Positions 1 through 59,473 of a stretch of DNA of 59,473 nucleotides are shown here, one piece after another. Position 1 is the first letter of the stretch, and each line of letters begins with the position of its first letter. Location of the stretch: contig JAWKSL010000003.1 in NCBI GenBank assembly GCA_041389085.1, positions 1 to 59,473 of the forward strand. Direction: 5' to 3'. The stretch comes from Minisyncoccota bacterium. GTDB taxonomy: Bacteria; Patescibacteriota; Minisyncoccia; UBA6257; 1-14-0-10-44-23. The notes below the pieces were generated by a model. That model saw nothing but the letters and a program-made list of their open reading frames with translations. It searched no databases and was not told where the DNA came from. The translations under genes were made by a program, and so were the position numbers.

Positions 1-296
1 GTGTCGTCTGCAACAAGTGCGGTAAGCGTAGTGGTGCTTAGGTGGTCGCCGTGGATGTCGGAAATAAGCACTAGGTCTGGCGATTCATACTCTGAATAAA
101 GTTCAGGTGCGCCGACTGGGTCGTTGTAAATAGTAAGATCTCCCCACTGCATCACAAAACTTGCGTGCTCTATAGGGCTTACGACTGGAAGGCCCTGAAG
201 AGCGAGCTCTTCTTCTGTTGGCTTTGAATTGTTTATAAAAACTCCAATTGCGATAAGCGCAATGAGTATAAGGATTGGTATAAGTACTTTTTTCAT
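1..296 (-). CDS. MBL-fold metal-dependent hydrolase, N-terminal ~98 codons (3' end beyond window start)
   Basis: ATG at 296 on the minus strand. My translation MKKVLIPILILIALIAIGVF...PDLVLISDIHGDHLSTTTL has an N-terminal anchor and a DxHxDH-type metallo-beta-lactamase motif. Absent from the ORF track because it is truncated. Confidence 0.6.
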   Translation of the reverse strand, partial: MKKVLIPILILIALIAIGVFINNSKPTEEELALQGLPVVSPIEHASFVMQWGDLTIYNDPVGAPELYSEYESPDLVLISDIHGDHLSTTTLTALVADD

Positions 297-321
297 ACTC
301 CTTATGATAGTGGTTTGCTCT

Positions 322-360
322 TTTAAAAGAAAGCGGCCCGTTGCCTTGCGGCTACGGGCC
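322..360 (-). terminator. Intrinsic terminator of the GC-rich three-ORF unit
   Basis: Minus strand reads GGCCCGTAGCCGCAAGGCAACGGGCC followed by GCTTTCTTTT. Confidence 0.65.
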
Positions 361-513
361 TTGCTTGTGTACGAGCGGATACCAAAGGCTCCACTCTGGC
401 ACGCTCTTGGCGCGCACGCTCTCTGGTGTCAGCCAGAAAGAGGCGGTGTCGAGAACGGCTACGAACAGAAAGAGGAGGAAGATCACACAGAAGATTCGTC
501 CGATGATCTTCAC
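352..513 (-). CDS. Small membrane protein, 53 aa (GC-rich island)
   Basis: GTG start overlaps the upstream stop (GTGA), with AGGAG 7 nt upstream. VKIIGRIFCVIFLLFLFVAVLDTASFW... has one TM helix. Own translation, below the ORF-track cutoff. Confidence 0.5.
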   Translation of the reverse strand: MKIIGRIFCVIFLLFLFVAVLDTASFWLTPESVRAKSVPEWSLWYPLVHKQGP

Positions 514-662
514 CTCCCTGCTCCTGCGTGCACTTCGGCTCGCTTGAGCTGTTCCTCCTGGTAGACCTCTTCAGAGTTTCGGCTGAAGAAGTAGGCGACG
601 ACGCAACCAGCGATGAGCAAGAGGATCATCTGCTGGTTTTCGGATAGCTTTTTGATGCGCAT
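510..662 (-). CDS. Small membrane protein, 50 aa (GC-rich island)
   Basis: ATG preceded by a GGAGG-containing RBS. MRIKKLSENQQMILLLIAGCVVAYFFSRN... has one TM helix. Own translation. Confidence 0.5.
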   Translation of the reverse strand: MRIKKLSENQQMILLLIAGCVVAYFFSRNSEEVYQEEQLKRAEVHAGAGR

Positions 663-702
663 GCATTCCTCCTCTGCACCAACGGTGCAGTTTTGGCTAG
701 CC

Positions 703-948
703 TCAGGTTGGGCAGGGTTTTCGCGTCCAGACCATCTGGCGCAAGTAGTAGCCTCCTGCCGCTTCGCGCTTGTCGGGCACCCAGCGCAGCACCACGGTGC
801 GTTCCCAGATATACATCTGGGGCGCTTGCGGTAGCGGAATGGGCACAGTTTCCTGAACTTGAGCTCCCGGAACGGGAACTCGCTTGTCTTCTGCTCGTGC
901 GGGCGTTGCCCAGGCGAACAGAAGGAAAAGTGCGATGAGCTTTTTCAC
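703..948 (-). CDS. Small secreted protein, 81 aa (GC-rich island)
   Basis: Lies in ORF-track frame 703..984. The likely start is GTG at 948 with an AAGGGGG RBS. VKKLIALFLLFAWATPARA/ED is a signal peptide with an AxA cleavage site. Confidence 0.55.
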   Translation of the reverse strand: MKKLIALFLLFAWATPARAEDKRVPVPGAQVQETVPIPLPQAPQMYIWERTVVLRWVPDKREAAGGYYLRQMVWTRKPCPT

Positions 949-1049
949 GCAACCCCCTTTGTTTTGAGAACTTCTATATTTCACCCCAAATTTGAATATT
1001 TTTCAATAGTTAAGGGTTTGGTTGTCTGCTAAAATAGTGAGCATACGTT

Positions 1050-1885
1050 ATGAAGAAATTTGGCTCAATTGAGCAATTTAAAGCTGAGAACGGCTACGAT
1101 TTTGACGATGGCTGGTACCCGCGCGTAACTCGAATAGTAGAAATGAAGGCGAAGCCAGCGCTTTTAAAGTTTTATGCCGATGTTGGTTTTGATGCGGCTA
1201 AAAGAATCGCTGAGCGAAGTGCTGCGAAGGAACTGCAGTGCACGATGTGGCTGAAAAGATGCTTCTTGGCGACATACCGTCTGTAGTTGATGAATCTATA
1301 CGCCCAAGCATTAGTGCTTTCTGGGACTTTTTGCAGAAGAAAGAAATAAAGGCAGATGGTGAGCACATAGAGCTTCTCGTAAAAAACGATGAGCACCGAT
1401 ATGCTGGTACTCTCGACGCTTTAGTGGAGATGGATGGAAAGTTTGGGGTGCTCGATATAAAGACTTCTTCTGGAATTTATCGCGATTACAACTTGCAAAC
1501 GAGTGCTTACGTAGATGCGCTGCAGAAAAAGTTTCCAAACCTTAACCATCGCTGGATACTACGTATAGACCAGCAGCAGACTTGCAGGCGTTGCGGAGCA
1601 AAGCGACGAATGAAGGGCGGGCGTGAAAACATAAAGCGGGCTTTTGGGGAAGAAAGAGTTTTGGGTTTAACGGGCACTACGACATAATCAACCATTGCAA
1701 AAACAATGAACACGATTGGATGGAACCTCTTGGTGAAATAGAGCTCAAAGAGCTTCCGCTAAACTGGCGCGCTGATTTTGAGGCTTTTCTTGGTGCTAAA
1801 AAACTTTGGGAAATGGGAATTTGCAGACTGGCTCGATAGCTGGGATACGGAAATAATCAACAGAGTTTACTTTAAAATTGAAAAG
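1050..1885 (+). pseudogene. PD-(D/E)XK (RecB/Cas4-like) nuclease, frame-disrupted
   Basis: ORFs 1050..1286, 1238..1687, a frame-1 segment (HYDIINHCKNNEHDW...) and 1778.. read as one protein across three frames. Nuclease-core motifs GTLDALVEMDGKFGVLDIKTS and QTSAY are present, plus a CxxC. Frame breaks lie near 1229 (AAGGA where AAGGGA is expected), 1630-1680 and ~1815 (an extra A). No stop occurs before the GC-rich island at 1886. Confidence 0.7.
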
Positions 1886-1912
1886 GGGTTGCGAGCTCTT
1901 GGCTCACAACCC
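1876..1912 (-). terminator. Intrinsic terminator
   Basis: Minus strand GGGTTGTGAGC-CAAGA-GCTCGCAACCC followed by CTTTTCAATTTT. Confidence 0.55.
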
Positions 1913-1922
1913 TCACGCGGCT

Positions 1923-2027
1923 TCAGATCAGGCTGCCTTCTGCTTCTTCGGGCCCTTGTACTTGCCCATCTCCCGGGCGCTGCGGCCCCTTCTTGTTGCG
2001 CCTCCGGCTTCCGTTGGGTGCTCCCAT
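1923..2027 (-). CDS. Tiny basic ORF, 34 aa (GC-rich island), speculative
   Basis: ATG at 2027 with a GGGAGAG RBS. MGAPNGSRRRNKKGPQRPGDGQVQGPEEAEGSLI. A terminator lies immediately downstream. Own translation. Confidence 0.3.
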   Translation of the reverse strand: MGAPNGSRRRNKKGPQRPGDGQVQGPEEAEGSLI

Positions 2028-2100
2028 GTTTGGGGCTTCTCTCCCTTCACTAGCGAAGGGTATAGCTGAGGTTAGCAAAAGGCTACTTTCTTTTCAAATT

Positions 2101-2143
2101 TTAAAAAGGAAGCCTCGCGCGACTGGTGTGTCGCACGAGGCTT
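2101..2143 (-). terminator. Intrinsic terminator
   Basis: Minus strand AAGCCTCGTGCGAC-ACACCA-GTCGCGCGAGGCTT followed by CCTTTTT. Confidence 0.65.
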
Positions 2144-2158
2144 GGTGGGCCGGACGGC

Positions 2159-2338
2159 TCAGCGCTTGTCCGCAGAGGGCGAGCTTACCGTCGCGTTTTC
2201 GCGGCGGATTTCACGCTCTCTACTACGATAGGTGCGCATTTTGCCGTCGGAGCACTTGAAGGTGACCTTGCCGCTTTCCTCCATTGGTGGCGGAGGTGGC
2301 AGACTCGGGCGTCCTCTTCGGTGGTGTTTCCCTGGCAT
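2159..2338 (-). CDS. Small Arg/Pro-rich protein, 59 aa (GC-rich island)
   Basis: ATG at 2338 with an AGGGAGA RBS. MPGKHHRRGRPSLPPPPPMEESGKVTFKCSDGKMRTYRSRER... The ORF ends 16 nt before the terminator stem. Own translation (one codon below the track cutoff). Confidence 0.45.
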   Translation of the reverse strand: MPGKHHRRGRPSLPPPPPMEESGKVTFKCSDGKMRTYRSREREIRRENATVSSPSADKR

Positions 2339-2383
2339 GCGTATCTCCCTGGTTGCCGGCTCTAATATTTTATCAAAATGAAA

Positions 2384-2791
2384 CTAGGAGTTATCCCCTT
2401 TTTTGAAATCGAGACTGACTGAGTTTATACAGTAGTGTTTTCCGTCGCCTTTGTAGTCTTCGAAAACGTGGCCTAAGTGCGACCCACACTGTGCACAGAC
2501 TACTTCTACACGCTCCATACCATGCGAGGTATCGAGCTGGGTCTTTACTGCGCCTTCTATTGCGTTTCTAAAGTGTGGCCAACCTTGTAGTCCTATCGGC
2601 CCGGTACGGGAATTTGCCTTTGTTTTCGACGAAAAGAGGGCGTTATTGCAGACTTTACAGTGGTAGAGGCCGTCATCTTGCAAATCTACATATTCGCCCG
2701 AGAAAGGGGCTTCAGTACCCTTGTTTTGCGTTACGTCGAAGGCCTGGTTCCCTATCTTTGCCTTGAGGTCTTTTGCTGTTTTTTCGTCCAT
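2384..2791 (-). CDS. msrB: Peptide-methionine (R)-S-oxide reductase
   Basis: 135 aa with two CxxC pairs (CKVCNN, CAQCGSHLGHVF) and the GWPHF motif typical of MsrB/SelR. Confidence 0.9.
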   Translation of the reverse strand: MDEKTAKDLKAKIGNQAFDVTQNKGTEAPFSGEYVDLQDDGLYHCKVCNNALFSSKTKANSRTGPIGLQGWPHFRNAIEGAVKTQLDTSHGMERVEVVCAQCGSHLGHVFEDYKGDGKHYCINSVSLDFKKGDNS

Positions 2792-2840
2792 TATGGTATG
2801 TTGTATTTTAGAGTGCTAATTAATCCAAATAATACCATTT

Positions 2841-3302
2841 ATGCAAAATAAAGTTTTAGTAATCTTAATCGTTATCTTGCTTATCATCATCGGTATCGTT
2901 GCTGTGCAGAACAGTAAGATGGATGATACTAGTGACGATGAAATGACTGGGGAAGAAATGCAGGCTGATGACGCTATGATGGAGGGCGACGACTCTCAGG
3001 CAAGCGCTGACAGCACTGGTGTGGTAGCGGGAGTAAACATCAACACTTCACTTGCTGGAGTTTGGAAGAGCACCGCACTACCTCGTTACATCCTTGAGCT
3101 TTCAGCTGACGGAGTAGCTCGCGAATACTACGCAAAGACACTTACCAACACTGGAAGCTGGACTGCAAGCGACGAAAGCTTGAACGTAGTATTTACCGGA
3201 CGCAACTACAGCTACAAACTTATCACCGTAAATCGTGATAGTTTCGTGGTTGAATACATCGCAACTGGTGAGCGACTACAGTTCACTCAAGCAAACTACT
3301 AA
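2841..3302 (+). CDS. Membrane-anchored protein with an acidic Met/Asp/Glu-rich linker
   Basis: 153 aa with an N-terminal TM helix followed by DDTSDDEMTGEEMQADDAMMEGDD. Confidence 0.7.
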   Translation: MQNKVLVILIVILLIIIGIVAVQNSKMDDTSDDEMTGEEMQADDAMMEGDDSQASADSTGVVAGVNINTSLAGVWKSTALPRYILELSADGVAREYYAKTLTNTGSWTASDESLNVVFTGRNYSYKLITVNRDSFVVEYIATGERLQFTQANY

Positions 3303-3303
3303 A

Positions 3304-3330
3304 TAAAAAAGCGCCTTCGGGCGCTTTTTT
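3304..3330. terminator. Bidirectional intrinsic terminator
   Basis: AAAAAAA-GCGCC-TTCG-GGCGC-TTTTTT between convergent genes. Confidence 0.8.
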
Positions 3331-4276
3331 AGTGCTTGAGTTTTGCCATGAAGTGGCTTTGCCGGCTGGCGAAGTGGAACAATGTCGTAAGCTCTTCGCT
3401 ATTGAGCTGCATTGTACTTTTACCAAGATGGTGGGCATAGAAGCTTTCGAGAAAGTTTGCTTGATTGATAACGCGCTTGAGCTCAAAAAAATTGTAGTTT
3501 GGTCCTTGGTTTGTTTGCAGGAGGGCGTCTTCAAGCCTTCCTTTGAGTTCTTCTTGGCGCTCTTTTGTCTGGGTTGTAAGAACTACTTTTACACTTACTT
3601 GCATAAGCGGTTTTGCCACTTTGCTTTCGAGAATTTGAATGCTGTCTGAGGTGAGAACAAAGTCTTTGTTAAGTAGTAGCCTCCCCTCCTCGTAGTTGCC
3701 CTCGTTTAGCTTTATAAGCAGCTCGTTTATCTCTTCAAGCTTGGCTGCATTTTCGGGGCGAACGTTTACCTGAAGGGCTATTCCTTCATTGAAGCTAAAA
3801 AGGTCTGAACTCACCCGTAAAAGGGCCTCAAATAGGCCAAAATCGCCCTTTAGGGCTGTTTTTATAGGTAGGGCGGCCTCCTTTGCCTGCACTATGGAAT
3901 AGGTCGAAACTTCTTGATTTGTGTCGAGAAAAAGGCTTCTCTCTGAAAAGGCTTTTAACTCTACAAACTTCTCGTGCCAGATACTGGTAGTTAAAAGATT
4001 TAGTTTCGTTACATGCTTTTTTGGCACTCCGATAAGGAGGTGGATTTCTTCGCTGGCGCTGTGCACAAAAAGCTCGAGACTGAAATCTATTGAAAGTTCA
4101 GCGAGGCGCTCAAAAAGTGCTTGGCTGCACTGAATGTTTTTTTCGCGCTTTTCGTGTTTTGAGATGAGTTCGAAAAACTGGTAGCCGCCTTGAATTTTTT
4201 GGCGCTGCATTTTTTCTTGTACAAAAAGTGCGATGAGCAACAGCGCAAATGCGTAGCTAAAAATTAACACTTCCAT
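3329..4276 (-). CDS. Hypothetical membrane-anchored protein
   Basis: ORF 3329..4330. The likely start is MEVLIFSYAFALLLIALF (ATG at 4276), giving an N-terminal TM helix. No family recognised. Confidence 0.65.
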   Translation of the reverse strand: MEVLIFSYAFALLLIALFVQEKMQRQKIQGGYQFFELISKHEKREKNIQCSQALFERLAELSIDFSLELFVHSASEEIHLLIGVPKKHVTKLNLLTTSIWHEKFVELKAFSERSLFLDTNQEVSTYSIVQAKEAALPIKTALKGDFGLFEALLRVSSDLFSFNEGIALQVNVRPENAAKLEEINELLIKLNEGNYEEGRLLLNKDFVLTSDSIQILESKVAKPLMQVSVKVVLTTQTKERQEELKGRLEDALLQTNQGPNYNFFELKRVINQANFLESFYAHHLGKSTMQLNSEELTTLFHFASRQSHFMAKLKH

Positions 4277-4361
4277 ATTTCTTTCTTGAGTATAGCAAGG
4301 ATTTTGCTTTAGCCGTGGCGGATGACCCACCGCAATGCTTGGGCGAGGTGGTCTAGACTTA

Positions 4362-5357
4362 CTACCCGTGCCTAATCACCATCACATCGCCGTCTTGAAC
4401 GATGTAGTCTTTGCCTTCTACGCGCATTTTTCCTTTCTGCTTTGCACCGTTCCAGCTTCCCGCTTCTACAAGGTCGTTATACCCAACAACTTCGGCCCTA
4501 ATAAACTTTTCTTCAAAGTCGCTGTGTATTGCTCCTGCTGCTTCTGGTGCTGACGATCCATTTTTTATCGTCCATGCTCGTGTTTCCTTCTCTCCTGTTG
4601 TGAAAAAGCTGATGAGGCCAAGGAGGTGGTAAGTTCCTTTAATGAGAGCTGATAGGTCTGGTTCTTTGCCAAGGTCGCTTATTACGTATTCACTTCCTTC
4701 TTCTGCTATGGCTGCTTTGAGCTCTTCGCTTACGTCTGAATTTTGTCCGTTAAGTAGGTAGAGTTTCTTTTTTGCTGAGAGTAGTCTGAGTTCTTTGATT
4801 AAATCGTCGTTTGCAAACTCCATGATTGATTTGCCCTCGGCGAGCAATGCCTTCACTTTTGAAAGTATCTCTACTTCCTTTTGAGCTTTTTTGTCTCCAC
4901 TTCGCGATTCTCTCTGAGCTTTGTCGAGACGTGTTTCAACTTGCTCAAGATCTTTGAGTGCAAGCTCAGCATTTATTGTTTCCATGTCTGAAAGTGGGTT
5001 TACCTCGTTGTTCACGTGGATAATGTCTGAGCCACCAAAGCAGCGTAGTACGTGCACGATAGCATTTACCTCTTTTATGTGTTGCAAAAACTTGTTTCCA
5101 AGCCCCTCTCCTTGTGAAGCTCCCTTTACGAGCCCGGCGATGTCGTAGAACTCTACGATAGCTGGGATAAGCTTTTCTGATTTGGAAATTTCGTTGAGCT
5201 TTTCAAGACGCTGGTCAGGTACTTCAACTATTCCTACGTTTGGGTCGATTGTCGCAAATGGGTAGTTTGCGGCAAGAATGCCTTTACTTGTGAGGTGGTT
5301 AAAAAGCGTTGATTTTCCAACGTTTGGTAGTCCTACTATTCCGATTGAAAGTTTCAT
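4362..5357 (-). CDS. ychF: Ribosome-binding ATPase YchF (Obg-like)
   Basis: MKLSIGIVGLPNVGKSTLFN P-loop, DIAGLVKGAS, and a C-terminal TGS-like YIVQDGDVM. Confidence 0.9.
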   Translation of the reverse strand: MKLSIGIVGLPNVGKSTLFNHLTSKGILAANYPFATIDPNVGIVEVPDQRLEKLNEISKSEKLIPAIVEFYDIAGLVKGASQGEGLGNKFLQHIKEVNAIVHVLRCFGGSDIIHVNNEVNPLSDMETINAELALKDLEQVETRLDKAQRESRSGDKKAQKEVEILSKVKALLAEGKSIMEFANDDLIKELRLLSAKKKLYLLNGQNSDVSEELKAAIAEEGSEYVISDLGKEPDLSALIKGTYHLLGLISFFTTGEKETRAWTIKNGSSAPEAAGAIHSDFEEKFIRAEVVGYNDLVEAGSWNGAKQKGKMRVEGKDYIVQDGDVMVIRHG

Positions 5358-5374
5358 GATTTATCAATTATATA

Positions 5375-5800
5375 TGAATTCCCGCGCGTAGCTACTTATA
5401 GCGTACGCGCGGGACTGAAGGGGGAACCGACCGGTGCACTACTCGATTGATCAGGAGAAAGGGAATCCTTGCTAGCGTCGAGCTCGCTCTCCGGTCGGTT
5501 CGCTGAGGTTTGTCTATCGCGTGCGTGAGACCTGATTAGTTCAGCCTCTCGCCCTTCTCATCCACTGGAAGCTTTCGCCACGACAAGGAATTCGTGTTCC
5601 CCGCTCCCATGTTCAGGGTGTGTGGCACCACACATACGGCACCTTGAGGTGTGGGTGCAGGGCTCCATAGGGCACTAGTCCGTACCTTTTGGCCTGGATG
5701 AGAACACTTGCTCTTTCTAGGTAAGTTTTCCCTAGGACGTTTTTGGGCTATGAACAAGCGTGGTCTTGGTGCGACGTTTGGTTAGCCTACTTTAGCTTAG
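5375..5800. ncRNA. GC-rich non-coding region with extensive helices; candidate structured RNA of unknown class
   Basis: No convincing ORF despite high G+C. There is a 10-bp perfect hairpin CCCGCGCGTA..TACGCGCGGG (5381-5413), an 11-bp long-range helix GAACCGACCGG..CCGGTCGGTTC (5424-5501), and alternative hairpins around 5615-5660. Strand is undetermined. Confidence 0.3.
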
Positions 5801-5803
5801 CTT

Positions 5804-6208
5804 TTATATCAAGCCTTCAGACTTGAGCTCGATAAATACGTCGTCTGGAATTTCTGGCCTCTCGCCTTCTTTTGTTTTCCCTGGGTAGCGCCAGGTGGAT
5901 ATCATAGTGATGCGGGATTTTTTACTACTCTCTTTATCTAAAATACTTTTCTTTTTTTGCCCCTGGTTTATAACATACATAATCCAAAGCTCTTCTTGGT
6001 CTGGGCCAGTCTGCTTTGAAGTAGCGCTTTTGTTTTTCTTTTTCGTGCGCATAGCCGCAATTGTGTTTGGCGCTATACCCTCCTCTACGCGTTCTGGGTT
6101 TCTAAAAATGCGATTTATCTGAGCTTGAGAAATGTGGTAGTAGAGCATTTTGTTTTTAATATGCATCGTCCAACTAAAGCGCTCATTGTTTTTTGGCAGT
6201 GTAAACAT
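5804..6208 (-). CDS. Hypothetical protein
   Basis: 134-aa ORF tightly packed after the upstream gene (stop/start spacing 1 nt). Lys-rich central segment. No family assigned. Confidence 0.65.
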   Translation of the reverse strand: MFTLPKNNERFSWTMHIKNKMLYYHISQAQINRIFRNPERVEEGIAPNTIAAMRTKKKNKSATSKQTGPDQEELWIMYVINQGQKKKSILDKESSKKSRITMISTWRYPGKTKEGERPEIPDDVFIELKSEGLI

Positions 6209-6209
6209 G

Positions 6210-7082
6210 CTACTCAGCTTGTGGGTCCACTATCTTTTCTTCTGTACTTTCTTCTATTTCCTTAGGTTGTGGCACACTTCCTTTTTCGGTGAAAAAGACT
6301 CTGTTTTTTACTGACAAATTTACTTCGCTGAATGCGCTTAGATTCTCATCGTCTGCGAGTTTGGCCAAGGCTGGGATAGCACTAATTCCTGGATCAAAGC
6401 GGTAGCTAAAACGGATTGTTGTGCCATTTTTTGTCTTAAACTGAAACTCTTGTAAGTCGCGGTGCAAAAGTATTTTTTCAACACTGACTTTTTTTGCTTT
6501 CATTGCGGCAATGATTGATTTTAAATATTCAAACTGTGTCGAAAGCACTACCTTTTCCCCACGCTCAAATCCAATCGTACTTACTGGTTCATGAATACTT
6601 AAGATAAGCTGACCGCTTGTGTTGGGCGCACTTTCAAATGCTTGCCCCGTTTCGTCTACCCATTGGCATGCGAGATATTCCGCTTCTTCTACAATTTTTG
6701 ATTTACACCAGCTTAAATACTGTATTTTTGGTTTTGTATAAATTTGGACCTCCCGGGTTTTAAAACTTTTTTTAACTTCTATCGACATAAACCGTTGGTC
6801 GCTATAGTGTTCGCCTCTTTCCCAAACAAAAAGACTGTTTTCGCCAAGCAACACTTTCCCTGATGAACTAAGTACTTGGGAGTTTAAATCTCTCAGAAAT
6901 TCTTTTGGGCTTGTACTTTCATTTAGCCCATAAATTTGAAAGCGTGAAACTTGGAACAGTGGAGAGAAAATAACTAGATAGCACAGACCAAAAAATGCCC
7001 CGATTCCGACGAGGATATACGCCCACTGCTTTACCTTGCTTAAAAGAGCAACTTCTTTGTGTCGCTTACTTTTGAAGTGCAT
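6210..7082 (-). CDS. ftsQ: Cell division protein FtsQ-like (TM + POTRA)
   Basis: N-terminal basic segment and TM helix followed by FQVSRFQIYG (POTRA start). Located directly downstream of ddl and alr, a dcw-type context. Confidence 0.6.
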   Translation of the reverse strand: MHFKSKRHKEVALLSKVKQWAYILVGIGAFFGLCYLVIFSPLFQVSRFQIYGLNESTSPKEFLRDLNSQVLSSSGKVLLGENSLFVWERGEHYSDQRFMSIEVKKSFKTREVQIYTKPKIQYLSWCKSKIVEEAEYLACQWVDETGQAFESAPNTSGQLILSIHEPVSTIGFERGEKVVLSTQFEYLKSIIAAMKAKKVSVEKILLHRDLQEFQFKTKNGTTIRFSYRFDPGISAIPALAKLADDENLSAFSEVNLSVKNRVFFTEKGSVPQPKEIEESTEEKIVDPQAE

Positions 7083-7085
7083 GTA

Positions 7086-8219
7086 CTATTGAACAAATTC
7101 CTTTTTAATAAGCGGATTGATGCGCGTAAGGATTTCGTAGCGAGAGCTGTTTTCCATATTAAGCTCCCATTCTTCTGGTGTTATTTTTTCTTTTCCCTGC
7201 TTCCCAATTAAGGTTACTACATCGCCTCTTTTGCAGGAAATATCAGTAACATCTACAACCGTAACGTCCATCGAAACTTTGCCAACTATACGGGCTCGCT
7301 TCCCATTTACAAGGAATTCTCCCACTTTGGAAAGGCGCCTATCGACTCCGTGCCAATACCCAACCGGAACAACTGCGAGCGTGGTATCTCTATGAAGCTT
7401 TTCACTTAAATCATAGCCAACATACTCTCCTTTTTTCACTTTTTTTATTTCACTGATCTGTGCGTGCCAGCTGAGTACTGGTTTTGGTTCAAGATTTGAG
7501 AAGTGAGTGGCGAGCTCTTTTGTTGGGAAATATCCGTAGAGAATGAAGCCTGCTCGCACTTGGTCTAGCGTGTACTTTTTTGATTGAAAAATACCAGCAC
7601 TCGCTGCAATGTGTTTTGTAAGCGTGCGAAATTCTTCGCTTTCGGCGAGCGTAGTAGCAAGCATAAAGGTGTCGAACTGCTGCTTTGTATACGTTTGATA
7701 CACGATGTCTTTTGCAGCACAAAAGTGAGAGTACATTCCTTTTAGCGGCAAGGTATTTTTCTTAATATAGCGGAGTGCTTTTTTTAGGTCAGCAACTTCG
7801 AAGCCCTGGCGGTGCATGCCTGTTTCGATTTTGAGGTGAAAACTTGGCTGTAGCTGAGGTTCGGATACTTGATTAAGCTCTTCGAGGCCTTCTTGTGTTG
7901 AAATAGTGACCATGAGGTCGTTTTGAGCCGCTACCTCGAGAAGATCTTTACTTGTTGGGCCTAATATAAGAATTGGGCTTTGGATTTCTTGTTTTCGCAA
8001 CTTTACTCCCTCAATTACTGAATCTACGCAAAAGCCATCTACCCCTGCTGCGTGTGCGAGAGCTGCAAAATTTGTAAGTCCGTGACCATAGGCATTTGAT
8101 TTTACAACCGAAAAAAGCTTTGCGTCTTTGCCGATCAATGAACGCACTAATGCAACATTGCTTCTTACGGCTGACTTTGAAAGCTCAATCCAAGTTTTTG
8201 GTCGTATACTCCCTTTCAT
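7086..8219 (-). CDS. alr: Alanine racemase
   Basis: VVKSNAYGHG PLP-lysine motif, 377 aa, C-terminal beta domain. Confidence 0.9.
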   Translation of the reverse strand: MKGSIRPKTWIELSKSAVRSNVALVRSLIGKDAKLFSVVKSNAYGHGLTNFAALAHAAGVDGFCVDSVIEGVKLRKQEIQSPILILGPTSKDLLEVAAQNDLMVTISTQEGLEELNQVSEPQLQPSFHLKIETGMHRQGFEVADLKKALRYIKKNTLPLKGMYSHFCAAKDIVYQTYTKQQFDTFMLATTLAESEEFRTLTKHIAASAGIFQSKKYTLDQVRAGFILYGYFPTKELATHFSNLEPKPVLSWHAQISEIKKVKKGEYVGYDLSEKLHRDTTLAVVPVGYWHGVDRRLSKVGEFLVNGKRARIVGKVSMDVTVVDVTDISCKRGDVVTLIGKQGKEKITPEEWELNMENSSRYEILTRINPLIKKEFVQ

Positions 8220-8227
8220 TTGTTTTA

Positions 8228-9232
8228 TTATAGCGTGGCTGATTCGATGAGGCGGCTTATTAGGTCTGTGTACGAAATTCCTTCGTGCTGAAGAAGCTTC
8301 GGATACATGCTGATATTGGTAAACCCAGGAATTGTGTTTACCTCATTTACATATATTTTTTCTCCAACTAAGAAGAGGTCGATGCGCGCCATGACGCGAC
8401 TTTCAAGAGCATAAAATGTTTTGAGTGCAACTTCTTTCGCGACTTTTGTTTGCTTCGCTGTTAGTTTTGCTGGTATTTGTGTAGTCGTTTTACTTTTTGC
8501 TGAATATTTTTCTTTATACGAATAGAATTTTCCTGGAGTTATAACTTCGCCTGGCACTGAGACTACTGGTTTAGCTTTGTCTGCGAGTATTGCCACTTCA
8601 AGCTCTCTTCCTTTCATTTCCTTTTCAATAAGTACCTTTGTGTCGTATTTAAATGCCTCTTGCAGTGCCTTACTGTAGGCTTTTTGATTTTCTACACGAC
8701 TTACGCCGACTGAACTACCCATATTTGCTGGCTTTACGTACAGCGTTTTACCGAGCTTTTTCGCTGCCTCTTTATAGGCTACTGGTGAGTTTTTTCTACT
8801 AACTAAGTACGGCGCTACTGGAATATTTGAATCTTCTAGTAGTCTTTTCATAACTTCTTTGTCCATCCCAACTGCGCTGGCAAGCACTTTGGCTCCTACG
8901 TATGGAATCTGCACCATATCAAGCATTCCCTGAAGCTTTCCGTCTTCTCCGTTTGGGCCGTGGAGAACTGGCAGGGCCACGTCTATCTTTAAATACTGCT
9001 TCCCAGTCTTTTCAAAAATAAGCCTTCCGCCTGAGGTGAAAGCTAGCTTTTCTTTTGTTGGCTTTAGAGTCTTTTGATCTGTCTTTAGAAAATCTCCTTG
9101 CTTTGAAATATACACTGCTGTCGGTGCATATTTTTTTGTATCGAGCGCAGCGATGATGTTTTGTGTAGAAAGGATTGAAATTTCGTGCTCAGCTGACTGG
9201 CCACCATACAGTATTAAGACTTTTTTCTTCAT
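8228..9232 (-). CDS. ddl: D-alanine--D-alanine ligase
   Basis: ATP-grasp protein with LILYGGQSAEHEIS, LPVLHGPNGEDG and EVNTIPGFT motifs. Confidence 0.9.
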   Translation of the reverse strand: MKKKVLILYGGQSAEHEISILSTQNIIAALDTKKYAPTAVYISKQGDFLKTDQKTLKPTKEKLAFTSGGRLIFEKTGKQYLKIDVALPVLHGPNGEDGKLQGMLDMVQIPYVGAKVLASAVGMDKEVMKRLLEDSNIPVAPYLVSRKNSPVAYKEAAKKLGKTLYVKPANMGSSVGVSRVENQKAYSKALQEAFKYDTKVLIEKEMKGRELEVAILADKAKPVVSVPGEVITPGKFYSYKEKYSAKSKTTTQIPAKLTAKQTKVAKEVALKTFYALESRVMARIDLFLVGEKIYVNEVNTIPGFTNISMYPKLLQHEGISYTDLISRLIESATL

Positions 9233-10146
9233 GGACGGCGCGTATCTCTTTTGTTTATAAACTCGGTTCGAATTTTGAGATTTGATTGGTCGCCAGCTTT
9301 ATCGAGCACAATTGGTTCGTTAAACAAATCAATTTTTACTGCCTTTCCATCTACTTTTAGAGTGTGTCCTGCTCCTTTTGTTAAAATAATTCGTCGCCTT
9401 TCGGAAGGGCTTGCGAATCGCTTTAAAAGTGAGTTTGCTTTTTCTAGTTTTTCGGTGAGTGGGTCAAGCGTTATAATTTTTCCTTCAATAAGAGCTTCTA
9501 CCCATACGTGTTGATTTTCGAGAACTTCTTGGTCTGGTCTTAGGATAAAGCCGGTTACTGGATAACAAGCAATGTTTTTTTGCTTAAGAATTTCTATTAA
9601 AACATTTGCGAATCCGCTTGCGTTTGTTTTTTCATTTTCAAGGGCAGCTTTTGCCGAACAGTAGTCTCTTAGCTCTTTATCGAACTGTAGGAAATCTTTT
9701 ACGTGCGCATTTGCGGCTTTAAGAAATTCTTGCTCGGTAGGATTTGTTTTCTCAAGATCTGCTGCGATCTTTTGAATTTTTTCATTCTTTACTGCTTTTT
9801 CTATTTCGGGAGTTGCTTGTTCCTCCTGTGGACGCTGAACTGCTGCGGTAAAATACTGATTAAGCGTTATTGAGTGGTGAGACTTAAGGTCTATGCGGTA
9901 ATGAGCGTAGCCCGCGCCTTTTAGCTGCGGATACACTTTTGCCGGCTCTGGTCGAAATTGCGCCGGAGCGATGAGTTTTTGGCCACTAAAATCTGAAGCT
10001 ACCGGGATGTAGATCTCTAGCTTTTTATCAGTTTCTGATACGTTTTTTATCTGTACCGAATAGTTGCAGAGGTAGGTCTGAGCCTTTGGGGTTGCAGATT
10101 TTCGAGGAATTTTTGACCCCACTGCTTGAATAGCTTTTTTCAGCAT
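9229..10146 (-). CDS. Transglutaminase-like superfamily protein
   Basis: Cys-His-Asp core pattern: NIACYPVTGF ... NQHVWVEALIEGKIITLDP. Confidence 0.6.
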   Translation of the reverse strand: MLKKAIQAVGSKIPRKSATPKAQTYLCNYSVQIKNVSETDKKLEIYIPVASDFSGQKLIAPAQFRPEPAKVYPQLKGAGYAHYRIDLKSHHSITLNQYFTAAVQRPQEEQATPEIEKAVKNEKIQKIAADLEKTNPTEQEFLKAANAHVKDFLQFDKELRDYCSAKAALENEKTNASGFANVLIEILKQKNIACYPVTGFILRPDQEVLENQHVWVEALIEGKIITLDPLTEKLEKANSLLKRFASPSERRRIILTKGAGHTLKVDGKAVKIDLFNEPIVLDKAGDQSNLKIRTEFINKRDTRRP

Positions 10147-10179
10147 GATGGGCTGATTATATCATTTGCGGCTTTTTCT

Positions 10180-10218
10180 AAAAAGAGAGCCCGCTTGTGT
10201 CCCCTGACACGAGCGGGC
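10180..10218 (-). terminator. Intrinsic terminator of cassette 1
   Basis: Minus strand GCCCGCTCGTGTC-AGGG-GACACAAGCGGGC followed by TCTCTTTTT. Confidence 0.7.
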
Positions 10219-10235
10219 GAAGTTGTTGTGGCGGC

Positions 10236-10505
10236 CTAGAGGTCGCTTGTCAGGCCCAGGAGCTCTTCGGCGCTTCGCTTCTCCTTGGCTGTGAGGTACA
10301 CCTCACAATCTTCCAAGAAGCGCTTCTTGCGCATCGGAGCGCAAAGGGCTGCTTGCAAAGCCCCCTTCTGCTGAGGGGTGATCTCTCCCGCAGCTACTGC
10401 TGTCAGAAGGTCGTGGCGCAGGTTGCGCTGGCCGTCGTCCAGAAGCTGAATCATTCCTTTCGGTGTGCTGGGAAACGGGACTTTGACGTCCTTTTGTGCG
10501 GGCAT
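10236..10505 (-). CDS. Small GC-rich ORF, 89 aa (cassette 1)
   Basis: ATG at 10505 with GGAGG 5 nt upstream. MPAQKDVKVPFPSTPKGMIQLLDDGQRNL... The ORF fills the space between the leader and the terminator. Confidence 0.55.
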   Translation of the reverse strand: MPAQKDVKVPFPSTPKGMIQLLDDGQRNLRHDLLTAVAAGEITPQQKGALQAALCAPMRKKRFLEDCEVYLTAKEKRSAEELLGLTSDL

Positions 10506-10581
10506 GAGAACCTCCACTGAAGCGAACTCCCCACGAGTTGCTCAGACTGTTAGATTAACAAGGTTTTTACTTTTTTGTAAA
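10506..10581 (-). promoter_or_regulatory. Promoter plus conserved leader hairpin, cassette 1
   Basis: TTTACA-N18-TAATCT, then CTGAGCAACTCGTGGGGAGTT (AACTC/GAGTT stem). The motif is shared with cassettes 2 and 3. Confidence 0.55.
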
Positions 10582-10614
10582 GAGAAACCCGCCTCGTCTT
10601 TTGACTTTGGCGGG
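10579..10614 (-). terminator. Intrinsic terminator of cassette 2
   Basis: CCCGCC-loop-GGCGGG followed by TTTCTCTTT, which runs into the next TTTACA -35 box. Confidence 0.7.
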
Positions 10615-10622
10615 TCGCTGGA

Positions 10623-10889
10623 TCATCGTCGGATGAAGCGTTTTGCAACTCTCTCTCCAACAATGTCTGTGAACGTTTTCATGTGCCTCTTCCAGTCGAG
10701 CACAAGGCGCAGGTTCGTAGCTTCGTCCCACGCGAGCCTTCCGGCTACCGCATCGGCACACAGGGCTTCTCTACCCTCGCAGTACCCGTTCATGATGCGT
10801 AGCACATTGGAAAGCGTCAGCCTTTCGGGCGCTTCCGGCTTTTTCTTCTTCCCTTTCCATTTTTTCGGCATGGGCTTTCCTACTGGCAA
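10623..10889 (-). CDS. Small GC-rich ORF, 88 aa (cassette 2)
   Basis: ATG with an AGGAAAG RBS. MPVGKPMPKKWKGKKKKPEAPERLTLSNVLRIMNGY... Confidence 0.55.
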   Translation of the reverse strand: MPVGKPMPKKWKGKKKKPEAPERLTLSNVLRIMNGYCEGREALCADAVAGRLAWDEATNLRLVLDWKRHMKTFTDIVGERVAKRFIRR

Positions 10890-10945
10890 CTCCCCGTGAG
10901 TTAGCTCAGATATTTAGACTAGCAAGAATTTAATTTTCCTGTAAA
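10890..10945 (-). promoter_or_regulatory. Promoter plus conserved leader hairpin, cassette 2
   Basis: TTTACA-N18-TAGTCT, then CTGAGCTAACTCACGGGGAGTT. Confidence 0.55.
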
Positions 10946-10979
10946 GAGAAACCCGCCTGTACCCCAAGATACAGGCGGG
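10943..10979 (-). terminator. Intrinsic terminator of cassette 3
   Basis: CCCGCCTGT-loop-ACAGGCGGG followed by TTTCTCTTT. Confidence 0.7.
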
Positions 10980-11003
10980 TTGAGTTGTGAGTGACCAGCA
11001 GTG

Positions 11004-11237
11004 CTAGTCGAGGTCGAAGCTGCGGTGCGGAACGCCCTGGACGTGCGTGCTGCTCGGCAGGTCGCGCCTGGGCCCCCTCAGGCCGTTGATCACGCGCGGC
11101 TGCGGCGTCTGGACGTGGGCGTGCGTGCGCGGAGCGCTCGGATCCCTTCCTTCGCGTTGCGCCGCCTCGTTGCGCCGGCGCTGCTTCTCGATGAGCTCCC
11201 AGGGTGTCGTGCGAACGTTGTTTGCGGGCTGGGGCAT
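11004..11237 (-). CDS. Small GC-rich ORF, 77 aa (cassette 3)
   Basis: ATG with an AGGAGG RBS. MPQPANNVRTTPWELIEKQRRRNEAAQREGRD... The segment is about 70% G+C by hand count. Confidence 0.5.
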   Translation of the reverse strand: MPQPANNVRTTPWELIEKQRRRNEAAQREGRDPSAPRTHAHVQTPQPRVINGLRGPRRDLPSSTHVQGVPHRSFDLD

Positions 11238-11311
11238 GTTGCCTCCTTCTGTGCTAACTCCCCACGAGTTGGCTCAGGAATTTAAAGTACCACTTTTTTT
11301 AGATTTGTAAA
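11238..11311 (-). promoter_or_regulatory. Promoter plus conserved leader hairpin, cassette 3
   Basis: TTTACA-N18-CTTTAA, then CTGAGCCAACTCGTGGGGAGTT. Overlaps the serS terminator hairpin CCACTTTT..AAAAGTGG. Confidence 0.5.
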
Positions 11312-11317
11312 AGTGGA

Positions 11318-12574
11318 TTATTTGATTTCTTTTTTGCCGAGGTATTTACGGAGGGGCTTTGGCACCATGATTGTGCCTTTTGCGGTTTGAAAATTCTCTA
11401 CGAGAGAGACGAGAATGCGCGGAGTTGGGATGGCTGTGCAGTTAAGTGAGTGTGCAAACTCAAGCTTGCCGGCATCGTTTTTGTACTTAATGTTGAAGCG
11501 GCGTGTTTGAAAATCGTTGAAGTAGCTTGCTGAGCTTATTTCTCTGTATTTATTTTCCTGCGGCACCCAGAGTTCGATGTCGTATTTTTTTCTTTGACCA
11601 AGCCCTAAGTCTCCTGCGCAGTTGAGTACGGTGTGGTAAGGAATACCGAGGCTTTCAATGAATTCTTCAGTATTTCTGTTGAGCCAATCGTGCAGACGCT
11701 GACTTTCAGCTTCATCTGCCTTTGAAATCACTACTTGCTCGAGTTTGTAAAATTCGTGTACGCGAATAAGTCCTTTTGTATCTTTGCCGTGGCTTCCTGC
11801 TTCGCGGCGATAGCATGGGCTAAAGGCGAGCACTTTTTGTTCAGTCTTAAGATCGAGCACCTGGTCTGCAAAGTAGCCCATTGTCGCTACCTCTGCTGTA
11901 CCTGAGAGGAAATCGTCGTCTTGCGTTTTATAAATGTCTTCAACATCGTTTGGAAGGTGGCCGGTGCCGTAGAGATTTTGCTCTTTTACGATAGCTGGCA
12001 CAAGCATTGGGTTAAATCCTTTTTTCAGGAAGAAGTCTTGAGCGTAGTTCCAAATAGCCCAAGAAAGGAGAGCTCCATCGTTTTTAAGAAAATACCCACG
12101 AAAACCGTGTACTGCTGCCCCGCGCTCAAAATCAACCATATTCAGGCTTGTCATAAGCTCGACATGGTCTTTTGGCTCAAACTTAAACTCTGGCTTTTTC
12201 CCCCAAGCTTTAACTTCTTTGTTATCTGCGTCGCTTTTTCCTTCTGGAACTGACTCGTGTGGTACTTGCGGCACTTGCCACATAAGCTTTTGCCACTGTT
12301 CTTTTACAGGCTGCAAATCTGCTTCAAGCTTTTTAACCTCTTCTTTGAGAGTTGTTGATGCTTTAATAAGCTCCTCGCGCTTTTGGGCTGGCGCACTAGC
12401 TATTTTTTTCGCTGCTTTGTTCTGCTCTTCGCGCTTTTGGTCGAGGGCGTGCTGAATTTTTTTTCGCTGATCGTCTAAATCGAGCAATGCTTGAATGTCG
12501 ACTACTACACCTTTCTTTTTTGCACCTTCTATAACTGCGTCTTTATTTTCGCGAATGAAATTTATATCGAGCAT
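11318..12574 (-). CDS. serS: Serine--tRNA ligase
   Basis: 418 aa with an N-terminal coiled-coil arm and class II motifs (CYRREAGS, GLGQRKKYDIELW, SSASYFNDFQTRR). Confidence 0.92.
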   Translation of the reverse strand: MLDINFIRENKDAVIEGAKKKGVVVDIQALLDLDDQRKKIQHALDQKREEQNKAAKKIASAPAQKREELIKASTTLKEEVKKLEADLQPVKEQWQKLMWQVPQVPHESVPEGKSDADNKEVKAWGKKPEFKFEPKDHVELMTSLNMVDFERGAAVHGFRGYFLKNDGALLSWAIWNYAQDFFLKKGFNPMLVPAIVKEQNLYGTGHLPNDVEDIYKTQDDDFLSGTAEVATMGYFADQVLDLKTEQKVLAFSPCYRREAGSHGKDTKGLIRVHEFYKLEQVVISKADEAESQRLHDWLNRNTEEFIESLGIPYHTVLNCAGDLGLGQRKKYDIELWVPQENKYREISSASYFNDFQTRRFNIKYKNDAGKLEFAHSLNCTAIPTPRILVSLVENFQTAKGTIMVPKPLRKYLGKKEIK

Positions 12575-12575
12575 A

Positions 12576-14024
12576 TTATTTCTTTGGTCTTAGTGTTGGG
12601 AAGAAAACAGTTTCTCTTACTGGCTTATCCATTAGTACGGCGAATAGGCGCTCAGAAAGTCCAAAGCCTGCTGCTGGTGGCATACCGTGCTCAAGAGCTA
12701 CTACAAAATCTTCGTCCATCATTTGGGCTTCTTCGTCTCCCGCGTCGCGTAGGGCTTGCTGCTGCTCAAAGCGTTCGCGCTGATCAATCGGGTCGTTTAG
12801 CTCTGAGAAGCCGTTCCCAAGCTCGCAGCCTGCCGCAATTGGTTGGAAGCGTTGAGTTTTCCATGGTTGCTCAGGTATTCGCTTTGCGAGCGGTGAGATT
12901 TCTACTGGGTGGTTTATAAGGAAGGTTGGCTGAATAATGTTCTTACGAATTGTCTTTTTGTAGATGATGTCGATAAGGCGGCCTTTTCCATCTGTTTTGT
13001 CAAAATCAAGGCCAAGTTCCTTTGCTTTTGCCTGAAGATCTTTCAGTGTTGCTGTTTTAATATCGAGTTTTGTTTTCTTCTTAAACTCGTCACAGTAATC
13101 GAGCACTGCCCATTTCTTACCCCAATTTACTTTGTTCCCTTGATAGGCAGTGGTAAGGGTGCCAACAGTGTCTTTTACCGCTTTCTTATACATTTTTTCT
13201 ATAAGCTTCATGAGGTCTTTATAGTCGGCGTAGGCTAAGTAGCACTCCATCGCGGTGTAGTCTTGAAGGTGCTCGGCGTCGATACCTTCATTTCGAAATA
13301 CGCGGCCTATCTCAAAAACTTTTTCGTAGCCACCAACAAGCAGTCTTTTGAGCGGAAGCTCAAGACTGATGCGCATATACATGTCTATGTCGAGTGCATC
13401 GTGATGTGTTTTAAACGGATTTGCTTCTGCTCCTCCTGTTGTGTGCTCAAGCACTGGTGTTTCTACTTCAAGAAAACCTTCTTCTATAAGAAAGTTTCTA
13501 ATGCTTGCCCAGAAGCGAGATTTTGCACGAAATTGCTCTCTAAGCTCTGGTTTGCTGAGTAGCTCAAGATAACGCTGGCGAAGGCGTGTTTCGTCGTCTT
13601 TGATCGCAAAACGCTCTGCCGGCATCGGGCGCAAGCTTTTTGTGAGTAGGGTTATTTTTATCGCGTCTACACTCTTTTCTTTTGTTTTTGAGAGCGCTGC
13701 CTTACCGCGCACTTGAATAAAGTCTCCTATATCGAGATGCTGTGTGTCGCGAGTAAAGTGGTGGGTGTTGTTTGCTCGAGCGATTATCTGTATAGAGCCT
13801 GATTCGTCCTTAAGGTCGAAAAAGCGTATTTTCCCTTGGCCTCGGATAGCATAAATTCTGCCTGCGACAGAGACTGATTTTTCTTTTTGAGCTTTTGAAA
13901 AGCGATCAATGAGGGCTGCGATGTTTTCTCGGGCTGCTTTTGCGGGATATGGGTCGATTGACTCTTCTCTGAGTGCTTCGAGTTTTTTGATTCGTTCTTT
14001 GCGAATTTCTTCTAGAGCTGACAT
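12576..14024 (-). CDS. lysS: Lysine--tRNA ligase (class II)
   Basis: 482 aa with an OB-fold N-terminal domain, FLEVETPVL, FRNEGID and GFGLSERL motifs. Confidence 0.92.
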   Translation of the reverse strand: MSALEEIRKERIKKLEALREESIDPYPAKAARENIAALIDRFSKAQKEKSVSVAGRIYAIRGQGKIRFFDLKDESGSIQIIARANNTHHFTRDTQHLDIGDFIQVRGKAALSKTKEKSVDAIKITLLTKSLRPMPAERFAIKDDETRLRQRYLELLSKPELREQFRAKSRFWASIRNFLIEEGFLEVETPVLEHTTGGAEANPFKTHHDALDIDMYMRISLELPLKRLLVGGYEKVFEIGRVFRNEGIDAEHLQDYTAMECYLAYADYKDLMKLIEKMYKKAVKDTVGTLTTAYQGNKVNWGKKWAVLDYCDEFKKKTKLDIKTATLKDLQAKAKELGLDFDKTDGKGRLIDIIYKKTIRKNIIQPTFLINHPVEISPLAKRIPEQPWKTQRFQPIAAGCELGNGFSELNDPIDQRERFEQQQALRDAGDEEAQMMDEDFVVALEHGMPPAAGFGLSERLFAVLMDKPVRETVFFPTLRPKK

Positions 14025-14067
14025 ACAGAGAGTATAATGTTAAACGCTAAAAGATAAAAGTGGAATG

Positions 14068-14092
14068 AAAGAGCCCGCAATGCGGGCTCTTT
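14068..14092. terminator. Intrinsic terminator after greA
   Basis: GAGCCCGC-AATG-GCGGGCTC flanked by A and T runs. Confidence 0.7.
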
Positions 14093-14093
14093 T

Positions 14094-14549
14094 TTAGTTG
14101 ATTTTCTCTATTTTGTAGGTTGTTTTCCCGGCTGGGGTTTGTACTACTACGCTATCCCCTGCTTTTTTGCCGATAAAGCTACTTCCAAGCGGACTTTCAT
14201 TTGAAATGTATCCTTTTGATGGATCGGTTTCGCTTGCGCCTACTATCGTGAAGTTCATTTTCTTTCCTTTTGAGCTCACTTCAATTGTGGCGCCAACATC
14301 TACCGTGCTTTTTCCTTTGGTCATTTTGATAATCTTTGCATTGCTGACCATCTGCTCGAGCTGGAAGATGCGCTTTTCGAGTTGCTCTTGTGCTTCTCTC
14401 GCTTCGAAATATTCTGAATTTTCGCTGAGATCTCCAAGCTCTTTTGCGCGCTTCAAGCGCTTTGCAATGTCTTTTCGGTTTTCACTCTTGAGTGTTTGTA
14501 GCTCTTGTTTGAGCTGCTCAAGCTTTTCTTTCGTAACTAAATGTTCCAT
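14094..14549 (-). CDS. greA: Transcription elongation factor GreA
   Basis: Coiled-coil N-terminus with AKELGDLSENSEYFEAREAQ and a C-terminal GreA/B domain. The alternative upstream ATG at 14585 cannot be excluded. Confidence 0.85.
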   Translation of the reverse strand: MEHLVTKEKLEQLKQELQTLKSENRKDIAKRLKRAKELGDLSENSEYFEAREAQEQLEKRIFQLEQMVSNAKIIKMTKGKSTVDVGATIEVSSKGKKMNFTIVGASETDPSKGYISNESPLGSSFIGKKAGDSVVVQTPAGKTTYKIEKIN

Positions 14550-14606
14550 GTTTTTGGAATAAAAATTCTTGCCGAATGGTAGCATGCCATGGAAATCGCG
14601 TCTAGT

Positions 14607-15137
14607 TTACCCTGTGCAATTAACCTGAAACTCCTCTTTTTGGGCTAAGTTTTTGACTAATTCTTCCTTTGTAATGTCGCTTGGAAGCGTGGCGAGAGCT
14701 TCACGTGTAGCGAGAATAAGTTGGTGTTCAGGAACCTTATTGTTTATGCCCAGAAAGCTTGTCTTTTCTTTATTATGTTCACAGTTGCTTACGTAGGCAG
14801 TTTTCTTATCGAGGGATTCGAGGATTTTTTCTAATTCAACAACTTCTATAAAACCAGTTTGCGATGCGCAGAGTATCCATTCATTTTTTGCGATTGAAAC
14901 TGCTTGGCTGAGTGGTGAGGCATTTGCCTCCTCTTTTACTTTATAAATTTGTAGCTCAGGAGCTGATTTTATAAGGCGCTGGTTGAGCTCTTGGAGTGCT
15001 ATGCTTTGGTCGCTTGTTTCTAGGAGGATGATTTCGTGGCCGATCTTTTTACTTTCTAAAAATGTGTGAATATCAAAAACGGTCAGCGCAAGATTTCCAA
15101 CGGGATCTTTGGCTTGAATAATAACTGAAAGCGTCAT
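14607..15137 (-). CDS. Hypothetical protein (weak GT2-like N-terminus)
   Basis: 176-aa ORF in operon spacing. The N-terminus MTLSVIIQAKD resembles glycosyltransferase family 2 starts only weakly. Confidence 0.55.
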   Translation of the reverse strand: MTLSVIIQAKDPVGNLALTVFDIHTFLESKKIGHEIILLETSDQSIALQELNQRLIKSAPELQIYKVKEEANASPLSQAVSIAKNEWILCASQTGFIEVVELEKILESLDKKTAYVSNCEHNKEKTSFLGINNKVPEHQLILATREALATLPSDITKEELVKNLAQKEEFQVNCTG

Positions 15138-15144
15138 TGTTCTA

Positions 15145-15909
15145 TTATAACCCTGTTAGCACCTCAACGCCGTCTTTTTTTACGAGCACCGTGTGTTCGA
15201 AGTGTGCAGAAAGGCTCCCATCTTTTGTGGCGTAGCTTTCGTCTGAGGGTTTTTGAATAATTTGTTCACTACCCGTACTAAACATTGGCTCAATTGCAAG
15301 ACACATGCCCTCTTTTAAAGTTATTCCTTCGCCCTCAACGCCGGTATTAAATACGGTTGGCTCCTCGTGTAAATCTTTGCCAACTCCGTGCCCGGTGAGC
15401 CCCTCTACAACGCTGAGGTTGTAGTTATGGGCCACTTTTTCTATTGCCGCCCCTACGTCGCCTAGCGTTGCTCCTTCGCGCACAACTTTAAGTGCTTCGT
15501 CGAGCGCCTCTTTTGTAGCTTGTACGAGCTGGTGCGCCTCTTTAGACCCATTCCCGATTATAAATGTTCTCGCTGCGTCTACGTTGTAACCTTCGATTTT
15601 TACGCCCATGTCTATAGTAAGAAGATCTCCATCTTTCAGAGCATAGTCGTTTGGTATGCCGTGTACGATTGAGTCGTTTACGCTTGCGCAAATGGTTGCT
15701 GGGTAGGCATGGTGTGCCCAGGCGGGCTTGTAGTTAAGAAAGCCTGGTGTACCACCAAGAGACTCGATTAGCTCCTGTGCTTTTGTATCGATTTGTTTGG
15801 TAGTAGTGCCTGGTTTGCACATCGGCTCGAGCTGCTGCATAACTTCAGCCCAAATTTTGCCAGCACGGCGCATCTTTTCCTGCTCTTCAGGGCTTTTAAT
15901 GAGTGTCAT
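15145..15909 (-). CDS. map: Type I methionine aminopeptidase
   Basis: 254 aa. Metal ligands occur in DLLTIDMG, GLTGHGVG, AIEPM and FEHTVLV contexts. Confidence 0.92.
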   Translation of the reverse strand: MTLIKSPEEQEKMRRAGKIWAEVMQQLEPMCKPGTTTKQIDTKAQELIESLGGTPGFLNYKPAWAHHAYPATICASVNDSIVHGIPNDYALKDGDLLTIDMGVKIEGYNVDAARTFIIGNGSKEAHQLVQATKEALDEALKVVREGATLGDVGAAIEKVAHNYNLSVVEGLTGHGVGKDLHEEPTVFNTGVEGEGITLKEGMCLAIEPMFSTGSEQIIQKPSDESYATKDGSLSAHFEHTVLVKKDGVEVLTGL

Positions 15910-16579
15910 TTTTTATTTCTAAAAGTTTAACAATTTGTTTGTGAACTTCCTCTGGGCTTTGTTTTCCATCAACTTCAAACACTTCGTGTCCGCGATCTTT
16001 TACTGCTTGAATTGCAGGAATTGTTTCTGTTTGATAGCGTGCGTAGCGCAACTTTATAACTTCAGGTTTGTCTAAGTCGCGCTGCGTTACCTCACCGTCG
16101 CATTCACTTGGATCGAGAATGACTTTTCTGGTTGCTTTGCAAATAAGACGCTTTGAGTTTCTCTCTACTGACGTTGCCGCGTCTACAAACACGTGCACGA
16201 AAAGGAGATTTTCAAAACCAAATAAGCGCTCAAGAATTGGAACAAGCCCTTCGCCTTTTTCGTCTCCATTTACCTCGCCAACCGTGCGCCCTGAGCCTGA
16301 AAGCACTACATTTCTTTTCTCTTTATACAGTTGCTCAATTTTCGCGCGCGTTTGTTTAAGAACCCAATTACTATCAAGGAGCTCACCAGCAGAAAACTTT
16401 TTTGCCTGTATTTGATACTCTGGGTCGTTTTTATTTTCTTCTGCGTTTAAAATCTGCTCTAGATAGCGCCCAATGTCGAAGTGGTAGAAGCCTGCGTGTT
16501 CTTCAAGAAGGTTTGCTTGTGTGCCCTTCCCTGATCCTGGAGGTCCGTACAGAAATATCGCTTTTGGTGTTTGGTTCAT
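15896..16579 (-). CDS. adk: Adenylate kinase family protein
   Basis: P-loop LYGPPGSGKGTQANLL. 227 aa with an inserted LID-like region. Confidence 0.8.
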   Translation of the reverse strand: MNQTPKAIFLYGPPGSGKGTQANLLEEHAGFYHFDIGRYLEQILNAEENKNDPEYQIQAKKFSAGELLDSNWVLKQTRAKIEQLYKEKRNVVLSGSGRTVGEVNGDEKGEGLVPILERLFGFENLLFVHVFVDAATSVERNSKRLICKATRKVILDPSECDGEVTQRDLDKPEVIKLRYARYQTETIPAIQAVKDRGHEVFEVDGKQSPEEVHKQIVKLLEIKNDTH

Positions 16580-16602
16580 ATTTTGAGTGTATCAGAAAAT
16601 GA

Positions 16603-16727
16603 AGTGGGGCCACTCGACCGTGAAGTCGAGTAGCCCCATTGAATGGGTGCCTCGGGAGCGTCCCCCCTGGAACCTAGCTGACGTTACGCACGTCCGCCCG
16701 GACTACTCCCAAGGCTTTTTCAATTTA
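16603..16727. other. GC-rich hairpin-rich intergenic element (candidate sRNA or terminator-attenuator)
   Basis: GGGGCCACTCGAC-CGTGAA-GTCGAGTAGCCCC hairpin and a GCCTCGGGAG...CTCCCAAGGC helix followed by TTTTT on the plus strand. Lies between pheS and adk. Confidence 0.3.
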
Positions 16728-16747
16728 CTTCATTCTATGTGGCTTGT

Positions 16748-17890
16748 CTACCGAATTGTGGCCTGAAACTGCTCTACCGTCTGATTTTCTACTTCTTTCT
16801 GAATTGGCTCTACTTCTTCTGCGGTAAGAGTTTTGTCGATGCTGCGGTAGTGAATGCGGTAGGTGTAACTTACCTTGTTTTCGCCGAACTTTGCTGCGTC
16901 TTCGTATTTATCGAGCAGAGCTACCTCTTCTACAAGGTTGCCGCCGATGTCGCGGATAAGATCAAAATAGTTGTTTGGAACGAAGCTTTTATCCACGATG
17001 AAAGAAATGTCGCGTACTACTGGAGGGTACTTACTTACTTCTTTATATACGTTTCCGAGCTTGAGTTGCTTTACGACGCGGTCGTCTTTTGACCATAGGA
17101 GGCGAATGTCTGGGAGCTTCATGCTAATAATGGCGAGCCTCTCAAGACCGAATCCGAACGCCCAACCGGTGTAGTTGCTTGAATCTACGCCAAGCTTTTC
17201 AAGCACACTGCCTTTTACAACGCCAGAACCAAGTACTTCTACCCAGTGTCCGTCGATATTGATTTCCATTTCGAGACTTGGATCGGTGTATGGGAAAGTG
17301 TCTTTGTTGAAGCGATACTCGATATCGTCTCCGAATACAGTTTTTGCGATGTTTGCGAGAACTTCTTTTAAGTCTTCTACGCCAATAGTGCCTTTGTCTT
17401 TTGGTACGAGGTAGTAGCCGTCGATTTGGTGAAAGACGTTCATGTGGCGCTTATCGAGCTCATCTTTTCGATATACTTTCCCGTAGGTTAAAACTCCCAG
17501 CGTTTCGTTGTTGGCTATTTTCTTTTTTGCTTCTTCACTGTTGAGGTAGTAGTACCACGATACTGTTGTGTGTGGGCGAAGAATGTATTCGTCTGTAACG
17601 TAGTAGGTATCTGACTTGCTTCGTGCTGGGTGGTCAGCGGGAAAGTCGAAAAGGTCGAAGCTTTGAGCTACTGGCACTATTTCTGGAACCTGAACAACTG
17701 AAAAGTCTTTAAATTGTTCAAGGTTGGTTATCTTCTGCGCAAGTTCGTAAATTGGGCTACCTTCCGTACGAGAAAGGTCGGGCATGTCTAAAAATCGAAT
17801 CTGGCGCTGGCTCTCAGCGTCTGTTCGTGTTTGTAGCTCCTTCTTTAGCTCCTCTTCTTTTGTGAGATCTATTTTTATATATTCAGGCAT
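16748..17890 (-). CDS. pheS: Phenylalanine--tRNA ligase, single-chain mitochondrial-type (PheS core + C-terminal FDX-ACB domain)
   Basis: The catalytic core carries HPAR, FHQIDG and GFGLERLAI. The C-terminus DIRLLWSKDDRVVKQL...SKYPPVVRDISFIV...YFDLIRDIGGNLVEEVALLDKY...YRIHYRSIDKTLTAEEV parallels human FARS2. Confidence 0.85.
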   Translation of the reverse strand: MPEYIKIDLTKEEELKKELQTRTDAESQRQIRFLDMPDLSRTEGSPIYELAQKITNLEQFKDFSVVQVPEIVPVAQSFDLFDFPADHPARSKSDTYYVTDEYILRPHTTVSWYYYLNSEEAKKKIANNETLGVLTYGKVYRKDELDKRHMNVFHQIDGYYLVPKDKGTIGVEDLKEVLANIAKTVFGDDIEYRFNKDTFPYTDPSLEMEINIDGHWVEVLGSGVVKGSVLEKLGVDSSNYTGWAFGFGLERLAIISMKLPDIRLLWSKDDRVVKQLKLGNVYKEVSKYPPVVRDISFIVDKSFVPNNYFDLIRDIGGNLVEEVALLDKYEDAAKFGENKVSYTYRIHYRSIDKTLTAEEVEPIQKEVENQTVEQFQATIR

Positions 17891-17927
17891 ATTGTTGAGA
17901 ATACTGCTAATGGTACACTAGTAATAT

Positions 17928-18260
17928 ATGTTTGAGGATAGTATCGCTTCTTCTACTGCTGCACAAGCCCCGATTTTTATTGAATATACATTTTTGTGGG
18001 GCATCGGGCTTTTGGTTCTTTCTATTCTCGTTTCTCTTCTGTCTATGCGCATTTCAGGGCGACAGGCTCTTCTTTTTTGGCTTATCAATACTTCATTAAG
18101 TTTTAGCGCGCTCACCTTGATTGGCCAGTCATTTCCCCGATTTAACCAGTTTGTCGTTTTTGGTGTAATTTTTGCGATTATACTCGTACTTGCTGCAAGT
18201 GGAGCGGTTGCTCCAAAGAAAGAAAAGCCTGCTGAGGCTCCGCAGCCAAAAGAAGAATAA
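17928..18260 (+). CDS. Hypothetical membrane protein (3 TM)
   Basis: 110-aa hydrophobic ORF with a Lys/Pro/Glu-rich tail. Confidence 0.6.
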   Translation: MFEDSIASSTAAQAPIFIEYTFLWGIGLLVLSILVSLLSMRISGRQALLFWLINTSLSFSALTLIGQSFPRFNQFVVFGVIFAIILVLAASGAVAPKKEKPAEAPQPKEE

Positions 18261-18265
18261 ATGTG

Positions 18266-18339
18266 TGTCAGAGGGGAGACTTGAACTCCCGACCTCGGCG
18301 TTATGAATGCCGCGCTCTAACCAGCTGAGCTACTCTGAC
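18266..18339 (-). tRNA. tRNA-Met(CAT), elongator or Ile-lysidine type
   Basis: Hand-folded cloverleaf: GTCAGAG TA GCTC AGCTGGTTA GAGC G CGGCA TTCATAA CGCCG AGGTC GGGAG TTCAAGT CTCCC CTCTGAC A. No CCA is encoded. Confidence 0.85.
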
Positions 18340-18577
18340 TTATTTTTATATCCAAGAACTTCCTTCCCTGCCCCGACTTTAAGAACTTTTCTCGCTTCAT
18401 TGCCTCCTTTTTGTCGCCGTATTTTTCTTCGAGAATAAGTTTAAATGGCTTGTTTTCCCTTGTAAACTTATTTGATCCACTATTGTGTTCCTGTAATCGA
18501 ACGCTTGCCTGCTTGCTTGTGTAGCCTACGTATCTTTTACCATTTTTTAGGCTTTTTAGAACATAAACTGTGAACAT
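18317..18577 (-). CDS. GIY-YIG nuclease family protein (86 aa)
   Basis: FTVYVLKSLKNGKRYVGYTSKQASVRLQEHN is the GIY-YIG signature. The last 8 codons and the TAG stop are supplied by nt 1-23 of tRNA-Met. Confidence 0.85.
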   Translation of the reverse strand: MFTVYVLKSLKNGKRYVGYTSKQASVRLQEHNSGSNKFTRENKPFKLILEEKYGDKKEAMKREKFLKSGQGRKFLDIKISQSSSAG

Positions 18578-18594
18578 AGCGGTAATCTCTAACC

Positions 18595-18625
18595 CCAGCC
18601 AGAGGCTGGTCCGCCTTTGGCGGAA
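18595..18625 (-). repeat. 31-nt twin-hairpin module, copy 1
   Basis: TTCCGCCAAAGGCGGACCAGCCTCTGGCTGG (CCGCC-AAA-GGCGG and CCAGCC-TCT-GGCTGG), identical at 31/31 positions to 21652-21682. Confidence 0.9.
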
Positions 18626-18705
18626 GCTGAGCTACTCTGACATGTATCTTTAAATACTGGGAAATAATACTGAAAATTCCTTGTTTCTTCAAGTTTTATT
18701 GTATC

Positions 18706-18733
18706 AAAAAAGGCCCGATTCGGCCTTTTTTGA
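18706..18733. terminator. Bidirectional intrinsic terminator
   Basis: AAAAA-AGGCC-GATTC-GGCCT-TTTTT. Confidence 0.75.
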
Positions 18734-18752
18734 AAATGAGTTTTCTTTGGTG

Positions 18753-19112
18753 TTAACCCATTCGTCTTCCTTTGCCGAAACCGATAGCAAGGAATATAAC
18801 CGCGAGGAGAACGTGGAGGAGGTTGTCAGCCATGTTTGCCGCAAGAATTCCGTTCAAAAAGTCGCTTGCTATAAACCCAAGAACCGCTACGAGTCCGTAG
18901 ATAATTCCAAAGATCTGAGCAAATTGTCGTGCTCCCCTTTCTCCTTTTGCCGCGAACATAAGAGCTACAATACCGGAGAGAAGGTGGATGATGTTGTGCA
19001 CAGTATCAACTTCAAAGATGCCAAGAAGCATTCCATTTGAGGTTATTCCTGGCACGAAGCCAAGAATTCCGATGAGGATGAATACCCATCCGAGCAATTT
19101 CACTGTTTTCAT
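18753..19112 (-). CDS. DUF4383-like membrane protein
   Basis: 119 aa with 4 TM helices. The motifs FEVDTVHNIIHLLSG and DNLLHVLLA are typical of DUF4383. Confidence 0.7.
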   Translation of the reverse strand: MKTVKLLGWVFILIGILGFVPGITSNGMLLGIFEVDTVHNIIHLLSGIVALMFAAKGERGARQFAQIFGIIYGLVAVLGFIASDFLNGILAANMADNLLHVLLAVIFLAIGFGKGRRMG

Positions 19113-19232
19113 AGTTTTGCTTTATTGGTTTGTAATAATTCGGCCTTTTTGTTTTAGTGTGTTTTGTGCTGTCTTATATAGCTTTATTATAACAACAAAG
19201 CAGCCTCAAAAGGCTGCTTTACTGAATAAATG

Positions 19233-19304
19233 TTGCGGGGGTGGGAATCGAACCCACGGTCTGGTGGTTATGAGCCACCCGAGATACCATTTCTCCACCC
19301 CGCG
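19233..19304 (-). tRNA. tRNA-Met(CAT), initiator-like
   Basis: Fold: CGCGGGG TG GAGA AATGGTA TCTC G GGTGG CTCATAA CCACC AGACC GTGGG TTCGATT CCCAC CCCCGCA A. The C1:A72 mismatch is characteristic of bacterial initiator tRNA. Confidence 0.8.
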
Positions 19305-19355
19305 GTAGTGTTATTGATTGCTGTATTGTAGAATAAATATCGAATTTGTCAATTT

Positions 19356-20693
19356 ATGAAAACAGAAAATGTGCGTATTGGAATAATTGGTTTTGCCCGT
19401 GAAGGAAAAAGTTTGGCGGAATTTTTACTTACTCGCCTAAAGGGGTATTGCGAAATTACTTTCTTAGACCAGCGCACAATTAAATCTAGCGATCGCGACT
19501 CACGCTTTCACTACAAAACTGGGAAAAGCTACCTTTCTACTCTTAACTCTTTCGATATTGTTTTCCGCTCCCCTGGCGTTCCGTTCCTTACTAAGGAAAT
19601 ACAAGCCGCGAAAAAGAGCGGTGTCGCCATTTCAAGCGTGACAAACATTTTTTTCCAGGAAATACATACGCTGCGCCAGAAGAAAAACTCAGACTACCCG
19701 AAAATTATTGCGGTAACTGGCACTAAGGGCAAAGGAACTACCTCGACGCTCATCTACAACATGCTTAAGAAAGCTGGAAAGAAGGCGGTGCTTGCTGGAA
19801 ACATTGGAGTGCCGATGCTCGATGTGCTTTCGAAGGCAAAAAAGAGTGAGTTTATTGTTCTAGAGCTTTCAAGTTTTCAACTTCAGGATTTAAAACACAG
19901 CGCTGATGTAGCCGTGCTTGTACCAGTTTCGCCAGACCATCTCGACCACCACAAGACAATGGCTGAATACGTAAACGCAAAGGCGCAGCTTACCAAAACC
20001 CAGGTTAAGGGCTGCCGTGCATACTGCGTAGCTGGAAACAAGCTTTCGGAGAAAATTGTTTCTTTCTCTGCCGGTAAAAAGGTTTTTGTGAAGCCAGAAT
20101 CATTCAAGCTCTTTGACTCCTCTGATCTTTCTGTACCGGGTATGCACAACTTTGAGAATGCCGTACTTGCTGCGACGGTCGTTTCTGACCTTGGCATTGA
20201 TAAGGCTGCTATTGCTTCTGCGGCAAAGGTGTTTAAAGGGCTTTCACACCGATTGGAATTTGTGCGGAAGGTTTCTCATTCTAGCGCGCGCGTATCCGTC
20301 TTTGACGACAGCGCTGGAACAAACCCCATTACCTCTGTAGCTGCTGCCCGAGCATTTTCTATTCCTTCTATTGTAATGATTGGTGGAGTTGGAAAGGTTT
20401 CCTATGCGCCACTGCGTGAGCTCAAAAAGACTAACGCGTCTGCTGTAGTTCTTTTCGGCCGAGATGGTAAGAAGGCGCGCAAATTTATACCTCGACACAT
20501 TCAGGTTGTTGAAGCGGGCGGTAAGGACTTTTCAAAGATCGTTAGAACTGCGCTCGATCTTTCTCTGAAGCTTTCAGCTGAGCTTCATTCTGAAGTTGCA
20601 CTCCTTTTTTCACCAGCAAGCGCGAGCTTCGATATGTTTGAAAATGCGTATCAGCGAGGCGACCTATTTCAAGAGTTTGTAAAAAAAATGTAG
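19356..20693 (+). CDS. murD: UDP-N-acetylmuramoylalanine--D-glutamate ligase
   Basis: 445 aa, Mur ligase with AVTGTKGKGTTST P-loop and an N-terminal Rossmann-like GFAREGKS. Confidence 0.88.
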   Translation: MKTENVRIGIIGFAREGKSLAEFLLTRLKGYCEITFLDQRTIKSSDRDSRFHYKTGKSYLSTLNSFDIVFRSPGVPFLTKEIQAAKKSGVAISSVTNIFFQEIHTLRQKKNSDYPKIIAVTGTKGKGTTSTLIYNMLKKAGKKAVLAGNIGVPMLDVLSKAKKSEFIVLELSSFQLQDLKHSADVAVLVPVSPDHLDHHKTMAEYVNAKAQLTKTQVKGCRAYCVAGNKLSEKIVSFSAGKKVFVKPESFKLFDSSDLSVPGMHNFENAVLAATVVSDLGIDKAAIASAAKVFKGLSHRLEFVRKVSHSSARVSVFDDSAGTNPITSVAAARAFSIPSIVMIGGVGKVSYAPLRELKKTNASAVVLFGRDGKKARKFIPRHIQVVEAGGKDFSKIVRTALDLSLKLSAELHSEVALLFSPASASFDMFENAYQRGDLFQEFVKKM

Positions 20694-20726
20694 GGCCCGT
20701 GCGAGTTTCGCACAGACCCTTTGCAC

Positions 20727-21416
20727 TCATCCGAGCCAGAAGACTGCTGCATTCCTGCTTTGGTCTCCTCGCCGGTGAGAGTGGTAGGTGTATTCACCTT
20801 CCACCTTCGCACACGCGGTGCATCTTGCCTCGATGTTGGTGTAGTTCACCCGGATGCCGCTTCTGAGCATCTGCTCACGAATGAGCTTGATCAGGTTGAC
20901 CGTTGCCTTTGGCCCGGCGGCTTGACTCCCTTCTTTTTCGAGCAAACTCATCGCATGGGGAGCTGTGTAGCAGCACGGTCCGATTCCGTAGCCGATGAAG
21001 GCTTCGGTGAAATGCTTGCCGAATCGCTGCGCAATGCAGTCGATTAGACTGGGACGGCCCTGACCGGTGAGATCTACAAGGCTTCCGAGCCCACAGTGCG
21101 CGACTACCAGCTGTGTTTGGCTGGCAAGCGCAAGAATGGGGCAGTCGGCATTGCTGATGACTGCGGCCTGCCCGCGACCGACACTGACAGCGTCTGCCTG
21201 CTGGCAGCTGCGCCAGACGTTGGAGTCGATGGAGGAAAACGCTTCCTCCTGGCTCGGCCATAATGTGTCGCGGACAAAGGCGCAGCGAATCGAGTAGAGG
21301 TCGCTTCGTGTGGGCGACTTAGCCCGAAGCGCTTGCGCAAACTCCTGAGGCGACGCGAAATGCGCCGGCTTGAAGTCTCCCTGGCTCCTTCCGAGCAGGG
21401 CTGATCGGATTAGCAT
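20727..21416 (-). CDS. pgeF: YfiH/PgeF (DUF152) family protein; GC-rich outlier
   Basis: 229 aa with ADCPIL, VAHCGLGS and YSHRRGDQSRNAAV motifs of the purine nucleoside phosphorylase/laccase-domain YfiH family. G+C is visibly far above the flanking genes. Confidence 0.75.
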   Translation of the reverse strand: MLIRSALLGRSQGDFKPAHFASPQEFAQALRAKSPTRSDLYSIRCAFVRDTLWPSQEEAFSSIDSNVWRSCQQADAVSVGRGQAAVISNADCPILALASQTQLVVAHCGLGSLVDLTGQGRPSLIDCIAQRFGKHFTEAFIGYGIGPCCYTAPHAMSLLEKEGSQAAGPKATVNLIKLIREQMLRSGIRVNYTNIEARCTACAKVEGEYTYHSHRRGDQSRNAAVFWLG

Positions 21417-21472
21417 TTTCGGGTCCTCCTATGCCCTGCTGGGCTTTTTTAAAATACGTATTATATACTTTA

Positions 21473-21500
21473 TTGTCAAATAAATGGCTTGCGCTATACT
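21473..21500 (+). promoter_or_regulatory. Sigma70-like promoter upstream of tRNA-Asp
   Basis: TTGTCA-N16-TATACT. Confidence 0.5.
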
Positions 21501-21559
21501 AAGCCTTAGTGCATAATGTTTCTGTTCAATTTGTTAAGGGCCTAGTTTAATTTATTGGC

Positions 21560-21636
21560 GCGGGCGTAGCTCAGTTGGTTAGAGCGCTCCCCTGTCACGG
21601 GAGAGGTCGCCGGTTCAAATCCGGTCGCTCGCGCCA
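21560..21636 (+). tRNA. tRNA-Asp(GTC), CCA encoded
   Basis: Fold: GCGGGCG TA GCTC AGTTGGTTA GAGC G CTCCC CTGTCAC GGGAG AGGTC GCCGG TTCAAAT CCGGT CGCTCGC G CCA. The flanks (TTTAATTTATTGGC / GCCAATAAATTAAA) extend the acceptor helix. Confidence 0.9.
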
Positions 21637-21651
21637 ATAAATTAAATCAGT

Positions 21652-21682
21652 TTCCGCCAAAGGCGGACCAGCCTCTGGCTGG
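21652..21682 (+). repeat. 31-nt twin-hairpin module, copy 2
   Basis: Identical to the reverse complement of 18595-18625. It sits immediately 5' of GGTTAGAGC of a partial tRNA-Asp. Confidence 0.9.
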
Positions 21683-21741
21683 GGTTAGAGCGCTCCCCTG
21701 TCACGGGAGAGGTCGCCGGTTCAAATCCGGTCGCTCGCGCC
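21683..21741 (+). pseudogene. Partial tRNA-Asp copy (D-loop to 3' end, nt 18-76)
   Basis: 59 nt identical to 21577-21635. It lacks the 5' acceptor and D-stem strand. Confidence 0.85.
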
Positions 21742-21777
21742 CACGAAAGAAAATTCCGCCTTTGAGCGGTTTTTTAA

Positions 21778-21798
21778 TTCAAATCCGGTCGCTCGCGC
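21778..21798 (+). repeat. Third nested copy of the tRNA-Asp 3' end (T-loop to acceptor)
   Basis: TTCAAATCCGGTCGCTCGCGC, identical to 21614-21634. Each partial copy is followed by a hairpin plus T-run. Confidence 0.85.
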
Positions 21799-21868
21799 AG
21801 AGAAATAAAAGGCCGCTGGTAGGCGGTTTTTGTTCGCTTATCTTTATATTTTGAGCTACATTTGAGCT

Positions 21869-22066
21869 ATGGAAGTTTCAAATTGTGTGGCGCGGCTCAG
21901 GCAGGGGCGGCAAGAGACTCAAGAAGAACTTGCTCTTTCTGTGGGCGTTACGCGGCAAACTATAATTTCTATCGAAAAGGGGCGCTATATGCCCTCTATT
22001 TCCCTTGCGCTTAAACTTGCGAAGCATTTTAAGGTTTCAGTCGAAGACATTTTTAAACTACAATAA
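21869..22066 (+). CDS. XRE-family helix-turn-helix transcriptional regulator
   Basis: 65 aa with LRQGRQETQEELALSVGVTRQTIISIEKGRYMPSISLALKLAKHF, a Cro/C1-type HTH. Confidence 0.85.
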   Translation: MEVSNCVARLRQGRQETQEELALSVGVTRQTIISIEKGRYMPSISLALKLAKHFKVSVEDIFKLQ

Positions 22067-22071
22067 ATCAT

Positions 22072-22440
22072 ATGAAAGCCTCTCCACTTAAAAGCGAAAT
22101 AACCCTTACCGCACTTCTCCTTGCGGGGCTGTTTGTGTTTATCGATCCGTTTGATCTTTGGATGAGTAGCTCCTCTTCAAAAGCTATCGGGTTTGCTATC
22201 GTTGCTTTTCTTTTTCTTCTTATTGTTTTTTCCTGGAAGCAGAAGGCGCGCGATGAACGCGAGCTTTTAAATAGCTACTTTTCCGACCGGCTTGCTTACC
22301 TTGTAGCTATAAGCTCACTGTTCTTCGTCTTTGTGTACCAGGTTTTTATGGGGCTTCCGGCGGTTATAACTGCATCGCTTTTGGCGCTGGTAGTTATCTC
22401 TAAGCTCATAGCAGTCATTTTTACCTCTACTTTTCGATAG
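22072..22440 (+). CDS. Small membrane protein paired with the XRE regulator
   Basis: 122 aa with 4 TM helices, starting 6 nt after the regulator stop. Confidence 0.65.
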   Translation: MKASPLKSEITLTALLLAGLFVFIDPFDLWMSSSSSKAIGFAIVAFLFLLIVFSWKQKARDERELLNSYFSDRLAYLVAISSLFFVFVYQVFMGLPAVITASLLALVVISKLIAVIFTSTFR

Positions 22441-22526
22441 TTTTCCCCATTTTTAATGTAAAGTATGCTTTACATTGTTTTGATGTGCTTTTATAATGCG
22501 GTTAATTAGCAATTAACCTTTAACTT

Positions 22527-22982
22527 ATGCAAAAGAAAACGAGTGGATTTTTAGTAATTCTTATCCTTATCGCTCTTGGTTTCGTATTTTTCTTCAATAT
22601 GAACGATGAGATGGAGCAGATGGACTCATCTGGCGAAATGATGGAAATGAACGATGGTGATGCGATGGACGAAATGGGCTCTGAGGGCTACCAAGAATAC
22701 AGCGAAGAGGCTCTTGCAAGTGTTGAGGGCCCTGTATTATTTTTTCACGCTGTTTGGTGCCCAACCTGCAAATCGCTTGATAACGACATAATGGCAAACC
22801 TTTCCGATATACCGTCTGACGTGACCATACTCAAAGTAGACTACGACTCTTACACTGATCTGAAGAAAAAGTACGGAGTAACAACACAACACACACTTGT
22901 ACAAGTTGATAATGAGGGAAATTTAATCAATAAGTGGCTTGGAAGCCCTACCCTCGAGGCGCTTCTTGCTAAGGTTCAATAA
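22527..22982 (+). CDS. Membrane-anchored thioredoxin-like protein
   Basis: TM anchor, Met/Asp/Glu-rich linker, WCPTC active site. Confidence 0.8.
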   Translation: MQKKTSGFLVILILIALGFVFFFNMNDEMEQMDSSGEMMEMNDGDAMDEMGSEGYQEYSEEALASVEGPVLFFHAVWCPTCKSLDNDIMANLSDIPSDVTILKVDYDSYTDLKKKYGVTTQHTLVQVDNEGNLINKWLGSPTLEALLAKVQ

Positions 22983-22983
22983 A

Positions 22984-24630
22984 ATGACTTTATTTCTTAT
23001 CTCACTTCTTGCTGGAGTGCTTACCGTGCTTGCACCCTGCATACTGCCGCTTTTGCCGGTAGTTATCGGTGGGTCGCTCACGGGCGACAAGCCAAGTGGT
23101 AAAAAGGCCTTTGTAATTATTACCTCTTTGGCAGTTTCTGTTATTGCCTTCACATTACTTCTTAAGGCGAGCACTGCCCTTATCGACATACCAGAGAGCT
23201 TTTGGAAGACACTTTCTGGAGGGATAGTTCTCATCTTTGGACTCATAACCCTTTTCCCTACTTTGTGGGAGAAAATGCCGTTTGTGCAGCGTGCGAGTGC
23301 TGGCTCAAACAAGCTTATGGGTAAGGGCTTTCAGAAAGGAGGGTTTATGGGCGAAGTTATTATGGGTGCTTCTCTTGGCCCTATCTTTACTACCTGCAGC
23401 CCTACTTACTTCCTTGTTCTTGCAAGTGTACTCCCTGAAAGCTTTGCTCTTGGAATGGTTTACCTACTTGCTTACACTATTGGTCTTTCACTTTCTTTAG
23501 CGCTTATTGCAGTGCTTGGGCAGAAGCTTGCTCACAAGCTCGGAGTTCTTTCAAATCCACATGGATGGTTTAAGCGCTTCCTTGGCCTACTTTTTCTTCT
23601 GCTTGGTATCGCTATCATCTCTGGGTTCGATAAGAAAATTGAAGCAAAGATTTTGGAGGCTGGGTTTTTCGACATAACTAAAATCGAGCAATCGCTTCTT
23701 AATTCAGACTCTGAATCAAAACCGCGTGCTGACCTTCCTATGGCTCCTGAGCTAACTGGAATTGCAGATACCTTTAACTCTGATTCAGAGGTGCTCCTTG
23801 AGAACTATCGAGGGAACACCGTAGTGCTTCTCGACTTCTGGACTTACAGCTGCATAAACTGCCAGCGCACTATTCCCTACCTCAACGATTGGTACGACAA
23901 GTACCACGACCAGGGGCTTGAGATAATTGGGGTACACACTCCAGAGTTTGCCTTTGAAAAACTTCCGGAAAACGTAGCTTCTGCTATCGAAAAGTTTGAG
24001 ATTGAGTATCCGGTAGTGCTTGATAACGACTACGCTACCTGGAGAGCTTTCGGAAACCGCTATTGGCCGCGCAAGTACCTTATCAATGAATTTGGTCAGA
24101 TTGTTTACGACCACATTGGCGAAGGTGCATACGACGAGACTGAAAAGGAAATTCAGAAAGCTCTCAAGGCCCTTAACGGTTCAGTATCTAGTAAAAAGAC
24201 TGATGTAGAGGCAGTTTCTGTAGACTTTTCTAAGGTTAAAAGCCCTGAAACGTACTTTGGCGCAGGCCGAAATGAATATCTTGCAAATGGTACTCCACAC
24301 ACTGCTGGGCCTTCTAACTTCGTGATCCCGGATGACACAGAAACGAATGCGCTCTACCTTGGCGGTGGTTGGGAAATTTTTGAGGAGTATGCGCACGCTG
24401 CCTCTGAGCCTTCTGTCTACTACAAGTTTGAAGCTAAAAATGTGTACGTAGTGGCTCGCAGTAAAGCTGGCGGCAGCATTCGTGTTTTCCTCGATGGTGA
24501 GCTTATAAAGACTGTAAACGTTCAGGAGGAAGAGCTCTATCAGCTTATCGAGCTTGAGGAGTATGGTGAGCACGAACTCATCCTCGATGTGGATAGCAAC
24601 ATAGACCTTTTCGCCTTCACCTTTGGGTAG
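22984..24630 (+). CDS. DipZ-like protein: CcdA/DsbD transmembrane domain + thioredoxin-like (redoxin) domain + C-terminal beta domain
   Basis: Start at MTLFLISLLAGVLTVLAPCILPLLP (the CcdA motif with Cys). A second Cys lies in TTCSPTY, and the redoxin domain carries WTYSCINCQ. Confidence 0.8.
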   Translation: MTLFLISLLAGVLTVLAPCILPLLPVVIGGSLTGDKPSGKKAFVIITSLAVSVIAFTLLLKASTALIDIPESFWKTLSGGIVLIFGLITLFPTLWEKMPFVQRASAGSNKLMGKGFQKGGFMGEVIMGASLGPIFTTCSPTYFLVLASVLPESFALGMVYLLAYTIGLSLSLALIAVLGQKLAHKLGVLSNPHGWFKRFLGLLFLLLGIAIISGFDKKIEAKILEAGFFDITKIEQSLLNSDSESKPRADLPMAPELTGIADTFNSDSEVLLENYRGNTVVLLDFWTYSCINCQRTIPYLNDWYDKYHDQGLEIIGVHTPEFAFEKLPENVASAIEKFEIEYPVVLDNDYATWRAFGNRYWPRKYLINEFGQIVYDHIGEGAYDETEKEIQKALKALNGSVSSKKTDVEAVSVDFSKVKSPETYFGAGRNEYLANGTPHTAGPSNFVIPDDTETNALYLGGGWEIFEEYAHAASEPSVYYKFEAKNVYVVARSKAGGSIRVFLDGELIKTVNVQEEELYQLIELEEYGEHELILDVDSNIDLFAFTFG

Positions 24631-24637
24631 TAACAAA

Positions 24638-24662
24638 AAAAACCGCCAAATGGCGGTTTTTT
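24638..24662 (+). terminator. Intrinsic terminator
   Basis: AAAAAAAA-CCGCC-AAAT-GGCGG-TTTTTT. Confidence 0.8.
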
Positions 24663-24694
24663 ATATTACTAATTTTACCATTCAACTCGTTTTA

Positions 24695-25339
24695 CTATTC
24701 AGCTCGTAGAGTTTGAGCTATCTCTGAAAGAATTTCAGCGTCATAATGAGCCGTAAAAATTATAGCGTTTGTATATGAGCCATCCCCGGATAGCTCTGGC
24801 TTGTCGTAGAGAGCGTAGTAGCCTTTGCTTATGGCCGGGATGTCGTCGAACCCTGGATACTCATATTGATAGGCGTAGACCTCAACCCCATCTCCTTGCT
24901 TCACTAGAGTTTCTTCATATTTGGAGCGGGTTTTTAGTTCGTTTACCTTGATCAGATTTGAATAATTCTCCCATGTGATAGGTGTAATACTTCCGCCTAT
25001 TGGTCTGTTATATACTGGGCCTGAGTTCATAAACCCCTCCGATCTGAATCCAGATTCGCCCGGATAAACATAGTAAATGTGCCACCCGACTGGATAATCA
25101 AAAAGAAGATTTTGATCCTTCATTGTACTCCATGCCGTGGATTCTTTTTGTTCTGGAGCTTGCTCGGTTAGAGGAATTGTTTCTATTTCCTCCACTGCTG
25201 GCTCAGGACTGGTTAGTAGTTTTCCACCGATAAATCCTAGCCCTAAACATATTACGGATAGCGCTATGATTAGTGCTATCGGTGCTGATTTTTTCGGCTC
25301 CACAGGCATTTGCATAGGAGCTTGATTGTTTTGTTCCAT
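24695..25339 (-). CDS. Hypothetical membrane-anchored exported protein
   Basis: ORF 24695..25357. The likely start is MEQNNQ. It has one TM helix and an extracytoplasmic domain. Confidence 0.6.
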   Translation of the reverse strand: MEQNNQAPMQMPVEPKKSAPIALIIALSVICLGLGFIGGKLLTSPEPAVEEIETIPLTEQAPEQKESTAWSTMKDQNLLFDYPVGWHIYYVYPGESGFRSEGFMNSGPVYNRPIGGSITPITWENYSNLIKVNELKTRSKYEETLVKQGDGVEVYAYQYEYPGFDDIPAISKGYYALYDKPELSGDGSYTNAIIFTAHYDAEILSEIAQTLRAE

Positions 25340-25379
25340 ATTTTTACATCGTAACACCTATTTTTCTATCTTTCTACAC

Positions 25380-25539
25380 TTTAACGGCTCACGCGGCCAA
25401 AGGCTCATGAATACTGCATCTCTGGCCACTTCTTTAACGGCTCACACGTACGTGTGAGCCGTTAAACTAGCTAGGCATCCCTAGTCTTGGCTGTCTTTCG
25501 CCCTTGCGGGCTCAAGACGAAGACTGTGAAGCCGTTAAA
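25380..25539. repeat. Palindromic TIR-bearing repeat element, locus A
   Basis: TTTAACGGCTCAC occurs at 25380 and 25433. There is a perfect 34-nt palindrome TTTAACGGCTCACACGTACGTGTGAGCCGTTAAA (25433-25466). The right module ends in GTGAAGCCGTTAAA (25526-25539). Confidence 0.85.
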
Positions 25540-25564
25540 CGCTCTTTCGGTTTATACTTAAGAT

Positions 25565-26176
25565 ATGAACTTTTTACAGGCTGTGCGGAAAAATTTGGGC
25601 GTATTAGTTTTTTCTGCAATTTATACTGTGGCGTTTGCCACCTACTACATTTATCAGGGTGACTTCGAGTTTCTTTGGTATGTTGCTGTGCTGGTTGGGC
25701 TCTTTTTACTAATACTATTTACCTTAAACCGCTCAAAGTTTGACCGAGTGGCGCTTTGGGGGCTTTCGCTCTGGGGCTTACTCCACATGGCGGGTGGCGG
25801 AATTGTCATTGGTGGGAATGTTTTGTATGCGTTTACCCTTATTCCTTTCGTTACCGATGGAGAGATGACTATTTTAAAGTACGACCAGTTTGTGCACATG
25901 TTTGGGTTTGGTGTAGCGACTGTGGTTGGCTGGCAACTGCTCTCCCCTCACCTTCTTAAAACTTTTAGTAGAAAGGCTATTTATTTCTTACTGATATTGA
26001 TTGGTGCTGGGTTTGGGGTTTTAAACGAAATAGTGGAGTTTATCGCTGTACTTTCTTTCCCTGAAACTGGCGTTGGTGGATATGTAAACACAAGCTTAGA
26101 CCTCGTATCAAACACTGTTGGTGCTATCGCTGCAGTCTTCTTTATTCACTACTACTACGTTAAAAAACTTCGTTAA
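25565..26176 (+). CDS. Integral membrane protein (about 6 TM; possibly DUF2238-like)
   Basis: 203-aa hydrophobic ORF. The family assignment is tentative. Confidence 0.6.
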   Translation: MNFLQAVRKNLGVLVFSAIYTVAFATYYIYQGDFEFLWYVAVLVGLFLLILFTLNRSKFDRVALWGLSLWGLLHMAGGGIVIGGNVLYAFTLIPFVTDGEMTILKYDQFVHMFGFGVATVVGWQLLSPHLLKTFSRKAIYFLLILIGAGFGVLNEIVEFIAVLSFPETGVGGYVNTSLDLVSNTVGAIAAVFFIHYYYVKKLR

Positions 26177-27081
26177 TGAAGAAGCGCGTTGTTATAGCTG
26201 GGGGTTCTGGTTTTTTAGGAACAAATATTTCCTCTGAACTTTTGGCGCGTGGATACGAAGTTGTCAGTCTTGATCTTTTTCCTCCTCGACTAAAAGAGGT
26301 TGCTTTTGTGGAATCAAATACTGCGGTAAAAATTTCTCACCACGAAAAGCTTAAGCACCCTTTTGCAGTTATAAACCTCACTGGGCGACCAATCTTTGCT
26401 CGCTGGAACGAGACGGTGAAGGATCAGATATACTCAAGCCGTATTTCTACTACAAAAAACCTTGTTTCACTTTTTAAGCTTGAAGAGTTTCGGCCTAAAG
26501 TATTTTTAAGTGCGAGTGCTGTCGGTTTTTTCGGTGATGGCGGCGAAAGACTTTTCAAAGAAAGTAGTGAGGTGGGCCAGACATTTTTAGCAAAGGTGTG
26601 TCGTGACTGGGAGGCTGAGGCGCTCAAGGCTCAAGAGTTTGGCATTCGCACCTGTATAATGCGGAATGCAACCATTTTAGGTAAGGCGGGAATGCTTTCT
26701 AAGCTCGCGCCGTTTTATAAGGCTGGTTTGGGAGGGCCGCTTGGCAGCGGTGAGCAATGGTTTCCGTGGGTACACATACACGACTGTGCGCTCGCTTACG
26801 TTTGGGCTCTTACCCATACTGACTTTTCCGGGAAGGTAAACGTGTGTGCACCAGAGCTTGTACGCAATCGTGACTTTTCTCAGGCTTTTGCTCAAGCACT
26901 GCACCGCCCACACTTTTTACGTATTCCTCAGTTTTCTCTTAGACTTTTATACGGTGAGCTTGCTGACGAAATACTGCTCAGCGCAAAAGTAGGCTCTCGA
27001 CTTACCAACGAGCTTAAATTTCACTTCCAATTCCCTACTCTCAAGGGAGCTTTGGAAAATATTATTGATTCTGATAAATAG
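26176..27081 (+). CDS. TIGR01777-family NAD-dependent epimerase-like protein (SDR with DUF1731 C-terminus)
   Basis: VVIAGGSGFLGTNI Rossmann motif. 301 aa with a C-terminal KFHFQFPTLKGAL. Confidence 0.75.
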   Translation: MKKRVVIAGGSGFLGTNISSELLARGYEVVSLDLFPPRLKEVAFVESNTAVKISHHEKLKHPFAVINLTGRPIFARWNETVKDQIYSSRISTTKNLVSLFKLEEFRPKVFLSASAVGFFGDGGERLFKESSEVGQTFLAKVCRDWEAEALKAQEFGIRTCIMRNATILGKAGMLSKLAPFYKAGLGGPLGSGEQWFPWVHIHDCALAYVWALTHTDFSGKVNVCAPELVRNRDFSQAFAQALHRPHFLRIPQFSLRLLYGELADEILLSAKVGSRLTNELKFHFQFPTLKGALENIIDSDK

Positions 27082-28462
27082 TTGCCAGGCTGAAGAGATC
27101 TTCTTCGTGCCAGTGTGGAGCGATAAGCTGGAAGTTTCCTGGAAGCGCTGCGTTTGTTTTTACGGGAACTGAAATAGCTGGAAGGCCTGCAAGGCTTGCT
27201 GGAATAGTAAGCACGTCGGCTAGATACATCGCGAGTGGGTCTTTAGCTCTTTCCCCAAGCTTGAATGCTTTTGTTGGTGCAACTGGAGTAAGAATAACGT
27301 CTACGCCTTTAAACGCTGCGGTAAAGTCGTCTGCTATATAGTCTTTCGCTTGAAGTGCCTTTTTGTAGTAGGCGTCGTAGTAGCCTGAACTAAGCACAAA
27401 GGTACCGAGCATAATACGACGCTTGGTTTCTTCTCCAAATCCGAGCGTTTTGCTTTGCTTATATATTTTTTCGAGCGTATCGGTTGAAACTTGCGCGTCG
27501 CGTGAGTAGCGAACTGCATCGTAGCGAGCAAGGTTTGAGCTCACTTCGGCTGGATTGATTATGTAGTAGGCTGAAAGCGCGTACTTAGTGTGTGGGAGCG
27601 AAATTTCTTTGATTTCAAAGCTTTTATTTTTATAGAAGTCGATAACTGACTGAACTTCTTTTGCTACTTCTGGGTCTAGACCCTCGGTGAAATACTCTTT
27701 TGGAATACCAATAACAGGGTTTTTCTTTGCTCCTTTAAAATCAGCTGTGCGGCTTGTGTTATCGTAAGCGTCTTTGCCTTTAATTGCATTGAAAACTATT
27801 TTTGCGTCTTCAACTGTTTTAGTAATTGGCCCTATTTGGTCGAGGCTGCTTGCCATAGCCATAAGCCCATAACGGCTTACTGCGCCGTAGGTTGGCTTTA
27901 GCCCAACCACGCCACAAAAGTGTGCTGGCTGGCGTATAGAGCCCCCTGTGTCGCTTCCAAGGGCCACTACGGCCATATCTGCGGCTACCGCTGCTGCGCT
28001 TCCTCCTGATGAGCCTCCTGATACACGTGTTACATCGTGTGGATTGAGCGTTGGTCCATAGGCGCTGTTTTCGGTTGAAGCTCCCATAGCAAACTCATCC
28101 ATGTTTGCTTGGCCGATAAAAATCGAACCAGCCTTTTTAAGCTTTCGGGTTACTGTAGCATCGTAGACTGCCTTATAGTCTTTGAGAATTTTTGATGCAG
28201 AGCTTGCAATGTGCCCTTCTATAAGAAGGTTGTCTTTCATAGCAATTGGCGCCGCCATAAGCGGACTCACCTCTTTGCCTGCCGCTATGCTTTCGTCGAG
28301 GGCTTGTGCATTTGCTCTTGCATCGTCAGCAAAAATCTCAAGATACACATTAAGCTCTGCGTTTTTTTGATTTGCCCTCTCTAGGTACTGCTCGGTAAGC
28401 TCTTTTGCACTAAACTGCTTTTCTTTGAGCCCTTTTTCAATAGATTTTAGGGTATAGCTCAT
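27062..28462 (-). CDS. gatA: Glutamyl-tRNA(Gln) amidotransferase subunit A
   Basis: Amidase signature [13 protein letters not shown]...[12 protein letters not shown]. 466 aa, immediately downstream of gatC. Confidence 0.92.
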
Positions 28463-28464
28463 AC

Positions 28465-28761
28465 TTACTCTTCCTTTTTAAATACGTGTGGAACTACAAG
28501 GCTTGTACCTTGTTTTTCTGGAAACTGCTCCTTTACTGCTTCCTGCCCTACAAACTCAGGGTGAATAATATCGCTGTCTTTTCGAAGCTCCTGTCTTTCA
28601 GCTGAGAGTTGGCTTTGGCTTCTATCTTCAAGCTCTTTAAGCTCTTCGAAGTGGCTAAGGATTTTGTTGAAGTCTTCTGTGAGTGCAGCTTCCTTTTCTG
28701 GCTCTATTTCAAGCTTTGATAGGTTTGCAAGGTTTTCGAGCTGCTCTTTGGTTATTTCCAT
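28465..28761 (-). CDS. gatC: Glutamyl-tRNA(Gln) amidotransferase subunit C
   Basis: Start chosen at MEITKEQLENLANLSKLEI (98 aa). The upstream extension in the ORF track is unlikely. Confidence 0.8.
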   Translation of the reverse strand: MEITKEQLENLANLSKLEIEPEKEAALTEDFNKILSHFEELKELEDRSQSQLSAERQELRKDSDIIHPEFVGQEAVKEQFPEKQGTSLVVPHVFKKEE

Positions 28762-28959
28762 ATGAGCTAAGGATATAGATAAAAGGGGTAAGAGACAAGA
28801 TTTGAGTTTTTGAATAAATGCGCTAGTGTAACTTTGTTGCGAACTTGCCTGCCTGTCGTAACACTCGCTTGTCGCACTCACGTGCGTTGTTCTTTGAAAA
28901 GCCCGCTACACCTGCAGGCACTCGCGCCGGGCTGCCCTTTGTGGTGGCTCGGCGCTCTT

Positions 28960-30972
<2,013 letters not shown>

Positions 30973-31060
30973 TTAGGCCTATTTTAGCCTAAATTAGGCC
31001 TTTTGGGAGGGTTTTAGAGTCCTTGTTCGCTGCAGGTCTGCTGGTCTAAATAGCCCAAAT

Positions 31061-31420
31061 TTAGGTAAATGCGCGGGCGCTACGGCCTGATACTCCTGTA
31101 GCCCTTACTACCACTTCTGGTTCTCCGTCTTCATTGTTTACTCGCTCTACTTCCGTAGTGATTTCTGCATCATTTTCGAGCGTTCCTGGGGCTGCTTCGT
31201 TGCAGGCAGATGAATTTTCTTGCCCGACATAGAAGCGGTAGAGTTCGTACTCAATGCCCGCGTCTGCTGCAAAAATAGCTTCGGCACTTTGGTTTGCGTT
31301 GCTCGACTGGCGAATTTGATAAACCATCAAAAGCCCGGCAAGCGTTGTTGCAGCAAGGAGCGTTCCTGACAGAACGAGCGTTGTAAGAAGCATAACTTGT
31401 CCGTTTTCTTTGGCTTTCAT
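31061..31420 (-). CDS. PilX-like pilus assembly protein
   Basis: 119 aa with an N-terminal hydrophobic segment GQVMLLTTLVLSGTLLAATTLAGLLM. Last gene of the minor pilin row. Confidence 0.55.
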   Translation of the reverse strand: MKAKENGQVMLLTTLVLSGTLLAATTLAGLLMVYQIRQSSNANQSAEAIFAADAGIEYELYRFYVGQENSSACNEAAPGTLENDAEITTEVERVNNEDGEPEVVVRATGVSGRSARAFT

Positions 31421-31421
31421 A

Positions 31422-31919
31422 CTAATTGTTTAGTGGGCGTACGCTCACCGTTGTTTGTATTTGGCTTTTTACTTCGCTTATGTCTTGAGTGTTTTCTGGA
31501 AGACCAACCTGCAAGAGAATTGTGACTCGTGGAACTTGGTTTGTAGCGCCTATAACAAACTCAAGGTTATCTACATAGACTCCTTCAGCTGTAAGGGGCA
31601 ATGTTTGGCCGTAAATTGTTTCTTGTATTCTGTTTTCTGAAAGAAAATAACGTACGTCTTCGCCTCGAGCATTGGTAAAGGTAAGGTCTTGATATGTACC
31701 GCTTGATGGGAAGTCTGTACCGGTACGAATTTCCCTCGCAAGACGCTCAAGTGTAATGCTGGTGTTTTCGTTTACCTCAATAAGCTTCACTACTGCTCGC
31801 TGCGCTCTGAGTGAACGGATGAAAATAGTTGAGGCAATTGAGATAACTACCGCAAATATAGCCATTGCGACGAGCAGCTCTGCTACCGTAAACCCTTTTT
31901 GATTCTGTATCTTTTTCAT
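31422..31919 (-). CDS. Minor pilin (prepilin-type N-terminal cleavage/methylation domain)
   Basis: KGFTVAELLVAMAIFAVV class III signal. Confidence 0.8.
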   Translation of the reverse strand: MKKIQNQKGFTVAELLVAMAIFAVVISIASTIFIRSLRAQRAVVKLIEVNENTSITLERLAREIRTGTDFPSSGTYQDLTFTNARGEDVRYFLSENRIQETIYGQTLPLTAEGVYVDNLEFVIGATNQVPRVTILLQVGLPENTQDISEVKSQIQTTVSVRPLNN

Positions 31920-31920
31920 A

Positions 31921-32436
31921 CTATTGGCAGTTTATTCCCGTTGGGCGCCAGTTATAAAAATGGTCTTCGAGCACTGTTTCGAAATTTGCATTTCCGCGCG
32001 TCTCCCACTGAACTAGGCTTACAACTTTTAGGTGGTTTGCTGTTATTGGATCGAGTGTAACTGATCTATAGAACTTTGTTGGCTGACCGCCCGAATAGTG
32101 AGAGTACATAGTGCCGTCAAAATTGAGCTGAGCTGGGCCGTTGGTTTGCGTAAGGGTTTGAGAGCCGAAAAGCTGCGTGTCGTAGTTTACTTGGTACTCA
32201 CCTGCGGTATTTACTCCTTGATTCCACGGTTCGCAGTGAGTGAGCACGTTTGTATCGACAATGTTTTTGATTACTTCTATGCCTTCGGCAGCCAGGTAGG
32301 TGCCAACATACTGGTCGTTTACTACTCTATTCAGTGAAAGGGAGCGTGATACGAGCGTGAAAATGCCTAAAATCGATATAACAATAACGGTTATAGCGAC
32401 GAGAGACTCTATTAGTAATTGTCCTTTATTGTTCAT
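31921..32436 (-). CDS. Minor pilin-like protein
   Basis: The N-terminus NNKGQLLIESLVAITVIV is a degenerate prepilin signal. Confidence 0.65.
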   Translation of the reverse strand: MNNKGQLLIESLVAITVIVISILGIFTLVSRSLSLNRVVNDQYVGTYLAAEGIEVIKNIVDTNVLTHCEPWNQGVNTAGEYQVNYDTQLFGSQTLTQTNGPAQLNFDGTMYSHYSGGQPTKFYRSVTLDPITANHLKVVSLVQWETRGNANFETVLEDHFYNWRPTGINCQ

Positions 32437-33031
32437 GGCTTAGGCTACTTATTTGTCCGAGTTGGTTTACCGACACTGAAAGTGTGTCGCCGGTACTGAT
32501 CAGCTCGAGGGTAATTTCTCTTTCGCTATTTCCTGCCGCTGCAATGTTTCCATCAAAATAGAGGTCTGGCTTTGGCGGTAGGAAAAGAATTGTTGTGTCA
32601 GTGCTTTCTTGGCGGATCTCTACTTGTGGGTCGAGGGTAAAGGTATCAAGCTCTTCACTTGCTTCAACTGGCCCAAAAAGCTTGTTGTTTCCATTGCACT
32701 CGTCGTTTGTTGTTGGTAAGTCTTTAAAAACAGTGAATGTGCGCTGATCTACGATATAAATACCGTAGCCGCAGACTTTCTCTCCCTCTTCTTTAAACAA
32801 AGTTGCTGTAAGAGAGCGAGCGCGTGCAATTTCTTGCATGACGCGAGCGCGTTCTTTAAAGAGAATGATTTGCTCTCCTCCTCTGCGCGAATATCCAAGA
32901 GAAATAGAAAGAAGTGAAACCATAATCCCTATGGCCACCATAACTTCTATAAGAGTAAAACCTCTCGACAAGCTCGAGGCACGTGCTCGTCGATGATTTA
33001 GTTTGTGGCTTTTTGGCTTTTGATTATGCAT
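32426..33031 (-). CDS. Minor pilin (GspH/FimT-like)
   Basis: RGFTLIEVMVAIGIMV class III signal. Confidence 0.8.
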   Translation of the reverse strand: MHNQKPKSHKLNHRRARASSLSRGFTLIEVMVAIGIMVSLLSISLGYSRRGGEQIILFKERARVMQEIARARSLTATLFKEEGEKVCGYGIYIVDQRTFTVFKDLPTTNDECNGNNKLFGPVEASEELDTFTLDPQVEIRQESTDTTILFLPPKPDLYFDGNIAAAGNSEREITLELISTGDTLSVSVNQLGQISSLSHEQ

Positions 33032-33901
33032 TTAGATTAATGAGAAGTACCAGCGAATAAACTCGCCTCCATAAGTAATTGTAGCAAAGAGTGCGAGGGC
33101 TAAAAATGGGCCAAACGGTACTGCTTGTTTTAGTTTTTTCTTTTTCTGGATTAGTAGTGGGAGCGAAATGAGCGAGCCAATAATAAATGACGATGAAATA
33201 AGCAGAATAATGTCTGGCCAGCCAACGGCGAGTGCGAGAGCGGGTGCGAGCTTTAAGTCTCCCATGCCCATTCCCCTTCCTTTTGTAACGGCAATGATAA
33301 GCGCAAAAAATCCGGCTGCAAAAAGCACTGCAACGAGAAGCGAAACGATTGGTGTGCTGCTAAAGCCGAAGATGCTGGCGTAGCTTTTGAAAAATGAACC
33401 GTTGAACTCTGGCTTGAGAAGTGCGAGACGGACAATCGCTATAGCAAGCGCGTTTATAAAGAGAAATACATTGAGCCTGTCAGGGATAATGCTGTACTTA
33501 AGGTCTATAAGACTCATTAAGAGCAGTGCGTAGATGAAGGTAAGCCAGAGTCCCGCAAGAATAAGCTGCTCCGCACTTGGCGCTGTAAGGCTCAGCCATG
33601 CGTTTTTTGTGAGGGCGCAGATTGTTGCTGCGCCAACAATGCCGGCTACAACTTCAACTACTGGATAGCGAAGAGACAACGCCTTTTTACATGATCGGCA
33701 TTTGCCGCGCTGCAACAAAAAGCTTATAAGCGGAATGAGCTCATACCAGCTGAGTGTTTTTTTGCAGTATGGGCAGTGCGATCTCCCTGTAACTCTGTCG
33801 GACTTAAATATCTTCTCTCCTGGTTTGTAGCGAAGAGCTAAAACGTTAATAAAGCTTCCGACAAATAGTCCGAAAAAGAAAATCAGTGCGTAGAGTTGCA
33901 T
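33032..33901 (-). CDS. pilD: Prepilin peptidase (A24 family)
   Basis: CPYCKKTLSWYELIPLISFLLQRGKCRSCKK zinc-binding N-terminus and a polytopic membrane domain with GMGDLKL. Confidence 0.9.
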   Translation of the reverse strand: MQLYALIFFFGLFVGSFINVLALRYKPGEKIFKSDRVTGRSHCPYCKKTLSWYELIPLISFLLQRGKCRSCKKALSLRYPVVEVVAGIVGAATICALTKNAWLSLTAPSAEQLILAGLWLTFIYALLLMSLIDLKYSIIPDRLNVFLFINALAIAIVRLALLKPEFNGSFFKSYASIFGFSSTPIVSLLVAVLFAAGFFALIIAVTKGRGMGMGDLKLAPALALAVGWPDIILLISSSFIIGSLISLPLLIQKKKKLKQAVPFGPFLALALFATITYGGEFIRWYFSLI

Positions 33902-33912
33902 CCGCTTACGGA

Positions 33913-34351
33913 GCTACACAGAAGGCCTGTTCAAGTTTGCACCACAGCCGACTCCACCGATGTTGTCTACGATCGAATCTGCTTGGATTGAGGCGTTTTC
34001 GTTTTCAAGCTCAGCTTTAAGAATGTAGTCTTGTGGGCAACTACCGCTTGCTCCATATTCGTATGAAAAGCTCTCCTGGGTCGCGCGCTATTTGGCGCCT
34101 GAATATCTTCTCTTACTAGGTCTGTTTCAAGCGCATCCCAGCTTCCAACGTTTGATAGCAGCCTGTTTTTGTGTAGTAAAGCTCGAGTGCTTGTTGAGTT
34201 TGGCGAAGGTCGGTAACGCGGCAGTATCTCGTGCTCGTGAACGTGAGCTGTTAAGACCCACCAAAATAACTGATGAAAGAATACCGATAATTCCTACTAC
34301 GATAAGAACTTCGATGAGGGTAAATCCCTTTTTAGATTGTAGTTGTTTCAT
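33913..34351 (-). pseudogene. Major type IV pilin, frame-disrupted
   Basis: The gene starts MKQLQSKKGFTLIEVLIVVGIIGILSSV. Homologous continuations RVTDLRQTQQALELYYTKTGCY and FSYEYGASGSCPQDYILKAELENE lie in other frames, so there are at least 3 frame changes. Confidence 0.7.
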
Positions 34352-34371
34352 ATGATTAGTTTAATTGTACC

Positions 34372-35582
34372 TTAAAATACTTGGACAAGATTGTAGATTG
34401 GGATAAGTATAGCCGCAAAAAGAAGTCCTACGAGCACACCGAGCACCACCATCAGTGTTGGCTGAATAAGCTCAACAAGGTTTGATACTAAGCCATCTAT
34501 TTCTCGGTTGTAGAACTTTGCTATACGATCGAACATTGCTTCTATCTTTCCTGTCTTCTCTCCGATTGCAACCATTTGCCCCACTATTGGAGGGAAATAC
34601 CTGTTTTCGCGGCTTAGCGCTACGGAAAGAAGCTCTCCGGCGCGTACTGACTCTGCTACACGCAACAAACTGTCTGCATAGACCGTACTTCCAATTGCGT
34701 GGGCGCTTATTTCAATAGCTTGGGTAATAGGAATACCTCCTTTTACGAGTACTGCAAGCGATTCTGAGAAGCGCGTAACATACAGTTTTTGGAAAAGCTT
34801 TCCGATAACTGGGATTTTAAGGCTTACGGTGTTCCACATTATTTTTCCTTCGTCTGATCGGAAGTATTCGTAAAGGAAGAACAAAGCTACCGCGATAGCG
34901 ATCAGAATTGCTACCCACCAGTGAGCTACAAAGTTGCCTGTGTTAAGCAGAACTCTGGTAATCGTTGGCACTTGACACTACTTTCTTCAAAGATTGGAGA
35001 AAGCTGCGGAAATACGAAGGCGATAAGAATACCAGCAACTGCGATAAAGAGTGCGATAACAAAGGCTGGATAAATCAGCGCGTTTCGCACGCGCCCAAGC
35101 AGGGTAAGCTCCTTTTCTAGGTAGTCAGCAAGGAAGCCCATAGCCTCCTCTACTCGTCCGGTAACCTCGGCGCTTCGTACAAGGTTTATATAAAACTCGG
35201 AAAAAATAGCGTCGTGGCGCTCAAGCGACTGCGAAAGTGAAAGTCCTGCGTCGATATCCTGCGCTATCTGATAGATAGTTTCTTTGAGTCTTTCGTTTTT
35301 CGTTTGGGCGTGAAGATTTTTCAGCGCATCGTTGATGGAGATCTTTGCCTCAAGCATAGTCGCAAACTGGCGAGTGAAGACCATAACGTCTGCACGCTTT
35401 ACCCGGTTGAATAACGCTAAAACTCCGCTGAAAAAGCGGATGTTGCGAATTTCTTCAATGCTAAGAATAAAGAGGTCGTGGCTGGTAAGAATTTTCAGCG
35501 CAGACTGCCTGTTTGGCGCGTCTACGTAGCCTACCTGCATTTCTCCTGATTTTGTTCGTGCGCTGTAGTGAAACTTTGCCAT
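34372..35582 (-). pseudogene. pilC: Type IV pilus platform protein PilC, one frameshift
   Basis: ORFs 34926..35582 and 34372..34971 overlap and together give a full GspF-type protein. The shift is near 34960 (...FEESSVK / PTITRVLL...). Confidence 0.8.
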
Positions 35583-35588
35583 AGCTGT

Positions 35589-36668
35589 TTAGAGTCGCTC
35601 TAGAAGTATTCGAAGCTCAGCTGGGTTGATTGAGTGAACCTCTGCTGTTTCGATAGAAATTTCTTTGTTCTTTACCAGTTGTGCAAGGCTGCGGTTGAGT
35701 GTGATCATGCCCTCTTGAAGGTTTGTTTCTATTACTAAGTCTATCTGGTAAGCCTTTTTCTCGCGGATAAGGTTTCGAATTGCTGAGTTTACGATCATGA
35801 TTTCTGTAGCTGGCACGAGTCCTCCGTCGATGCGAGGAACAAGGCGCTGAGAAACAATGGCAACTAAGGTTGCTGCGAGTTGGCTTGTTACCTGCCCTTG
35901 CTGCCCCTCTGGGAAAGAGTCGATAATACGGTCGATGGTTTGGCTCGCTGAGTTTGTGTGGAGCGTTGAAAATACAAGGTGCCCTGTTTCTGCTGCTGTC
36001 ATGGCAGTAGAAATAGAGTTTGGGTCGCGCATCTCCCCAACCATGATAACGTCTGGGTCTTGGCGAAGAATTGATTTAAGCGCCTGGTCGAAGCTGTTTG
36101 TGTCTGATCCAACTTCGCGCTGAGAAATGATGCATCGGTCTTGAGTGAAAAGGTACTCGATTGGGTCTTCAACAGTAATTATGTGCTCGCGGCGATTGTG
36201 GTTTATCTCATCTAAAATTGCTGCGAGACTGGTGCTTTTTCCGTGCCCTGCTGGTCCTACGAAAAGTACAAATCCTTGTGAAAGCTTTGAGAAGTCGTGA
36301 AGAATAGGTGGAAGGTTTAAGTCTTCTATCGTTTTGATTTCTGAAGCAATAAGCCGTAGTGCCGCAGCCATATGCCCCTTTTGCATAAACACGTTTGTTC
36401 GGAAGCGGGCTGCATCTTTGTGTGAAAATGAGAAGTCTATCTCGCGCTTTTCTGCAAAGGCTTTTTGCTGTTCTTCGCTCAAAAGTGCCGTTACGAGCCC
36501 TTTTGCGCTCTCAGGAGACACAATTTCTTCTTGCTCGAGAGGAACGAGCTTTCCATCAATACGTAGTGCTGGCTTTTTCCCTACACCGATATGTAAATCA
36601 GACGCGCCTTGTCTGGCGGTTGTTGTAAGAAGGTCGTCAATTTTTGCCTTGTAGTTTAGTTCTGGCAT
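35589..36668 (-). CDS. pilT: Twitching motility ATPase PilT
   Basis: 359 aa with Walker A GPAGHGKST, Asp box, Walker B DVIMVGEMRD and the His box. Confidence 0.9.
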   Translation of the reverse strand: MPELNYKAKIDDLLTTTARQGASDLHIGVGKKPALRIDGKLVPLEQEEIVSPESAKGLVTALLSEEQQKAFAEKREIDFSFSHKDAARFRTNVFMQKGHMAAALRLIASEIKTIEDLNLPPILHDFSKLSQGFVLFVGPAGHGKSTSLAAILDEINHNRREHIITVEDPIEYLFTQDRCIISQREVGSDTNSFDQALKSILRQDPDVIMVGEMRDPNSISTAMTAAETGHLVFSTLHTNSASQTIDRIIDSFPEGQQGQVTSQLAATLVAIVSQRLVPRIDGGLVPATEIMIVNSAIRNLIREKKAYQIDLVIETNLQEGMITLNRSLAQLVKNKEISIETAEVHSINPAELRILLERL

Positions 36669-36690
36669 GTTTGTTTTAATTTTATCACGA

Positions 36691-38408
36691 TTAGTAGCTT
36701 TCTGTTTCTCTTAATATTTCTTCAATACTTACTAAACCTTTTAATGCCTTTAGAACTCCGTCTTGCCTGAGTGTTACCATGCCTGACTTGCGTGCTACTT
36801 CTACAATTTTTGCTTCGTCAACGCCTTTACTAATTGCTTGGCCAATTTCTTTCGTCATTGGGAGCACTTCGAAGAGTGCCACGCGCCCTGCGATTCCATT
36901 GCTGCAGTTTTTGCATCCTCCTGGTTTGTAAACCTTGTATGGCTTCGGTAACTTTGCTTGCAGTGTTGCGAGTGCTGACTCAATTTCTTTTGTTATTTCT
37001 GGTGTTGCTTCTTCTTCTTTCTTACACTCCTGACAGAGCTTCGATACAAGGCGCTGAGCCACCATAAGGTTGAGTGAGCTTGGCAATAAGAAACTTTCAA
37101 TTCCCATATCGATAAGGCGCGGAATAACTCCGACTGCATTGTTGGTGTGTAGGGTGGAAAGCACGATGTGACCGGTGAGTGCAGCGTGTACGGCAAGCTC
37201 TGCCGTTTCTGTGTCTCGAATTTCTCCAACCATGATTATGTCTGGGTCTTGGCGAAGGATTTGTCTTAGCCCGCTGGCAAAGGTGTATTTTATCTCTGGC
37301 GTACTTGGCTTTGGTTTATACCGTCGATCGTGTACTCAACTGGGTCTTCAAGGCTTACAATGTTTTCTCCCACCTGGTTGAGCTGCTGCATGATTGCGTA
37401 AATTGTCGTGCTTTTTCCGCTTCCAGTTGGACCGGTAACGAGCACCATTCCATATGGTCGCTTAACGGCGCTGAGCAGCACTTCTTTGTTCTTTCCAACG
37501 AGCCCGAGGTCGTCGAGGCTCTTGAGTCCTGTTTCTGGGTCGAGTACACGAAGTGCTACCTTCTCCCCTGTTGGGGTTGGAAATGTAGCCACACGGAAGT
37601 CTATATCGCGGCCAAAAATTTGCGTTCTAAAGCGTCCGTCTTGAGGAATGCGGGTTTCGTCTATCTTTAAGTCAGACATGATTTTGACGCGGGAAACTAT
37701 CGGTTGGTGAAGTTCCACTGGCATCGATGCTTGCTCTTTGAGCTCTCCATCGGTACGGAAACGAATCCTTAGACGCTTTCTTTGCGGCTCGATGTGGATG
37801 TCTGAAGCTTTTTGGTTTATCGCTTCTTTTAGGAGCGAGGCTACTATTTTTATTATTGGAGCGTCTTCGGTGCGCGCGTTTGCGCCATCTTCCAGCCCAA
37901 CGGTTTTCATGCCCGACTTTCTGTTGGTATCTTTCAAGTCGAGTGAACGAAGTGCTTCTTGATACACACTTTCAAACGGTGAGTAGCGGTGGAGGACTTT
38001 TTTTAAATCTGATGGAGTTATAACGTATGCACCAAGGCTTAGCTGCTTTTGCTTGGCTATAAAACGCAAAACTTCCTGAGCTTTTTCGCTTTCAGGATTA
38101 ACCATTCCTACGGTAAGCATTTGGTCGTTTAGCGCGAGCGGAATGACTTTGTAAGTACGCGCAGTGTCTTCAGGGATTATTTTGAGCAGTTCGTCGCTTA
38201 TTTCTGCCGAACTTACCGCTTTTGTTGGCACACCGAGCACTTTGCTTTTTGCTTTTGCAACAGCAACTTCACTTGCGAGGTTTCTCCCCTCCAGCACGTC
38301 TTCAATTGGCTTACCAAATTCGCTCGCTTCTTTTAGGGCGAGCTCTCCATCGGCTTTCGATAGTGCCTTTTGGGCTATGAGTTCTTGTATAAATTGCTGA
38401 TTATCCAT
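36691..38408 (-). pseudogene. pilB: Type IV pilus assembly ATPase PilB/GspE, one frameshift
   Basis: ORFs 37290..38408 (T2SSE_N + Walker A GPTGSGKST) and 36691..37233 (MVGEIRD...). One missing base at about 37296 (CGCCAGAG versus the expected CGCCCAGAG) restores ...[32 protein letters not shown]. Confidence 0.85.
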
Positions 38409-38454
38409 AACGATTAGCGCGTGCTCATTGATCTTGCGGCAAACCTGCAGGCTT

Positions 38455-38745
38455 CTATCGTGTGAATGGATTTGACCTGCCGAATGATCCGGTTACTTGA
38501 AGGGTTCCAAAAAGTCTTAGCCGTTGAAATGCTTCTGAGCTAAGTACTTGCTGTGGGTCAACTTCGAAATTTGCGAGCCTTCTGTTTCTTTCAAGGCTTG
38601 GGCTTGCAATGTAGTCAAATGCGGGCTTTGGTGCAAAGAAAAGCGCGTAGGCTGCTCCGAGAAGAAATAGAATAAAGACAACCATTGTAACGAGTCGTGA
38701 TAGTCCTCGCGTACTGCGTTTTGGTGCTGATACTTTTATAGCCAT
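38455..38745 (-). CDS. Hypothetical membrane-anchored protein in the pilus cluster
   Basis: 96 aa with one TM helix, in the PilP position between pilO-like and pilB. Confidence 0.55.
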   Translation of the reverse strand: MAIKVSAPKRSTRGLSRLVTMVVFILFLLGAAYALFFAPKPAFDYIASPSLERNRRLANFEVDPQQVLSSEAFQRLRLFGTLQVTGSFGRSNPFTR

Positions 38746-38746
38746 A

Positions 38747-39322
38747 TTACTTTGTTTGGTAGTACGCCTTTAATTGTAACCGTACGGTAAATAGGTTTGA
38801 TCCTGGATCTGCAGCTGACTCAATAGAAACTTCGTTGATGTCCATAATGCGCACATCGCGCTCGAGCGCTTCGATAAAGGCTCTAATTGACTCGTAGCTA
38901 CCGATAAGAGTGGTTTCTACCTGCATTGTGCCGAGGTTTCGTAGTGCGCCTGAGTTACTGTCTCTGTTTGGTGCGAGCGCAAGTGCGGTGTTTGAGCTAA
39001 AGTCGTCTACTCTCAGCCCTGAACGTGATGCTATAGAGTAAACTTCGTTGAAAAGTGCTGAAACGGCTTCATCGTTTGGTACTACGTTGCTGAGAGTGCT
39101 TTCAAGCCCTGGAATGCTTTCAAAACGCGCGAGAAGTTCGCGGATTTTCTCTACAATCTGTCTTTGCTCGCTGAGTGCATCTTGTTTTGTTGAAAGCTCT
39201 CCACGCAGGAGGTTTGCATCTGCATACGCTGGAACTACAAAGCTTGCGTAAATGAATATCGCCATCACAAAAAATGCGAGTGAGAGGATGATACTGATTG
39301 CTCGTTTGCTTGATTGGGTCAT
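38747..39322 (-). CDS. pilO: PilO-like pilus assembly protein
   Basis: 191 aa with a TM anchor, coiled coil and ferredoxin-like C-terminus. Position is after pilN. Confidence 0.6.
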   Translation of the reverse strand: MTQSSKRAISIILSLAFFVMAIFIYASFVVPAYADANLLRGELSTKQDALSEQRQIVEKIRELLARFESIPGLESTLSNVVPNDEAVSALFNEVYSIASRSGLRVDDFSSNTALALAPNRDSNSGALRNLGTMQVETTLIGSYESIRAFIEALERDVRIMDINEVSIESAADPGSNLFTVRLQLKAYYQTK

Positions 39323-39326
39323 ATTT

Positions 39327-39986
39327 TTATTCCTCTATTTGCTCTACTGCCTCTGGCTCTACTTCTTCGGTCTGACCTTGCTCAATTGTTGCTGTTGTTG
39401 GGGTGTTTTCAGCACGGAAAATATCTTTGTCTGGGTAAATAACAATTCTGAAGTAAACACCGCCGCCGTCTGCAGCGCGTGACTCGCTCACCAGAGCTCT
39501 CTCTACCTGATCAAGGGCATCGATGCGTTGAAGTTGCTCTCCAAGGTCCTTAAAACTTGATGAAATACCTTCAAGTGAAACTCTGTTTTCTTGCGCCTCG
39601 TACTCAAGGGCGGTTAAAAACGTGTTGCTTTGAATGTTTTGCTCTATAAGGCTGAAAAGTGGTGAGAAAAACGTATGGTCGCTCAGTATGTCTTCTATGT
39701 GTAGCACTTGAGAGTAGAAGTTTATAAAGCTTTCCTGGTCTGCTACTGGTACTTCTTGCTCTATTTGCTCAAGGCTTGCATCTACTTTCTTAATTTGTGA
39801 TTTCAAAAACGGTGAGTAGCCAAATTCAAGGCCAAGATATGCCACTGCGGCTACTATAAGAAGGAAGGTGCTAAAAGAGAAAAGCCTCCAGGACCACCCT
39901 GGAGTTGATGATGAGTCTCTTCCTATCATTTGATATGGGTCTTGCCTTTGCTGACCCATTGGAGAGTTTTGGATGTGTGGTTCCAT
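39327..39986 (-). CDS. pilN: PilN-like pilus assembly protein
   Basis: 219 aa with one TM helix. Position is after pilM. Confidence 0.55.
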   Translation of the reverse strand: MEPHIQNSPMGQQRQDPYQMIGRDSSSTPGWSWRLFSFSTFLLIVAAVAYLGLEFGYSPFLKSQIKKVDASLEQIEQEVPVADQESFINFYSQVLHIEDILSDHTFFSPLFSLIEQNIQSNTFLTALEYEAQENRVSLEGISSSFKDLGEQLQRIDALDQVERALVSESRAADGGGVYFRIVIYPDKDIFRAENTPTTATIEQGQTEEVEPEAVEQIEE

Positions 39987-39991
39987 GTATG

Positions 39992-41068
39992 TTATGCGTT
40001 TTTAAGCGCAAGACCGATTGCTACTGATAGCGTTGGTCCAAGGTTTTGTGATATCGCCTGTACTTCAGGCGGAAACGTTATGTTTGCAAGCGGGTTTGCA
40101 CGAGAAACCTCTATCCCGAAACTCTGTGAAACGTACTCTGGAAGCCCCTCGATAAGAGCAGTGCTTCCGGAGAGGATTATTCCATCTACTTGTTCGTTGT
40201 AACTTTTTTCAAAATTTTCCTTAACTCGTCTTGCTTCGCTCAGTATAGCATCGATGATTGGCAGCATTATTGTGGATAATTCGAGTTGTCCACCTTGTCC
40301 TTGCAGTGGCGTCGATCGTTTTAAATCTTCCGCTCTGCTTGGACTAATGTTGAGTGCCTGACTGAGCGCTTGTGTTATCGAGCCACCAGAAAAGTCAGCT
40401 TGAGCTGCATATTTAAGCTCACCTTCTTTTGCTACTGAAAGCGCGGTTGACCTACCACCGATATCGATGATGAGTTTTGGTGTTTTACTTGCAAGGCTGA
40501 GCACTCGCGCACTACTTACCTGCTCGAGTTCTAACGCATCGAGTCGCAATCCGGCGCGCTGAAATATTTCAGCATACTTTTGGATTGTTTCGTTTGGAAT
40601 TGAAATAAGAAGCACCTGCTGAGTTTTTGATCCGTCTGCAGCTACTTTTTCTCCCACTTTGAGCCAGTCGATGGTAACGGTTGAAATTGGGAGTGGAATA
40701 TAGTTCTTTGCTTGAAACTGTACTGCCTGCGCAACCTCGTGGTCTGATTTTACCGGAAGCTCAAGAAGCGTTGAGAAGCCCACAAATGAAGGAAGGCTCG
40801 CTACAGCCGTCGTAGAGCGAAAGCCTGCTTTTGATTTTAAAAGCTGTAGATAAGAAATAATATCGGTGTCTAGAAGCTTGAGCGTGCTGGACTGAATTGC
40901 CCCGTTGGTGCGGCTCATAGCCCCTACCGCCTCCATAATGGCGTAGTTTGATAGCGCAAAGCCCTTTTGTTTTGATCCTGTCAGCTCAACTGCTTTTATC
41001 GCGGTCGTTCCGATGTCTACCCCAAAAAGATCTCCCTTTCCTATTTTTACTTTCGAAAAAATTCCCAT
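39992..41068 (-). CDS. pilM: Type IV pilus assembly protein PilM (actin-like ATPase)
   Basis: 358 aa with DIGTTAIKAVEL and IIDIGGRST phosphate-binding motifs. Confidence 0.85.
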   Translation of the reverse strand: MGIFSKVKIGKGDLFGVDIGTTAIKAVELTGSKQKGFALSNYAIMEAVGAMSRTNGAIQSSTLKLLDTDIISYLQLLKSKAGFRSTTAVASLPSFVGFSTLLELPVKSDHEVAQAVQFQAKNYIPLPISTVTIDWLKVGEKVAADGSKTQQVLLISIPNETIQKYAEIFQRAGLRLDALELEQVSSARVLSLASKTPKLIIDIGGRSTALSVAKEGELKYAAQADFSGGSITQALSQALNISPSRAEDLKRSTPLQGQGGQLELSTIMLPIIDAILSEARRVKENFEKSYNEQVDGIILSGSTALIEGLPEYVSQSFGIEVSRANPLANITFPPEVQAISQNLGPTLSVAIGLALKNA

Positions 41069-41105
41069 GACTGTGGATTCAATAGTTGCTAGTATTTTAT
41101 CATAG

Positions 41106-41801
41106 ATGAGGATTTTATCTCTTTTTTCTAAACTCCTTTTCCCGCCCGTCTGTCTTGTGTGTAAAAAAGGAGTCGATATTGATAACGAATTTTTTATTTG
41201 CCCTGATTGCGAATCTGACCTCCCTATTGAATCCTCTCTTTTTGATGGAATTAGTAAGCAGAGACTTCCCTATCTCAAACGCCTTGAATACCCTACTGGG
41301 TCTTTTCTTCTTATATCGCCACTTTCCTACCACGATGATCGCGTGAAACAACTAATCTTGCGTCTGAAGTTTTCTAAGCTCCTTGCCTTTGCAAAACCCC
41401 TCGGACACCTCAGCGCAAAAGCTATAGAACTTTCTGAGTTTGATTTTTCAGAATTTATTGTTACTTACATTCCACTCCATCCTTCGCGCGAGCGCACTCG
41501 CGGCTTTAATCAAAGTGAAGTTATTGCCCGGATTGTTTCAAAACATTCAACTCTTCCTCTTCATTCAACACTCAAGCGCACCGTCAACACAAAGGTGCAA
41601 TCCTCGCTTTCAGAGAGAAGCGAGCGCATTAAAAATGTGAGTGGTGCTTTTACTGCTTTGGATCCCGTATTTCTCAAAGGAAAGAAATTTCTTATTGTTG
41701 ACGACGTTTGTACCAGCGGCGCTACGCTCTCTCAAGCGTGCCGCACGCTCAAGCACGCTGGCGCTACAACAGTCGTTGCTCTCGCAGCGGCTAAGGCTTA
41801 G
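41106..41801 (+). CDS. comF: ComF family phosphoribosyltransferase-like protein
   Basis: N-terminal CLVCKK...CPDC zinc ribbon and C-terminal PRT motif FLIVDDVCTSGATL. Confidence 0.85.
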   Translation: MRILSLFSKLLFPPVCLVCKKGVDIDNEFFICPDCESDLPIESSLFDGISKQRLPYLKRLEYPTGSFLLISPLSYHDDRVKQLILRLKFSKLLAFAKPLGHLSAKAIELSEFDFSEFIVTYIPLHPSRERTRGFNQSEVIARIVSKHSTLPLHSTLKRTVNTKVQSSLSERSERIKNVSGAFTALDPVFLKGKKFLIVDDVCTSGATLSQACRTLKHAGATTVVALAAAKA

Positions 41802-44438
41802 AAACGTTCGTGTACAAGCTTTTTTGTTGCCTCAACTGAAGCGATATTGAGCAAACCAAATGCAATTACTGCGATAATCCACACCCCTGAAAGTGGTACG
41901 GTGTTGAATAGTTTTTGGAAGAATGGTACGTAGATGGAAATTGCGATTAACGCCATTCCGATAAGGAAGCTCAGATTGACTGCCTGGTTTGAAAATGGAT
42001 TGTATTTATAAATTTCTTTTTTGAGTGAGCGCATAGAGAAAACGAGGAACAGCGTGTAGCTACTAAACGCTGCAAATGTAACGGTGCGTGCAAGAACCTC
42101 TTCTACACCAAACTGGAGTAGAAGAATGTAGAGAATAATGAGGAGCGCAGAGCTAATCGTTCCATTCATAAAGAGAAGGATTTTCATTTTGTTGGTGAAA
42201 ATTCCCTGTTTTATTTTGGTTGGCTGACTCTCTATCTTGTCTATCTTGTGCTCAAAGGCGAGGGCAAGGCCTGGGAAGGAATCTGCGAAGAAGTTTTTCC
42301 AAAGAATTTGTAGTGGGCTTAGCGGCATCGGAATACCAACGAGAATTGCGGCTCCAATAAGAAGCACCTCATCCAGAATCGAAGACATAAGATAAATGAG
42401 CGCTTTGCGCATGTTTTGTACGATGCGGTGCCCTTCTTTTATAGCCTCAACAATTGTTTCAAAGTTGTCGTCTAATAGCACAAGGTCGGCGGCCTGCTTG
42501 GCCACGTCTGTACCAGTGCCCATAGCAATACCGATGTCTGCTTGCTTGATTGCTGGCGCATCGTTTACTCCGTCGCCATTCATGGCCACAATTTCTCCAT
42601 TTGCTTGGAAGGCTTGCACGAGGCGCATTTTTCCTTCTGGGCTTACCCTACTTACTATTTTTAGATTTTTTGTACGCACTGAAAGCTCCTCGTCTGAAAG
42701 GGTTTCTAAAATTTCTCCTGAAAGTACACTGTCTTCACCAATAAGCATGCCGAGCTCTTTTGCTATCGAGACTGCAGTTCCCGTATGGTCTCCGGTAACA
42801 ATCACTGTCTTTACTCCTGCTTTTGTCACCTCTTCGAGCGAATCCTTAACTGTTTCTTTTATCGGGTCTTTAAACGAAATTGTTCCGATCAACTTTAATC
42901 CCTTTAGCGCCGCTAAGTCTTTCGCCGTTTTCTTACTTGTAGGGCCGACCTCAGCTGCAACGAGTGCCACTACCCGCTCCCCGTTGTAGGCCATAGCATC
43001 TACTTTTGTAAGTAGATCTTCTTTTTCTTCTTGGCTATAGTCGCAAAGCTGGATAAGTATTTCTGGCGCCCCGAGGGCGGTGACAAGTGTTGTTGTAGCT
43101 TTTCCTGAGAAAGCGCTCGTAATTTTTTGGTCTTTCGTTTTGTATTTTAGTGAAGAGTATTTGTTTTTTGAATTAAAAGGAAGGAAATCTACTTCTTCCT
43201 TTTGGCTTACTACTTCTGGGTAAAAAACTTTTGTGCGCTATTGCCGCCTCTTTCGCTAGTGATACTTCAAGACTTTTCCCCGCTATCTGCCACATGCTGG
43301 CGTCGTCGTTTGGATTTTGGATAGTTATGTCGGCGCTCAATAGGGCGAGGCTTAGAATGAACTGCTCGTCGGTAAGTTCTGATTTTATTTTTGAGAATGA
43401 ACGTATATTGGCAAGGCGCATTTTTGCTTGCGTAAGCGTACCCGTTTTGTCGGTAAGAATAACAGTTGTTGACCCAAGAGTTTCTGCGGCACTGAGTTGG
43501 CGCACAATACCGTTTTTTTTCGCAAGTCGCTGTACTCCAGTAGCAAGAATTATTGTCATAACGATCGGCAGCCCTTCTGGCACGGCTGCTACTAGTACGG
43601 CTACAGAGATAAGGAAAGCTTGTAGAAGCGGCTCGCCTGAGTTTATTGCTACAAGGAATATACCGACTGAGAGCGCAAAAATTCCGACGCTGGCCTTGAG
43701 AGAAAACTTGTAGAGTGCGTTTTGCAGCGGGGTCTTTTCATCTTTCTGATTTTTCACGAGGTGGGCGATTTTACCTATTTCGGTTTCAGCCCCGGTAGCG
43801 ACTACTGCTACGTTTGCGTAGCCTTGGGTGATAACACTTCCGGCAAACACCATAGAGCTTCGGTCTGCAAGTGCTGCGTCTGGCTGGTCTGCAACGTTGT
43901 TTTCTTTTGCGGCAAGGACTCCCTGTGAGGACTGCTTCGTTTGCATAGACATCGTTTTCAAAATAATGCGCGCATCTGCTGGCACCTTTGACCCGGCGCG
44001 AAGGCGCACTATGTCGCCTGGCACAAGGTTTTTCGCATCGACTTCAGTTTCTTTACCGTCGATAAGGACTATAGCTTTTTCTTGAATGTACTTTTTCAGC
44101 CCTTCGAGTGCCGACTCTGCGCGCTGCTCTTGGTAGTAGCCAAGTACTGCGTTTACCAGCGCTGCGGCGAAAATAAAGAGGGCGTCTTTGTAGTCTTGCA
44201 AGAAAAGCGTAATGGCGGTGGCTACAAGAAGTATGTAAATAATCGGGCTTTGGAATTGCCTGAGGAAAATTTTTAGCCTACTAAGCTTTTCTTTGTCGGC
44301 TATTTCGTTGTAGCCAAATTGTGCAAGTCTGTTTTTGCGCTCCTGCTCTTCAAGGCCCATTTGGTCTGACTGCAGAGCTACGAGTACCTGCTCTTTACTG
44401 AGCGTGTGTGTCGCTATTTTGGAAAACTTTGGATACAT
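41798..44438 (-). pseudogene. P-type cation-transporting ATPase (P2-type), frame-disrupted
   Basis: The 43173..44438 fragment carries the actuator domain and DKTGTLT. The 41798..42994 fragment carries TGDHTGTA, GDGVNDAPA and the C-terminal TM helices. The 42995-43230 segment changes frame at least twice. Confidence 0.8.
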
Positions 44439-44439
44439 A

Positions 44440-44529
44440 CTAAAGGCCCATGTTTGCGAGCGTCGCGGTTAAAAGTCGAACTATTAGGTAGAGTGCGAGC
44501 AAAATGAGGGCGATGTAAATAAACTTCAT
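44440..44529 (-). CDS. Candidate 29-aa hydrophobic peptide directly upstream of the P-type ATPase
   Basis: MKFIYIALILLALYLIVRLLTATLANMGL. Its stop lies 1 nt before the ATPase ATG. There is no clear RBS. Own translation. Confidence 0.35.
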   Translation of the reverse strand: MKFIYIALILLALYLIVRLLTATLANMGL

Positions 44530-44604
44530 AATTTAAGGGTGGCAATCTTCTTTACCCCTGTCAACTAATTTGTTAGGCTCGGTTTAGCTCTTTGGAGGAC
44601 TCAT

Positions 44605-45232
44605 ATGAGCGAAAACGTACACACTGCGGATAGCGGTGTGTGCCGCTACCCTGCCCTTCTTCAGCTTGTCAGCTTCAGCTTGGCCATCATCGTTGGCTTT
44701 TCGGCTAGCATCTACCAGATGTATGGAGTAAAGCTTATTGAGCTCGGCGCTTCTGAGCGAGGTCATTCACGCGTTTAGCGATGCCCTTGTGCTGGTACCT
44801 GCACTCATGGTCGCTTTCTTCCGCTATTCTGGCTTTGGCAAGGCTCGCTACCCGAACCTGGAGCGTCGAATCACTGATTGGATGGCCAACCTCATGATCG
44901 CGTGCGGAACGATCGCTGTGATTCTTTCCTTCGGTCACTTCTTCCATGTGGTTGAACTCCATGCGGAGGGTGGGAAAACCCCTGCGCTGTTTGGGCTTGG
45001 GGCAAACGCTGCCCAGTTTCTTCTGCTCCGTTGGTGTATAACGTGCCGCGTCCATCGCCTGGCGCGCTCCCACCTACTCATCGATTCGATCTCGAGCGTT
45101 GTCGTTGTAATCGAGCTTCATCTCGAACTCAACAAGCGCACAGGGCTTCCGATCGACGCGCTTGCTGGTTTTGCCCTTGGCATCATGCTTGTCATGGCCG
45201 GTGCAAAGGGTGGCCACAACCACGCGCACTAA
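44605..45232 (+). pseudogene. CDF-like (cation diffusion facilitator) transmembrane-only protein; GC-rich, split by a frameshift
   Basis: GGAGG RBS and ATG at 44605. TM1 is in frame 1 (to 44778). Frame 2 from 44738 carries SSALLSEVIHAFSDA and SHLLIDSISS (two HxxxD-type motifs). The frame change is near 44735-44745. Confidence 0.55.
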
Positions 45233-45234
45233 AA

Positions 45235-45268
45235 AGCCGCGTTCCTTGACTGGTTCGCGGCTCTTTTC
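45235..45268. terminator. Intrinsic terminator between convergent genes
   Basis: AGCCGCG-loop-CGCGGCT followed by CTTTT. Confidence 0.65.
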
Positions 45269-45466
45269 TTACTTGTTTTCCTGTATGAGCTTTAGCACTT
45301 CTTCTTTTGATACAAGTCCTTGGCGCTGTATCTCTTCTTGCACGATGCGCTTTAGCCCGTCTTCTATTTGTGATTGTTGGCTCTGAGCTTGCTTAAGCAA
45401 ATCTTTCATATCTTCAGGGCTCATACCCTTCATCATTTCCCTCGCTGCTTTGATGTTTTTAAACAT
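45269..45466 (-). CDS. Small hypothetical helical protein
   Basis: 65 aa, charged. Stop/start spacing to DUF167 is 1 nt. Confidence 0.6.
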   Translation of the reverse strand: MFKNIKAAREMMKGMSPEDMKDLLKQAQSQQSQIEDGLKRIVQEEIQRQGLVSKEEVLKLIQENK

Positions 45467-45467
45467 T

Positions 45468-45686
45468 TTATATAACTTCGATTATTTTTTCTTTTGAACT
45501 TTGTCCAGCCACTATTATTACCTGACTTTTTGGTTTTTGAAAATGCTCGGCTATCACTTTTTCTACTGCGCGGTTTGCTTTTCCCTTTTCCGCTACTTCC
45601 CTAACCCACACCTTGAGGTGGTACTGATCTATCTGTTCAACTTTTTCTTGAGACGAGCCTGCCTTTACACTCACGAAATATTTCAT
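45468..45686 (-). CDS. DUF167 (YggU-like) protein
   Basis: 72 aa with VKAGSSQEKV...HLKVWVREVAEKGKANRAV, typical of UPF0235. Confidence 0.75.
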   Translation of the reverse strand: MKYFVSVKAGSSQEKVEQIDQYHLKVWVREVAEKGKANRAVEKVIAEHFQKPKSQVIIVAGQSSKEKIIEVI

Positions 45687-46372
45687 TATTTTTTAACACC
45701 GCCGATTTTCAGAAGCTTAGCGTAATGTTCGTCGCCCTCCCATTCGTTTACTTTTTTTGGTGGGTAGATAAACTTTGAATCATTTTTAGCTACTACATAG
45801 AGGTGTGGGGCTATGAAGCTTGCGAAAAAGTCTAGAAGCTTGCTTGTGAATATAAATGGTCGCACCGCTACTATCTTCCATCCTGCGCGCTCAGCAGTAA
45901 GCCTTAAGCTTTCGCGCGTGAAAAAATTAATGTGTGCTGACGATAAGGATCCTCTGAACTTTTTAACTTTTAGGAGTGTACTTATTTTCGGAATAACTGG
46001 TACTCCGAGTATTAGCAAAGCGTTGTCATTTACCGCTGTTTTAAGCTTCATGAGAAACGCATGTGGTGCCAAAAGGTGCTCGAATAAATTGTTTGCCCAA
46101 ACTGCATTGAAATCTTTCGGCAATTCTAGCTCGTCAATGTTTTCTACGTTTCCAAATGAGATTGCTATATTATTCTCTTTTCCATACTACACCTCCTTTT
46201 CTGAGGTTGTAACTCCTGCGCTACCAGGACCAAAATGCACAAGATGCTCTCCGTATGCGCAACCTAAATCAAGAACTTTTTTCTCATTTAGCGTGAATGC
46301 GTTTTTTATCCTGAGAAATGTCGATGACTTTTTTAACCGCTCGAACCTTTTTTCTATGTCGCTTGAACTCAT
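45686..46372 (-). pseudogene. Class I SAM-dependent methyltransferase interrupted by one in-frame TAG
   Basis: VLDLGCAYGEH motif I lies in 46190-46372. The same frame continues after TAG (46187-46189) as YGKENNIAISFGNVENIDELELPKDFNAVWANNLFEHL. Confidence 0.75.
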
Positions 46373-46375
46373 TTT

Positions 46376-46858
46376 TTAAGAGAGTATATCACACTTACTT
46401 TTTAAGCTTTTTAGGTCTTCGAGTACTTCGCCTGCGTGGAATGCTGGCTTTACCGGGTCGTACTTCTTTTCTATGTAGCCAGTTGGGCTTATAAGGTAGG
46501 AAATGCGCCTTATTCCCATATACTCTCTCCCCATAAACTTTTTCTTGCCCCACGCCCTGTAGGCTTTTATAATCTTCTTTTCTTCGTCTGATAGTAGTGG
46601 GAAGGTGAGCTCATACTTACTTGAGAATTTTTTGTGGCTCTCTACGCTGTCGGCACTAACTCCGAGCACTCGGGCATTGTACTTTTTTAGCTCTGAAAAG
46701 TTTTCGCTTAGTGTACAGGCTTCTTTTGTACACCCCGGTGTGTCATCTTTCGGGTAGAAATAGAGAAGAAGCCACTTCCCTTTGTAGTCTTTCAGTGTGT
46801 GCTTTTTACCTTTTTGGTCCTTTAATTCAAAGCTTGGAGCTTTCGCTTTTTTACTCAT
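46376..46858 (-). CDS. bcp: Thiol peroxidase Bcp (peroxiredoxin)
   Basis: FYPKDDTPGCTKEAC peroxidatic Cys motif. 160 aa. Confidence 0.9.
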   Translation of the reverse strand: MSKKAKAPSFELKDQKGKKHTLKDYKGKWLLLYFYPKDDTPGCTKEACTLSENFSELKKYNARVLGVSADSVESHKKFSSKYELTFPLLSDEEKKIIKAYRAWGKKKFMGREYMGIRRISYLISPTGYIEKKYDPVKPAFHAGEVLEDLKSLKSKCDILS

Positions 46859-46879
46859 ATTTATGAGTGTAGCAAACTC

Positions 46880-46907
46880 TTGCAGTATCTAGCGTCTTTG
46901 ATATAAT
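46880..46907 (+). promoter_or_regulatory. Sigma70-like promoter of tRNA-Cys
   Basis: TTGCAG-N16-TATAAT, 28 nt upstream of the tRNA. Confidence 0.6.
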
Positions 46908-46935
46908 CGCTTTGTTCTACCAATTCCATTCATAC

Positions 46936-47011
46936 GGGCCTTTAGCTCATCTGGTAGAGCGCCTCATTTGCAATGAGGAGGTGACCGGTTCGAGTCCGGT
47001 AAGGTCCACCA
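46936..47011 (+). tRNA. tRNA-Cys(GCA), CCA encoded
   Basis: Fold: GGGCCTT TA GCTC ATCTGGTA GAGC G CCTCA TTTGCAA TGAGG AGGTG ACCGG TTCGAGT CCGGT AAGGTCC A CCA. Confidence 0.9.
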
Positions 47012-47015
47012 AGAA

Positions 47016-47087
47016 AAACGGCTCACGAACACCAAGGAAGTACTGAGCCGCGAATATACGGCCTACACGTACGTGTGAGCCGTTAAA
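47016..47087. repeat. Palindromic repeat element, locus B
   Basis: AAACGGCTCAC (47016), CCAAGGAAGTACTGAGCCGCGAA, and the palindrome ACGGCCTACACGTACGTGTGAGCCGTTAAA (47058-47087). It starts 5 nt after the tRNA-Cys CCA. Confidence 0.8.
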
Positions 47088-47120
47088 GTTAGGCGAGACT
47101 TCGCGTGCATCCTTTAAAGT

Positions 47121-47148
47121 TTGACAAAGTATATTTTTGTGTCATAAT
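47121..47148 (+). promoter_or_regulatory. Near-consensus sigma70 promoter of the GC-rich membrane protein cassette
   Basis: TTGACA-N16-CATAAT. Confidence 0.65.
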
Positions 47149-47179
47149 TAAGTCTGGACACTAACAGAAGGAGGCCGTC

Positions 47180-47782
47180 GTGAAAGATGCGTTTGCGATC
47201 GCTTCGGCGGTCTTCCTCGGACTTGCGAACCTGCCCTACTGGTGGGCGATCATTCGTGGCCAGGGTAAGCCTGTGCGTGCGAGCTGGCTCATCTGGGCTA
47301 CGCTCGACACAATCACCTTCTCTGGCATGTACGCTGCTGGTACGCTTACCCCTCAAGTTTCTACTGCCGTCTTTGGCGTTTGGGTGATTTTCATCCTTTC
47401 GCTGTGGCGCGGCAGGCCAGGCTGGACTCGGGTAGACAAGCTGTGCCTGCTCGGCGCTGCCATCGGTGTGCTGCTCTGGCAGTATTTCGACGATCCGGTG
47501 CTTGCCGTTGTGGCTTCGCAGTTTACTGCGCAGCTTGGGTGCATCCCGACCTATCTGTCTGCGTGGGAGGATCCGTCGCGTGAGAGCCGATTTGCTTGGA
47601 CCCTTACATGGACTTCGTCTGTGTTCGCAGTCCTCGCGATTCCACAGTGGACGTTTGGAGATGCAACAGCTCCTCTAAGCTTCCTCTTGAACAGTTCGAT
47701 CATGCTACTCATCTTCTCCATCCGCGCTCGACAAGAACGGGCGCAGCGAGAGAAGGGACTCACCGTCCTCTTCAACGACTAG
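47180..47782 (+). CDS. GC-rich integral membrane protein (6 TM), unknown family
   Basis: GTG start with GGAGG 5 nt upstream. 200 aa hydrophobic protein (LANLPYWWAIIRGQGKPVRASWLIW...). A terminator follows. Confidence 0.7.
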   Translation: MKDAFAIASAVFLGLANLPYWWAIIRGQGKPVRASWLIWATLDTITFSGMYAAGTLTPQVSTAVFGVWVIFILSLWRGRPGWTRVDKLCLLGAAIGVLLWQYFDDPVLAVVASQFTAQLGCIPTYLSAWEDPSRESRFAWTLTWTSSVFAVLAIPQWTFGDATAPLSFLLNSSIMLLIFSIRARQERAQREKGLTVLFND

Positions 47783-47789
47783 TTGCCTG

Positions 47790-47833
47790 GCCCCGCGCTA
47801 TACCCTCTGAGGTTGGCGCGGGGCTTTGCTTTT
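47790..47833 (+). terminator. Intrinsic terminator
   Basis: GCCCCGCGC-loop-GCGCGGGGC followed by TTTGCTTTT. Confidence 0.75.
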
Positions 47834-47853
47834 GGTATAACTATGGAGCACTT

Positions 47854-48702
47854 ATGCACCAAGTAATTCTTTTCTATAAATACACCGACATTGCCGACCC
47901 AGTTGCTCTTTCGTACTCTCAGCGCGAGCTTTGCGAGTCTTTGAATTTAAAGGGGCGCATTATCATCGCCAAGGAAGGTATAAACGGAACGCTGGAAGGC
48001 TCAGCTGAAAACGTTGAGGCGTATGTCGCAAAGCTTTTAGAGCTTCCTGGATTTTCTGACATAGATGTAAAACGCAGCGAAGGCACTGGAAATGCCTTTC
48101 CGAAACTAAAAATAAATGTGCGCGATGAAATTGTTTCTTCAAAGCTACACGAAAGCGTAAACCCTGCGGTAGATACTGGAAATCACCTGGATGTAGACCT
48201 TTTGCACAAATGGTATGAGGAAGGTGAAGACTTTGTGATAGTCGACATGCGAAACGACTACGAATACGTAAGCGGGCATTTTGAAAAATCAATCAACCCG
48301 CAATTTCGTGATTTTCGTGATTTAGCTGAGAAAGTAGATTCACTTGAAATCCCGAAAGATAAAAAAGTAGTTACTGTTTGTACTGGTGGAGTTCGCTGCG
48401 AGAAGGCATCTGCGTTTTTAAAACAAAAGGGTTATAAAGACGTGTACCAGCTTAAAAATGGTATGCACACCTACCTTGAAAAATACCCGAAGGGGCACTT
48501 TAAAGGATCGCTCTATGTATTTGATGGGCGCGTAACCGTGCGTTTCGATAAGGATGGAGAAGTTATCGGGCGCTGCGAGTTCTGCGCTGCTCCTACCGAG
48601 CTTTACGCAAACGACGATACTGCCGGGCGCAGCCGCCACATACTTTGTTGCGAAAACTGTCTTGCTTTAAAGCAAGAGCAGAGTCTTTCAATTCGCCGCT
48701 AG
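47854..48702 (+). CDS. trhO: Rhodanese-domain tRNA uridine(34) hydroxylase TrhO (UPF0176/YceA)
   Basis: Start at MHQVILFYKY. CTGGVRCEKA rhodanese loop and a C-terminal Cys cluster. The upstream part of ORF 47596.. lies in the preceding cassette and is not coding in this frame. Confidence 0.85.
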   Translation: MHQVILFYKYTDIADPVALSYSQRELCESLNLKGRIIIAKEGINGTLEGSAENVEAYVAKLLELPGFSDIDVKRSEGTGNAFPKLKINVRDEIVSSKLHESVNPAVDTGNHLDVDLLHKWYEEGEDFVIVDMRNDYEYVSGHFEKSINPQFRDFRDLAEKVDSLEIPKDKKVVTVCTGGVRCEKASAFLKQKGYKDVYQLKNGMHTYLEKYPKGHFKGSLYVFDGRVTVRFDKDGEVIGRCEFCAAPTELYANDDTAGRSRHILCCENCLALKQEQSLSIRR

Positions 48703-49082
48703 TCGCCCACTATTACTTCAAACCCTCCAAATGCCATCTTTTTCATATCGAAAGGCATGCCGCTTTCTTTGTGGTCTTTTGGCGGCTGCATTTCTTCGTC
48801 TTTCATAACTTTCGCATTTACCTGATCGCGATGCTTCTTTGATTTATACTCGATGTAGGAAAAGCATACTACTTCGTTTGGCTTTGCTTTTGTGAGTTTT
48901 GGGAAAGTGAGCGTTATCCACTTTGGACTTCTGTCGTTGATGACGCACTCTTTGTAGCCAAGCGCTCCGTGCTTCATCCAAACTTTTTTCCCAATTGCTG
49001 CCATTTTCTTATAATCAGCAAGCTTTGTCTTTTTTACTGTGAAAACAAATCCGTCTACGTATTTTACTTTTGCTTTTGCCAT
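48699..49082 (-). CDS. DUF1428 family protein
   Basis: 127 aa with YVDGFVFTVKK...FDMKKMAFGGFEVIV, typical of DUF1428. Confidence 0.75.
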   Translation of the reverse strand: MAKAKVKYVDGFVFTVKKTKLADYKKMAAIGKKVWMKHGALGYKECVINDRSPKWITLTFPKLTKAKPNEVVCFSYIEYKSKKHRDQVNAKVMKDEEMQPPKDHKESGMPFDMKKMAFGGFEVIVGD

Positions 49083-49087
49083 GCTTT

Positions 49088-49870
49088 TTAGAGTTGGTGG
49101 TGGTGACGCATTGGTGCGTCTTTAATAATTTCTAATACTTCGTCGAGGTCGTCGGTGATTGTGTAGAGGTCTACGTCTTCTTTTGAAATTGTTTCAAACT
49201 CGTCGCGAAGCTGCTCCTTTATAAACTTATCGAGAGGTTCCCAGAAGTCTTTGCCTATCAAAACTATTGGTATTTGCTCGATTTTTCTCGTTTGTACGAG
49301 AGTAAGAATTTCGAAAAGCTCGTCGAGTGTTCCGTACCCACCTGGGAAGTACACATACACTTCTGCTGAAAACGTAAGTGCTACTTTTCGTGTAAAGAAA
49401 TAGTGAAAGTCTACTCCGTGAGTTACGTACTTATTGATAACTTGCTCGTATGGAAGCTCGATGTTGAACCCGACTGCGCTTCCGCAGCTTTCGTTTGTTC
49501 CCCTGTTTCCCGCTTCCATGATTCCTGGGCCTCCTCCGGTAATAACGGCGTAGCCGTGGCGGCATAGTTCGGTCGCAAGGTGGCGAGCTTTTTTGTAGTA
49601 GGGGTGGTTTTGGGTAAAGCGCGCACTTCCAAAAAATGTAACTGATTTTGGGTATGCGTGAGCAGCTTCAAGGCCGGCTTCAAATTCTTTTTGTACGCGT
49701 GAGCCTGTGCGTTTTATTTCTTCACTAATTTCCTCAAGGGTGTGAGGCTCTCTTTTTAGTTTGTGGTCTGGCTCACAAATGCGAACCTTGCCATCTTTAT
49801 CAACGATTTTTGTAAAATCTGCTCCTGGAGTTATCGGGCATACCATCGGGTATTCTTTTTCTTCTTTCAT
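49088..49870 (-). CDS. LOG family / TIGR00730 Rossmann-fold nucleotide-binding protein
   Basis: VTFFGSAR, ITGGGPGIMEAGNRG and PGGYGTLDELFE motifs. Confidence 0.85.
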   Translation of the reverse strand: MKEEKEYPMVCPITPGADFTKIVDKDGKVRICEPDHKLKREPHTLEEISEEIKRTGSRVQKEFEAGLEAAHAYPKSVTFFGSARFTQNHPYYKKARHLATELCRHGYAVITGGGPGIMEAGNRGTNESCGSAVGFNIELPYEQVINKYVTHGVDFHYFFTRKVALTFSAEVYVYFPGGYGTLDELFEILTLVQTRKIEQIPIVLIGKDFWEPLDKFIKEQLRDEFETISKEDVDLYTITDDLDEVLEIIKDAPMRHHHQL

Positions 49871-50124
49871 ATGGCTTTTTCTTGAATTAGTAATCGTTTC
49901 TTTTGCGTGCTTCCTCCCGCTAAGCTGTAGCCTCCTACGTTTCCGTCTGAGCGAATAACGCGGTGGCAGGGAACTTCCTTACTTTTATTTTTTCCAAGAG
50001 CGTTTGCCACTGCCCTGTACGCCTTTGGCTTACCAATTTTATGAGCAAGCTCTTTGTACGTGAGCGTGCTTCCTTTTGGAATGCTTTTTGTTGCGCTAAA
50101 CACTGCCTCTTGAAAAGGGGTCAT
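49867..50124 (-). CDS. MGMT-family (methylated-DNA--protein-cysteine methyltransferase) DNA-binding domain protein
   Basis: 85 aa with the active-site PCHRVI and a GSTLTYKELA helix-turn-helix. Confidence 0.8.
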   Translation of the reverse strand: MTPFQEAVFSATKSIPKGSTLTYKELAHKIGKPKAYRAVANALGKNKSKEVPCHRVIRSDGNVGGYSLAGGSTQKKRLLIQEKAI

Positions 50125-50149
50125 GTTTATATTTTAGCACAGGCGATTT

Positions 50150-50557
50150 TTAGAGAAGGATGAGAGCGAGGGCCATGCCGATGGCTGAAAGGAGTTGGTA
50201 GCTGGCTTGCACGAGAAAGTACTTTTTGTCTTTCATTTCGTAGGCTGCGTGCGTAAGCATTACTGCAAAGGTAAATCCGGCCCAAATAGTAAGTGTGGTG
50301 CAAAACGCGTCTTTTACTGTTACGATTCCAAACTGATCAAAAATACTGCTAAGTACTATTGCGCTCAAGAGCGACATAAGTAGGCTTATTGTCATCGCTC
50401 GGGGAGCGCCCTTTTTGAGCTGCTCCATGTGCGCTGGGTTACTCGGATCTTTGCCGATACCTCTGAGCCACACTTTTCCAAATACTTTCATTGAGTACCA
50501 AATTGATCCAAGGATCATTGGCACTATAGCTGCTGCAATAATTGCTAATATATTCAT
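50150..50557 (-). CDS. DUF1761 membrane protein
   Basis: 135 aa with 4 TM helices. The N-terminus MNILAIIAAAIVPMILGSIWYS is typical. Confidence 0.7.
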   Translation of the reverse strand: MNILAIIAAAIVPMILGSIWYSMKVFGKVWLRGIGKDPSNPAHMEQLKKGAPRAMTISLLMSLLSAIVLSSIFDQFGIVTVKDAFCTTLTIWAGFTFAVMLTHAAYEMKDKKYFLVQASYQLLSAIGMALALILL

Positions 50558-50578
50558 GGGTTGGTTAATGGTTATTAG

Positions 50579-51211
50579 TTATTGGTTAGTAGTTAGTGGG
50601 TAGTGGGTGGGGTTATCGGTGGAAGCCGAGGTCTGCTGGGTTGTGGTCGCCGCTAACAAACTCCATTTTACCACCTGCTTTTTCAAACTTTTTCTGAGCT
50701 CAGTTACTTTTTCTGAAAGCTGCACTGTTTCTTCCGCTACCTTTTCTTTTTTAATGTACCCCTTTGACCAAAATTTTAGGATTAGCTGAGAATCTCCAAA
50801 TACACTCCTTTCTTTTTTCTTTAGAGCAATTTCGAGGGCAAATTTTGCTGCTAAAAGCTCTCCAAAGTTGTTGGTTAGCTCCTTCCCATCTGGTTTATGG
50901 GTTTCGTGTTTGGTATTTACTAGCTTTTTTGGGAGTAGGTTTTCCCCTTTTTCGTTAGTTACTTTTAGCTCTACGCCGTGGCCCCTGCCGGTGCCAGCAT
51001 CGAAGTAAATACCCTTCTTGAGTTTTGGGGCTTTTTTGGGCTCATATTGGGCTCCTTTTTTGAGCCACTCAGTAGCTTCACTTTTGGTTGGAAAGCCCTT
51101 AAAACGGGCATTTTTGCCCTTTACGAGGGCCTCGCACTCGCTCCATGATTGGCAGACCCCAAACTCCCCTGTGCTGAGTAAATATCCGTAGAAATTGTTC
51201 TTTTTCGGCAT
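50579..51211 (-). pseudogene. RNase H1-type protein with N-terminal hybrid-binding (Cauli_VI-like) domain; 3' frameshift
   Basis: The N-terminus FYGYLLSTGEFGVCQSWSECEALVKGKNARFKGFPTKSEATEWL is the hybrid-binding domain. The conserved end GGKMEFVSGDHNPADLGFHR-stop (to 50613) is in another frame. The shift is at an A5 run (A6 expected) near 50677. Confidence 0.7.
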
Positions 51212-51214
51212 GGT

Positions 51215-51892
51215 TTACTGAACTTGCTGGGCTGTCATCTCAAAGCTTAAAATAGCCTCCTCTCCAACTGAGAATACTTCAAATTTGCTTGGTGGCTCTA
51301 TTCCAAAGTCGATCATATTGATTTGCGCCTCACCCTTAGCACCAATTCCCTGTAGCTCATGACTTGTTGTTACTTTGAATGGAACTTTCTTTTCCACTCC
51401 GTTTATTTTAAGCATTAGCTCAATATCATGAAACCCTGAGCCTCTAGCAGGTTCCATCTCTGCTATGTTTAATATTTGTACAGGCTTTGCAAGGGTTACT
51501 AGAATATTTCCTTGGCTTGCAAAGAGAGCTTGCACATCTTCATCGCGATTATCGTTTCCGCTTTTAAAAGTTTGGTCGTTTATCTCAACATTGAGCGCAG
51601 TGAGGGTGTTTGTTTTAGCATCGAAGCTTAGCGAGCCTTTTACGTTTGAGGTGCTGCCTATAACCTTTTCTACTGGCTTACTAAACCACATTTTATCTAC
51701 AGTGTAACTTGCAGTTGCTTGGCTAATGGTGTGGGTTTGTTCTATAGACACCTCTTGCGCTTGAGCTTTTTCCTCCATAGCCTTGGTCTGAATTTCACTT
51801 TCTGGGGCACTTACTTCTCCTCCCTGCTTTAAAAATGCTCCAAGGAGCAGGGCGATTACTACTAGCGCAAGTACGATAAATAGTTTTTTCAT
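51215..51892 (-). CDS. YceI-like domain protein, membrane-anchored
   Basis: 225 aa with a TM anchor and then ASYTVDKMWFSKPVEKVIGSTSNVKGSLSFD...KSGNDNRDEDV. Confidence 0.7.
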   Translation of the reverse strand: MKKLFIVLALVVIALLLGAFLKQGGEVSAPESEIQTKAMEEKAQAQEVSIEQTHTISQATASYTVDKMWFSKPVEKVIGSTSNVKGSLSFDAKTNTLTALNVEINDQTFKSGNDNRDEDVQALFASQGNILVTLAKPVQILNIAEMEPARGSGFHDIELMLKINGVEKKVPFKVTTSHELQGIGAKGEAQINMIDFGIEPPSKFEVFSVGEEAILSFEMTAQQVQ

Positions 51893-51996
51893 TTCCTTAA
51901 AATTGCTTAATATTCTGATTATTCGGGTTTATTATACCTTTTCCTCTTTAGAAAACAAAAAACCCGCCGAAGCGGGTTTTTTAAGAAAAATGAGCT

Positions 51997-52278
51997 TTAT
52001 TGAGCTGCTTCTTCGGTTGAAGATGCGTCTTCTGTGGTCGCTCCTTCGTCAGTTGAAGTCGCGCTGTCGTCTTCCATTGCAGCACCATCTTCGGTTGAAG
52101 TTGCGCTGTCGTCTTCCATTGTCGCTACTTCGTTAGTTGAGGTTGCGCTGTCGTCTTCCATTGCAGCACCATCTTCCTCTACCATTGCGTCTTCTCCATC
52201 GTTGTCAGATCCGCCAAAAAGGCTAAATCCAAGAATGATGAGCACTACAATGATTAATACAATTAAAAGTTTCTTCAT
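51997..52278 (-). CDS. Membrane-anchored acidic repeat protein
   Basis: 93 aa with a TM anchor and then three 14-aa MEDDSATST-type repeats. Confidence 0.65.
   Translation of the reverse strand: MKKLLIVLIIVVLIILGFSLFGGSDNDGEDAMVEEDGAAMEDDSATSTNEVATMEDDSATSTEDGAAMEDDSATSTDEGATTEDASSTEEAAQ
52052..52177. repeat. 3 x 42-nt tandem repeat (coding)
   Basis: GTTGAAGTCGCGCTGTCGTCTTCCATTGCAGCACCATCTTCG and two near-identical copies, at 52052, 52094 and 52136. Confidence 0.9.
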
Positions 52279-52414
52279 TGTGGTTTGTTATTTAATAATA
52301 AAAGCTCATTCGTTCTCTTGAGCTCGTAGGATTCTTTTTATCAAAGATTGGGCGTGCTGGCAAATTAGCCTGTTTATAGCTGTGAAATGCCGATTTTCTG
52401 CATGTTATACAGGG

Positions 52415-52501
52415 CGGAAGGGGCGGGATTCGAACCCGCGGTACGATTGCTCGCACACATCCTTTCCAAGGATGCGCATTCGACCACTCTGCCACCCTTC
52501 C
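52415..52501 (-). tRNA. tRNA-Ser(GGA)
   Basis: GGAAGGG TG GCA GAGTGGTCGAA TGC..CATCC TTGGAAA GGATG, a long variable arm, GCGGG TTCGAAT CCCGC CCCTTCC G. Confidence 0.88.
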
Positions 52502-52534
52502 GCGCTACATATCATTTTAAAAGGACGAGGCGAC

Positions 52535-52741
52535 TCATTGCTGAGTCGCCGGCGGGAGCAGCTTAATTCGCCAGTCTGGCTGTACGCTCGCAAGGTTTTC
52601 TGCGAGAAGGGGGTGTAAAACCTCTTCCCTTACCTGGCACTCGCTCATACCTGTCTGACGAGCAGCAAACTCAACGAACTGAGCTATTGTCATTTCGCCC
52701 CCTGATTTTTCAAGGAGCTCAACTGCTTGCTTCAGAGGCAT
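52535..52741 (-). CDS. Small moderately GC-enriched ORF, 68 aa
   Basis: TTGAAG-N17-TAATCT promoter, AAGGAGAGG RBS. MPLKQAVELLEKSGGEMTIAQFVEFAARQTGMSECQV... Located 34 nt from tRNA-Ser. Confidence 0.55.
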   Translation of the reverse strand: MPLKQAVELLEKSGGEMTIAQFVEFAARQTGMSECQVREEVLHPLLAENLASVQPDWRIKLLPPATQQ

Positions 52742-52790
52742 AAACCTCTCCTTTCTTGCTTAGATTATCTAAAAATTGATCGCTCTTCAA

Positions 52791-53150
52791 CTATTTCTTA
52801 AGCCAGTGGACCCAGCCGGCAATTGCCAGGCTCAGTGTCGTAAGCGTCGTGAGCACTGTAGATGTTTTTAGTCTGCTTCCAGAAAACTCTGCTACCTCGA
52901 AGCTGAGAAGGAAGCCAGCGTAGCCAACGATTATGTCGCTGATTATGTTTGGCTTAGACTCCTTGATTTTCATTACTATTTCAAACACCTCCCAGAGCAC
53001 CAAAAGGACAAGCGCAAGTGCGTGGGCGATACCGCGCGGAATTTTTAAAAGTGAAAATATAAAGCCAATCGATGCACCGCTACCAAAATGCACTATGGTC
53101 CATAGGTCGACGTAGCGGGCTTCTTCAAATGAAAAATGAAATTTTTTCAT
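52791..53150 (-). CDS. Hypothetical membrane protein (4 TM)
   Basis: 119-aa hydrophobic ORF that overlaps the htpX stop by 1 nt. Confidence 0.6.
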   Translation of the reverse strand: MKKFHFSFEEARYVDLWTIVHFGSGASIGFIFSLLKIPRGIAHALALVLLVLWEVFEIVMKIKESKPNIISDIIVGYAGFLLSFEVAEFSGSRLKTSTVLTTLTTLSLAIAGWVHWLKK

Positions 53151-54055
53151 TAACTCATGTCTCTTAGTGCCTTTATTCTATCGCGAACTGGAGGGTGAGT
53201 CATGAATATGCGGTGGAGCCATGGAGTTTTTTCGTCGCCAAGCTTGTTAAACGGATCGTCTATCCATAGGTGAGCCGTTGTATTGTTGGCTATCTTCATC
53301 GGCGTGGTGTCTGTTGCTATCTTTTCCAGTGCGCTCGCAAGCCCTTCTGGGTAGCGTGTGAGAAGTGCGCCACTTATGTCGGCAAGGCTTTCTCTCTTTC
53401 TACTGATAGCAAGGCGCATAAGGCGAAGGAAGATTGGTGCCAAAATAGCAAACGCGATGCCGATAAGAATTATTATTCCTCCTCCCCCGTTTCTATCGTT
53501 GTCACGCTTTCCTCCTCCGTACCAAAGTGAGCGAAGGAAAATGTCTGAAAGGATGGCGATAAAGCCAACGAGTACTACCGCTACCGTGCCAACAAGCATG
53601 TCTCTATTTCCAATGTGGCTTAGCTCGTGTGCTATTACGCCCTCAAGCTCTGTTCGATCGAGCTTTTCAAGAAGCCCTGTGGTTACGGCTACTACTGCGT
53701 GTTTTGGATCGCGGCCCGTAGCAAAGGCGTTGAGCTGGCGCTCCTCTACTATGTAGATTTTTGGAGTTGGAAGGCCCGCGGTTATCGCGAGGTTTTCTAC
53801 TATGTTGTAAAGTTCGCGGCCGTTTTCACGGGTAACTGGCTTTGCCTTGTGCATTGCCAGCACTATTTTGTCTGAAAACCAAAACGAGAGCACGTTCATA
53901 AAGAGCGCGAAAATTACAGCGATAACGAGGATGCCCGGGTCTTGGTATATTTGCGAAAATATCCAGCCTCCTCCTACAACTACGCCAAAAAAGATAAGAA
54001 ACATAGCCCAGGTGCGACTAATGTTCTTATCTTTGTATGCGTAAACGGAGGGCAT
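53150..54055 (-). CDS. htpX: Zinc metalloprotease HtpX (M48)
   Basis: HELSHIGNRD HExxH motif, 4 TM helices, 301 aa. Confidence 0.9.
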   Translation of the reverse strand: MPSVYAYKDKNISRTWAMFLIFFGVVVGGGWIFSQIYQDPGILVIAVIFALFMNVLSFWFSDKIVLAMHKAKPVTRENGRELYNIVENLAITAGLPTPKIYIVEERQLNAFATGRDPKHAVVAVTTGLLEKLDRTELEGVIAHELSHIGNRDMLVGTVAVVLVGFIAILSDIFLRSLWYGGGKRDNDRNGGGGIIILIGIAFAILAPIFLRLMRLAISRKRESLADISGALLTRYPEGLASALEKIATDTTPMKIANNTTAHLWIDDPFNKLGDEKTPWLHRIFMTHPPVRDRIKALRDMS

Positions 54056-54113
54056 GGGGATGATTTTCGATTTTAGATTATCGATGTAAGAATTTTCCCA
54101 CGTGAAATTCTTG

Positions 54114-54674
54114 CTAGAACTTTACAGATACAGGTTCGTTTTCTTCCTGTTTGGTAGTAGCAAAAAGAGTGCCTTGCTTGAAGCCAAACATTCCTGCGAT
54201 GAGGTTTGTTGGGAAGGTTTCAATTTTAGTGTTGAGGTCGTTTACGGTGTTGTTGTAGAAGCGGCGAGAAGCCATCATTTTGTTTTCAGTGTCGCTGAGC
54301 TCGCGTTGAAGCTCGAGGAAGTTTGCGTTTGCTTTAAGCTCTGGGTAGCTTTCAGAAACTGCAAACAGACTCTTAAGCGTGTCTGAGAGCATGTTTTCAG
54401 CGCCTGCCTTTTGAGTTACTGAGCCAGATGCACTTGCTACTGCAGCTCGCGCTTCAGTAACTTTTGTAAATACTCCTTCTTCGTGCTTTGCATACCCCTT
54501 TACCGTTTCTACAAGGTTAGGAATAAGGTCGAAGCGGCGCTTGCTTTGCACCTCTATGTCGCTTGCTGCCTCCTTCATGCGGTTTCGCATGCGAACCAGG
54601 CTGTTAAATGTACCTATGAGCCATAGTGCAAGCACTACTACTACGACCAACAGGATTATAAATAGTGGGTTCAT
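54114..54674 (-). CDS. lemA: LemA family protein
   Basis: TM anchor and NSLVRMRNRMKEAASDIEVQSKRRFDLIPNLVETVKGYAKHE. Confidence 0.88.
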   Translation of the reverse strand: MNPLFIILLVVVVVLALWLIGTFNSLVRMRNRMKEAASDIEVQSKRRFDLIPNLVETVKGYAKHEEGVFTKVTEARAAVASASGSVTQKAGAENMLSDTLKSLFAVSESYPELKANANFLELQRELSDTENKMMASRRFYNNTVNDLNTKIETFPTNLIAGMFGFKQGTLFATTKQEENEPVSVKF

Positions 54675-54711
54675 ATGTTTGTTTTATGCTTTTAGAGTAA
54701 CACTTTCGCCT

Positions 54712-55311
54712 CTAAAAATCAGCTTCACTTGGAGCTTCTGCCTGCGAAAATGAAATCATTTCCATAAGCTGCTCTGCTGTCATTGGCGGCTTAGTGCCAA
54801 AGCTGTTAAACACTATTACAGCGTTTTCTCCGAGACGCGCAACCATAAAGTAGCGAGTTTCTTTTTCTCCGCAGTTATAAATTTGGCTTGTGTCGCTAAG
54901 AAGTACTGACTTACACATTGAAACTGCGCAGTCGCTTTCTGGCGCACAGCTTTGCATTGCCGCCTCAGCCTCTTCGGTTGAAAGAAGTGGTGCTTCTTTA
55001 AAGCCGATCTTTTCTGCGTTTTCGTTTATCCACTCCGTTATGGTGTAGTCTTGTTTGTTAATAATGCCGAGAGTGTACTGAAACTCAGTATCAGTAACCT
55101 CTCCGCTTTCGCTAAGGGCAAACCCGTCTATTACAAGGTTTGTCTCGCTTTTTTTATCGAGGGTAAATCCCTCTGGTAGAGTAAGCGTGTATTCAGGAAC
55201 AATTACATTTTCTTCTTCGAAAACAATTTCTTCCTTTTTCTCGCCCATAAACATTGTTGCTATAAGGAAGCCTACGGCAACGATCACTATAAGTAGTAGT
55301 AGTTTTTTCAT
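54712..55311 (-). CDS. Hypothetical exported or anchored protein
   Basis: 199 aa with N-terminal MKKLLLLIVIVAVGFLIATMF. Confidence 0.6.
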   Translation of the reverse strand: MKKLLLLIVIVAVGFLIATMFMGEKKEEIVFEEENVIVPEYTLTLPEGFTLDKKSETNLVIDGFALSESGEVTDTEFQYTLGIINKQDYTITEWINENAEKIGFKEAPLLSTEEAEAAMQSCAPESDCAVSMCKSVLLSDTSQIYNCGEKETRYFMVARLGENAVIVFNSFGTKPPMTAEQLMEMISFSQAEAPSEADF

Positions 55312-55326
55312 ATCTTTATCTTAGCA

Positions 55327-56964
55327 CTACATGCCCATCATGCCGCCACCCATCGGCATTTGCGGCTCTTCCTTTTTTGGAAGCTCGGTCATTGCCACTC
55401 CCATCATAAGGTAGGTGCTTGCTACTGAGATAGCGTTTGTAAGTGCGGTCTTCGTAACTTTGAGCGGGTCAAGAATTCCCACTTCTTTAAGGTTTTCTAT
55501 TTTGTTGGTGTTTGCATTAAACCCAGTCCAGATATCGCCCTCAGAGCGCTCGCGAAGCTTAGACACTATTGCGTCTGCTTGCTCGCCACTGTTTTTGATT
55601 ATTTCGTGAATTGGAGACTCCATCGCCTGGCGAAGTATTTTGTGTGCCGCTGACTTTACTGGGTCTTGTTCTTCTTTAAACGCTGGCACGTTGAAAAGAG
55701 CCATACCTCCTCCTGGTACAATTCCCTCTTCCATAGCAGCTCTGGTAGCAGCTACCGCGTCTTCTACTCTTTGCTTAAGCTCTTTTTGCGCGCTTTCGGT
55801 AGCAGCTCCTACTTTAATAACAGCCACTCCGCCTGAAAGTTTTCCAAGGCGCTCTTGAAGTTTTTCTTTTTCGAAACTGCTTTCAGTTTTTTCGAGCTGG
55901 GCTTTTATCTGCATTACGCGCTCCTTTATAGATTCTTTGTTTCCAGCTCCGCCTACTATTGTTGTCGTGTCTTTATCTGAAACTACGCGCTTTGCACGGC
56001 CAAGGTCTGAAAGCTCCACTGTTTCAAGCTTTTTACCAAGCTCTTCACTTATGAGCGAAGCTCCGGTGATGGTGGCTATGTCGGCGAGCATGTCTTTTTT
56101 TCTGTCGCCAAAGCCTGGAGCTTTTATTGCAAGCACGTTAAAGGTTCCTTTGAGCTTGTTTACTACGAGTGTAGTAAGCGCCTCTCCTTCTATGTCTTCC
56201 GCGATTATGACAATGTCGCGCTTTCCTGTTTCGAGGACTTTTTCCAGTGATGGCAAAAGCTTTTATGTTTGAAATTTTCTTGTGGTAACGATTATGTACG
56301 GATCGGTAAGCTCTGCGGTCATCTTCTCGCCGTTGGTTACCTGTATAGATGCGCCAGCAATAACTTTTGACATCGAACTGCATTCCCTCTACTACTTCCA
56401 AACTCAACTGTCGATAGTGTTTGAGTCTGAGATGGTGATAACGCCGTCTTTTCCAACCTTAGCAGTAACCTTAGCAATGAGCTCCCCTATTGTTTGTCTT
56501 TTTTGCTGAGGTTGCTACTTCTTGCACCTTCTTTGTGTCTTCAACTTCTTCTTTTGAAGCTCAAGTGCCTTTATAATATTCCTGCACTTTCCAAGCTCTT
56601 TTGCAAGCTGAATAACGTTGAAGCCCTGAGAGTTGATTGTGTTTTCTCCCTGCTCTATCAAAGTGTGTGCGAGCACTACAGAAGTAGTAGTACCGTCTCC
56701 TACTTTGTCGTTTGTTTTTAATCCTGCTGCTTGCTTGGTAGGTCCGCTCCAAGGTTTTCAAACTTGTCTTCAAACTCTACTTCCTTTGCTACTATTAACT
56801 CGTCAATGGCAACGGAGCTCATACCCCACTTTTCAGTGGCATAATGGCTTTAAATACCGCGTGGCCGAAGTCCATTTACCGCTTGTGCTATTTGGTCTAT
56901 TCCTTTCTTTATTGATGCGCGTGCATCTTGGTTGAATTTCAACTGTTTACTCATAGCGATGTAT
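55327..56964 (-). pseudogene. groL: Chaperonin GroEL; C-terminal 309 codons intact, N-terminal ~235 codons frame-disrupted
   Basis: The start MSKQLKFNQDARASIKKG is at 56964. Homologous pieces (EKWG..VAKEVEFEDKFENLGA; KTNDKVGDGTTTSVVLAHTLIEQG; IAKVTAKVGKDGVITISDSNT; VVEGMQFD) lie in different frames with in-frame stops. The 55327..56256 ORF ends in GGGMMGM. Confidence 0.8.
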
Positions 56965-57026
56965 ATTGGTTAGTGGTTAGTGGGGTTGTACTAGCTATTC
57001 TTAATTCTTATCTCTTAACTCTTACG

Positions 57027-57305
57027 CTATTTGTAGAGTACTGCGAGTATGTCGTCTTCGCTTGCTACGAGGTAGGTTTTCCTTCTATCTCTATTTCGTC
57101 TGGTCCGTATTTTTCTAAAAAGCACTGTGTCGCCTGGCTTCTTCATTTTTACTACTGCCGTTTTGGTCTACTTTTCTGGTCCGGTAGCGACTTTGCCCTT
57201 GAGGCTTTTCTCCATCTTTATCTTGAACTCTTGTCCGCTTGCTGTTCGACTCTGAGCCTCCCTAGCACTTGATAATACTCTATTTGAAAGTGGTTGTAGT
57301 TTCAT
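57027..57305 (-). pseudogene. groS: Co-chaperonin GroES, disrupted by four single-base run-length changes
   Basis: MKLQPLSNRVL...TASG...KGKVATGPEK-stop...VKMKKPGDTVLF...KTYLVASEDDILAVL. Adjusting the T runs at 57172-75, 57146-50, 57110-14 and 57077-80 by one base each gives an open 93-codon GroES. Confidence 0.8.
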
Positions 57306-57371
57306 ATTGTTTGGTACCTATTAGGTGAGTAGGGCGTATTTTAGTCGATTTAGAGTGCTTTTCAAGACTAA

Positions 57372-57568
57372 CTTTAACATCACACGTACGTGTAGGCCGT
57401 TAAAGTGGCCTAGAATGGCCTATTTATGCCTTGAACGCCAGGAAGTACCGAGTCGCGAAGCTACTTGGCTCACACGGAGCCGTGTGAGCCGTTAGCTGGC
57501 TAGGCATCCCCAGTCTTTGGCTGTCTTTCAGCACTTCGGGGCCTCAAGACGAACTGTGAAGGCTTTAA
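57372..57568. repeat. Palindromic repeat element, locus C
   Basis: TTTAACATCACACGTACGTGTAGGCCGTTAAA (57372-57403), CCAGGAAGTACCGAGTCGCGAA, an 11-bp hairpin GGCTCACACGG-AG-CCGTGTGAGCC (57466-57489), and a right module matching locus A that ends in GTGAAGGCTTTAAA. Confidence 0.85.
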
Positions 57569-57647
57569 ATTACTCGTGGGCGCTGGTGTGCTGTGGAGGT
57601 ACTCGTATATGTTAGTGGTCTTTACGCTCAACCTGAACTTATATTTG

Positions 57648-58493
57648 TTATAGCACGTCGCTTACGTCGCCTGCCGCCCAAATACCTTCGCAAGAGGTTG
57701 CTTGGGTTTTGTGGTCTACTACTACTTCACCAATTTGGTTTATGTCTACCAAACCTTTTACGATGTTTGAGCTTGGGATAGAGCCTATTTCTACAAAGAC
57801 TCCGCCAACTGGAAGCTCTTTCTCTTCGTTTGTTTGATTATTTTTTATTACCGCACTGGTAACAAAGGTTTCTCCTTTTATTTCTTTTATTTCAGTGTTG
57901 AAAAGTATTTCTACTTTTTCGTGGGTTTTTACCTTCTCTTGGGTTGTGGCGTCTCCTTTGAGTTCGCCTGAGCGCACGAGTAGGTAAATTTTCTTAGCGT
58001 ATGGAATAGAGTCTACTACTGCTTCAAGCCCGCTGTTTCCTCCACCGACGATAGCTACGTCTTGGCCTTGGAAAAGTGGAGCGTCGCAGGTAGAGCAAAA
58101 TACCACTCCCTTTCCGTCGTACTCATCTTCTCCTGGTACGCCAAGACGCCTGCGGTGTGATCCGAGTGCTAAAAGAACGGTGTGGGTTTCATACTCATCT
58201 CCAATCTCTGTTTTTACTTTAAAACCTTGGTCTGTTTTTTCTACTACGCTTACTTTTTTGCCTTCGATTATGTCGAGGTCGTCTTTGTAGGCCTTTACGT
58301 GAGCTTCAAAGTTTTTTGCTAAGTCGGTACCAGAAATCGAAGGAGTTCCTATCCAGTTATGAATGTCGTTGCTTACTTTCGACTGCCCTCCAAAGTCGTA
58401 GGTGATGATGGCGGCTTTTATCTTTTTACGTGCGGCGTAGACGGCAGCAGAAACTCCTGCTGGCCCTGCACCAACTATTATTAGTTCATACAT
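57648..58493 (-). CDS. trxB: Thioredoxin-disulfide reductase (C-terminal ~30 residues appear frame-shifted)
   Basis: GAGPAGVSAAVYAAR FAD motif, redox-active CSTCDAPLF, GGGNSGLEA NADPH motif. The ORF stops right after GDVSDVL. The expected AITNISSG and NIYEYL segments lie in other frames at 57590-57647. Confidence 0.8.
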   Translation of the reverse strand: MYELIIVGAGPAGVSAAVYAARKKIKAAIITYDFGGQSKVSNDIHNWIGTPSISGTDLAKNFEAHVKAYKDDLDIIEGKKVSVVEKTDQGFKVKTEIGDEYETHTVLLALGSHRRRLGVPGEDEYDGKGVVFCSTCDAPLFQGQDVAIVGGGNSGLEAVVDSIPYAKKIYLLVRSGELKGDATTQEKVKTHEKVEILFNTEIKEIKGETFVTSAVIKNNQTNEEKELPVGGVFVEIGSIPSSNIVKGLVDINQIGEVVVDHKTQATSCEGIWAAGDVSDVL

Positions 58494-58562
58494 ATGAACT
58501 AATAATAGTTGGAATTAATCAATAATCAAATATCACTAAGCAAAAAACTGACTTAGAATTAA

Positions 58563-58919
58563 CTATTCGAACTTTTTAGCTATACTAGAAAATATTTTCA
58601 CTAATTCTCCTGCCTCTCTTAGAAGATTATTCTGAGGTTGCCCCTCTGGTGATTGATCGAGGAGTTTTAGCCAAAGCATTGACTCCTTTGCTTCCTTCCT
58701 GCATATCTTTATCCTCATACGAAAGTCTTTTTTGCTTAGTGACTCATTCGCTTCGATATAGTTAGCGGCAACAGACCCTGACGAGCGCACTAACTGCCTG
58801 GCTTGCTCTAGCGCTGCAAAATCCTTCTTAAAACTCCTTGTGTGGTTCGCACAGGCTCTGGCGAACTTAAATGTTCTTTCTTCCAAATCAAACTTGTGTT
58901 TTTCTTTGGAATTTGCCAT
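58563..58919 (-). CDS. Four-helix-bundle protein (23S rRNA intervening-sequence protein family)
   Basis: ERTFKFARACANHTRSF...LVRSSGSVAANYIEANESLSKKDFRMRIKICRKEAKESMLWLKLL is typical of TIGR02436. Confidence 0.8.
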   Translation of the reverse strand: MANSKEKHKFDLEERTFKFARACANHTRSFKKDFAALEQARQLVRSSGSVAANYIEANESLSKKDFRMRIKICRKEAKESMLWLKLLDQSPEGQPQNNLLREAGELVKIFSSIAKKFE

Positions 58920-58950
58920 TTGATCTCTTGTTTATTATAGAAGAGATCTT

Positions 58951-59178
58951 CTATTGCAGCGCTTTTTCTATCTCTTCTTTATTGAAGCCGACAAATATTT
59001 CTCCATTTATATCGATAACCGGTACTCCGAGCTGGCCTGACTTCTTTACCATTTCTTCGCGAGCTTTATCGTCGCTACTTACGTCGAAGTCTTGGTACTC
59101 TATCTTTCGCTCTGAAAGATATTGCTTCGCCATTTTGCAGTAAGGGCAGGTTGGGGTTGAGTAGATTTGAACTTTCAT
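58951..59178 (-). CDS. Glutaredoxin-like protein (NrdH/YruB type)
   Basis: 75 aa with the CPYC active site and GVPVIDINGEIFVGF. Confidence 0.85.
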   Translation of the reverse strand: MKVQIYSTPTCPYCKMAKQYLSERKIEYQDFDVSSDDKAREEMVKKSGQLGVPVIDINGEIFVGFNKEEIEKALQ

Positions 59179-59201
59179 ATGTTTCTTTACTCAATTATAA
59201 A

Positions 59202-59473
59202 CTAGTTTTCTAGTTCGGCGAGAGTCTGGTCTATCAACTGCTGGAAAGTTTCGTATGGGTAGGCACCTGCTACGAGCACTCCGTTAATGAACACTCCTGG
59301 TGTCCCCTCTACTCCTGCAGCTACTCCTGCTTGGAAGTCTGCTTCTACCTCTGCCTTGTGAGTACGTGCGTCTACACAAGCTTTAAAGCTTTCGGTGTTG
59401 AGTCCAATCTCTCCGGCAAGTGCGGTGTAGTCGAGGCTTGCGAGCTGTGCTTGGCGGTCAAAGAGCGCGTCGT
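59202..59473 (-). CDS. DsbA-like thioredoxin-fold protein, C-terminal part (5' end beyond window)
   Basis: My translation is ...DALFDRQAQLASLDYTALAGEIGLNTESFKACVDARTHKAEVEADFQAGVAAGVEGTPGVFINGVLVAGAYPYETFQQLIDQTLAELEN-stop. GTPxxFINGxxxxGAxP is the DsbA C-terminal signature. Confidence 0.7.
   Translation of the reverse strand, partial: DALFDRQAQLASLDYTALAGEIGLNTESFKACVDARTHKAEVEADFQAGVAAGVEGTPGVFINGVLVAGAYPYETFQQLIDQTLAELEN

Follow-up and report, generated by a model that had tools for sequence, protein, structure and literature searches.

Seven segments of the window (the whole stretch of 59,473 nt that was analysed) are autonomous units of promoter, ribosome-binding site, ORF and terminator, and two further GC-rich segments, islands C and E, are non-coding. 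We consider it somewhat more probable than not that the units are accessory cassettes that resemble morons, had a foreign source (probably within Patescibacteria) and were fixed before speciation. The islands are old conserved residents that a sister species also has, not fresh imports from a host. The compositional step, the unit architecture, the synteny, the purifying selection and the distribution of the island H gene within Patescibacteria were observed directly. The window itself belongs to the small, symbiont-type chromosome of a member of the Patescibacteria (Paceibacteria-type) and carries mainly housekeeping genes; the neighbours of the islands are ddl, serS, a lysS/asnS-type synthetase gene, adk, map, pheS, a Mur ligase gene, msrB and a ychF-like gene.

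The preliminary description of this DNA listed nine sharply GC-rich segments in an AT-rich backbone. The compositional steps are real at both the segment and the gene level; that of island I is marginal (GC 0.50–0.53). The GC content of the whole window is 45.2%, and those of segments A to I are, in order, 0.571, 0.592, 0.545, 0.564, 0.592, 0.588, 0.552, 0.577 and 0.500. The G+C counts made by hand, 45/60 at 11041–11100 and 25/60 at 8281–8340, were exact on recount. Backbone genes (n = 52) had a mean GC of 0.444 (sd 0.022, maximum 0.49) and a GC3 of 0.43 (sd 0.048). Comparatively, the GC of the island ORFs was 0.53–0.71, which is 4–12 sd over the backbone, and their GC3 was 0.51–0.88. Codon choice, for which a comparison had been suggested, differed strongly: the shares of Pro CCA, Val GTA and Leu CTG were 0.60, 0.43 and 0.07 in backbone genes and 0.16, 0.15 and 0.26 in island genes. 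The islands are thus foreign-looking by composition and codon usage. We estimated from GC3 that their codon usage is similar to that of a genome of roughly 58–62% GC, and horizontal acquisition is therefore the most likely origin of the cassettes. The remaining windows above 0.54 GC (e.g. 12627–12935, 15330–15584 and 27798–28127) were within ordinary genes and formed no sharp islands.

Each cassette lies in an intergenic gap. An AT-rich promoter of the sigma-70 type and a Shine-Dalgarno site precede its 1–3 small ORFs, and a strong intrinsic terminator follows them; the islands are 0.25–1.1 kb long. Promoters and terminators flank the ORFs, as expected from the earlier claim that most islands are self-contained expression units. 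Of the nine islands, seven are gene cassettes and the other two (C and E) are RNA-structure regions. A scan found consensus-like promoters and strong hairpin/T-run terminators at B1, B2, D1 and I and, at H, a promoter; those of the remaining units were read from the sequence. In 1–12000, the three strongest terminator-like hairpins were those of B1, D1 and B2. In 44000–53000, the terminator hairpin with the most G-C pairs was that of island I and the best promoter match (11/12, extended TG) was that of island H. Three islands adjoin tRNA genes; the one beside island H, formerly read as tRNA-Cys, is tRNA-Ala (anticodon TGC). The encoded products are mostly orphan small proteins, plus H, F and G. 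The small ORFs had no match among Pfam and NCBIfam models, and their products would be secreted, membrane or basic proteins. Islands A, B and I contain only such ORFs:

A1, 703–948, minus strand: 81-aa ORF with a GTG start, first gene of island A
A2, 510–662, minus strand: 50-aa ORF with one hydrophobic segment, GC3 0.71
A3, 352–513, minus strand: 53-aa hydrophobic protein with a GTG start, GC3 0.74
B1, 2159–2338, minus strand: 59-aa basic, Pro-rich ORF with a Met-Pro start
B2, 1886–2050, minus strand: second small basic ORF, about 35–40 aa, frame uncertain, terminator 1886–1912
I, 52529–52741, minus strand: 68-aa ORF (52535–52741) beginning Met-Pro, weakly GC-rich

The N-terminus of A1 (GC 0.60, GC3 0.63) carries a hydrophobic segment that, judged by eye, is signal-peptide-like. 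Its orthologue in the sister contig L048 was 89–90% identical, with a dN/dS of 0.18. The sister copy of A2 had diverged (28% amino acid identity) with an unchanged layout, and A3, with a GC hairpin and T-run downstream of it at about 327–362, had a near-identical C-terminal half in L048 (dN/dS 0.44). B1 has a 14-pair terminator at 2110–2143, and its orthologue was 78% identical (dN/dS 0.19). Both ends of the B2 ORF were kept in the sister, in differing frames relative to the window. The island I terminator (52529–52550) is 27 nt from tRNA-Ser, and the orthologue in L045–47 was 97% identical.

Island D consists of three tandem, unrelated ORFs about 366 nt apart, whose cassettes have regulatory modules but not coding sequence in common:

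D1, 11004–11237, minus strand: 77-aa basic ORF beginning Met-Pro, GC 0.71, GC3 0.88, terminator 10950–10981
D1 promoter and leader hairpin module, 11256–11300, minus strand: CTGAGC(N)AACTC-GUGGG-GAGTT
D2, 10623–10871, minus strand: 82-aa ORF beginning Met-Pro
D3, 10236–10505, minus strand: 89-aa ORF beginning Met-Pro
Further module copies, 10888–10935 (D2) and 10525–10575 (D3), minus strand

D2 had been described as a Met-Pro ORF beginning at 10889. It does begin Met-Pro, and the start is more likely the ATG at 10871, which an AGGAAAG ribosome-binding site precedes. In the public record D2 is an annotated gene in a cluster of one. The 15-nt core of the module had three exact matches and all three leaders were predicted to fold into the same hairpin. 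The motif was identical in the sister lineage, and it was absent from the 185,579 reference genomes and the JGI metagenomes searched. It seems that a duplicated terminator-promoter-leader module drives the three ORFs, and the predicted 5′ leader hairpin probably has a role in mRNA stability or regulation.

The two non-coding islands are both on the minus strand:

Island C, 5372–5765, minus strand: candidate structured non-coding RNA of about 390 nt
Island E core, 16606–16637, minus strand: 13–14-bp GC hairpin followed by a U-run

Island C sits between a gene for a 134-aa protein and the ychF-like gene, and its minus strand had a fold z-score of −4.5. In comparison with the sister contig L051, there were 97 consensus pairs, of which 10 had changed on both sides and none was broken. 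Rfam 15 gave nothing at the gathering threshold, at E ≤ 5 for the whole window or at E ≤ 10 for 5340–5820 alone. Island E, between the pheS-like gene and adk, is a terminator hairpin region. In the sister lineage its core had two changes, both G-U wobbles on the minus strand, and a more variable GC-rich stem extends upstream of the core to about 16727.

The three larger proteins are encoded by islands F, G and H:

F, 20727–21416, minus strand: 229-aa protein of divergent YfiH/PgeF type (Cu-oxidase_4)
G, 44605–45232, plus strand: gene for a membrane protein, disrupted by a 2-nt deletion near 44739
H cassette, 47121–47830, plus strand: promoter, GGAGG ribosome-binding site, 200-aa 7-TM protein and terminator
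H promoter, 47121–47148, plus strand: TTGACA-16-CATAAT with TG
H ORF, 47180–47782, plus strand: terminator at about 47790–47830

F lies 120 nt from tRNA-Asp and has its own promoter (about 21440–21475) and terminator (about 20693–20722). Residues 68–221 matched the PF02578 profile (E = 1.4e-11, 44.7 bits against a cutoff of 22.9), which suggests a YfiH/PgeF-like enzyme. The PgeF equivalog model TIGR00726 was rejected (23.1 bits against a cutoff of 141). F is a divergent YfiH/PgeF relative, not demonstrably PgeF. It is syntenic in L040–43 (81% amino acid identity), and the more distant relative L044 has a 34%-identical counterpart, likewise beside tRNA-Asp, for which an old resident gene would fit as well as a xenologue. 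Island G is one gene split by the deletion; its intact form encodes 209 aa and is followed by a terminator at about 45236–45265. Several genes in the window are frameshifted, including G and the nuclease gene; the latter had rightly been called a pseudogene, as a sister lineage has an intact 275-aa version. The model of H (pLDDT 94) has 7–8 helices, and its thirteen best PDB matches were cystinosin, KDEL receptor and SWEET structures, with query-normalised TM-scores of 0.48–0.67 and weak Foldseek E values (0.03–0.5). These structures all belong to the PQ-loop/SWEET/cystinosin/KDEL-receptor 7-TM superfamily, whose transporters have a seven-helix fold of two three-helix bundles and a linker helix that H may share; the sequence profiles of Pfam and NCBIfam gave no match. 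H may be a PQ-loop/SWEET-type transporter, to judge from its predicted structure.

Comparison of the same intergenic sites in relatives, one of the proposed checks, bore on the age of the islands. Islands A, B, C, E, F, G, H and I occupied the same sites, and were equally GC-rich, in sister lineages that had been assembled independently (about 80–92% DNA identity), and the opening promoter and leader of island D were also found in a sister lineage. The GC values in the sister assemblies were 0.57 for H (against about 0.44), 0.60 for F (against 0.45) and 0.55 for G, and those of A, B and C were elevated. H was syntenic in L036–38. Sister assemblies from other samples crossed every tested island boundary. 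Therefore, neither chimeric assembly nor recent insertion accounts for the islands; ongoing or repeated capture is not supported, and acquisition predates the split from the sister lineage. Chimeric joins or contaminant fragments are extremely improbable: in at least six other runs (SRR23004066, 069, 074, 075, 078 and SRR32608987; Logan assemblies), individual contigs ran across island-backbone junctions and the gene order was unchanged, and the AT-rich promoters and terminators are integrated with the neighbouring genes. The sole caution was the frameshifted genes. Indels that differed between lineages had a backbone-like or AT-rich composition. All relatives examined carried the cassettes, and none with an empty island site turned up that would have shown an insertion directly.

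That the islands were acquired recently and repeatedly from a donor of high GC, for example the host of the symbiont, is very improbable and largely refuted. The codon usage resembling a genome of about 60% GC would agree with it, as would the distant H homologues (~31% identity) on Burkholderia and Paraburkholderia megaplasmids. However, all tested islands were syntenic in sister lineages, in which the synonymous sites of the backbone are close to saturation, and the taxonomically labelled closer relatives of H (38–88% identity) were all Patescibacteria, the nearest ones at 40–54% identity. G had only two relatives, both close, among 1.84 billion representative proteins, F had two besides itself, and island D DNA had no match in plasmid records. 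The preliminary proposal of a high-GC host as donor was thus not upheld; we identified no donor outside Patescibacteria and no donor genome for any island.

The island genes are under purifying selection (dN/dS 0.12–0.44). Their synonymous sites raise an alternative, that the genes are native or very old and that their GC-richness is actively maintained rather than a fading donor signature. The cause would be selection on synonymous sites (for expression level or mRNA structure) or GC-biased gene conversion at often-recombining loci. In both lineages the island GC3 stayed near 0.65 despite the near-saturated synonymous sites of the backbone. Identity at four-fold sites was about 0.74 in island genes and about 0.58 in backbone genes (our pooling of per-gene values), and 24% of island G/C four-fold sites differed between the sister lineages compared with 53% in the backbone. 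The difference also appeared within single contigs: 0.28 for F against 0.74 for the Mur ligase gene, 0.21 for H against 0.65 for the gene of its 260-aa neighbour, and 0.11–0.20 for A1, A3 and B1 against 0.41–0.57. Such conservation is the opposite of neutral decay toward an AT-rich backbone. Tracts of about 100% identity around island I (52147–52800) and beside island G (45230–45545) indicate recombination between the sister lineages.

The H family bears on both readings. In 28 other Patescibacteria genomes, its GC3 exceeded that of flanking genes by 0.12 on average, and the excess was above 0.1 in 15 of the 28, compared with 3 of 45 serS and ychF controls (Mann-Whitney P = 1.5e-4). The family was GC3-richer than the host genome in most of the 28 and rarely poorer, which agrees with maintained GC. 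Nevertheless, some H homologues had host-like GC (the distant homologue in L039, and those in L056, L059 and L085). There is no known reason why these unrelated small genes should need GC-rich codons, and the other membrane and small genes of the window have backbone composition. The similarity is patchy, so that tracts of recent exchange may explain part of the lower synonymous divergence; the sample is also small, and NG86 estimates become noisy as saturation is approached. We regard maintained GC as fairly unlikely. Against the horizontal reading itself count the lack of an identified donor genome and of a relative with an empty island site, the near-orphan status of G, F and the small ORFs, the lower divergence of island synonymous sites than of those of their neighbours, the one-sided GC bias of the H family, which is unexpected from random transfer, and the counterpart of F beside tRNA-Asp in L044.

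For acquired cassettes, the source, at least for H, would lie in the gene pool of the Patescibacteria and not in a host. Closely related H proteins occur in genomes labelled Harrisonbacteria, Ryanbacteria and Moranbacteria, which points to transfer within the phylum. According to published work (PMC12455944), the gene transfers detected into Patescibacteria mostly have other Patescibacteria as their source. The reported absence of an integrase, transposase or attC-like site was confirmed in that we found no integrase domain and no border repeats. Because no recombinase is present, we propose that entry was probably through DNA uptake and illegitimate or homology-assisted recombination, before the lineage and its sister species split. 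Afterwards the cassettes would have been passed down at their original sites, subject to purifying selection and to some homologous exchange between the sister lineages.

Horizontally acquired islets are classically detected by atypical composition, and Lawrence and Ochman reportedly described the amelioration of acquired genes in a model. The islands resemble such genomic islets in their atypical GC, GC3 and codon usage, in their orphan or patchy genes and, for three islands, in their proximity to tRNA genes. However, they are very small and without mobility genes, their GC is above that of the host genome, while an excess of AT is usual for foreign DNA in bacteria, and their synonymous sites are better conserved than those of the backbone, without decay toward it. 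An integrase-mediated, tRNA-linked island was rejected, as the ORFs had no integrase domain and the repeat search found no border repeats.

Island D is similar to an integron array in its tandem unrelated small ORFs parted by a repeated module. However, each ORF has its own promoter and the repeated unit is a terminator and promoter, not attC or another recombination site. Neither intI nor attI was found in or beside island D, so a cassette array was rejected; integron-like capture finds no support in cassettes that carry their own promoters, the module within island D being the only one shared. Origin from phage, as true morons of a lost prophage, or through an integron-like recombinase is quite improbable, though the unit architecture equals the definition of a moron and the tRNA genes adjoining three islands and the repeated module of D would fit. 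Beyond tRNA-Asp there are two partial direct copies of its own 3′ end, and also a repressor gene of the XRE type, and these have the look of scars left by earlier integrations; however, the repeat scars are on the 3′ side of the tRNA gene and island F is on its 5′ side. IMG/VR contained no relatives of H, F, A1, B1, D2 or D3, and PHROGs gave only two weak, non-significant matches (E = 0.014 and 0.053). With housekeeping neighbours, no att repeats at the island borders and cassettes in all relatives examined, prophage-borne morons were rejected.

The cassettes nevertheless resemble the phage moron, said to have been described by Hendrix and Juhala as an additional gene, inserted between conserved genes, that has a promoter and terminator of its own and differs in base composition. 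The island ORFs (1–3 per island) likewise lie in intergenic gaps, each set between a sigma-70-type promoter and a factor-independent terminator, and their composition departs from that of both neighbours (GC 0.53–0.71 against 0.444 ± 0.022). Unlike morons, the islands are in a chromosomal housekeeping region rather than a phage genome, and the cassettes are fixed and syntenic across sister species instead of being variably present.

Compositional islands are a textbook mark of horizontal transfer, and DNA of foreign origin is usually AT-richer. The preliminary description had reported sharply bounded GC-rich segments within an AT-rich backbone. Comparison of GC, GC at third codon positions (GC3) and codon usage showed that these steps are real and large. 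The segments, here islands A to I, lie as follows.

322-960: island A, ORFs A1-A3
1886-2365: island B, ORFs B1 and B2
5375-5800: island C, non-coding
10180-11311: island D, ORFs D1-D3
16603-16727: island E, non-coding
20700-21440: island F, one ORF
44580-45268: island G, one ORF
47150-47833: island H, one ORF
52510-52765: island I, one ORF

The window has a GC content of 45.2%, and the nine segments have values of 0.50-0.59. The 52 backbone genes have a GC of 0.444 ± 0.022 (maximum 0.49) and a GC3 of 0.43 ± 0.05. Comparatively, the island ORFs, whose frames were set by ribosome-binding sites, reach 0.53-0.71 in GC and 0.51-0.88 in GC3, and their synonymous codon choice is clearly unlike that of the backbone. 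The two G+C counts made by hand were exact on recount. That all nine segments are far GC-richer than their surroundings was borne out in general, with island I borderline; the tRNA-Cys placed beside island H is actually tRNA-Ala (TGC). A survey of other Patescibacteria loci, about 330 kb in total, showed GC-rich ORF outliers to be uncommon, so the phenomenon is not universal.

The window, 59,473 bp long, makes up an entire public contig. Its backbone carries ordinary housekeeping genes.

4362-5357: ychF-like ATPase, named from its homologues
43173-44438: P-type ATPase, N-terminal half only
elsewhere in the window: D-Ala-D-Ala ligase; class II aminoacyl-tRNA synthetase of the D/K/N type
elsewhere in the window, by Pfam labels: SerRS, PheS-like synthetase, Adk, Map, Mur ligase, MsrB, M48 peptidase

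A reading of 4362-5357 as murB was dropped, the homologues being ychF-like. Comparison of SerRS with 185,579 reference genomes gave, as its best relatives, Patescibacteria MAGs of at most 67% identity that did not share the gene order, and thus these serS-anchored relatives were unable to reveal an empty site. Accordingly, the organism belongs to the Candidate Phyla Radiation as a Paceibacteria-type member that has no close reference genome.

Closer relatives were found through homologues and members of 90%-identity clusters, which gave contigs of a sister lineage that had been assembled independently from other sequencing runs. Their DNA was 80-92% identical to the window. Islands H (L036-38), F (L040-43), I (L045-47), A and B (L048), C (L051), E (L052-54) and G (L055) all occupied the same sites in these contigs, and the opening promoter and leader of island D were present in L049 and L050. 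The sister-lineage islands were similarly GC-rich, with 0.57 for H against about 0.44 for its neighbors, 0.60 against 0.45 for F, and 0.55 for G. The shared sites and the shared high GC show that the junctions are genuine and that the islands are older than the lineage split. They are therefore neither chimeric assembly joins nor recent acquisitions. A counterpart of F, 34% identical and with a modest GC excess, adjoins tRNA-Asp in a more distant relative. Indels separating the window from the sister lineages were backbone-like or AT-rich in composition, and were not GC-rich islands.

L036 826-2097: CitMHS transporter gene
L045 3070-3408: 112-aa gene, GC 0.37
L048 2818-2976: 46-aa ORF
window 45696-46396: segment of about 700 nt

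An old import decaying neutrally under the AT-biased regime of the backbone would predict the opposite of what we found at synonymous sites. With per-gene values pooled, four-fold-site identity was about 0.74 in island genes and about 0.58 in backbone genes, and the share of G/C four-fold sites that differed was 24% for islands and 53% for the backbone. Similar differences were seen within single contigs (F, 0.28 versus 0.74 for the Mur ligase; H, 0.21 versus 0.65 for its neighbor). Across the species split neutral sites are near saturation, and island GC was conserved. Tracts of about 100% identity occur amid 80-90% identity at window positions 52147-52800, around island I, and 45230-45545, adjoining island G. 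Such tracts suggest recent homologous exchange between lineages, and part of the low synonymous divergence of the islands may come from this recombination. Alternatively, in this comparison of two lineages, selection or biased gene conversion may keep the GC high.

The islands had also been described as complete expression units. This agreed with our scans, in which the strongest terminator-like hairpins of the scanned regions, and likewise the top-scoring promoter, belonged to islands; the other island promoters and terminators were read from the sequence. Measured against the sister contigs, dN/dS was 0.12-0.44 for island genes and 0.01-0.14 for backbone genes. A1, B1 and the C-terminal half of A3 were strongly conserved in the sister lineage. 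Judged from these sequence comparisons, the island ORFs are real genes. No Pfam or NCBIfam match was obtained for A1-A3, B1, B2, D1-D3 or I, and a PHROGs search of the same ORFs gave only two weak matches (E = 0.014 and 0.053). F matches the YfiH/PgeF-type Cu-oxidase_4 domain, with a score far under the cutoff of the PgeF equivalog profile. G is a membrane protein for which a set of 1.84 billion representative proteins held just two relatives; the sister lineage has an intact form of 209 aa, and the window copy has a 2-nt deletion (44739). The nuclease pseudogene noted beside island B was confirmed, the sister copy (L048) being intact at 275 aa and the window copy frameshifted. Together with the half P-type ATPase (43173-44438), the lesions in the nuclease (1050-1850) and G (44739) could reflect either real decay or assembly indel errors. 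Of ten island proteins looked up, only three occur in the public protein collection with start codons as assigned in this work.

Protein H has 200 aa and lies in the membrane, and its structure was modeled with a pLDDT of 94. The thirteen best structural matches of the model were to cystinosin, the KDEL receptor and SWEET, with query-normalised TM-scores of 0.48-0.67 and weak E-values. On the basis of this model, H is probably a small-solute transporter. Among its closer relatives (38-88% identity), all that bear names are Patescibacteria; far more distant homologues (about 31%) were found on megaplasmids of Burkholderia and Paraburkholderia. The H-family gene forms a discrete GC-rich islet of one or two genes in genomes that carry the labels Ryan-, Kerfeld-, Harrison- and Moranbacteria. 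Its GC3 exceeded that of flanking genes by 0.12 on average (maximum 0.35) and by more than 0.1 in 15 of 28 other genomes, whereas the serS and ychF controls had mean excesses of 0.02-0.03 and exceeded 0.1 in 3 of 45 (Mann-Whitney P = 1.5e-4). Close H proteins occur in genomes of differing labelled lineages, which indicates transfer within the phylum. In two contigs, L066 (4001-5215, Harrisonbacteria label) and L065 (4001-5100, Kerfeldbacteria label), the GC-rich stretch runs about 500 nt beyond the H-family gene; in L066 the extension contains a second membrane ORF of 209 aa, which by eye looks related.

Two islands are non-coding. Island C yields a fold of about 390 nt on the minus strand (5372-5765) with a z-score of -4.5 against shuffled controls. 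Compared with the sister sequence, it has 97 consensus pairs, of which 10 changed on both sides and none was broken, and a 15-bp GC hairpin ends it just upstream of the ychF-like gene. No Rfam family matched island C, even with permissive settings. Exact patterns for its two conserved blocks were absent from the GTDB reference genomes and JGI metagenomes, and nhmmer found nothing in the other loci compared here. Island C is a candidate lineage-specific structured RNA, although two sequences are too few for establishing an RNA family. Island E, between the pheS-like gene and adk, has a conserved 13-14-bp hairpin with a U-run and a further, more variable GC stem; it is an ordinary terminator or leader region. 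Known RNA genes (RNase P, tmRNA, SRP and others) were rejected for the non-coding islands, with no match in Rfam or ARAGORN, and a 15-nt resemblance to the P4 region of E. coli RNase P was dropped for want of a model match.

Island D comprises three unrelated ORFs in tandem, with start codons exactly 366 nt apart. Repeated between them is a module made up of a GC-hairpin terminator with a T-run that overlaps the TTTACA of a -35 box, then a -10 box, the leader CTGAGC(N)AACTC-GUGGG-GAGUU, GGAGG or AGGAAAG, and ATG-CCN. The 5′ hairpin of the leader folds identically in all three copies. An identical leader lies downstream of serS in the sister lineage (L049, L050), and two independent sister assemblies end directly after it, as expected where a repeat leads into differing sequences. 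The exact leader motif was absent from the GTDB reference genomes and JGI metagenomes. The D repeat is a duplicated regulatory module and not an attC-type recombination site.

Other repeats were observed in the window. In the region 21560-22066, the 3′ part of tRNA-Asp recurs twice in direct orientation behind the gene, at 21683-21752 (93% over 70 nt) and 21768-21798 (31 nt), and a hairpin and T-run come after each copy; Rfam lists the first copy as a partial tRNA. An XRE-type HTH gene follows at 21869-22066 (Pfam HTH_3, E = 1.6e-13). The copies and this gene look like att-site scars that past integrations left on the 3′ side of the tRNA. A non-coding repeat of about 110-190 nt occurs in two full copies and one partial copy (25376-25545, 57366-57575 and 47012-47100). 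Its core is a perfect palindrome, ACGGCTCACACGTACGTGTGAGCCGT, with GAGCCGTTAA motifs. The partial copy sits between tRNA-Ala and island H, and sister contig L036 starts at the palindrome. No Rfam family matched this repeat, which could represent a miniature repeat element, a small RNA or a site bound by a protein. Inside an ORF at 51997-52278, just upstream of tRNA-Ser and island I, three tandem copies of a 42-nt unit (51997-52180) would encode a repetitive acidic peptide segment.

No donor was identified for any island. The host had been proposed as a source; nothing ties the islands to it, and the named closer relatives of H are Patescibacteria. Transfer of H within the phylum agrees with a published survey that traced most of the transfers it detected in Patescibacteria to other Patescibacteria (PMC12455944). 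A phage origin was also considered and set aside: IMG/VR scans revealed no viral relatives of H, F, A1, B1, D2 or D3, and PHROGs was negative. Of the original interpretation, the foreign-looking and self-contained character of the islands stands, and the host donor and a capture process, for which there was no sign of machinery, do not. The islands comprise foreign-looking, self-contained cassettes resembling morons (extra phage genes with their own promoter and terminator) and two regions of RNA structure. They are old, have become fixed and are under selection.

A broader reading, which we consider unlikely, is that Patescibacteria share a pool of tiny self-contained GC-rich cassettes (promoter-leader-ORF-terminator) that move between lineages without a dedicated recombinase, their GC being actively maintained by synonymous-site selection or biased gene conversion instead of being a decaying donor signature. 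The H family would be a widespread example, the D array with its reusable module a local elaboration and island C an additional new RNA class. Active maintenance of GC would suggest that a gene-specific force acts on base composition in ultra-small bacteria, and that these share a pool of accessory genes, a nutrient-transporter-like family among them, which shapes symbiont-host interaction. If the islands are ordinary old transfers, they still belong genuinely to the genome and could be lost by mistake in binning based on composition; small proteins that are real and selected, as well as a candidate new RNA, lie in them. Public annotation partly misses both the small proteins and the candidate RNA.

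Among known concepts, phage morons and transferred islets of atypical composition come closest. The islands fall outside the phage moron class in lacking a phage context, and outside the integron and integrase-island classes in lacking the defining recombination features. Unlike usual transferred islands, they carry no mobility genes and are single autonomous expression units; unlike usual foreign DNA, they are GC-rich in the AT-rich genome of a streamlined symbiont. What distinguishes them is this GC-rich polarity, the retention of GC through speciation and the recurrence of H-family islets across Patescibacteria.

Follow-up and report, generated by a model that had tools for sequence, protein, structure and literature searches.

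The closest described systems to the locus reported here are the PeSL (promoter-early stem-loop) cassettes of T4-type phages (Arbiol et al. 2010, PMC2839356; Comeau et al. 2014, PMC4122927) and the putative mobile promoters, or promoter reuse, of Matus-Garcia, Nijveen and van Passel (2012). The published criterion for reuse asks that 50 nt or more of the sequence upstream of two genes be at least 80 % identical within one genome, ahead of non-homologous coding sequence, and a commentary on the subject (PMC3575422) describes Correia elements as supplying promoter and terminator.

The locus lies in a gap of a 59.5-kb stretch of DNA, here called the window; the gap is flanked by serS (11318-12574) and by a transglutaminase-like gene (9229-10146, with its ATG at 10146). 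The contig encodes YchF, GreA, MAP, Adk, PheS, SerS, LysS, Ddl, Alr and a Mur ligase; alr, ddl, serS and lysS were named from their translations, SerS also via its homologues, and the relatives of SerS are Patescibacteria. As the initial annotation proposed, the gap holds an array of three same-strand units, here termed A, B and C. They measure about 365 bp each, and all lie on the minus strand. Every unit consists, in the same order, of a TTTACA -35 box, a TAnnnT -10 box, a leader stem-loop, a Shine-Dalgarno (SD) sequence, an ATG-CCN start, an ORF and a strong terminator. A repeat search of the window recovered the frame families at 363- and 368-bp spacings, and, on the evidence of this search and of segment alignment, the regulatory junction described earlier as reused is homologous, as is the non-coding frame as a whole across units A, B and C. 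An assembly artefact was excluded, because the diverged repeats all belong to one contig and are separated by unique cargo, and a CRISPR-like array, a retron and a DGR were considered and then rejected.

The -35 box of unit A (11306..11311, minus strand) lies inside a weak hairpin (CCACUUUU...AAAAGUGG, 11289-11316, -7 kcal/mol) right after the serS stop codon, and its -10-like box, TACTTT (11284..11289, minus strand), is preceded by TG and follows a 16-nt spacer. The TTTACA boxes of unit B (10940..10945) and unit C (10576..10581), both on the minus strand, are each separated by 18 nt from their -10-like boxes (TAGTCT at 10916..10921 and TAATCT at 10552..10557, minus strand). The layout TTTACA-N18-TA(A/G)TCT that had been assigned to all units thus holds for B and C, and unit A departs from it as TTTACA-N16-TACTTT. 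In all three units CTGAGC, the start of the leader, follows the -10 box after 6 nt. When the units were aligned segment by segment, the -35 boxes were identical at 6/6 positions and the -10 boxes at 4-5/6, and the promoter spacers agreed at only 4-11 of 18 positions (22-61 %), compared with 19-21 of 22 in the leader. The spacers are near saturation, and the frames are therefore old. With TATAAT matched at only 3-4 of 6 positions, the -10 boxes are weak against the E. coli consensus, and a generic consensus promoter scan did not report them.

Terminators A (10950-10981, minus strand; 14-bp stem, -24.9 kcal/mol, z -7.4) and B (10586-10616, minus strand; -19.2 kcal/mol, z -3.7) end in U-tracts, UUUCUCUUU in the case of A, which overlap the TTTACA boxes of units B and C, respectively. 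The resulting junction, GGGTTTCTCTTTACA, reads the same at 10576-10590 as at 10940-10954. Merging of a terminator tail into the next TTTACA box had been proposed as a general feature; terminator C (10189-10218, minus strand; -22.8 kcal/mol, z -5.8) runs instead into the T-rich promoter of the transglutaminase-like gene, whose TATAAT box (10156..10161, minus strand) stands 9 nt upstream of the ATG, at the end of the array. The stem CCCGCC...GGCGGG had likewise been given for every terminator; the third reads CCCGCT...AGCGGG. Terminators A and C are homologous, and two double changes between them, C-G to U-A and A-U to G-C, leave the pairing intact. Upstream of the unrelated ORFs of units C and B, positions 10540-10594 and 10904-10958 share 80 % identity over 55 nt, about the published threshold for promoter reuse; in the pairs that include unit A, the leader alone reaches 80 %.

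The leader motif reported in the initial annotation was found in each unit and is the best-conserved segment of the module. Its core, AACTCNNGGGGAGTT, occurs exactly three times in the window, on the minus strand (10525-10539, 10888-10902 and 11256-11270), against an expectation of 0.12 copies, and none of 100 shuffles reached three. The 22-nt form of the leader has no mismatches in two units and is one base shorter in the third. The 5-bp AACTC/GAGTT hairpin noted earlier proved to be the inner part of a longer, interrupted 10-bp stem, CUG.GC.AACUC / GAGUU.GC.CAG, predicted to lie near +1 and folding at -10.9 kcal/mol in unit A (CUGAGCCAACUCGUGGGGAGUUAGCACAG, 11249..11277), -9.3 kcal/mol in unit B (CUGAGCUAACUCACGGGGAGUUGCCAG, 10883..10909) and -11.5 kcal/mol in unit C (CUGAGCAACUCGUGGGGAGUUCGCUUCAG, 10517..10545), all on the minus strand. 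The leader starts exactly 6 nt past the -10 box and is therefore placed inside the predicted transcript, at its 5' end. Its location and conservation fit a shared, sequence-specific regulatory handle, and since it is near-invariant while the promoter spacers are near random, such a handle, exerting the same control on three unrelated products, is the most likely role suggested by the alignments.

Stem-loops at the 5' terminus stabilize a number of bacterial mRNAs, for example in the 5' UTR of ompA in E. coli. The predicted position of the leader, at or within a few nucleotides of the transcript 5' end and upstream of the SD, resembles that of these stabilisers; generic stabilisers, however, require structure and not sequence, and here the sequence itself is near-invariant in three copies amid diverged surroundings, which suggests specific recognition. 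Recognition could also take place on DNA. Repressor operators classically lie just downstream of the -10 box, and AACTC-N5-GAGTT, a perfect 5+5 inverted repeat that is invariant in all three copies and immediately follows the -10 box, may be an operator over +1 for one dimeric repressor, with the RNA hairpin incidental. The sequence conservation, which exceeds the needs of a generic stabiliser hairpin, would be accounted for in this way. On the other hand, the loop that the copies conserve, (GU/AC)GGG, lacks symmetry, and the genes beside the array include no evident regulator. The spacing of the outer pairing CUGAGC/GC.CAG also varies, through bulges of 0-2 nt, so that the RNA stem is preserved and the register of DNA half-sites is not. 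An operator is considered rather unlikely. The choice between operator and RNA handle concerns the mechanism of the leader only and is compatible with either of the evolutionary scenarios considered below.

The three ORFs, described previously as encoding 77-89 aa from ATG-CCN starts, were confirmed at 77, 82 and 89 aa. ORF A (11004-11237, minus strand) begins with ATG-CCC after the SD AAGGAGG and has a GC content of 0.71 (GC1/2/3 0.71/0.53/0.88); ORF B (10623-10871, minus strand) begins with ATG-CCG after AGGAAA (GC 0.54; GC1/2/3 0.54/0.45/0.63); and ORF C (10236-10505, minus strand) begins with ATG-CCC after GGAGG (GC 0.59; GC1/2/3 0.67/0.40/0.69), its public gene call using an internal Met start that yields 72 aa. 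The cargo GC of 0.54-0.71 stands against 0.40-0.48 for the host, whose genes have a GC3 of 0.33-0.52. Codon-position GC shows period 3 in all three ORFs (GC3 > GC1 > GC2 in A; GC3 and GC1 > GC2 in B and C), and each ORF runs from an SD-preceded ATG to a stop 9-22 nt upstream of the terminator, filling its unit. By these measures the composition looks coding-type yet foreign to the host. The product of ORF A is Arg/Pro-rich and, judged from its composition, probably disordered; that of ORF B has a Lys-rich N-terminus followed by four helices in a weak AlphaFold model (pLDDT 55), and that of ORF C has five helices in a moderate single-sequence AlphaFold model (pLDDT 73).

No relatives of these proteins were recovered. 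Exact-sequence look-ups with the products of ORFs A, B and C, and with SerS, retrieved no recorded protein. ORFs B and C matched only themselves among 5.8 billion proteins, and phmmer with ORF A against 1.84 billion representatives gave one spurious low-complexity match (E = 8e-4). Pfam, PHROGs, NCBIfam and PADLOC gave no match even at E thresholds of 1-10, a PDB sequence search with ORFs B and C gave none, tblastn with ORFs A-C against 50,697 phage genomes gave none at an E of 1 or less, and pattern and tblastn searches of IMG/VR contigs yielded no relatives of ORFs A-C. The best Foldseek matches of the ORF C model (E = 0.46 in the PDB, 0.65 in a viral library) were generic helical repeats. 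A literature search on small, GC-rich orphan genes of Patescibacteria turned up no specific account.

Complete orphans of this kind could be chance open frames in GC-rich sequence, the units being non-coding RNAs or one processed transcript. A 77-codon open frame at 71 % GC is expected by chance about 1/4 of the time (our own estimate), the antisense frames are likewise open, gene callers disagree (as over the start of ORF C), and the lack of a self-match for ORF A in the representatives library suggests that ORF A was left uncalled. This alternative is nevertheless regarded as quite improbable. The period-3 signal falls in the SD-preceded ATG frame of each unit, ORF C is predicted to form five helices from a single sequence, and Rfam 15 gave nothing at the gathering score, with only chance-level matches to eukaryotic models, and no family match, at an E of 10 or less. 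Whole-transcript folding against shuffles gave z = -0.4 for A and a modest excess for B (-3.1) and C (-1.7), in both of which the leader and terminator hairpins are included; apart from these hairpins the transcripts fold unremarkably.

The mutual dissimilarity of the three proteins, noted by eye in the initial annotation, was borne out by the absence of any pairwise BLASTP alignment better than E = 17 and by Smith-Waterman z-scores of -0.5 to +0.1 against shuffles. Homologous frames around unrelated ORFs would also result from tandem triplication of one ancestral mini-gene, with the frame held by purifying selection, the coding sequence diverged under relaxed or diversifying selection, and no exchange of cargo. 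The near-equal unit lengths of 363 and 368 bp and the common Met-Pro start fit tandem duplication equally well, as do the similar ORF lengths. The frames are homologous end to end, terminators with their compensatory changes included, and the three copies lie close together, the rest of the 59 kb having none; spacers at 22-61 % identity indicate duplicates old enough for short ORFs to have lost similarity. Residual protein similarity is nevertheless absent (z about 0), and the predicted folds are unlike, with A apparently disordered from its composition, C modelled with moderate confidence as a bundle of five helices and B with low confidence as four helices. The ORFs also differ significantly in GC and GC3 (0.71/0.88 against 0.54/0.63), with all values well above those of the host, which disfavours triplication because long residence under the host mutational bias should have lowered GC3. 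Triplication is considered rather unlikely on this balance. The undrifted GC3 of the cargo also sits awkwardly with old frames in general, unless whole units were exchanged within an unsampled pool. If the array is only an old tandem triplication, it is an example of regulatory sequence outliving coding sequence, with little wider consequence.

The module was sought outside the array. No leader or junction motif occurs in the 59.5-kb window beyond the 1.1-kb array, and none with the expected surroundings was found in 596 Gb of genomes, 241 million metagenome records or 2.9 million viral contigs, so the search recommended in the initial annotation for further cargo behind the motif returned no copy so placed. 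The pattern CTGAG-N1-2-AACTCNNGGGGAGTT matched 6 times in GTDB genomes, 15 times in JGI metagenomes and once in IMG/VR; these matches lacked a promoter, SD or ATG in context and were dismissed as chance. Viral sequences scanned for the junction GGCGGGTTTCTCTTTACA and for a relaxed form of the leader likewise yielded nothing beyond chance matches, and in blastn the array matched no phage or plasmid. The frame is thus carried by only one genome in the collections scanned. Absence of the motif elsewhere had been named in advance as refuting the initial reading if the motif also lay outside the transcripts; it is absent elsewhere in the sequences scanned, but it is predicted probably to lie inside the transcripts.

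These results also bear on whether the module is a miniature mobile repeat of the Correia, ERIC or REPIN type, inserted between pre-existing foreign ORFs. With a length of about 100 nt and two inverted repeats, the module supplies promoter and terminator and is flanked by unrelated cargo, as such a repeat might be. However, all three copies fall within 1.1 kb, with none in the other 58 kb of the contig; they share one orientation and one exact register to the start codons; the dispersed copies and terminal repeats typical of such elements are lacking in the 59.5-kb window, the module having neither terminal inverted repeats nor target-site duplications; and the motifs are absent from the other genomes scanned. 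A mobile repeat is considered highly improbable.

The nearest available SerS relative, on contig L023, is 74 % identical. Its serS-transglutaminase gap also contains three GC-rich orphan mini-genes, each with its own promoter, SD and terminator and two of the three with a 5' hairpin, which have no DNA or protein similarity to the units of the window and whose frames are unrelated to theirs. Among six SerS relatives examined, the slot is common only to L023, and gene order in L024-L029 and L045-L047 differs from that of the window. The gap is a hypervariable slot, its variability being observed in one relative.

The reading favoured here, with chances that we put at about even, is that three independently transcribed orphan mini-genes occupy a hypervariable slot in the chromosome of an uncultivated Patescibacteria (CPR) bacterium, and that their shared frame acts as portable homology for the exchange of cargo. 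The U-tract of each intrinsic terminator would double as the upstream edge of a sigma-70-type promoter, and transcription starting about 6-8 nt past the -10 box would place the CUGAGC-AACUC-loop-GAGUU-GC-CAG stem-loop at the extreme 5' end of the transcript. Each gene would be translated from its own SD and ATG-CCN and insulated by its terminator from the following unit. The mini-genes are probably co-regulated, and the leader handle may act at the RNA level in 5' end protection, in binding by one protein or RNase, or in both. The direct frame repeats of about 100 nt could serve as portable homology, such that small foreign ORFs would be gained, lost and swapped by homologous recombination, as in the PeSL cassettes of T4-type phages. 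Should the frame indeed mediate exchange and common control, it would show one way in which foreign mini-proteins, the most opaque gene content of tiny CPR genomes, enter those genomes and are expressed there. The near-invariant 22-nt leader would then be a compact, testable regulatory element, and could guide the search for more members as further genomes of the lineage become available.

Other known arrangements of small genes were also compared with the array. Tandem paralogous small-protein loci, such as type I toxin arrays, encode homologous peptides, and the peptides here show no similarity to one another. Integrons share with the array a superficial layout, in which small, unrelated and often orphan ORFs on the same strand are divided by a repeated structured element, and an integron-like array filled by site-specific cassette capture would look similar in outline. 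Integron cassettes are promoterless, and here each unit has its own promoter and terminator, with no common Pc. The junctions are terminator plus promoter, the repeated hairpin being a GC-rich terminator with a U-tract and not an attC with R''/L''-L'/R' boxes. No integrase or recombinase domain, and no adjacent IntI tyrosine recombinase with attI and Pc, was found among the 20 ORFs between 1238 and 28462 that were scanned with Pfam. The integron-like reading is effectively refuted and is the least probable of those considered.

The array resembles promoter reuse in that highly similar upstream non-coding sequence precedes non-homologous coding sequences in one genome. Putative mobile promoters, however, are usually dispersed pairs, whereas the copies here are tandem and adjacent, and the whole frame is reused, including the 5' UTR hairpin and the 3' terminator, and not the promoter alone.

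The array also resembles PeSL cassettes. In both systems a GC-rich stem-loop terminator is fused to a sigma-70-type promoter in a short composite motif, although the promoters here are only consensus-like and weaker than consensus. Direct copies of the motif flank small orphan ORFs that cluster in a variable stretch bounded by conserved core genes, and the repeats offer homology patches for insertion, deletion and replacement of ORFan cassettes. PeSL recombination has been demonstrated, through indels between close relatives and mini-circles, and exchange in the window is proposed by analogy with it. The two also differ, in that PeSL elements reside in T4-type phage genomes in dozens of copies, with early promoters that the host polymerase reads, and the window locus is chromosomal in Patescibacteria, with three copies at one site and modules that match no phage record. 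The window module further adds the near-invariant 5' leader hairpin downstream of the promoter, and its cargo is compositionally foreign and heterogeneous. A full cellular counterpart of PeSL in some Patescibacteria, in which a portable terminator-promoter-leader frame captures small foreign ORFs in a fixed slot beside serS and places them under the sequence-specific control of one 5' hairpin, is judged unlikely. An episymbiotic bacterium would then possess a cassette system for orphan mini-proteins that carries its own promoters and needs no integrase. If the frame does mediate exchange and common control, the PeSL mechanism, known only from T4-type phages, would extend to a bacterial chromosome.

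Three head-to-tail mini-genes, designated units A, B and C, lie in the 1.13 kb that separate serS (11318-12574, minus strand) from a transglutaminase-core gene (9229-10146, minus strand; Pfam PF01841). The initial annotation had described three same-strand units with a repeated leader motif; both the array and the motif were confirmed, and the orientation is to be read as minus throughout. The motif core, AACTCNNGGGGAGTT, is present in three copies in the 59,473-bp window, all within this array (10525-39, 10888-902 and 11256-70), with an expected count from shuffles of 0.12, and three copies were reached in 0 of 100 shuffles. The 22-nt form of the motif gives two perfect matches, with one base missing from the third copy. 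A repeat search of the window found families spaced 363 and 368 bp, and units B and C share a 55-nt repeat (80% identical) spanning a terminator arm, the promoter and the start of the leader. The junction GGGTTTCTCTTTACA, where terminator tail and -35 box overlap, is identical at 10576-90 and 10940-54. The array is a real structure, beyond chance.

Each unit has a -35 box TTTACA (A, 11306-11311; B, 10940-10945; C, 10576-10581; all unit elements are on the minus strand) and a -10 box TAnnnT (11284-11289, 10916-10921 and 10552-10557, respectively). The -10 boxes had been described as alike in every unit, but that of unit A differs, being TG-n-TACTTT with a 16-nt spacer. The unit promoters are weak compared with the E. 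coli consensus and were not listed by a generic promoter scan. The sequence CTGAGC starts exactly 6 nt past the -10 box in all three units, and the leader stem-loop has the form CUG.GC.AACUC-(GU/AC)GGG-GAGUU.GC.CAG, with outer pairs retained across bulges of 0-2 nt (A, 11249-11277, -10.9 kcal/mol; B, 10883-10909, -9.3 kcal/mol; C, 10517-10545, -11.5 kcal/mol). Its stem, annotated at first as a 5-bp hairpin, is actually 10 bp long and interrupted. The SD sites differ between units (AAGGAGG in A, AGGAAA in B, GGAGG in C), and all three ORFs start with ATG-CCN: ORF A (11004-11237, 77 aa), ORF B (10623-10871, 82 aa) and ORF C (10236-10505, 89 aa). The terminators are at 10950-10981 (A, -24.9 kcal/mol), 10586-10616 (B, -19.2 kcal/mol) and 10189-10218 (C, -22.8 kcal/mol), and score z = -3.7 to -7.4 relative to shuffles; the pattern CCCGCC...GGCGGG had been given for all of them, but the third reads CCCGCT...AGCGGG. 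In terminators A and B the U-tract continues straight into the -35 box of the following unit, as had been proposed; the third terminator instead borders directly on the promoter that serves the transglutaminase-like gene, a T-rich element followed by TATAAT and, after 9 nt, the ATG. This gene is apparently leaderless, both in the window (10146-10182) and in the closest database relative, ENA contig L023 (8140-8170, TATAAT 7 nt before the ATG), and lacks an SD site in both. At the opposite end of the array, a weak hairpin (11289-11316, minus strand; CCACUUUU-N11-AAAAGUGG, -7 kcal/mol, z = -3.3) starts 2 nt past the serS stop codon and encloses the -35 box of unit A; as it is weak and lacks a U-tract, transcription from serS could read through into unit A.

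Between units, identity is 19-21/22 in the leader, 6/6 in the -35 box, 4-5/6 in the -10 box, 2-4/6 in the discriminator and 4-11/18 in the promoter spacer. Because functional elements are kept and spacers are near random, the copies of the frame (terminator, promoter and leader) appear to be old and under purifying selection, with the leader probably the most constrained part. Terminators A and C can be aligned without gaps, and the two double substitutions between them (C-G to U-A and A-U to G-C) leave the pairing intact, so common descent extends to the 3' ends of the units. The three proteins were originally noted as dissimilar by eye, and this held: BLASTP gave no alignment among them better than E = 17, and Smith-Waterman scores were the same as those of shuffles (z -0.5 to +0.1).

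Each ORF runs from an SD-preceded ATG to a stop 9-22 nt before its own terminator, and in that frame GC by codon position is patterned like coding sequence (GC1, GC2 and GC3 of 0.71, 0.53 and 0.88 in ORF A, 0.54, 0.45 and 0.63 in ORF B, and 0.67, 0.40 and 0.69 in ORF C). Elsewhere in the window, bar a few other GC-rich islands, gene GC is 0.40-0.48 and GC3 is 0.33-0.52; the composition of the ORFs is foreign to the host, and that of ORF A is clearly apart from B and C. A non-coding reading would draw on the complete orphan status of all three. ORFs B and C matched only themselves among 5.8 billion proteins, ORF A had one spurious low-complexity match among 1.84 billion representatives, and nothing matched in Pfam, PHROGs, NCBIfam, PADLOC, PDB sequences, phage genomes, viral contigs or plasmids. 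The structure and profile searches suggested with the initial annotation likewise returned no relative (best Foldseek match, with the ORF C model, E = 0.46). Such a reading would also note that at 71% GC the open frame of unit A is by itself weak evidence of coding. It is opposed by the start, stop and codon-position features, by whole-transcript folding with nothing unusual beyond the terminal hairpins (z = -0.4, -3.1 and -1.7 for units A, B and C), by the lack of any Rfam family matching the array, and by the single-sequence structure prediction of ORF C as a five-helix protein (pLDDT 73). ORF B was predicted at low confidence (pLDDT 55) and ORF A looks disordered. We consider ORFs B and C very probably coding, and ORF A likely so, though somewhat less than the other two.

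Given a normal start site and the 6-nt spacing from the -10 box, each transcript would carry the stem-loop at its 5' end. Each unit would be transcribed separately, from about CUGAGC to its own terminator, and translated, and the near-invariant stem-loop may serve as a common handle for three unrelated products. Since the leader sequence is kept, and not its pairing alone, specific recognition by a protein or RNase is favoured over a generic 5' stabiliser. The main alternative is a DNA operator, AACTC-N5-GAGTT across +1, against which the asymmetry of the conserved loop and the shifting register of the outer stem are mild arguments for RNA.

The contig encodes YchF, Alr, Ddl, SerS, LysS, GreA, MAP, Adk, PheS, a Mur ligase and five tRNAs, and is chromosomal; it belongs to the Patescibacteria, the top SerS matches being named Patescibacteria, Kaiserbacteria or Paceibacterota. 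The Pfam-scanned ORFs between 1238 and 28462 included no recombinase, no reverse transcriptase and no phage gene. L023 (SerS 74% identical) has the same gene order, adk-map-greA-lysS-serS-[gap]-transglutaminase, whereas that of other SerS relatives (66-69% identical) differs. The L023 gap holds three same-strand mini-genes (63, 57 and 89 aa), each with its own promoter, SD site and terminator, the second promoter being a perfect consensus (TTGACA-17-TATAAT, ~7421-7449). A hairpin is found close to the transcript 5' end in two of the three. Their GC is 63-66% against ~51% for the contig (GC3 0.70-0.83), and neither frames nor ORFs resemble one another or the window units. The slot beside serS is therefore a site where this lineage carries small GC-rich orphan genes in sets that change, and the distinguishing trait of the window is one frame common to all three units. 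Upstream of the L023 mini-genes (region 6760-8165) there are also a ~30-nt direct repeat pair (CCTCGCCCATGC..GCGGGC, ~6970-7050) and a bidirectional-looking terminator (~6925-6965).

Two origins were weighed. ORFan cassettes may have been exchanged by homologous recombination between ~100-nt direct repeats, a scenario favoured by the variability of the slot and by cargo GC3 that is heterogeneous and un-ameliorated. An old tandem triplication, with ORFs since diverged past recognition, is favoured by the equal length and clustering of the units, the common Met-Pro start and the absence of the frame elsewhere. Cassette exchange is placed slightly ahead, mobility of the array is conjecture, and with old frames and 'young' cargo either scenario needs an assumed unsampled pool of units.

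Other GC-rich features were seen in the window. Two mini-gene units at 1860-2370 (minus strand) have the general design of the array with unrelated sequence (terminator, promoter, 5' hairpin in one unit only, SD and ATG) and encode a 59-aa ORF (2159-2338, minus strand; starting MPGK..., GC 0.60) and a 34-aa ORF (1923-2027, minus strand; GC 0.64); a strong terminator follows each ORF. A cluster at 352-984 (minus strand, GC 0.54-0.60) shares this general design, with frames unrelated to those of the array, and ends with a terminator near 320-350; of its three small ORFs (~703-951, 510-662 and 352-513), one looks like a protein with a signal peptide and two like single-pass membrane peptides. The intergenic stretch 5375-5740 (minus strand, GC ~0.58), from ychF to an unknown 134-aa ORF, has a strong hairpin at its end and is a candidate unannotated structured RNA (MFE -143.9 kcal/mol, z = -5.1, 0/100 shuffles; no Rfam match at E <=1, no tmRNA by ARAGORN). 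Two larger genes, at 20727-21416 and 44738-45232, are outliers from the genome average of 0.45 and likely horizontal acquisitions; one has a YfiH/Cu-oxidase_4 domain (GC 0.59, GC3 0.67), and the other a weak cation-efflux-like match below the curated cutoff (E 0.002; GC 0.57). The motif scan also gave a chance match in a Candidatus Taylorbacteria contig (JACPHR010000003.1, 2580-3010), within a run of tRNA-3'-end-like segments ending ...GCACA (e.g. ggttcgattcctgccagaagcaca, tttcctgccagaagcaca, ggttcgactccggccgagagcaca, tctccggccgggagcaca) that possibly represent integration remnants stacked at a tRNA gene.

The case comes from a single locus in a single uncultivated genome, with cargo of no known function; it is unusual for a regulatory frame to outlive or outrange its cargo, and the leader offers a clean target for experiments. 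Integron features were looked for in the array and the Pfam-scanned ORFs and not found, and tests for a MITE-like repeat in the window, a paralogous toxin array or an Rfam family were likewise negative. Its nearest analogue is the promoter-early stem-loop (PeSL) cassettes of T4-type phages, in which ORFan cassettes are exchanged by homologous recombination between repeats (PMC2839356, PMC4122927). The composite terminator and promoter, the ORFan cargo and the variable region are alike, but the array lies in a cellular genome, has an additional conserved leader and is not a PeSL member; recombination between copies is known for PeSL, whereas exchange in the array is conjectural. The definition of promoter reuse, or 'putative mobile promoters', requires an upstream stretch of at least 50 nt with at least 80% identity ahead of coding sequences that are not homologous (PMC3575422), and the 55 nt at 80% identity in units B and C fall within this definition, although here the entire non-coding frame is reused, in tandem. 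The array is best classed as a PeSL-like form of the known promoter/terminator reuse, located on a CPR chromosome and marked by a conserved hairpin at the 5' end.

What the first reader, a model, noticed from the sequence alone, without database searches (positions are those of the whole stretch)
16748..17890. Mitochondrial-type single-chain phenylalanyl-tRNA synthetase
Bacterial PheRS is normally an (alpha-beta)2 enzyme encoded by pheS-pheT. Here the 380-aa protein fuses the PheS catalytic core to a C-terminal FDX-ACB anticodon-binding domain.

The C-terminal half aligns by eye with human mitochondrial FARS2:
- DIRLLWSKDDRVVKQL versus DIRLFWCEDERFLKQF.
- SKYPPVVRDISFIV versus SKYPAVINDISFWL.
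- YFDLIRDIGGNLVEEVALLDKY versus [22 protein letters not shown].
- YRIHYRSIDKTLTAEEV versus YRITYRHMERTLSQREV.

No pheT follows the gene; adk is next. The beta subunit carries the editing site, so its absence would imply non-edited Phe charging.
Basis: partly seen in the sequence, partly recalled or inferred. Interest (0 to 1): 0.6.

Follow-up and report, generated by a model that had tools for sequence, protein, structure and literature searches.

The report
Single-chain, proofreading-free bacterial PheRS
This tiny-genome (CPR/Patescibacteria) bacterium appears to charge tRNA-Phe with one 380-residue polypeptide built like the mitochondrial enzyme; the usual two-subunit bacterial enzyme and its proofreading domain were not found anywhere in its genome or in its family.

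Summary
Window 16748-17890 (-) is an intact 380-aa ORF with a PheS class II core (aa 43-275) and an FDX-ACB anticodon-binding domain (aa 286-380). Its best solved relative is human mitochondrial PheRS (E 4e-62; AF2 model against 3CMQ, TM 0.79).

The 0.61-Mb genome (92% complete) shows no pheT, no second pheS and no B3/4 or B5 domain, but it has a normal tRNA-Phe(GAA). All 12 genomes of its GTDB family show the same pattern. In 150 genomes of the class, 34 of 35 carriers of the single-chain gene lack pheT, and none of those 34 has a B3/4 domain.

All catalytic and Phe-pocket residues shared by PheS and mitochondrial PheRS are kept. The catalogued look-alike SrmL has lost several of them.

In the tree the gene lies in a bacterial clade of its own. 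That clade is outside the eukaryotic/mitochondrial clade and outside SrmL, and the protein falls just under both NCBIfam cut-offs.

It is most likely the sole, editing-free housekeeping PheRS. Activity, monomer state and fidelity are inferred, not shown.

This scan has already noted the same thing on other DNA (211 notes, at least 210 genomes). I found no paper describing it.

The parts
16748..17890 (-). Complete gene for the single-chain PheRS (380 aa plus stop codon at 16748-16750)
   Evidence: ORF list. More than 5,700 homologues; the best 120 are 66-77% identical, about 380 aa long and carry both domains. A strain variant in an activated-sludge run differs at 29 listed sites, 24 of them synonymous.
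17765..17890 (-). N-terminal helical region, aa 1-42. It is short and lacks the Phe_tRNA-synt_N coiled coil of bacterial PheS.
   Evidence: AF2 model shows helices at aa 10-21 and 25-35, with pLDDT 87-97. There is no PF02912 hit, whereas the PheS of relative G031 has one.
17066..17764 (-). Class II PheRS catalytic core, aa 43-275, with motifs 2 and 3 and the Phe pocket
   Evidence: PF01409, E 1.2e-53. Residues H87, R90, R105, H107, R141, D146, H149, F153, Q155, F199, T202, E218, G221, G223, A244, G246 and R251 are kept in 136 CPR sequences, as they are in PheS and in the mitochondrial clade.
17036..17065 (-). Linker or hinge between the catalytic and anticodon-binding domains, aa 276-285
   Evidence: It lies between the two Pfam envelopes. 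The model shows a coil here with the lowest local pLDDT, 86.
16751..17035 (-). FDX-ACB (ferredoxin-fold anticodon-binding) domain, aa 286-380, homologous to the C-terminal B8 domain of PheT
   Evidence: PF03147, E 2.9e-22. It matches pheT_bact profile positions 689-798 and PheT chains in the PDB.
16605..16638 (-). 15-bp GC-rich hairpin followed by a T-rich tail, between the PheRS stop codon and the adk start. It looks like a terminator.
   Evidence: Consensus scan only. No Rfam family, T-box or leader was found in 15500-19500.

Best explanation
The gene encodes the organism's only phenylalanyl-tRNA synthetase, a single polypeptide.

How it most likely works:
- The PheS-type class II core makes Phe-AMP and transfers Phe to A76 of tRNA-Phe.
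- The C-terminal FDX-ACB domain is the same module that sits at the end of bacterial PheT. It reads the GAA anticodon, probably after a hinge rotation from a closed to an open state, as in human mitochondrial PheRS.
- No B3/4 editing domain exists in the protein or in the genome. Mis-made Tyr-tRNA-Phe or m-Tyr-tRNA-Phe is therefore not hydrolysed by PheRS, and accuracy rests on the synthetic site alone.

In this lineage the enzyme has taken the place of pheS/pheT. The substrate tRNA-Phe is an ordinary bacterial one and did not change with the swap.

Shown: architecture, fold, conserved active-site residues, absence of pheS/pheT/B3-4/B5, near-perfect either/or distribution with pheT, purifying selection.

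Inferred: Phe specificity, monomeric state, hinge mechanism, lack of editing in vivo.
For: Architecture and fold:
- Domains.
- Human mitochondrial PheRS is the best PDB hit by sequence.
- It is also the best by fold: AF2 model pLDDT 95; against 3CMQ TMq 0.79, rmsd 2.9 A over about 390 columns; bacterial PheS chains match only the core, TMq about 0.54.

Sole PheRS in this genome:
- No pheT, no second pheS, no B3_4 and no B5 in G000.
- tRNA-Phe(GAA) is present, with G1-C72, A73 and a normal cloverleaf.

Not an assembly gap:
- 12 of 12 genomes of family f1 (88-98% complete) have the single-chain gene, and none has more of pheT than that gene's own FDX-ACB.
- In the order, 6 further families have the single-chain gene and no pheT, and 13 families have pheT: 12 with pheS, and one (G175) with a partial pheT below the cut-off and no pheS found by this query.
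- In 150 genomes of the class, 35 carry a full-length single-chain gene. 34 of these lack pheT, and none of the 34 has any B3/4 domain.

Active site:
- Every residue invariant in both PheS and the mitochondrial clade is kept. This includes the pocket Ala (A244, the position of E. coli A294), T202 (E. coli T251), F199 and motif-2 R141.
- True SrmL sequences differ at H87, F153, F199, G221 and F245.

Same tRNA:
- tRNA-Phe genes from 13 single-chain genomes and 14 pheST genomes show no group-specific difference. One sequence is identical across the two groups.

Conserved context and selection:
- The order murD, tRNA-Met, PheRS, adk, map, greA, lysS is conserved in the family.
- 24 of 29 strain differences are synonymous.
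- A 208-nt contig from a metatranscriptome library lies inside the gene. This is weak evidence.
Against: - No biochemical data exist for any member of this bacterial clade.
- The protein scores below the curated cut-offs of all three relevant NCBIfam models: pheS_mito 250.7 against 258.35, SrmL 238.7 against 300, pheS 167 against 237.
- Pocket residue 201 is Tyr in 130 of 136 CPR sequences, where PheS and the mitochondrial enzymes have Phe. The effect on specificity is unknown.
- D157 replaces the Glu of PheS, although 22 of 77 sequences of the mitochondrial clade also have Asp.
- The genome is 92% complete.
- One genome of the class (G086) has both pheST and a single-chain gene. Its copy belongs to a different subclade.
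- A trans-acting helper or editing factor of an unknown family cannot be excluded.
Confidence: 0.85

Rival explanations
1. It is not a PheRS but an SrmL-like 'mystery ligase', a PheS-derived single-chain enzyme with another substrate. Phe-tRNA would then be made some other way.
For: NCBIfam NF051887 (SrmL) is the second-best model, at 238.7 bits. True SrmL sequences (P0242, P0269) fall in the same large branch of the tree as the CPR clade, with support 96/84.
Against: - The score is well under the SrmL cut-off of 300, while real SrmL sequences score 402-415.
- SrmL has replaced H87, F153, F199, G221 and F245, all of which are kept here.
- No other PheRS exists in the genome, although tRNA-Phe is present.
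- The either/or pattern with pheT is what a functional substitute predicts.
Confidence: 0.04
2. The canonical pheS-pheT lies in the unassembled 8% of the genome, and this gene is an auxiliary second PheRS. That is how single-chain forms appear in Chryseobacterium and other non-CPR bacteria.
For: Completeness is 92%. Single-chain forms do occur in bacteria that should also have pheST. G086 has both.
Against: - Twelve independent assemblies of the same family all lack pheT, pheS and B3/4.
- 34 of 35 carriers in the class lack pheT, several of them in assemblies rated 100% complete or made of a single contig.
- The extra copy in G086 and the non-CPR copies belong to other subclades.
Confidence: 0.03
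3. The single chain is the catalytic PheRS but does not act alone. It would need a separate partner, either the stand-alone 118-aa tRNA-binding protein elsewhere in the genome or an unrecognised trans-editing factor. Charging would then be neither strictly monomeric nor unedited.
For: The genome has a free tRNA_bind protein (L002:1420-1776). Two genomes of the family carry a free-standing 223-aa B3/4-domain protein. Earlier notes of this scan proposed such helpers in other genomes.
Against: - The tRNA_bind ORF is of the MetRS C-terminal/Trbp111 type (TIGR00399, 130 bits, over its cut-off). It hits pheT only at E 0.002, and it lies on another contig.
- G000 has no B3/4 domain at all.
- None of the 34 single-chain-only genomes of the class sample has one. 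The free B3/4 ORFs in that sample lie in genomes that also have pheT.
- Human mitochondrial PheRS works alone (established knowledge; PDB 3CMQ/3TUP).
Confidence: 0.08

Closest known systems
Mitochondrial phenylalanyl-tRNA synthetase (human FARS2, yeast MSF1; 'PheRS-M' of AARS Online, PMC11580382; NCBIfam TIGR00469; PDB 3CMQ closed form, 3TUP with tRNA)
   Same: - One chain made of a PheS-type class II core and a C-terminal FDX-ACB domain.
- No B3/4 editing domain.
- Same fold and closed domain arrangement (TMq 0.79 to 3CMQ).
- 32% identity over the whole length.
- Same catalytic and pocket residues.
   Different: - It is bacterial and acts in the cytoplasm on a canonical bacterial tRNA-Phe.
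- It lacks the roughly 25-residue insertion that splits the HMMER match to human PheRS after aa 174.
- It has Tyr instead of Phe at pocket position 201.
- It lies outside the clade that holds the eukaryotic sequences.
- It scores just under the TIGR00469 cut-off.
Bacterial (alpha-beta)2 PheRS, PheS/PheT (TIGR00468/TIGR00472; PDB 1PYS, 3PCO)
   Same: The catalytic core is homologous to PheS (E 1e-35 to 1e-22). The C-terminal domain is homologous to the last domain of PheT (profile positions 689-798). tRNA-Phe is the same.
   Different: It has none of the following: the PheS N-terminal coiled coil, the PheT B1-B7 domains, the B3/4 editing site, the B5 domain, or the catalytic-like beta core. It is one gene instead of two.
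SrmL, 'PheS-related mystery ligase' (NCBIfam NF051887)
   Same: Same two-domain single-chain layout. It falls in the same major branch of the single-chain tree (96/84).
   Different: Real SrmL sequences score 402-415 bits against 238.7 here. They sit on a very long branch. They have changed H87, F153, F199, G221 and F245, which suggests another substrate.
Editing-defective PheRS of Mycoplasma (own knowledge: Li et al. 2011 PNAS; Yadavalli and Ibba 2013 NAR; not re-read here)
   Same: A reduced-genome bacterium that lives without PheRS proofreading.
   Different: There the beta subunit is kept and the editing site is degraded by point changes. Here the whole beta subunit is gone and a different enzyme form does the job.

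Membership tests
Monomeric mitochondrial-type PheRS (PheRS-M / TIGR00469 pheS_mito) | Single chain: PheS-type class II core followed by a C-terminal FDX-ACB domain | tested here: met
   PF01409 at aa 43-275 and PF03147 at aa 286-380
Monomeric mitochondrial-type PheRS (PheRS-M / TIGR00469 pheS_mito) | Score at or above the curated TIGR00469 cut-off (258.35 bits) | tested here: not met
   250.7 bits. A 61%-identical clade member, P0121, reaches 264.3, so the clade straddles the cut-off.
Monomeric mitochondrial-type PheRS (PheRS-M / TIGR00469 pheS_mito) | Three-dimensional fold and domain arrangement of 3CMQ | tested here: met
   AF2 model pLDDT 95, pTM 0.91. Foldseek against 3cmq: E 1e-35, TMq 0.79, rmsd 2.9 A.
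Monomeric mitochondrial-type PheRS (PheRS-M / TIGR00469 pheS_mito) | Phylogenetic placement inside the clade that contains eukaryotic mitochondrial PheRS | tested here: not met
   Careful IQ-TREE. The query lies in the CPR core clade (100/99) within group A (96/84). Sequences confirmed as eukaryotic (Salpingoeca, Branchiostoma, chytrid, fern, Coemansia) lie in group B (100/97).
Monomeric mitochondrial-type PheRS (PheRS-M / TIGR00469 pheS_mito) | No editing (B3/4) domain | tested here: met
   None in the protein, and none in the genome at E<=1
Monomeric mitochondrial-type PheRS (PheRS-M / TIGR00469 pheS_mito) | Active as a monomer; aminoacylates tRNA-Phe with Phe | not testable with these tools
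   Needs enzyme assays and SEC-MALS
PheRS in general (functional class) | Conserved motif 2 and 3 residues and Phe-pocket residues | tested here: met
   H87, R90, R105, H107, R141, D146, H149, F153, Q155, F199, T202, E218, G221, G223, A244, G246 and R251 are kept. Y201 stands for Phe and D157 for Glu (invariant list).
PheRS in general (functional class) | Cognate tRNA-Phe present, and no other PheRS in the genome | tested here: met
   tRNA-Phe(GAA) at C1:284519-284593. No other PF01409 PheS-type hit and no pheT.
SrmL (NF051887) | Score at or above the curated cut-off (300 bits), and the SrmL active-site pattern | tested here: not met
   238.7 bits. Residues that SrmL has changed (positions 87, 153, 199, 221, 245) are of the PheRS type here.
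Bacterial PheS alpha subunit (TIGR00468) | Score at or above the cut-off (237.45), N-terminal Phe_tRNA-synt_N domain, and a partner pheT | tested here: not met
   167.3 bits. No PF02912. No pheT in the genome or in the family.

The most novel reading that the evidence does not exclude
The PheS-core plus FDX-ACB fusion may be an old bacterial invention rather than a eukaryotic one.

All single-chain forms make one clade against PheS (100/100). This clade includes the CPR housekeeping forms, SrmL, scattered copies in Bacteroidota, Nitrospirota, Bacillota and deltaproteobacteria, and the mitochondrial enzymes.

On this reading the mitochondrial PheRS was acquired from a bacterial single-chain lineage. 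CPR bacteria would then be a large living reservoir of free-living cells that run translation without PheRS proofreading.
Probability: 0.3. Interest if true: 0.75.

Novelty: new variant of a known kind. Interest (0 to 1): 0.55.

Why it matters
Textbook bacterial PheRS is an (alpha-beta)2 heterotetramer with an editing site in the beta subunit. The monomeric, non-editing form is described as a mitochondrial peculiarity.

Here a whole family of bacteria, and about a quarter of the sampled genomes of its class, appears to rely on a monomeric form alone. That gives three things:
- A natural test of how much PheRS proofreading a free-living or episymbiotic cell needs.
- A compact bacterial PheRS that recognises a canonical tRNA-Phe. 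This is useful for studies of tRNA recognition and for engineering.
- Bacterial relatives with which the unexplained origin of mitochondrial PheRS can be tested phylogenetically.

There is also an annotation point. NCBI records call most of these proteins 'hypothetical protein', so automated inventories would score these genomes as lacking PheRS.

Tried and rejected
I could not see the genomic context of the unnamed metagenomic representatives (P0134, P0143 and others).
- Regulatory RNA: no T-box, leader or other Rfam family in 15500-19500, only the two tRNA-Met genes. The promoter scan found no more than chance.
The remaining hits were ordinary pheS cores. I did not pursue this.
- The idea that the stand-alone tRNA-binding protein is a relic of PheT: rejected for this genome. 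It is of the MetRS C-terminal type and lies on another contig.
- Compensation by a free B3/4 trans-editing protein: rejected as a general rule. None of the 34 single-chain-only genomes of the class sample has one. It is present only in two genomes of the family.
- Co-evolution of tRNA-Phe with the enzyme type: none seen.
- 'In-place' replacement of pheST: only suggestive here. In one pheST-bearing genome of the order (G031), pheS-pheT lies beside the same murD and tRNA-Met pair, but the downstream side differs. Four other pheST loci of the order show no shared neighbours.
- The ESM Atlas look-up of P0134 only pointed back to CPR ('Minisyncoccota') clusters.
- Literature: six full-text searches found no description of a bacterial monomeric PheRS. 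AARS Online lists PheRS-M only with FARS2/3CMQ.
- The RNA-library contig is too small to prove transcription.

Full report
**1. Observation**

The window holds an uninterrupted 380-aa ORF at 16748-17890 on the minus strand.
- Pfam finds the PheRS class II core (PF01409, aa 43-275, E 1.2e-53) and the ferredoxin-fold anticodon-binding domain (PF03147, aa 286-380, E 2.9e-22).
- The best solved relatives by sequence are six human mitochondrial PheRS chain sequences from nine entries (3cmq, 5mgu and others; E about 4e-62). Bacterial PheS chains match only aa 40-277, and PheT chains match only aa 274-374.
- Downstream on the same strand lie adk, map, an unknown ORF, greA and lysS. Upstream lie a small membrane ORF, tRNA-Met, a GIY-YIG gene, a DUF4383 gene, a second tRNA-Met and the divergent murD.

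**2. Is it the only PheRS?**

The window is contig 3 of a 609,573-bp, 13-contig assembly rated 92% complete.
- The pheT_bact profile hits only this ORF's own C-terminal domain, plus a weak tRNA_bind ORF.
- PF01409 finds no second PheS-type core.
- B3_4 and B5, the editing and DNA-binding-fold domains of both bacterial and archaeal beta subunits, give nothing even at E<=1. The same searches hit all 14 control genomes.
- ARAGORN finds 37 tRNA genes, including one tRNA-Phe(GAA). It has a normal cloverleaf, G1-C72, discriminator A73, an encoded CCA and G37.

**3. Is the absence of pheST an assembly gap?**

No.
- All 11 other genomes of the same GTDB family carry the single-chain gene; in one it is cut by a contig end. 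None of them has more of pheT than that gene's own FDX-ACB.
- In 19 further families of the order, six have the single-chain gene and no pheT. The other thirteen have pheT: twelve over the cut-off with pheS, and one (G175) with a partial pheT below the cut-off and no pheS found by this query. None has both.
- In an even sample of 150 genomes of the class, 35 have a full-length single-chain gene (E<1e-100). 34 of those 35 have no pheT, and none of the 34 has any B3/4 domain.
- The exception, G086, carries pheS-pheT plus a single-chain gene of a different subclade.
- The two states are mixed within at least ten GTDB families.

An either/or pattern of this strength is what a functional substitute for an essential enzyme predicts.

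**4. Is it still a PheRS?**

I aligned 136 CPR single-chain sequences, 77 sequences of the mitochondrial clade, two true SrmL sequences and six CPR PheS sequences.
- Every position that is invariant in both PheS and the mitochondrial clade is kept in the CPR clade: H87, R90, R105, H107, motif-2 R141, D146, H149, F153, Q155, G158, F199-P200, T202, S205, E207, E218, G221, G223, and motif-3 W243-A244-F245-G246 and R251.
- A244 is the position of E. coli PheS A294, and T202 is that of T251. These are the classic determinants of pocket size (own knowledge: Kast and Hennecke 1991; Datta et al. 2002).
- Two clade-specific changes stand out. Y201 is Tyr in 130 of 136 CPR sequences, where PheS and the mitochondrial enzymes have Phe. 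D157 replaces the Glu of PheS, but 22 of 77 sequences of the mitochondrial clade also have Asp.
- Sequences that pass the SrmL cut-off (P0242 and P0269, 402-415 bits) have replaced H87, F153, F199, G221 and F245. The query is therefore not an SrmL.
- Its NCBIfam scores are 250.7 for pheS_mito (cut-off 258.35), 238.7 for SrmL (cut-off 300) and 167 for pheS (cut-off 237). This probably explains why NCBI records name these proteins 'hypothetical protein' while JGI calls them 'PheRS alpha chain'.

**5. Structure**

An AlphaFold2 model built from a 48-sequence alignment has mean pLDDT 95 and pTM 0.91.
- Foldseek ranks the closed form of human mitochondrial PheRS first (3cmq: E 1e-35, TMq 0.79, rmsd 2.9 A).
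- The tRNA-bound open form 3tup aligns worse as a whole (TMq 0.59). The model is therefore in the closed arrangement.
- Bacterial PheS chains align only with the core (TMq about 0.54).

**6. Phylogeny**

I built a careful ML tree (IQ-TREE, LG+C20+F+G4 PMSF; 60 rows, 386 columns) rooted on nine PheS sequences.
- All single-chain forms are one clade (100/100).
- Group A (96/84) contains SrmL on a very long branch, two unnamed metagenomic lineages, a small clade (an Oligoflexia MAG, a deltaproteobacterial MAG and the extra copy of G086), and the CPR core clade (100/99), which holds the query.
- Group B (100/97) contains sequences confirmed as eukaryotic: Salpingoeca, Branchiostoma, a chytrid, a fern and Coemansia. 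It also contains full-length copies from Chryseobacterium, other Bacteroidota, a Nitrospiraceae MAG and a Tissierellia MAG.

The query is thus mitochondrial-like in build but not a recent import from eukaryotes. The direction of transfer between bacteria and eukaryotes inside group B cannot be read from this tree.

Within the CPR core clade the gene tree disagrees with taxonomy.
- The five family-f1 sequences are not one clade, and the AU test rejects holding them together (p 2e-9).
- The same-genus genome G151 is only 62% identical to the query, while G153, of another genus, is 74% identical.
- Local gene order is nevertheless conserved.

This points to lateral exchange of the gene among CPR lineages.

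**7. Substrate tRNA**

I compared tRNA-Phe genes from 13 single-chain genomes and 14 pheST genomes of the class.
- They share the acceptor end, D loop, GAA anticodon, A73 and mostly G37.
- No position separates the two groups, and one sequence is identical in a genome of each kind.

The swap of enzymes needed no change in the tRNA.

**8. Gene integrity and occurrence**

- Near-identical DNA occurs in wastewater, activated-sludge and aquatic metagenomes of several studies.
- An activated-sludge strain differs at 29 listed sites in the gene. 24 are synonymous and five are conservative replacements. This indicates purifying selection.
- One 208-nt contig from a metatranscriptome library lies inside the gene. 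That is weak evidence of transcription.

**9. Mechanism proposed**

- Shown: a catalytically intact PheS-type core fused to the PheT-type anticodon reader, and no editing domain anywhere in the genome.
- Inferred by analogy with human mitochondrial PheRS (3CMQ/3TUP): the enzyme works as a monomer. The FDX-ACB domain swings away from the core on a short hinge (aa 276-285) to bind the GAA anticodon, while the acceptor end enters the active site. Fidelity depends on the synthetic site only.
- Open question: whether Y201 tightens discrimination against Tyr.

**10. Novelty and context**

- This scan has already recorded the same kind of gene many times on other DNA (211 notes in at least 210 genomes). 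My results agree with the main line of those notes.
- They do not support, for this genome, the idea that a PheT-derived tRNA-binding stub survives. The only free tRNA_bind protein is of the MetRS C-terminal type.
- Six full-text searches found no paper describing a bacterial monomeric PheRS. AARS Online lists PheRS-M only with FARS2.
- The family is nevertheless catalogued without comment in databases, through the NCBIfam models, JGI names and automatic Atlas names.
- I rate it a new variant of a known kind, of moderate to high interest to aaRS specialists, with the biochemistry still to be done.

Noticed in passing
window 17894-18261: An activated-sludge strain (run X4) joins 17893 directly to 18262 with 10 other letters in between. 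It therefore lacks the 110-aa membrane ORF (17928-18260) between the PheRS gene and tRNA-Met. This ORF is a strain-level indel.
   Followed up: no
L124:1604-2275 (-) (G157:C5) and G159:C8:507945-508250: Two genomes of the same family, which lack pheT, carry a free-standing 223-aa protein that is essentially a B3/4 domain (PF03483, 92.7 bits). It is a candidate trans-editing factor. It is absent from G000. Similar 221-240-aa ORFs occur in a few pheT-bearing genomes of the class.
   Followed up: partly
L045:3893-5029 (+) (Chryseobacterium jejuense); also L044, L046-L050, L052: Non-CPR bacteria hold full-length single-chain PheRS genes of the mitochondrial clade: cultured Chryseobacterium, other Bacteroidota, Nitrospiraceae and Tissierellia. 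In C. jejuense the gene sits among two GNAT acetyltransferases, a hexapeptide transferase and an AraC regulator. This looks like a resistance or accessory locus, possibly an inhibitor-insensitive spare PheRS.
   Followed up: partly
L036 (G086:C57:1577-2704) and L035 (G086:C2): This is the only genome in the class sample with both pheS-pheT and a single-chain gene. Its single-chain copy groups with Oligoflexia and deltaproteobacterial MAG sequences, not with the CPR core clade.
   Followed up: partly
L002:1420-1776 (-) (G000 contig 1, about 33.9 kb): Stand-alone 118-aa tRNA-binding protein of the MetRS C-terminal/Trbp111 type (TIGR00399, 130 bits, over its cut-off). Its role is unknown. It is not a PheT remnant.
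   Followed up: partly
G000:C1:284519-284593 (-) and loci L128-L156: tRNA-Phe of this class mostly has G37 (anticodon loop CUGAAGA) rather than the A37 usual in well-studied bacteria. A minority has A37. There is no link to the PheRS type.
   Followed up: partly
CPR core clade of the single-chain gene (rows): The gene tree conflicts with taxonomy. Sequences of family f1 are split; G151 (same genus as the window) groups with a genome of another family, and a Saccharibacteria MAG sequence nests among them. The AU test rejects f1 as one clade (p 2e-9). This points to lateral exchange of an essential translation gene among CPR bacteria.
   Followed up: partly
class sample, pheT matches: Most pheT genes of this class start at profile position about 157, so they lack the N-terminal B1/B2 tRNA-binding part (frames of 650-730 aa). 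This fits a remark in PMC5370408 that B2 is missing in many CPR PheRS-beta proteins. Several others are split or carry large inserts.
   Followed up: no
P0162 (872 aa, unnamed representative): This protein has an AlaRS N-terminal catalytic part (TIGR00344, 375 bits, aa 115-415) followed by a complete mitochondrial-type PheRS (390 bits, aa 460-871). It is either a real fusion or a gene-model artefact.
   Followed up: no
window 16605-16638 (-): A 15-bp GC-rich hairpin with a T-rich tail lies between the PheRS stop codon and adk. It matches no Rfam family.
   Followed up: no

Follow-up and report, generated by a model that had tools for sequence, protein, structure and literature searches.

Several described systems resemble parts of the locus considered here, which lies in a window of 59,473 nucleotides (the whole stretch of DNA analysed) from a Minisyncoccota bacterium. 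The REP/BIME-RAYT systems of proteobacteria are built from short GC-rich palindromic units, often paired and dispersed in many copies, and are tied to a single small nuclease-type gene flanked by repeats. The Rickettsia palindromic elements (RPE) occur in RNA genes too. Mitochondrial GC clusters, double-hairpin and repetitive hairpin-forming elements, for which there is evidence of mobility, are pairs of short, GC-rich hairpins side by side in DNA that is richer in AT, and they occur close to endonuclease ORFs and within or beside RNA genes (PMC4478555, PMC2800124). In phage T4, SegB is a selfish GIY-YIG gene located among tRNA genes and thought to spread via break repair (PMC2330249). ORFs of the same protein superfamily have been described, in the phylum studied here, in insertions into CPR rRNA genes; these insertions are not intron-like and lie where a stem-loop of the stable RNA has its tip or its base (PMC11270868). 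Integrase-borne islands and prophages duplicate tRNA att segments, with 9–121 kb of cargo, an integrase and an uninterrupted repeat (10.1101/2022.07.05.498093).

Each of these differs from what we observe. REP/BIME units carry a GT[AG]G (GTAG) head, are only intergenic, are species-specific in sequence and are associated with a Y1 HUH transposase, whereas the 15-nt units described here (YCNGCC-N3-GGCNGR) lack that head, are found also within protein genes and tRNA loops, are common to several phyla, and have a GIY-YIG (UPF0213) ORF as the recurrently linked gene. The RPE, approximately 100–150 nt in length, are restricted to Rickettsia, and no nuclease is known to be associated with them; our element is 30 nt and spans phyla. 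The mitochondrial elements are organellar, of other sequences, and have neither a partial tRNA duplication beside an intact copy nor a UPF0213 partner. SegB is phage-borne and possesses a DNA-binding domain, in contrast to a bare 86-aa catalytic domain overlapping the tRNA that it precedes. Compared with the att duplications, the present family has a cargo of 10–300 nt, no integrase, both 5′ and 3′ fragments, and a palindrome in the loop of the fragment. The CPR insertions are in rRNA, not tRNA, and since a term search of PMC11270868 returned neither tRNA nor hairpins, the twin palindrome and target duplication are apparently not described there. The literature searched contained no description of a nuclease-hairpin element.

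The intact tRNA-Asp (GTC) gene, with CCA encoded, occupies 21560–21636 of the plus strand (ARAGORN; Rfam tRNA, 70.2 bits). Upstream, also on the plus strand, are a promoter-like site, TTGTCA-16-TATACT (21473–21500), and the leader TTTAATTTATTGGC (21546–21559), the reverse complement of which recurs immediately 3′ of the gene. This recurrence includes the 10-nt filler ATAAATTAAA (21637–21646, plus strand), the novel junction of the younger duplication. Sequence comparison reveals that ATAAATTAAA together with 21633–21636 is the leader copied in inverted orientation, GCCAATAAATTAAA being the reverse complement of the leader, and the inverted repeat has 21-nt arms that are 95% complementary and form an extended stem in the computed fold. 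Next comes TCAGTT, tRNA-Asp nt 12–17 (21647–21652, plus strand), the short tRNA stretch that borders the cargo-facing side of the 30-nt twin palindrome TCCGCCAAAGGCGGA plus CCAGCCTCTGGCTGG (21653–21682, no strand assigned; 49.2 bits, E=1e-10 with a covariance model). The palindrome lies between T17 and G18 of the D-loop and is followed by partial copy 2, nt 18–76 of tRNA-Asp with no mismatches to the gene (21683–21741, plus strand). In-silico removal of the element leaves a junction that matches tRNA-Asp nt 12–62 with no mismatches; the interrupted, redundant copy as a whole spans nt 12–76. Rfam recognizes copy 2 as a partial tRNA (33 bits, model positions 8–63), and this copy presumably retains the ancestral downstream flank. 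The remainder, on the same strand, comprises a spacer with hairpin CCGCCTTTGAGCGG and a terminator-like T-run (21742–21777), partial copy 3, which is tRNA-Asp nt 55–75 from T-loop to acceptor end (21778–21798), and a second spacer with hairpin and T-run (21799–21835), 73% alike to the first, such that a GC hairpin and T-run stand 3′ of each partial copy. The cargo at the two repeats is 10 nt and 36 nt.

An earlier, sequence-only reading of this DNA had listed the intact tRNA-Asp, a module, two nested 3′ copies and the hairpins with T-runs, and ARAGORN, Rfam and repeat comparison place every one of them where it did. It had also described the module as 31 nt and identical to one at tRNA-Met. 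The identity is exact, 31/31 between 21652–21682 and 18595–18625 of the minus strand with no such match expected in shuffles, but the inserted unit itself is the 30 nt from 21653 to 21682, exactly between T17 and G18. With D-loop flanks the identity between the two window copies reaches 44 nt. Their shared loop pair is present in about 11% of all element copies, so this identity is weak evidence for recent copying.

The possibility that the repeats are assembly duplications, also raised in that reading, can be addressed for most of the locus. Over 21712–22694 the locus has a 99.8% identical counterpart in L163, a short-read assembly made independently (SRR32608987), which includes copy 3 as well as the last part of copy 2 with its unique junction; that contig stops within the repeat, leaving the module and the module/copy-2 junction outside its coverage. 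The tRNA-Met cassette, module included, has a 99.94% match in a third data set (L166). A metagenome scan gave no matches to the copy-2 junction GGTCGCTCGCGCCCACGAAAGAAAA, the upstream 229-aa YfiH-like protein has no relatives among 185,579 species genomes and no record of the exact protein, and no occupied/empty allele pair was found in close strains.

The tRNA-Met locus is arranged on the minus strand. A promoter-like site (18664–18692), like that at tRNA-Asp predicted by consensus scan only, precedes a partial copy of tRNA-Met nt 1–17 (18625–18641). The second 30-nt twin palindrome (18595–18624, no strand assigned), independently assembled in L166, again falls between nt 17 and 18 of the D-loop and is followed by GGTTAGAG, nt 18–25 (18587–18594), a short flank of 8 nt exact to the intact gene that stands before the cargo. 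The cargo is an 86-aa GIY-YIG ORF (18317–18577), UPF0213/Slx1-like, the last codons and stop codon of which are inside the intact tRNA-Met (CAT) gene (18265–18339; ARAGORN, Rfam).

The ORF scores 51.8 bits against PF01541, for which the cut-off is 22.6. The nearest solved structures are 1zg2 (E=1.8e-14), 1ywl (2.6e-12) and SLX1 (2.4e-6); the match to I-TevI is marginal (E 0.061), and TIGR01453, a group I intron endonuclease family, gives 17 bits against a cut-off of 56. On these comparisons the protein falls in the UPF0213/YhbQ-Slx1 branch and not with the homing enzymes. Pfam identifies the catalytic domain only, a C-terminal DNA-binding domain being absent. Tyr5, Tyr16, Arg27, His31 and Glu63 are invariant in eight aligned tRNA-linked GIY-YIG ORFs, and we take these to be the catalytic positions of the GIY-YIG fold.

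The twin palindrome consists of two 15-nt palindromes, each unit with a 6-bp GC-rich stem and a 3-nt loop. Each unit is close to an inverted copy of its neighbour (loop complementarity 249, compared to 215 ± 6 in shuffles). Stem changes between loci are compensatory in 8 of 12 pairs, although the set was picked by a palindrome scan and the percentage paired is therefore circular. A covariance-model scan of the whole 59 kb window finds only the two known copies, and further degenerate copies were rejected as candidates on that basis. Elsewhere the element recurs at more than 120 loci among the matches listed, in many phyla including Patescibacteria, Omnitrophota, Planctomycetota and Verrucomicrobiota. 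That the same 30 bases are common to Patescibacteria, Omnitrophota and the Planctomycetes-Verrucomicrobia group implies horizontal spread or unusually strong constraint. The element has conserved flanks: TT(T/C) precedes it, and G, C or A, then a purine, follows.

The module is also an element in its own right, widespread and found in protein genes as well, an aspect missed by the sequence-only reading. In MiaA it is a clean in-frame insertion of 10 codons relative to PDB 2qgn, and in protein genes the reading frame is overwhelmingly that encoding SAKGGPASGW. In miaA, dnaJ and other genes, several taxa have the element at an identical codon, which could reflect old vertical inheritance instead of recent mobility. 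No parent IS for the palindrome was found. A phage origin was considered and dropped, there being one element match in viral contigs and no match to the GIY-YIG protein in 50,697 phage records.

The earlier reading held that further tRNA-associated copies of the module should exist, and many do. In 30 of 127 junctions (about 24%) removal of the element in silico yields continuous tRNA sequence, whereas tRNA makes up 0.9% of the sampled DNA. About 22 of the 30 are strong; the other eight are 13-nt matches at E=0.008, and six of these are copies of one IS-borne repeat. The insertion points mapped are in the D-loop, the anticodon loop or stem, and the T-loop. Interrupted tRNAs are redundant partial copies only, with an intact tRNA alongside. 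At the tRNA sites the sequence without the insertion is known, and no target-site duplication can be seen there. On its cargo side the element is bordered by a tRNA flank of 4–12 nt in more than 20 loci, a descriptive figure; a fixed cleavage distance was rejected on this variation, and only a range can be claimed. We also rejected P-nucleotide (hairpin-end) footprints of a cut-and-paste transposon, as the palindrome sequence is the same at all sites and the flanks are not mirrored.

A search with a three-sequence protein alignment collected 42 GIY-YIG relatives from other genomes. Approximately 36 of these are flanked by two copies of one tRNA, one partial and one intact, and sit just upstream of the intact one; in about 20 the stop codon is the TAG at positions 8–10 of the tRNA. 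At least 29 of the 42 have a twin hairpin in the 5′ partial copy of the same tRNA, no more than 120 nt upstream of the GIY-YIG start codon. The hairpin scan gave 73 matches against 0.4 expected, most elements being counted on both strands. Three genomes carry solo elements and cassettes at separate loci, a count uncorrected for shared ancestry. The two parts can exist apart, since the cassettes L131, L154, L161, L162 and L168 have no twin hairpin and about 95% of sampled element loci lack a GIY-YIG gene within 8 kb. Searching with the 3′ half of tRNA-Asp retrieved loci of this tRNA that are more distant (L165, L167 and L168). In L168 a near-identical tRNA-Asp (73/76 nt) is followed by a GIY-YIG ORF and then a 16-nt 3′ partial copy. 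L140 and L152 display the tRNA-Asp geometry of the window with an ORF as cargo, and L029 and L074 are ORF-less versions of it.

We lean towards reading the tRNA-Asp stretch as an ORF-less form of a recurrent selfish element that resides at tRNA genes. The family consists of the 30-bp twin palindrome and a duplicated piece of the host tRNA bearing that palindrome in a loop; often there is a third part, a UPF0213/Slx1-type GIY-YIG gene of 80–90 aa between the interrupted fragment and the intact tRNA. The tRNA-Met locus is the full version and tRNA-Asp a version with 10 nt of cargo and the 21-nt copy 3, an older repeat than the module-bearing duplication, behind it. It is the hairpins of the GIY-YIG relatives and the ORF-bearing tRNA-Asp geometries that lead to this assignment. 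The link proposed in the sequence-only reading between this locus and the GIY-YIG element at tRNA-Met is borne out by those 29 or more relatives and by L140, L152 and L168, and its description of a solo or decayed copy is reasonable because ORF-bearing tRNA-Asp geometries and nuclease-linked hairpins exist.

That the element moves, and that the nuclease drives it, we infer from sequence patterns. DNA of the stable-RNA gene, or the palindrome itself, would extrude hairpins, and the DNA would be broken there, or within a few bases, by a structure-specific nuclease; the GIY-YIG protein encoded in the tRNA-Met cassette, working in trans, is the likeliest candidate. Gene conversion or template switching, with a sister or ectopic copy as template, could then repair the break, copy the palindrome with any cargo and leave a partial duplication, with selection retaining only products that have one intact tRNA copy. 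In the younger tRNA-Asp event the 3′ end of the gene may have been joined to nt 12 of the interrupted copy via the short inverted leader copy. The nature of that filler points to break repair with template switching instead of integrase recombination.

An alternative that we consider rather unlikely, though it is the strongest of those weighed, treats the twin palindrome as an independent short repeat, self-spreading or host-mobilised in the manner of REP, RPE or mitochondrial GC clusters, which accumulates wherever it is tolerated, dispensable tRNA fragments included; the GIY-YIG cassette would make the fragments and move no palindrome. The distance of most element copies from any GIY-YIG gene and the cassettes devoid of a palindrome fit this explanation, as do the presence of the element within a DDE-transposase IS in Moanabacter and a target motif, TT|R, that is natural to D-, anticodon and T-loops. 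Passive accumulation does not obviously predict an element-breakpoint distance of 4–12 nt at over 20 independent loci, however, and ORF-less partial copies with the element and very short cargo are common. The phyla bearing the element also overlap closely with those of the GIY-YIG clade.

We doubt an origin of the repeats as attL/attR-type scars, left when tyrosine-integrase elements that had entered the tRNA-Asp gene in its 3′ half were deleted or excised. Partial tRNA genes derived from integrated elements are common in prokaryotes (10.1101/2022.07.05.498093), copies 2 and 3 are direct repeats of the tRNA 3′ segment, and copy 3, running from T-loop to acceptor end, matches the usual att core; the relative L165 has a comparable 19-nt copy about 100 nt downstream of tRNA-Asp. 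Against this, the nine ORFs between 17.9 and 24.6 kb include no integrase and have housekeeping Pfam domains or none (neighbours are MurD, the YfiH-like protein, an HTH protein, thioredoxins and DsbD), and cargoes of 10 and 36 nt are far from the 9–121 kb of the cited cases. Copy 2 starts in the D-arm, with the palindrome breaking it up; the inverted leader filler is a signature of template switching and not of conservative site-specific crossover; and conservative excision leaves no scar. The description of these nested repeats as classic scars of serial integration and excision is accordingly not upheld, given the missing integrase, the short cargo, the D-loop junction and the filler; only the 21-nt copy 3 looks like a conventional att-type repeat.

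Returning to the selfish element that we favour, two further alternatives can be treated briefly. It is very improbable that the module-bearing copy is a functional RNA, be it an element for processing or termination, a decoy resembling a tRNA, or one half of a tRNA that is split or contains an intron. Transcription probably continues from tRNA-Asp into copy 2, since no terminator separates them, and the stretch has a more stable fold than shuffled sequence (z = −5.45), but such a score is expected from tRNA sequence and palindromes alone. Copy 2 is without nt 1–11 and cannot form an acceptor stem, ARAGORN recovers no new tRNA at any of 130 sites after in-silico removal of the element, and on these grounds a tRNA intron (group I or bulge-helix-bulge) and a split or permuted tRNA were rejected. 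Moreover, the same 30 nt are translated within proteins, and over 17500–22500 Rfam 15 reports only tRNA as significant, with two other matches at E above 0.1. An assembly duplication is scarcely credible: the short-read contig L163 does end inside the repeat and the module-to-copy-2 junction is seen in this assembly alone, but the copy 2/copy 3 junctions and the tRNA-Met cassette are present in two other data sets at 99.8–99.9% identity, and dozens of unrelated assemblies share the architecture.

Building on the selfish-element reading, we put forward a broader proposal tentatively, as a possibility we would not yet back. UPF0213-type GIY-YIG nucleases and the 15-bp hairpin units may together make up a mobile system that spans phyla and has so far gone undescribed, a counterpart of REP/RAYT with a nuclease as its driving force, which would target hairpin loops in the DNA of stable-RNA genes, survive by duplicating the part of the tRNA that it interrupts, borrow the tRNA promoter and TAG stop, and seed SAKGGPASGW insertions in MiaA, DnaJ and the CCA-adding enzyme. 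If true, this would provide a first biological role for part of the large UPF0213/YhbQ family, the function of which is unassigned and which is related to eukaryotic Slx1, tying it to a selfish way of life and to a specific DNA partner. The proposal would also account for partial tRNA genes of a kind now mis-annotated by tRNA finders and gene callers. A mobile palindrome would be able to write one 10-residue loop into essential proteins, and the element would serve as a compact marker of strain-level structural variation at tRNA loci.

Among the 150 best database homologues of the GIY-YIG protein, 46 have an N-terminal extension of at least 15 residues, and some of these extensions can be read as translated tRNA arms or hairpin units. 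By eye only, the hairpin CCGCCTTTGAGCGG of the first tRNA-Asp spacer resembles one degenerate 15-nt unit.

The hairpin element found at two tRNA genes of the window is a pair of 15-nt palindromes, TCCGCC-AAA-GGCGGA and CCAGCC-TCT-GGCTGG, each with a 6-bp stem and a 3-nt loop, and lies at both loci exactly at T17/G18 of the D-loop. The sequence-only reading had described a 31-nt module (21652-21682, plus strand; 18595-18625, minus strand); both copies of the 31-mer are present and identical, where shuffles predict none, but the true length is 30 nt. With the D-loop flanks included the tRNA-Asp and tRNA-Met loci have 44 nt in common. At the former, the intact tRNA-Asp(GTC) (21560-21636, plus strand) is followed directly by filler ATAAATTAAA (21637-21646), by TCAGTT, which is tRNA-Asp nt 12-17 (21647-21652), and then by the module. 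The partial copy 2 (21683-21741) matches nt 18-76 perfectly and leads into a hairpin and T-run; the shorter copy 3 (21778-21798) corresponds to nt 55-75 and leads into a second. ARAGORN, Rfam and repeat comparison thus place each component where that reading had put it. About one inserted base separates the terminator hairpin after copy 2 (21754-21769, TCCGCCTTTGAGCGG) from the first unit of the element read in reverse complement (TCCGCCTTTGGCGGA); the hairpin may be a decayed single palindromic unit now used as terminator.

A pattern with the stems alone fixed, searched against one-genome-per-species contigs, finds the element at at least 120 loci; viral contigs gave one match in 2.9 million. 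The matches listed cover many Patescibacteria classes, Omnitrophota, Planctomycetota including Brocadiia, Verrucomicrobiota, Kiritimatiellia, Lentisphaerales and Victivallales, together with MAGs labelled Gamma- or Pseudomonadota, Bdellovibrionales and Leptospira, although some of these taxon labels are possibly unreliable. Since several matches sit on contigs of 250-950 kb, binning does not account for the recurrence across phyla. Among the matches listed the flanks are constrained: position -2 is T in 89% and position -1 a pyrimidine in 94%, any base but T stands at +1, and +2 is a purine in 94%. Antiparallel complementarity between the loops of the paired units is also more frequent than in shuffles (249 versus 215 +/- 6, same matches), and the second unit therefore resembles an inverted copy of the first.

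The cassette at tRNA-Met carries an 86-residue ORF (18317-18577, minus strand) that is a bare GIY-YIG catalytic domain. Among solved structures it comes nearest to UPF0213 proteins (E=1e-14) and to SLX1, a structure-specific nuclease; it falls below the threshold of the group I intron endonuclease family, and no phage homologue occurs in 50,697 records. Among 1.84 billion representatives, 4,126 homologous clusters reach E<=1e-3 and 328 reach E<=1e-10. In the 42 relatives retrieved with flanks, the ORF ends at or within an intact tRNA in approximately 36 (Ile, Asn, Arg, Val, Ala, Lys, Pro, Asp and others), the stop codon being T8-A9-G10 of the tRNA in about 20, and in at least 29 the 120 nt before the start codon hold a twin-hairpin-interrupted 5′ fragment of the same tRNA. 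The window locus has exactly this architecture: a promoter-like site, tRNA-Met nt 1-17, the element, nt 18-25, 9 nt, the ORF and the intact tRNA-Met. ORF and tRNA overlap by 23 nt (18317-18339, minus strand) and the ORF ends on the TAG within the D-loop GGTTAGAGC, so RNase P cleavage of the tRNA would remove its stop codon. In this 5′ type the displaced fragment retains the tRNA promoter and the ORF is therefore probably co-transcribed with the tRNA; such a promoter and a tRNA-supplied stop codon suit a selfish cassette.

Scanning the 42 relatives for twin hairpins gave 73 matches against 0.4 expected, with most elements counted on both strands. Stem variants include CCGCC/GGCGG, CAGCC/GGCTG, CGACC/GGTCG and CGTCC/GGACG, among others. 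Both sides are altered in 8 of 12 stem pairs, and this compensatory change shows that the stems maintain pairing rather than sequence; the percentage paired is itself circular, as the set was picked by palindrome scan. Single 15-nt units, in some cases bearing a 7-nt tail (CTAAAGA, for example), are inserted at a second position within those same partial tRNA copies (4436-4450 of L047, a locus, like all those with L-numbers, from another assembly; upstream of the ORF in L137, L127, L142 and L150), and partial tRNA fragments gather several hairpin insertions. Of the best 150 database homologues (P0001-P0150), 46 are extended N-terminally by at least 15 residues, and some of the extensions read as translated tRNA T-arms (..GSNP.., ..GSSP..) or as translated hairpin units (..SAKGGSASGG.., ..PPEAGPPSAE..), gene callers having pushed the start codon back across the tRNA fragment.

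A mirror-image 3′ type runs from intact tRNA through cargo, a few nucleotides of tRNA and the element to the remaining tRNA 3′ end. It bears an ORF in L140 (Omnitrophota, tRNA-Val) and L152 (tRNA-Met). The junction in L140, GCTCAGTT-element-GGTTAGAGC, is the D-loop junction of the window; the ORF runs through the element to stop at the TAG of GGTTAGAGC, and a 33-nt downstream flank is likewise duplicated. Short non-coding cargo is found in L029, in L074, where two units stand in tandem, and by eye in L041, L058, L061, L080 and L085. The tRNA-Asp locus is a short-cargo 3′ type with 10 nt of cargo. It had been proposed as a solo or decayed copy of the GIY-YIG element, which is a reasonable reading of an ORF-less member of the family. 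At L168 a tRNA-Asp matching at 73/76 nt precedes a GIY-YIG ORF (42% identical) and a 16-nt copy of the tRNA 3′ end, without the element; L165 has a 19-nt 3′ copy about 100 nt downstream of tRNA-Asp, and the L167 tRNA-Asp locus has no downstream partial copy. Within that L165 spacer (5940-6030) lies an apparent reverse-oriented T-arm fragment of another tRNA (GGCAGGATTTGAACC), and the spacer appears, from its sequence, to be a graveyard of tRNA pieces.

Further tRNA-associated copies of the module, whose absence would have counted against the sequence-only reading, do exist. Among the matches listed, removing the element in silico leaves uninterrupted tRNA sequence at 30 of 127 junctions, with tRNA forming 0.9% of the sampled DNA. 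About 22 of the 30 are strong; the other eight are 13-nt matches (E=0.008), and a single IS-borne repeat accounts for six of these. Mapped insertion points target the D-loop, the anticodon loop or stem and the T-loop, in either orientation, and 4-12 nt of tRNA separate element from cargo in more than 20 loci. Removal restored a complete tRNA at none of the sampled loci: the interrupted copy is always a fragment lying next to an intact tRNA of its own or a related kind, so that the functional copy is spared.

We propose that a structure-specific nuclease, most plausibly an Slx1-like GIY-YIG protein, would break DNA at or near extruded hairpins, either the cloverleaf arms of the tRNA gene or the palindrome itself. 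Gene conversion or template switching, with a sister or ectopic copy as the repair template, would then copy the palindrome and any cargo, and selection would keep solely products with one intact tRNA. No occupied and empty allele pair turned up among close strains. As the main rival, the palindrome would spread on its own and simply pile up in dispensable tRNA debris. In favour of this rival, most elements among the matches listed have no nuclease gene within 8 kb and some GIY-YIG cassettes lack the element. Three genomes (a raw count, kinship ignored) hold solo elements and cassettes at separate loci.

The nested repeats at tRNA-Asp had also been read as classic scars of integration and excision, a reading that does not fit. 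Nine ORFs scanned from 17.9 to 24.6 kb include no integrase, and GCCAATAAATTAAA, at the new joint, repeats the leader, TTTAATTTATTGGC, in reverse complement, a product that a conservative integrase crossover would not yield. The inverted repeat is exact over 14 nt (21633-21646 against 21546-21559) and lengthens the acceptor helix to 21 bp, and the encoded CCA of the intact gene derives from the inverted leader copy. We read the joint as the product of repair synthesis that switched template across the inverted repeat at the acceptor stem. Two events of different age are recorded. The older duplicated a T-loop-to-terminator unit, giving copy 3, whose flank has diverged to 73% (the likeness of the spacers after copies 2 and 3); the younger gave copy 2, identical to the intact gene at 59/59 positions. 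Promoter and leader stay with the intact gene, and the downstream flank and terminator of copy 2 are presumed ancestral. After the acceptor end copy 2 continues GCC-CAC and L165 GCC-TCG. Against an assembly duplication stand two other data sets, which reproduce parts of both loci: L163 (99.8% identity over 21712-22694) spans the copy 2/copy 3 junctions, without the module, and L166 (99.94% over 16817-20037) the whole tRNA-Met cassette including the module.

The element also lies in protein genes, identified by eye except for MiaA. Copies with a long spanning ORF mostly lie in one frame and orientation, encoding S-A-x-G-G-P-A-x-G-W. In miaA an exact in-frame insertion of 10 codons, reading SAKGGPASGW, occupies the identical codon position in three taxa (L056 5813-5842, L020 472-501, L028 273-302); alignment of the L056 protein with the solved structure 2qgn places 10 extra residues cleanly between LAKEF and NG-EIIS. 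The CCA-adding enzyme, the DnaJ G/F region and one further gene likewise share a codon position in several taxa, and additional in-frame loci are L002, L010, L051, L055 and about ten dnaJ loci. Between taxa the codons around the insertion have diverged, and identical sites in different classes could reflect old inheritance. In Candidatus Moanabacter (L031 3358-3386 and 5669-5697; also L008, L012, L040, L064, L087, L110 and L119) the palindrome hitch-hikes in another mobile element, some 140 nt after the 556-residue DDE_Tnp_1 transposase ORF of a 2.3-kb multi-copy IS.

Several known systems offer likenesses: REP/RAYT (palindromic units with one nuclease-type gene), Rickettsia palindromic elements (translated in-frame insertions), mitochondrial double-hairpin elements and GC clusters (PMC4478555, PMC2800124), SegB-type free-standing GIY-YIG homing genes at tRNA clusters (PMC2330249) and integrase att duplications (10.1101/2022.07.05.498093). 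However, defining features of each are lacking here. GIY-YIG ORFs are reported in non-intron insertions of CPR rRNA genes, most rRNA insertions in CPR lying at tips or bases of stem-loops (PMC11270868), and GIY-YIG genes have reportedly left Patescibacteria by horizontal transfer (PMC12455944); these reports fit the hairpin-nuclease picture. Rfam 15 gave no significant match in the region, tRNA aside, and full-text literature on encoded peptides, GIY-YIG at tRNA and CPR yielded no description of element or cassette. The combination is a short palindromic repeat joined to a selfish nuclease cassette, and there is a fair chance that the two constitute a distinct mobile system.

The intact tRNA-Asn near some cassettes (L135, L136 and L127, downstream of the ORF) seems by eye to contain a group I-like intron that begins after GGCTGT in the anticodon loop, coinciding with the cassette junction in partial copies; ARAGORN fails on these genes. 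Rfam calls a group I intron at L165 10751-10950.
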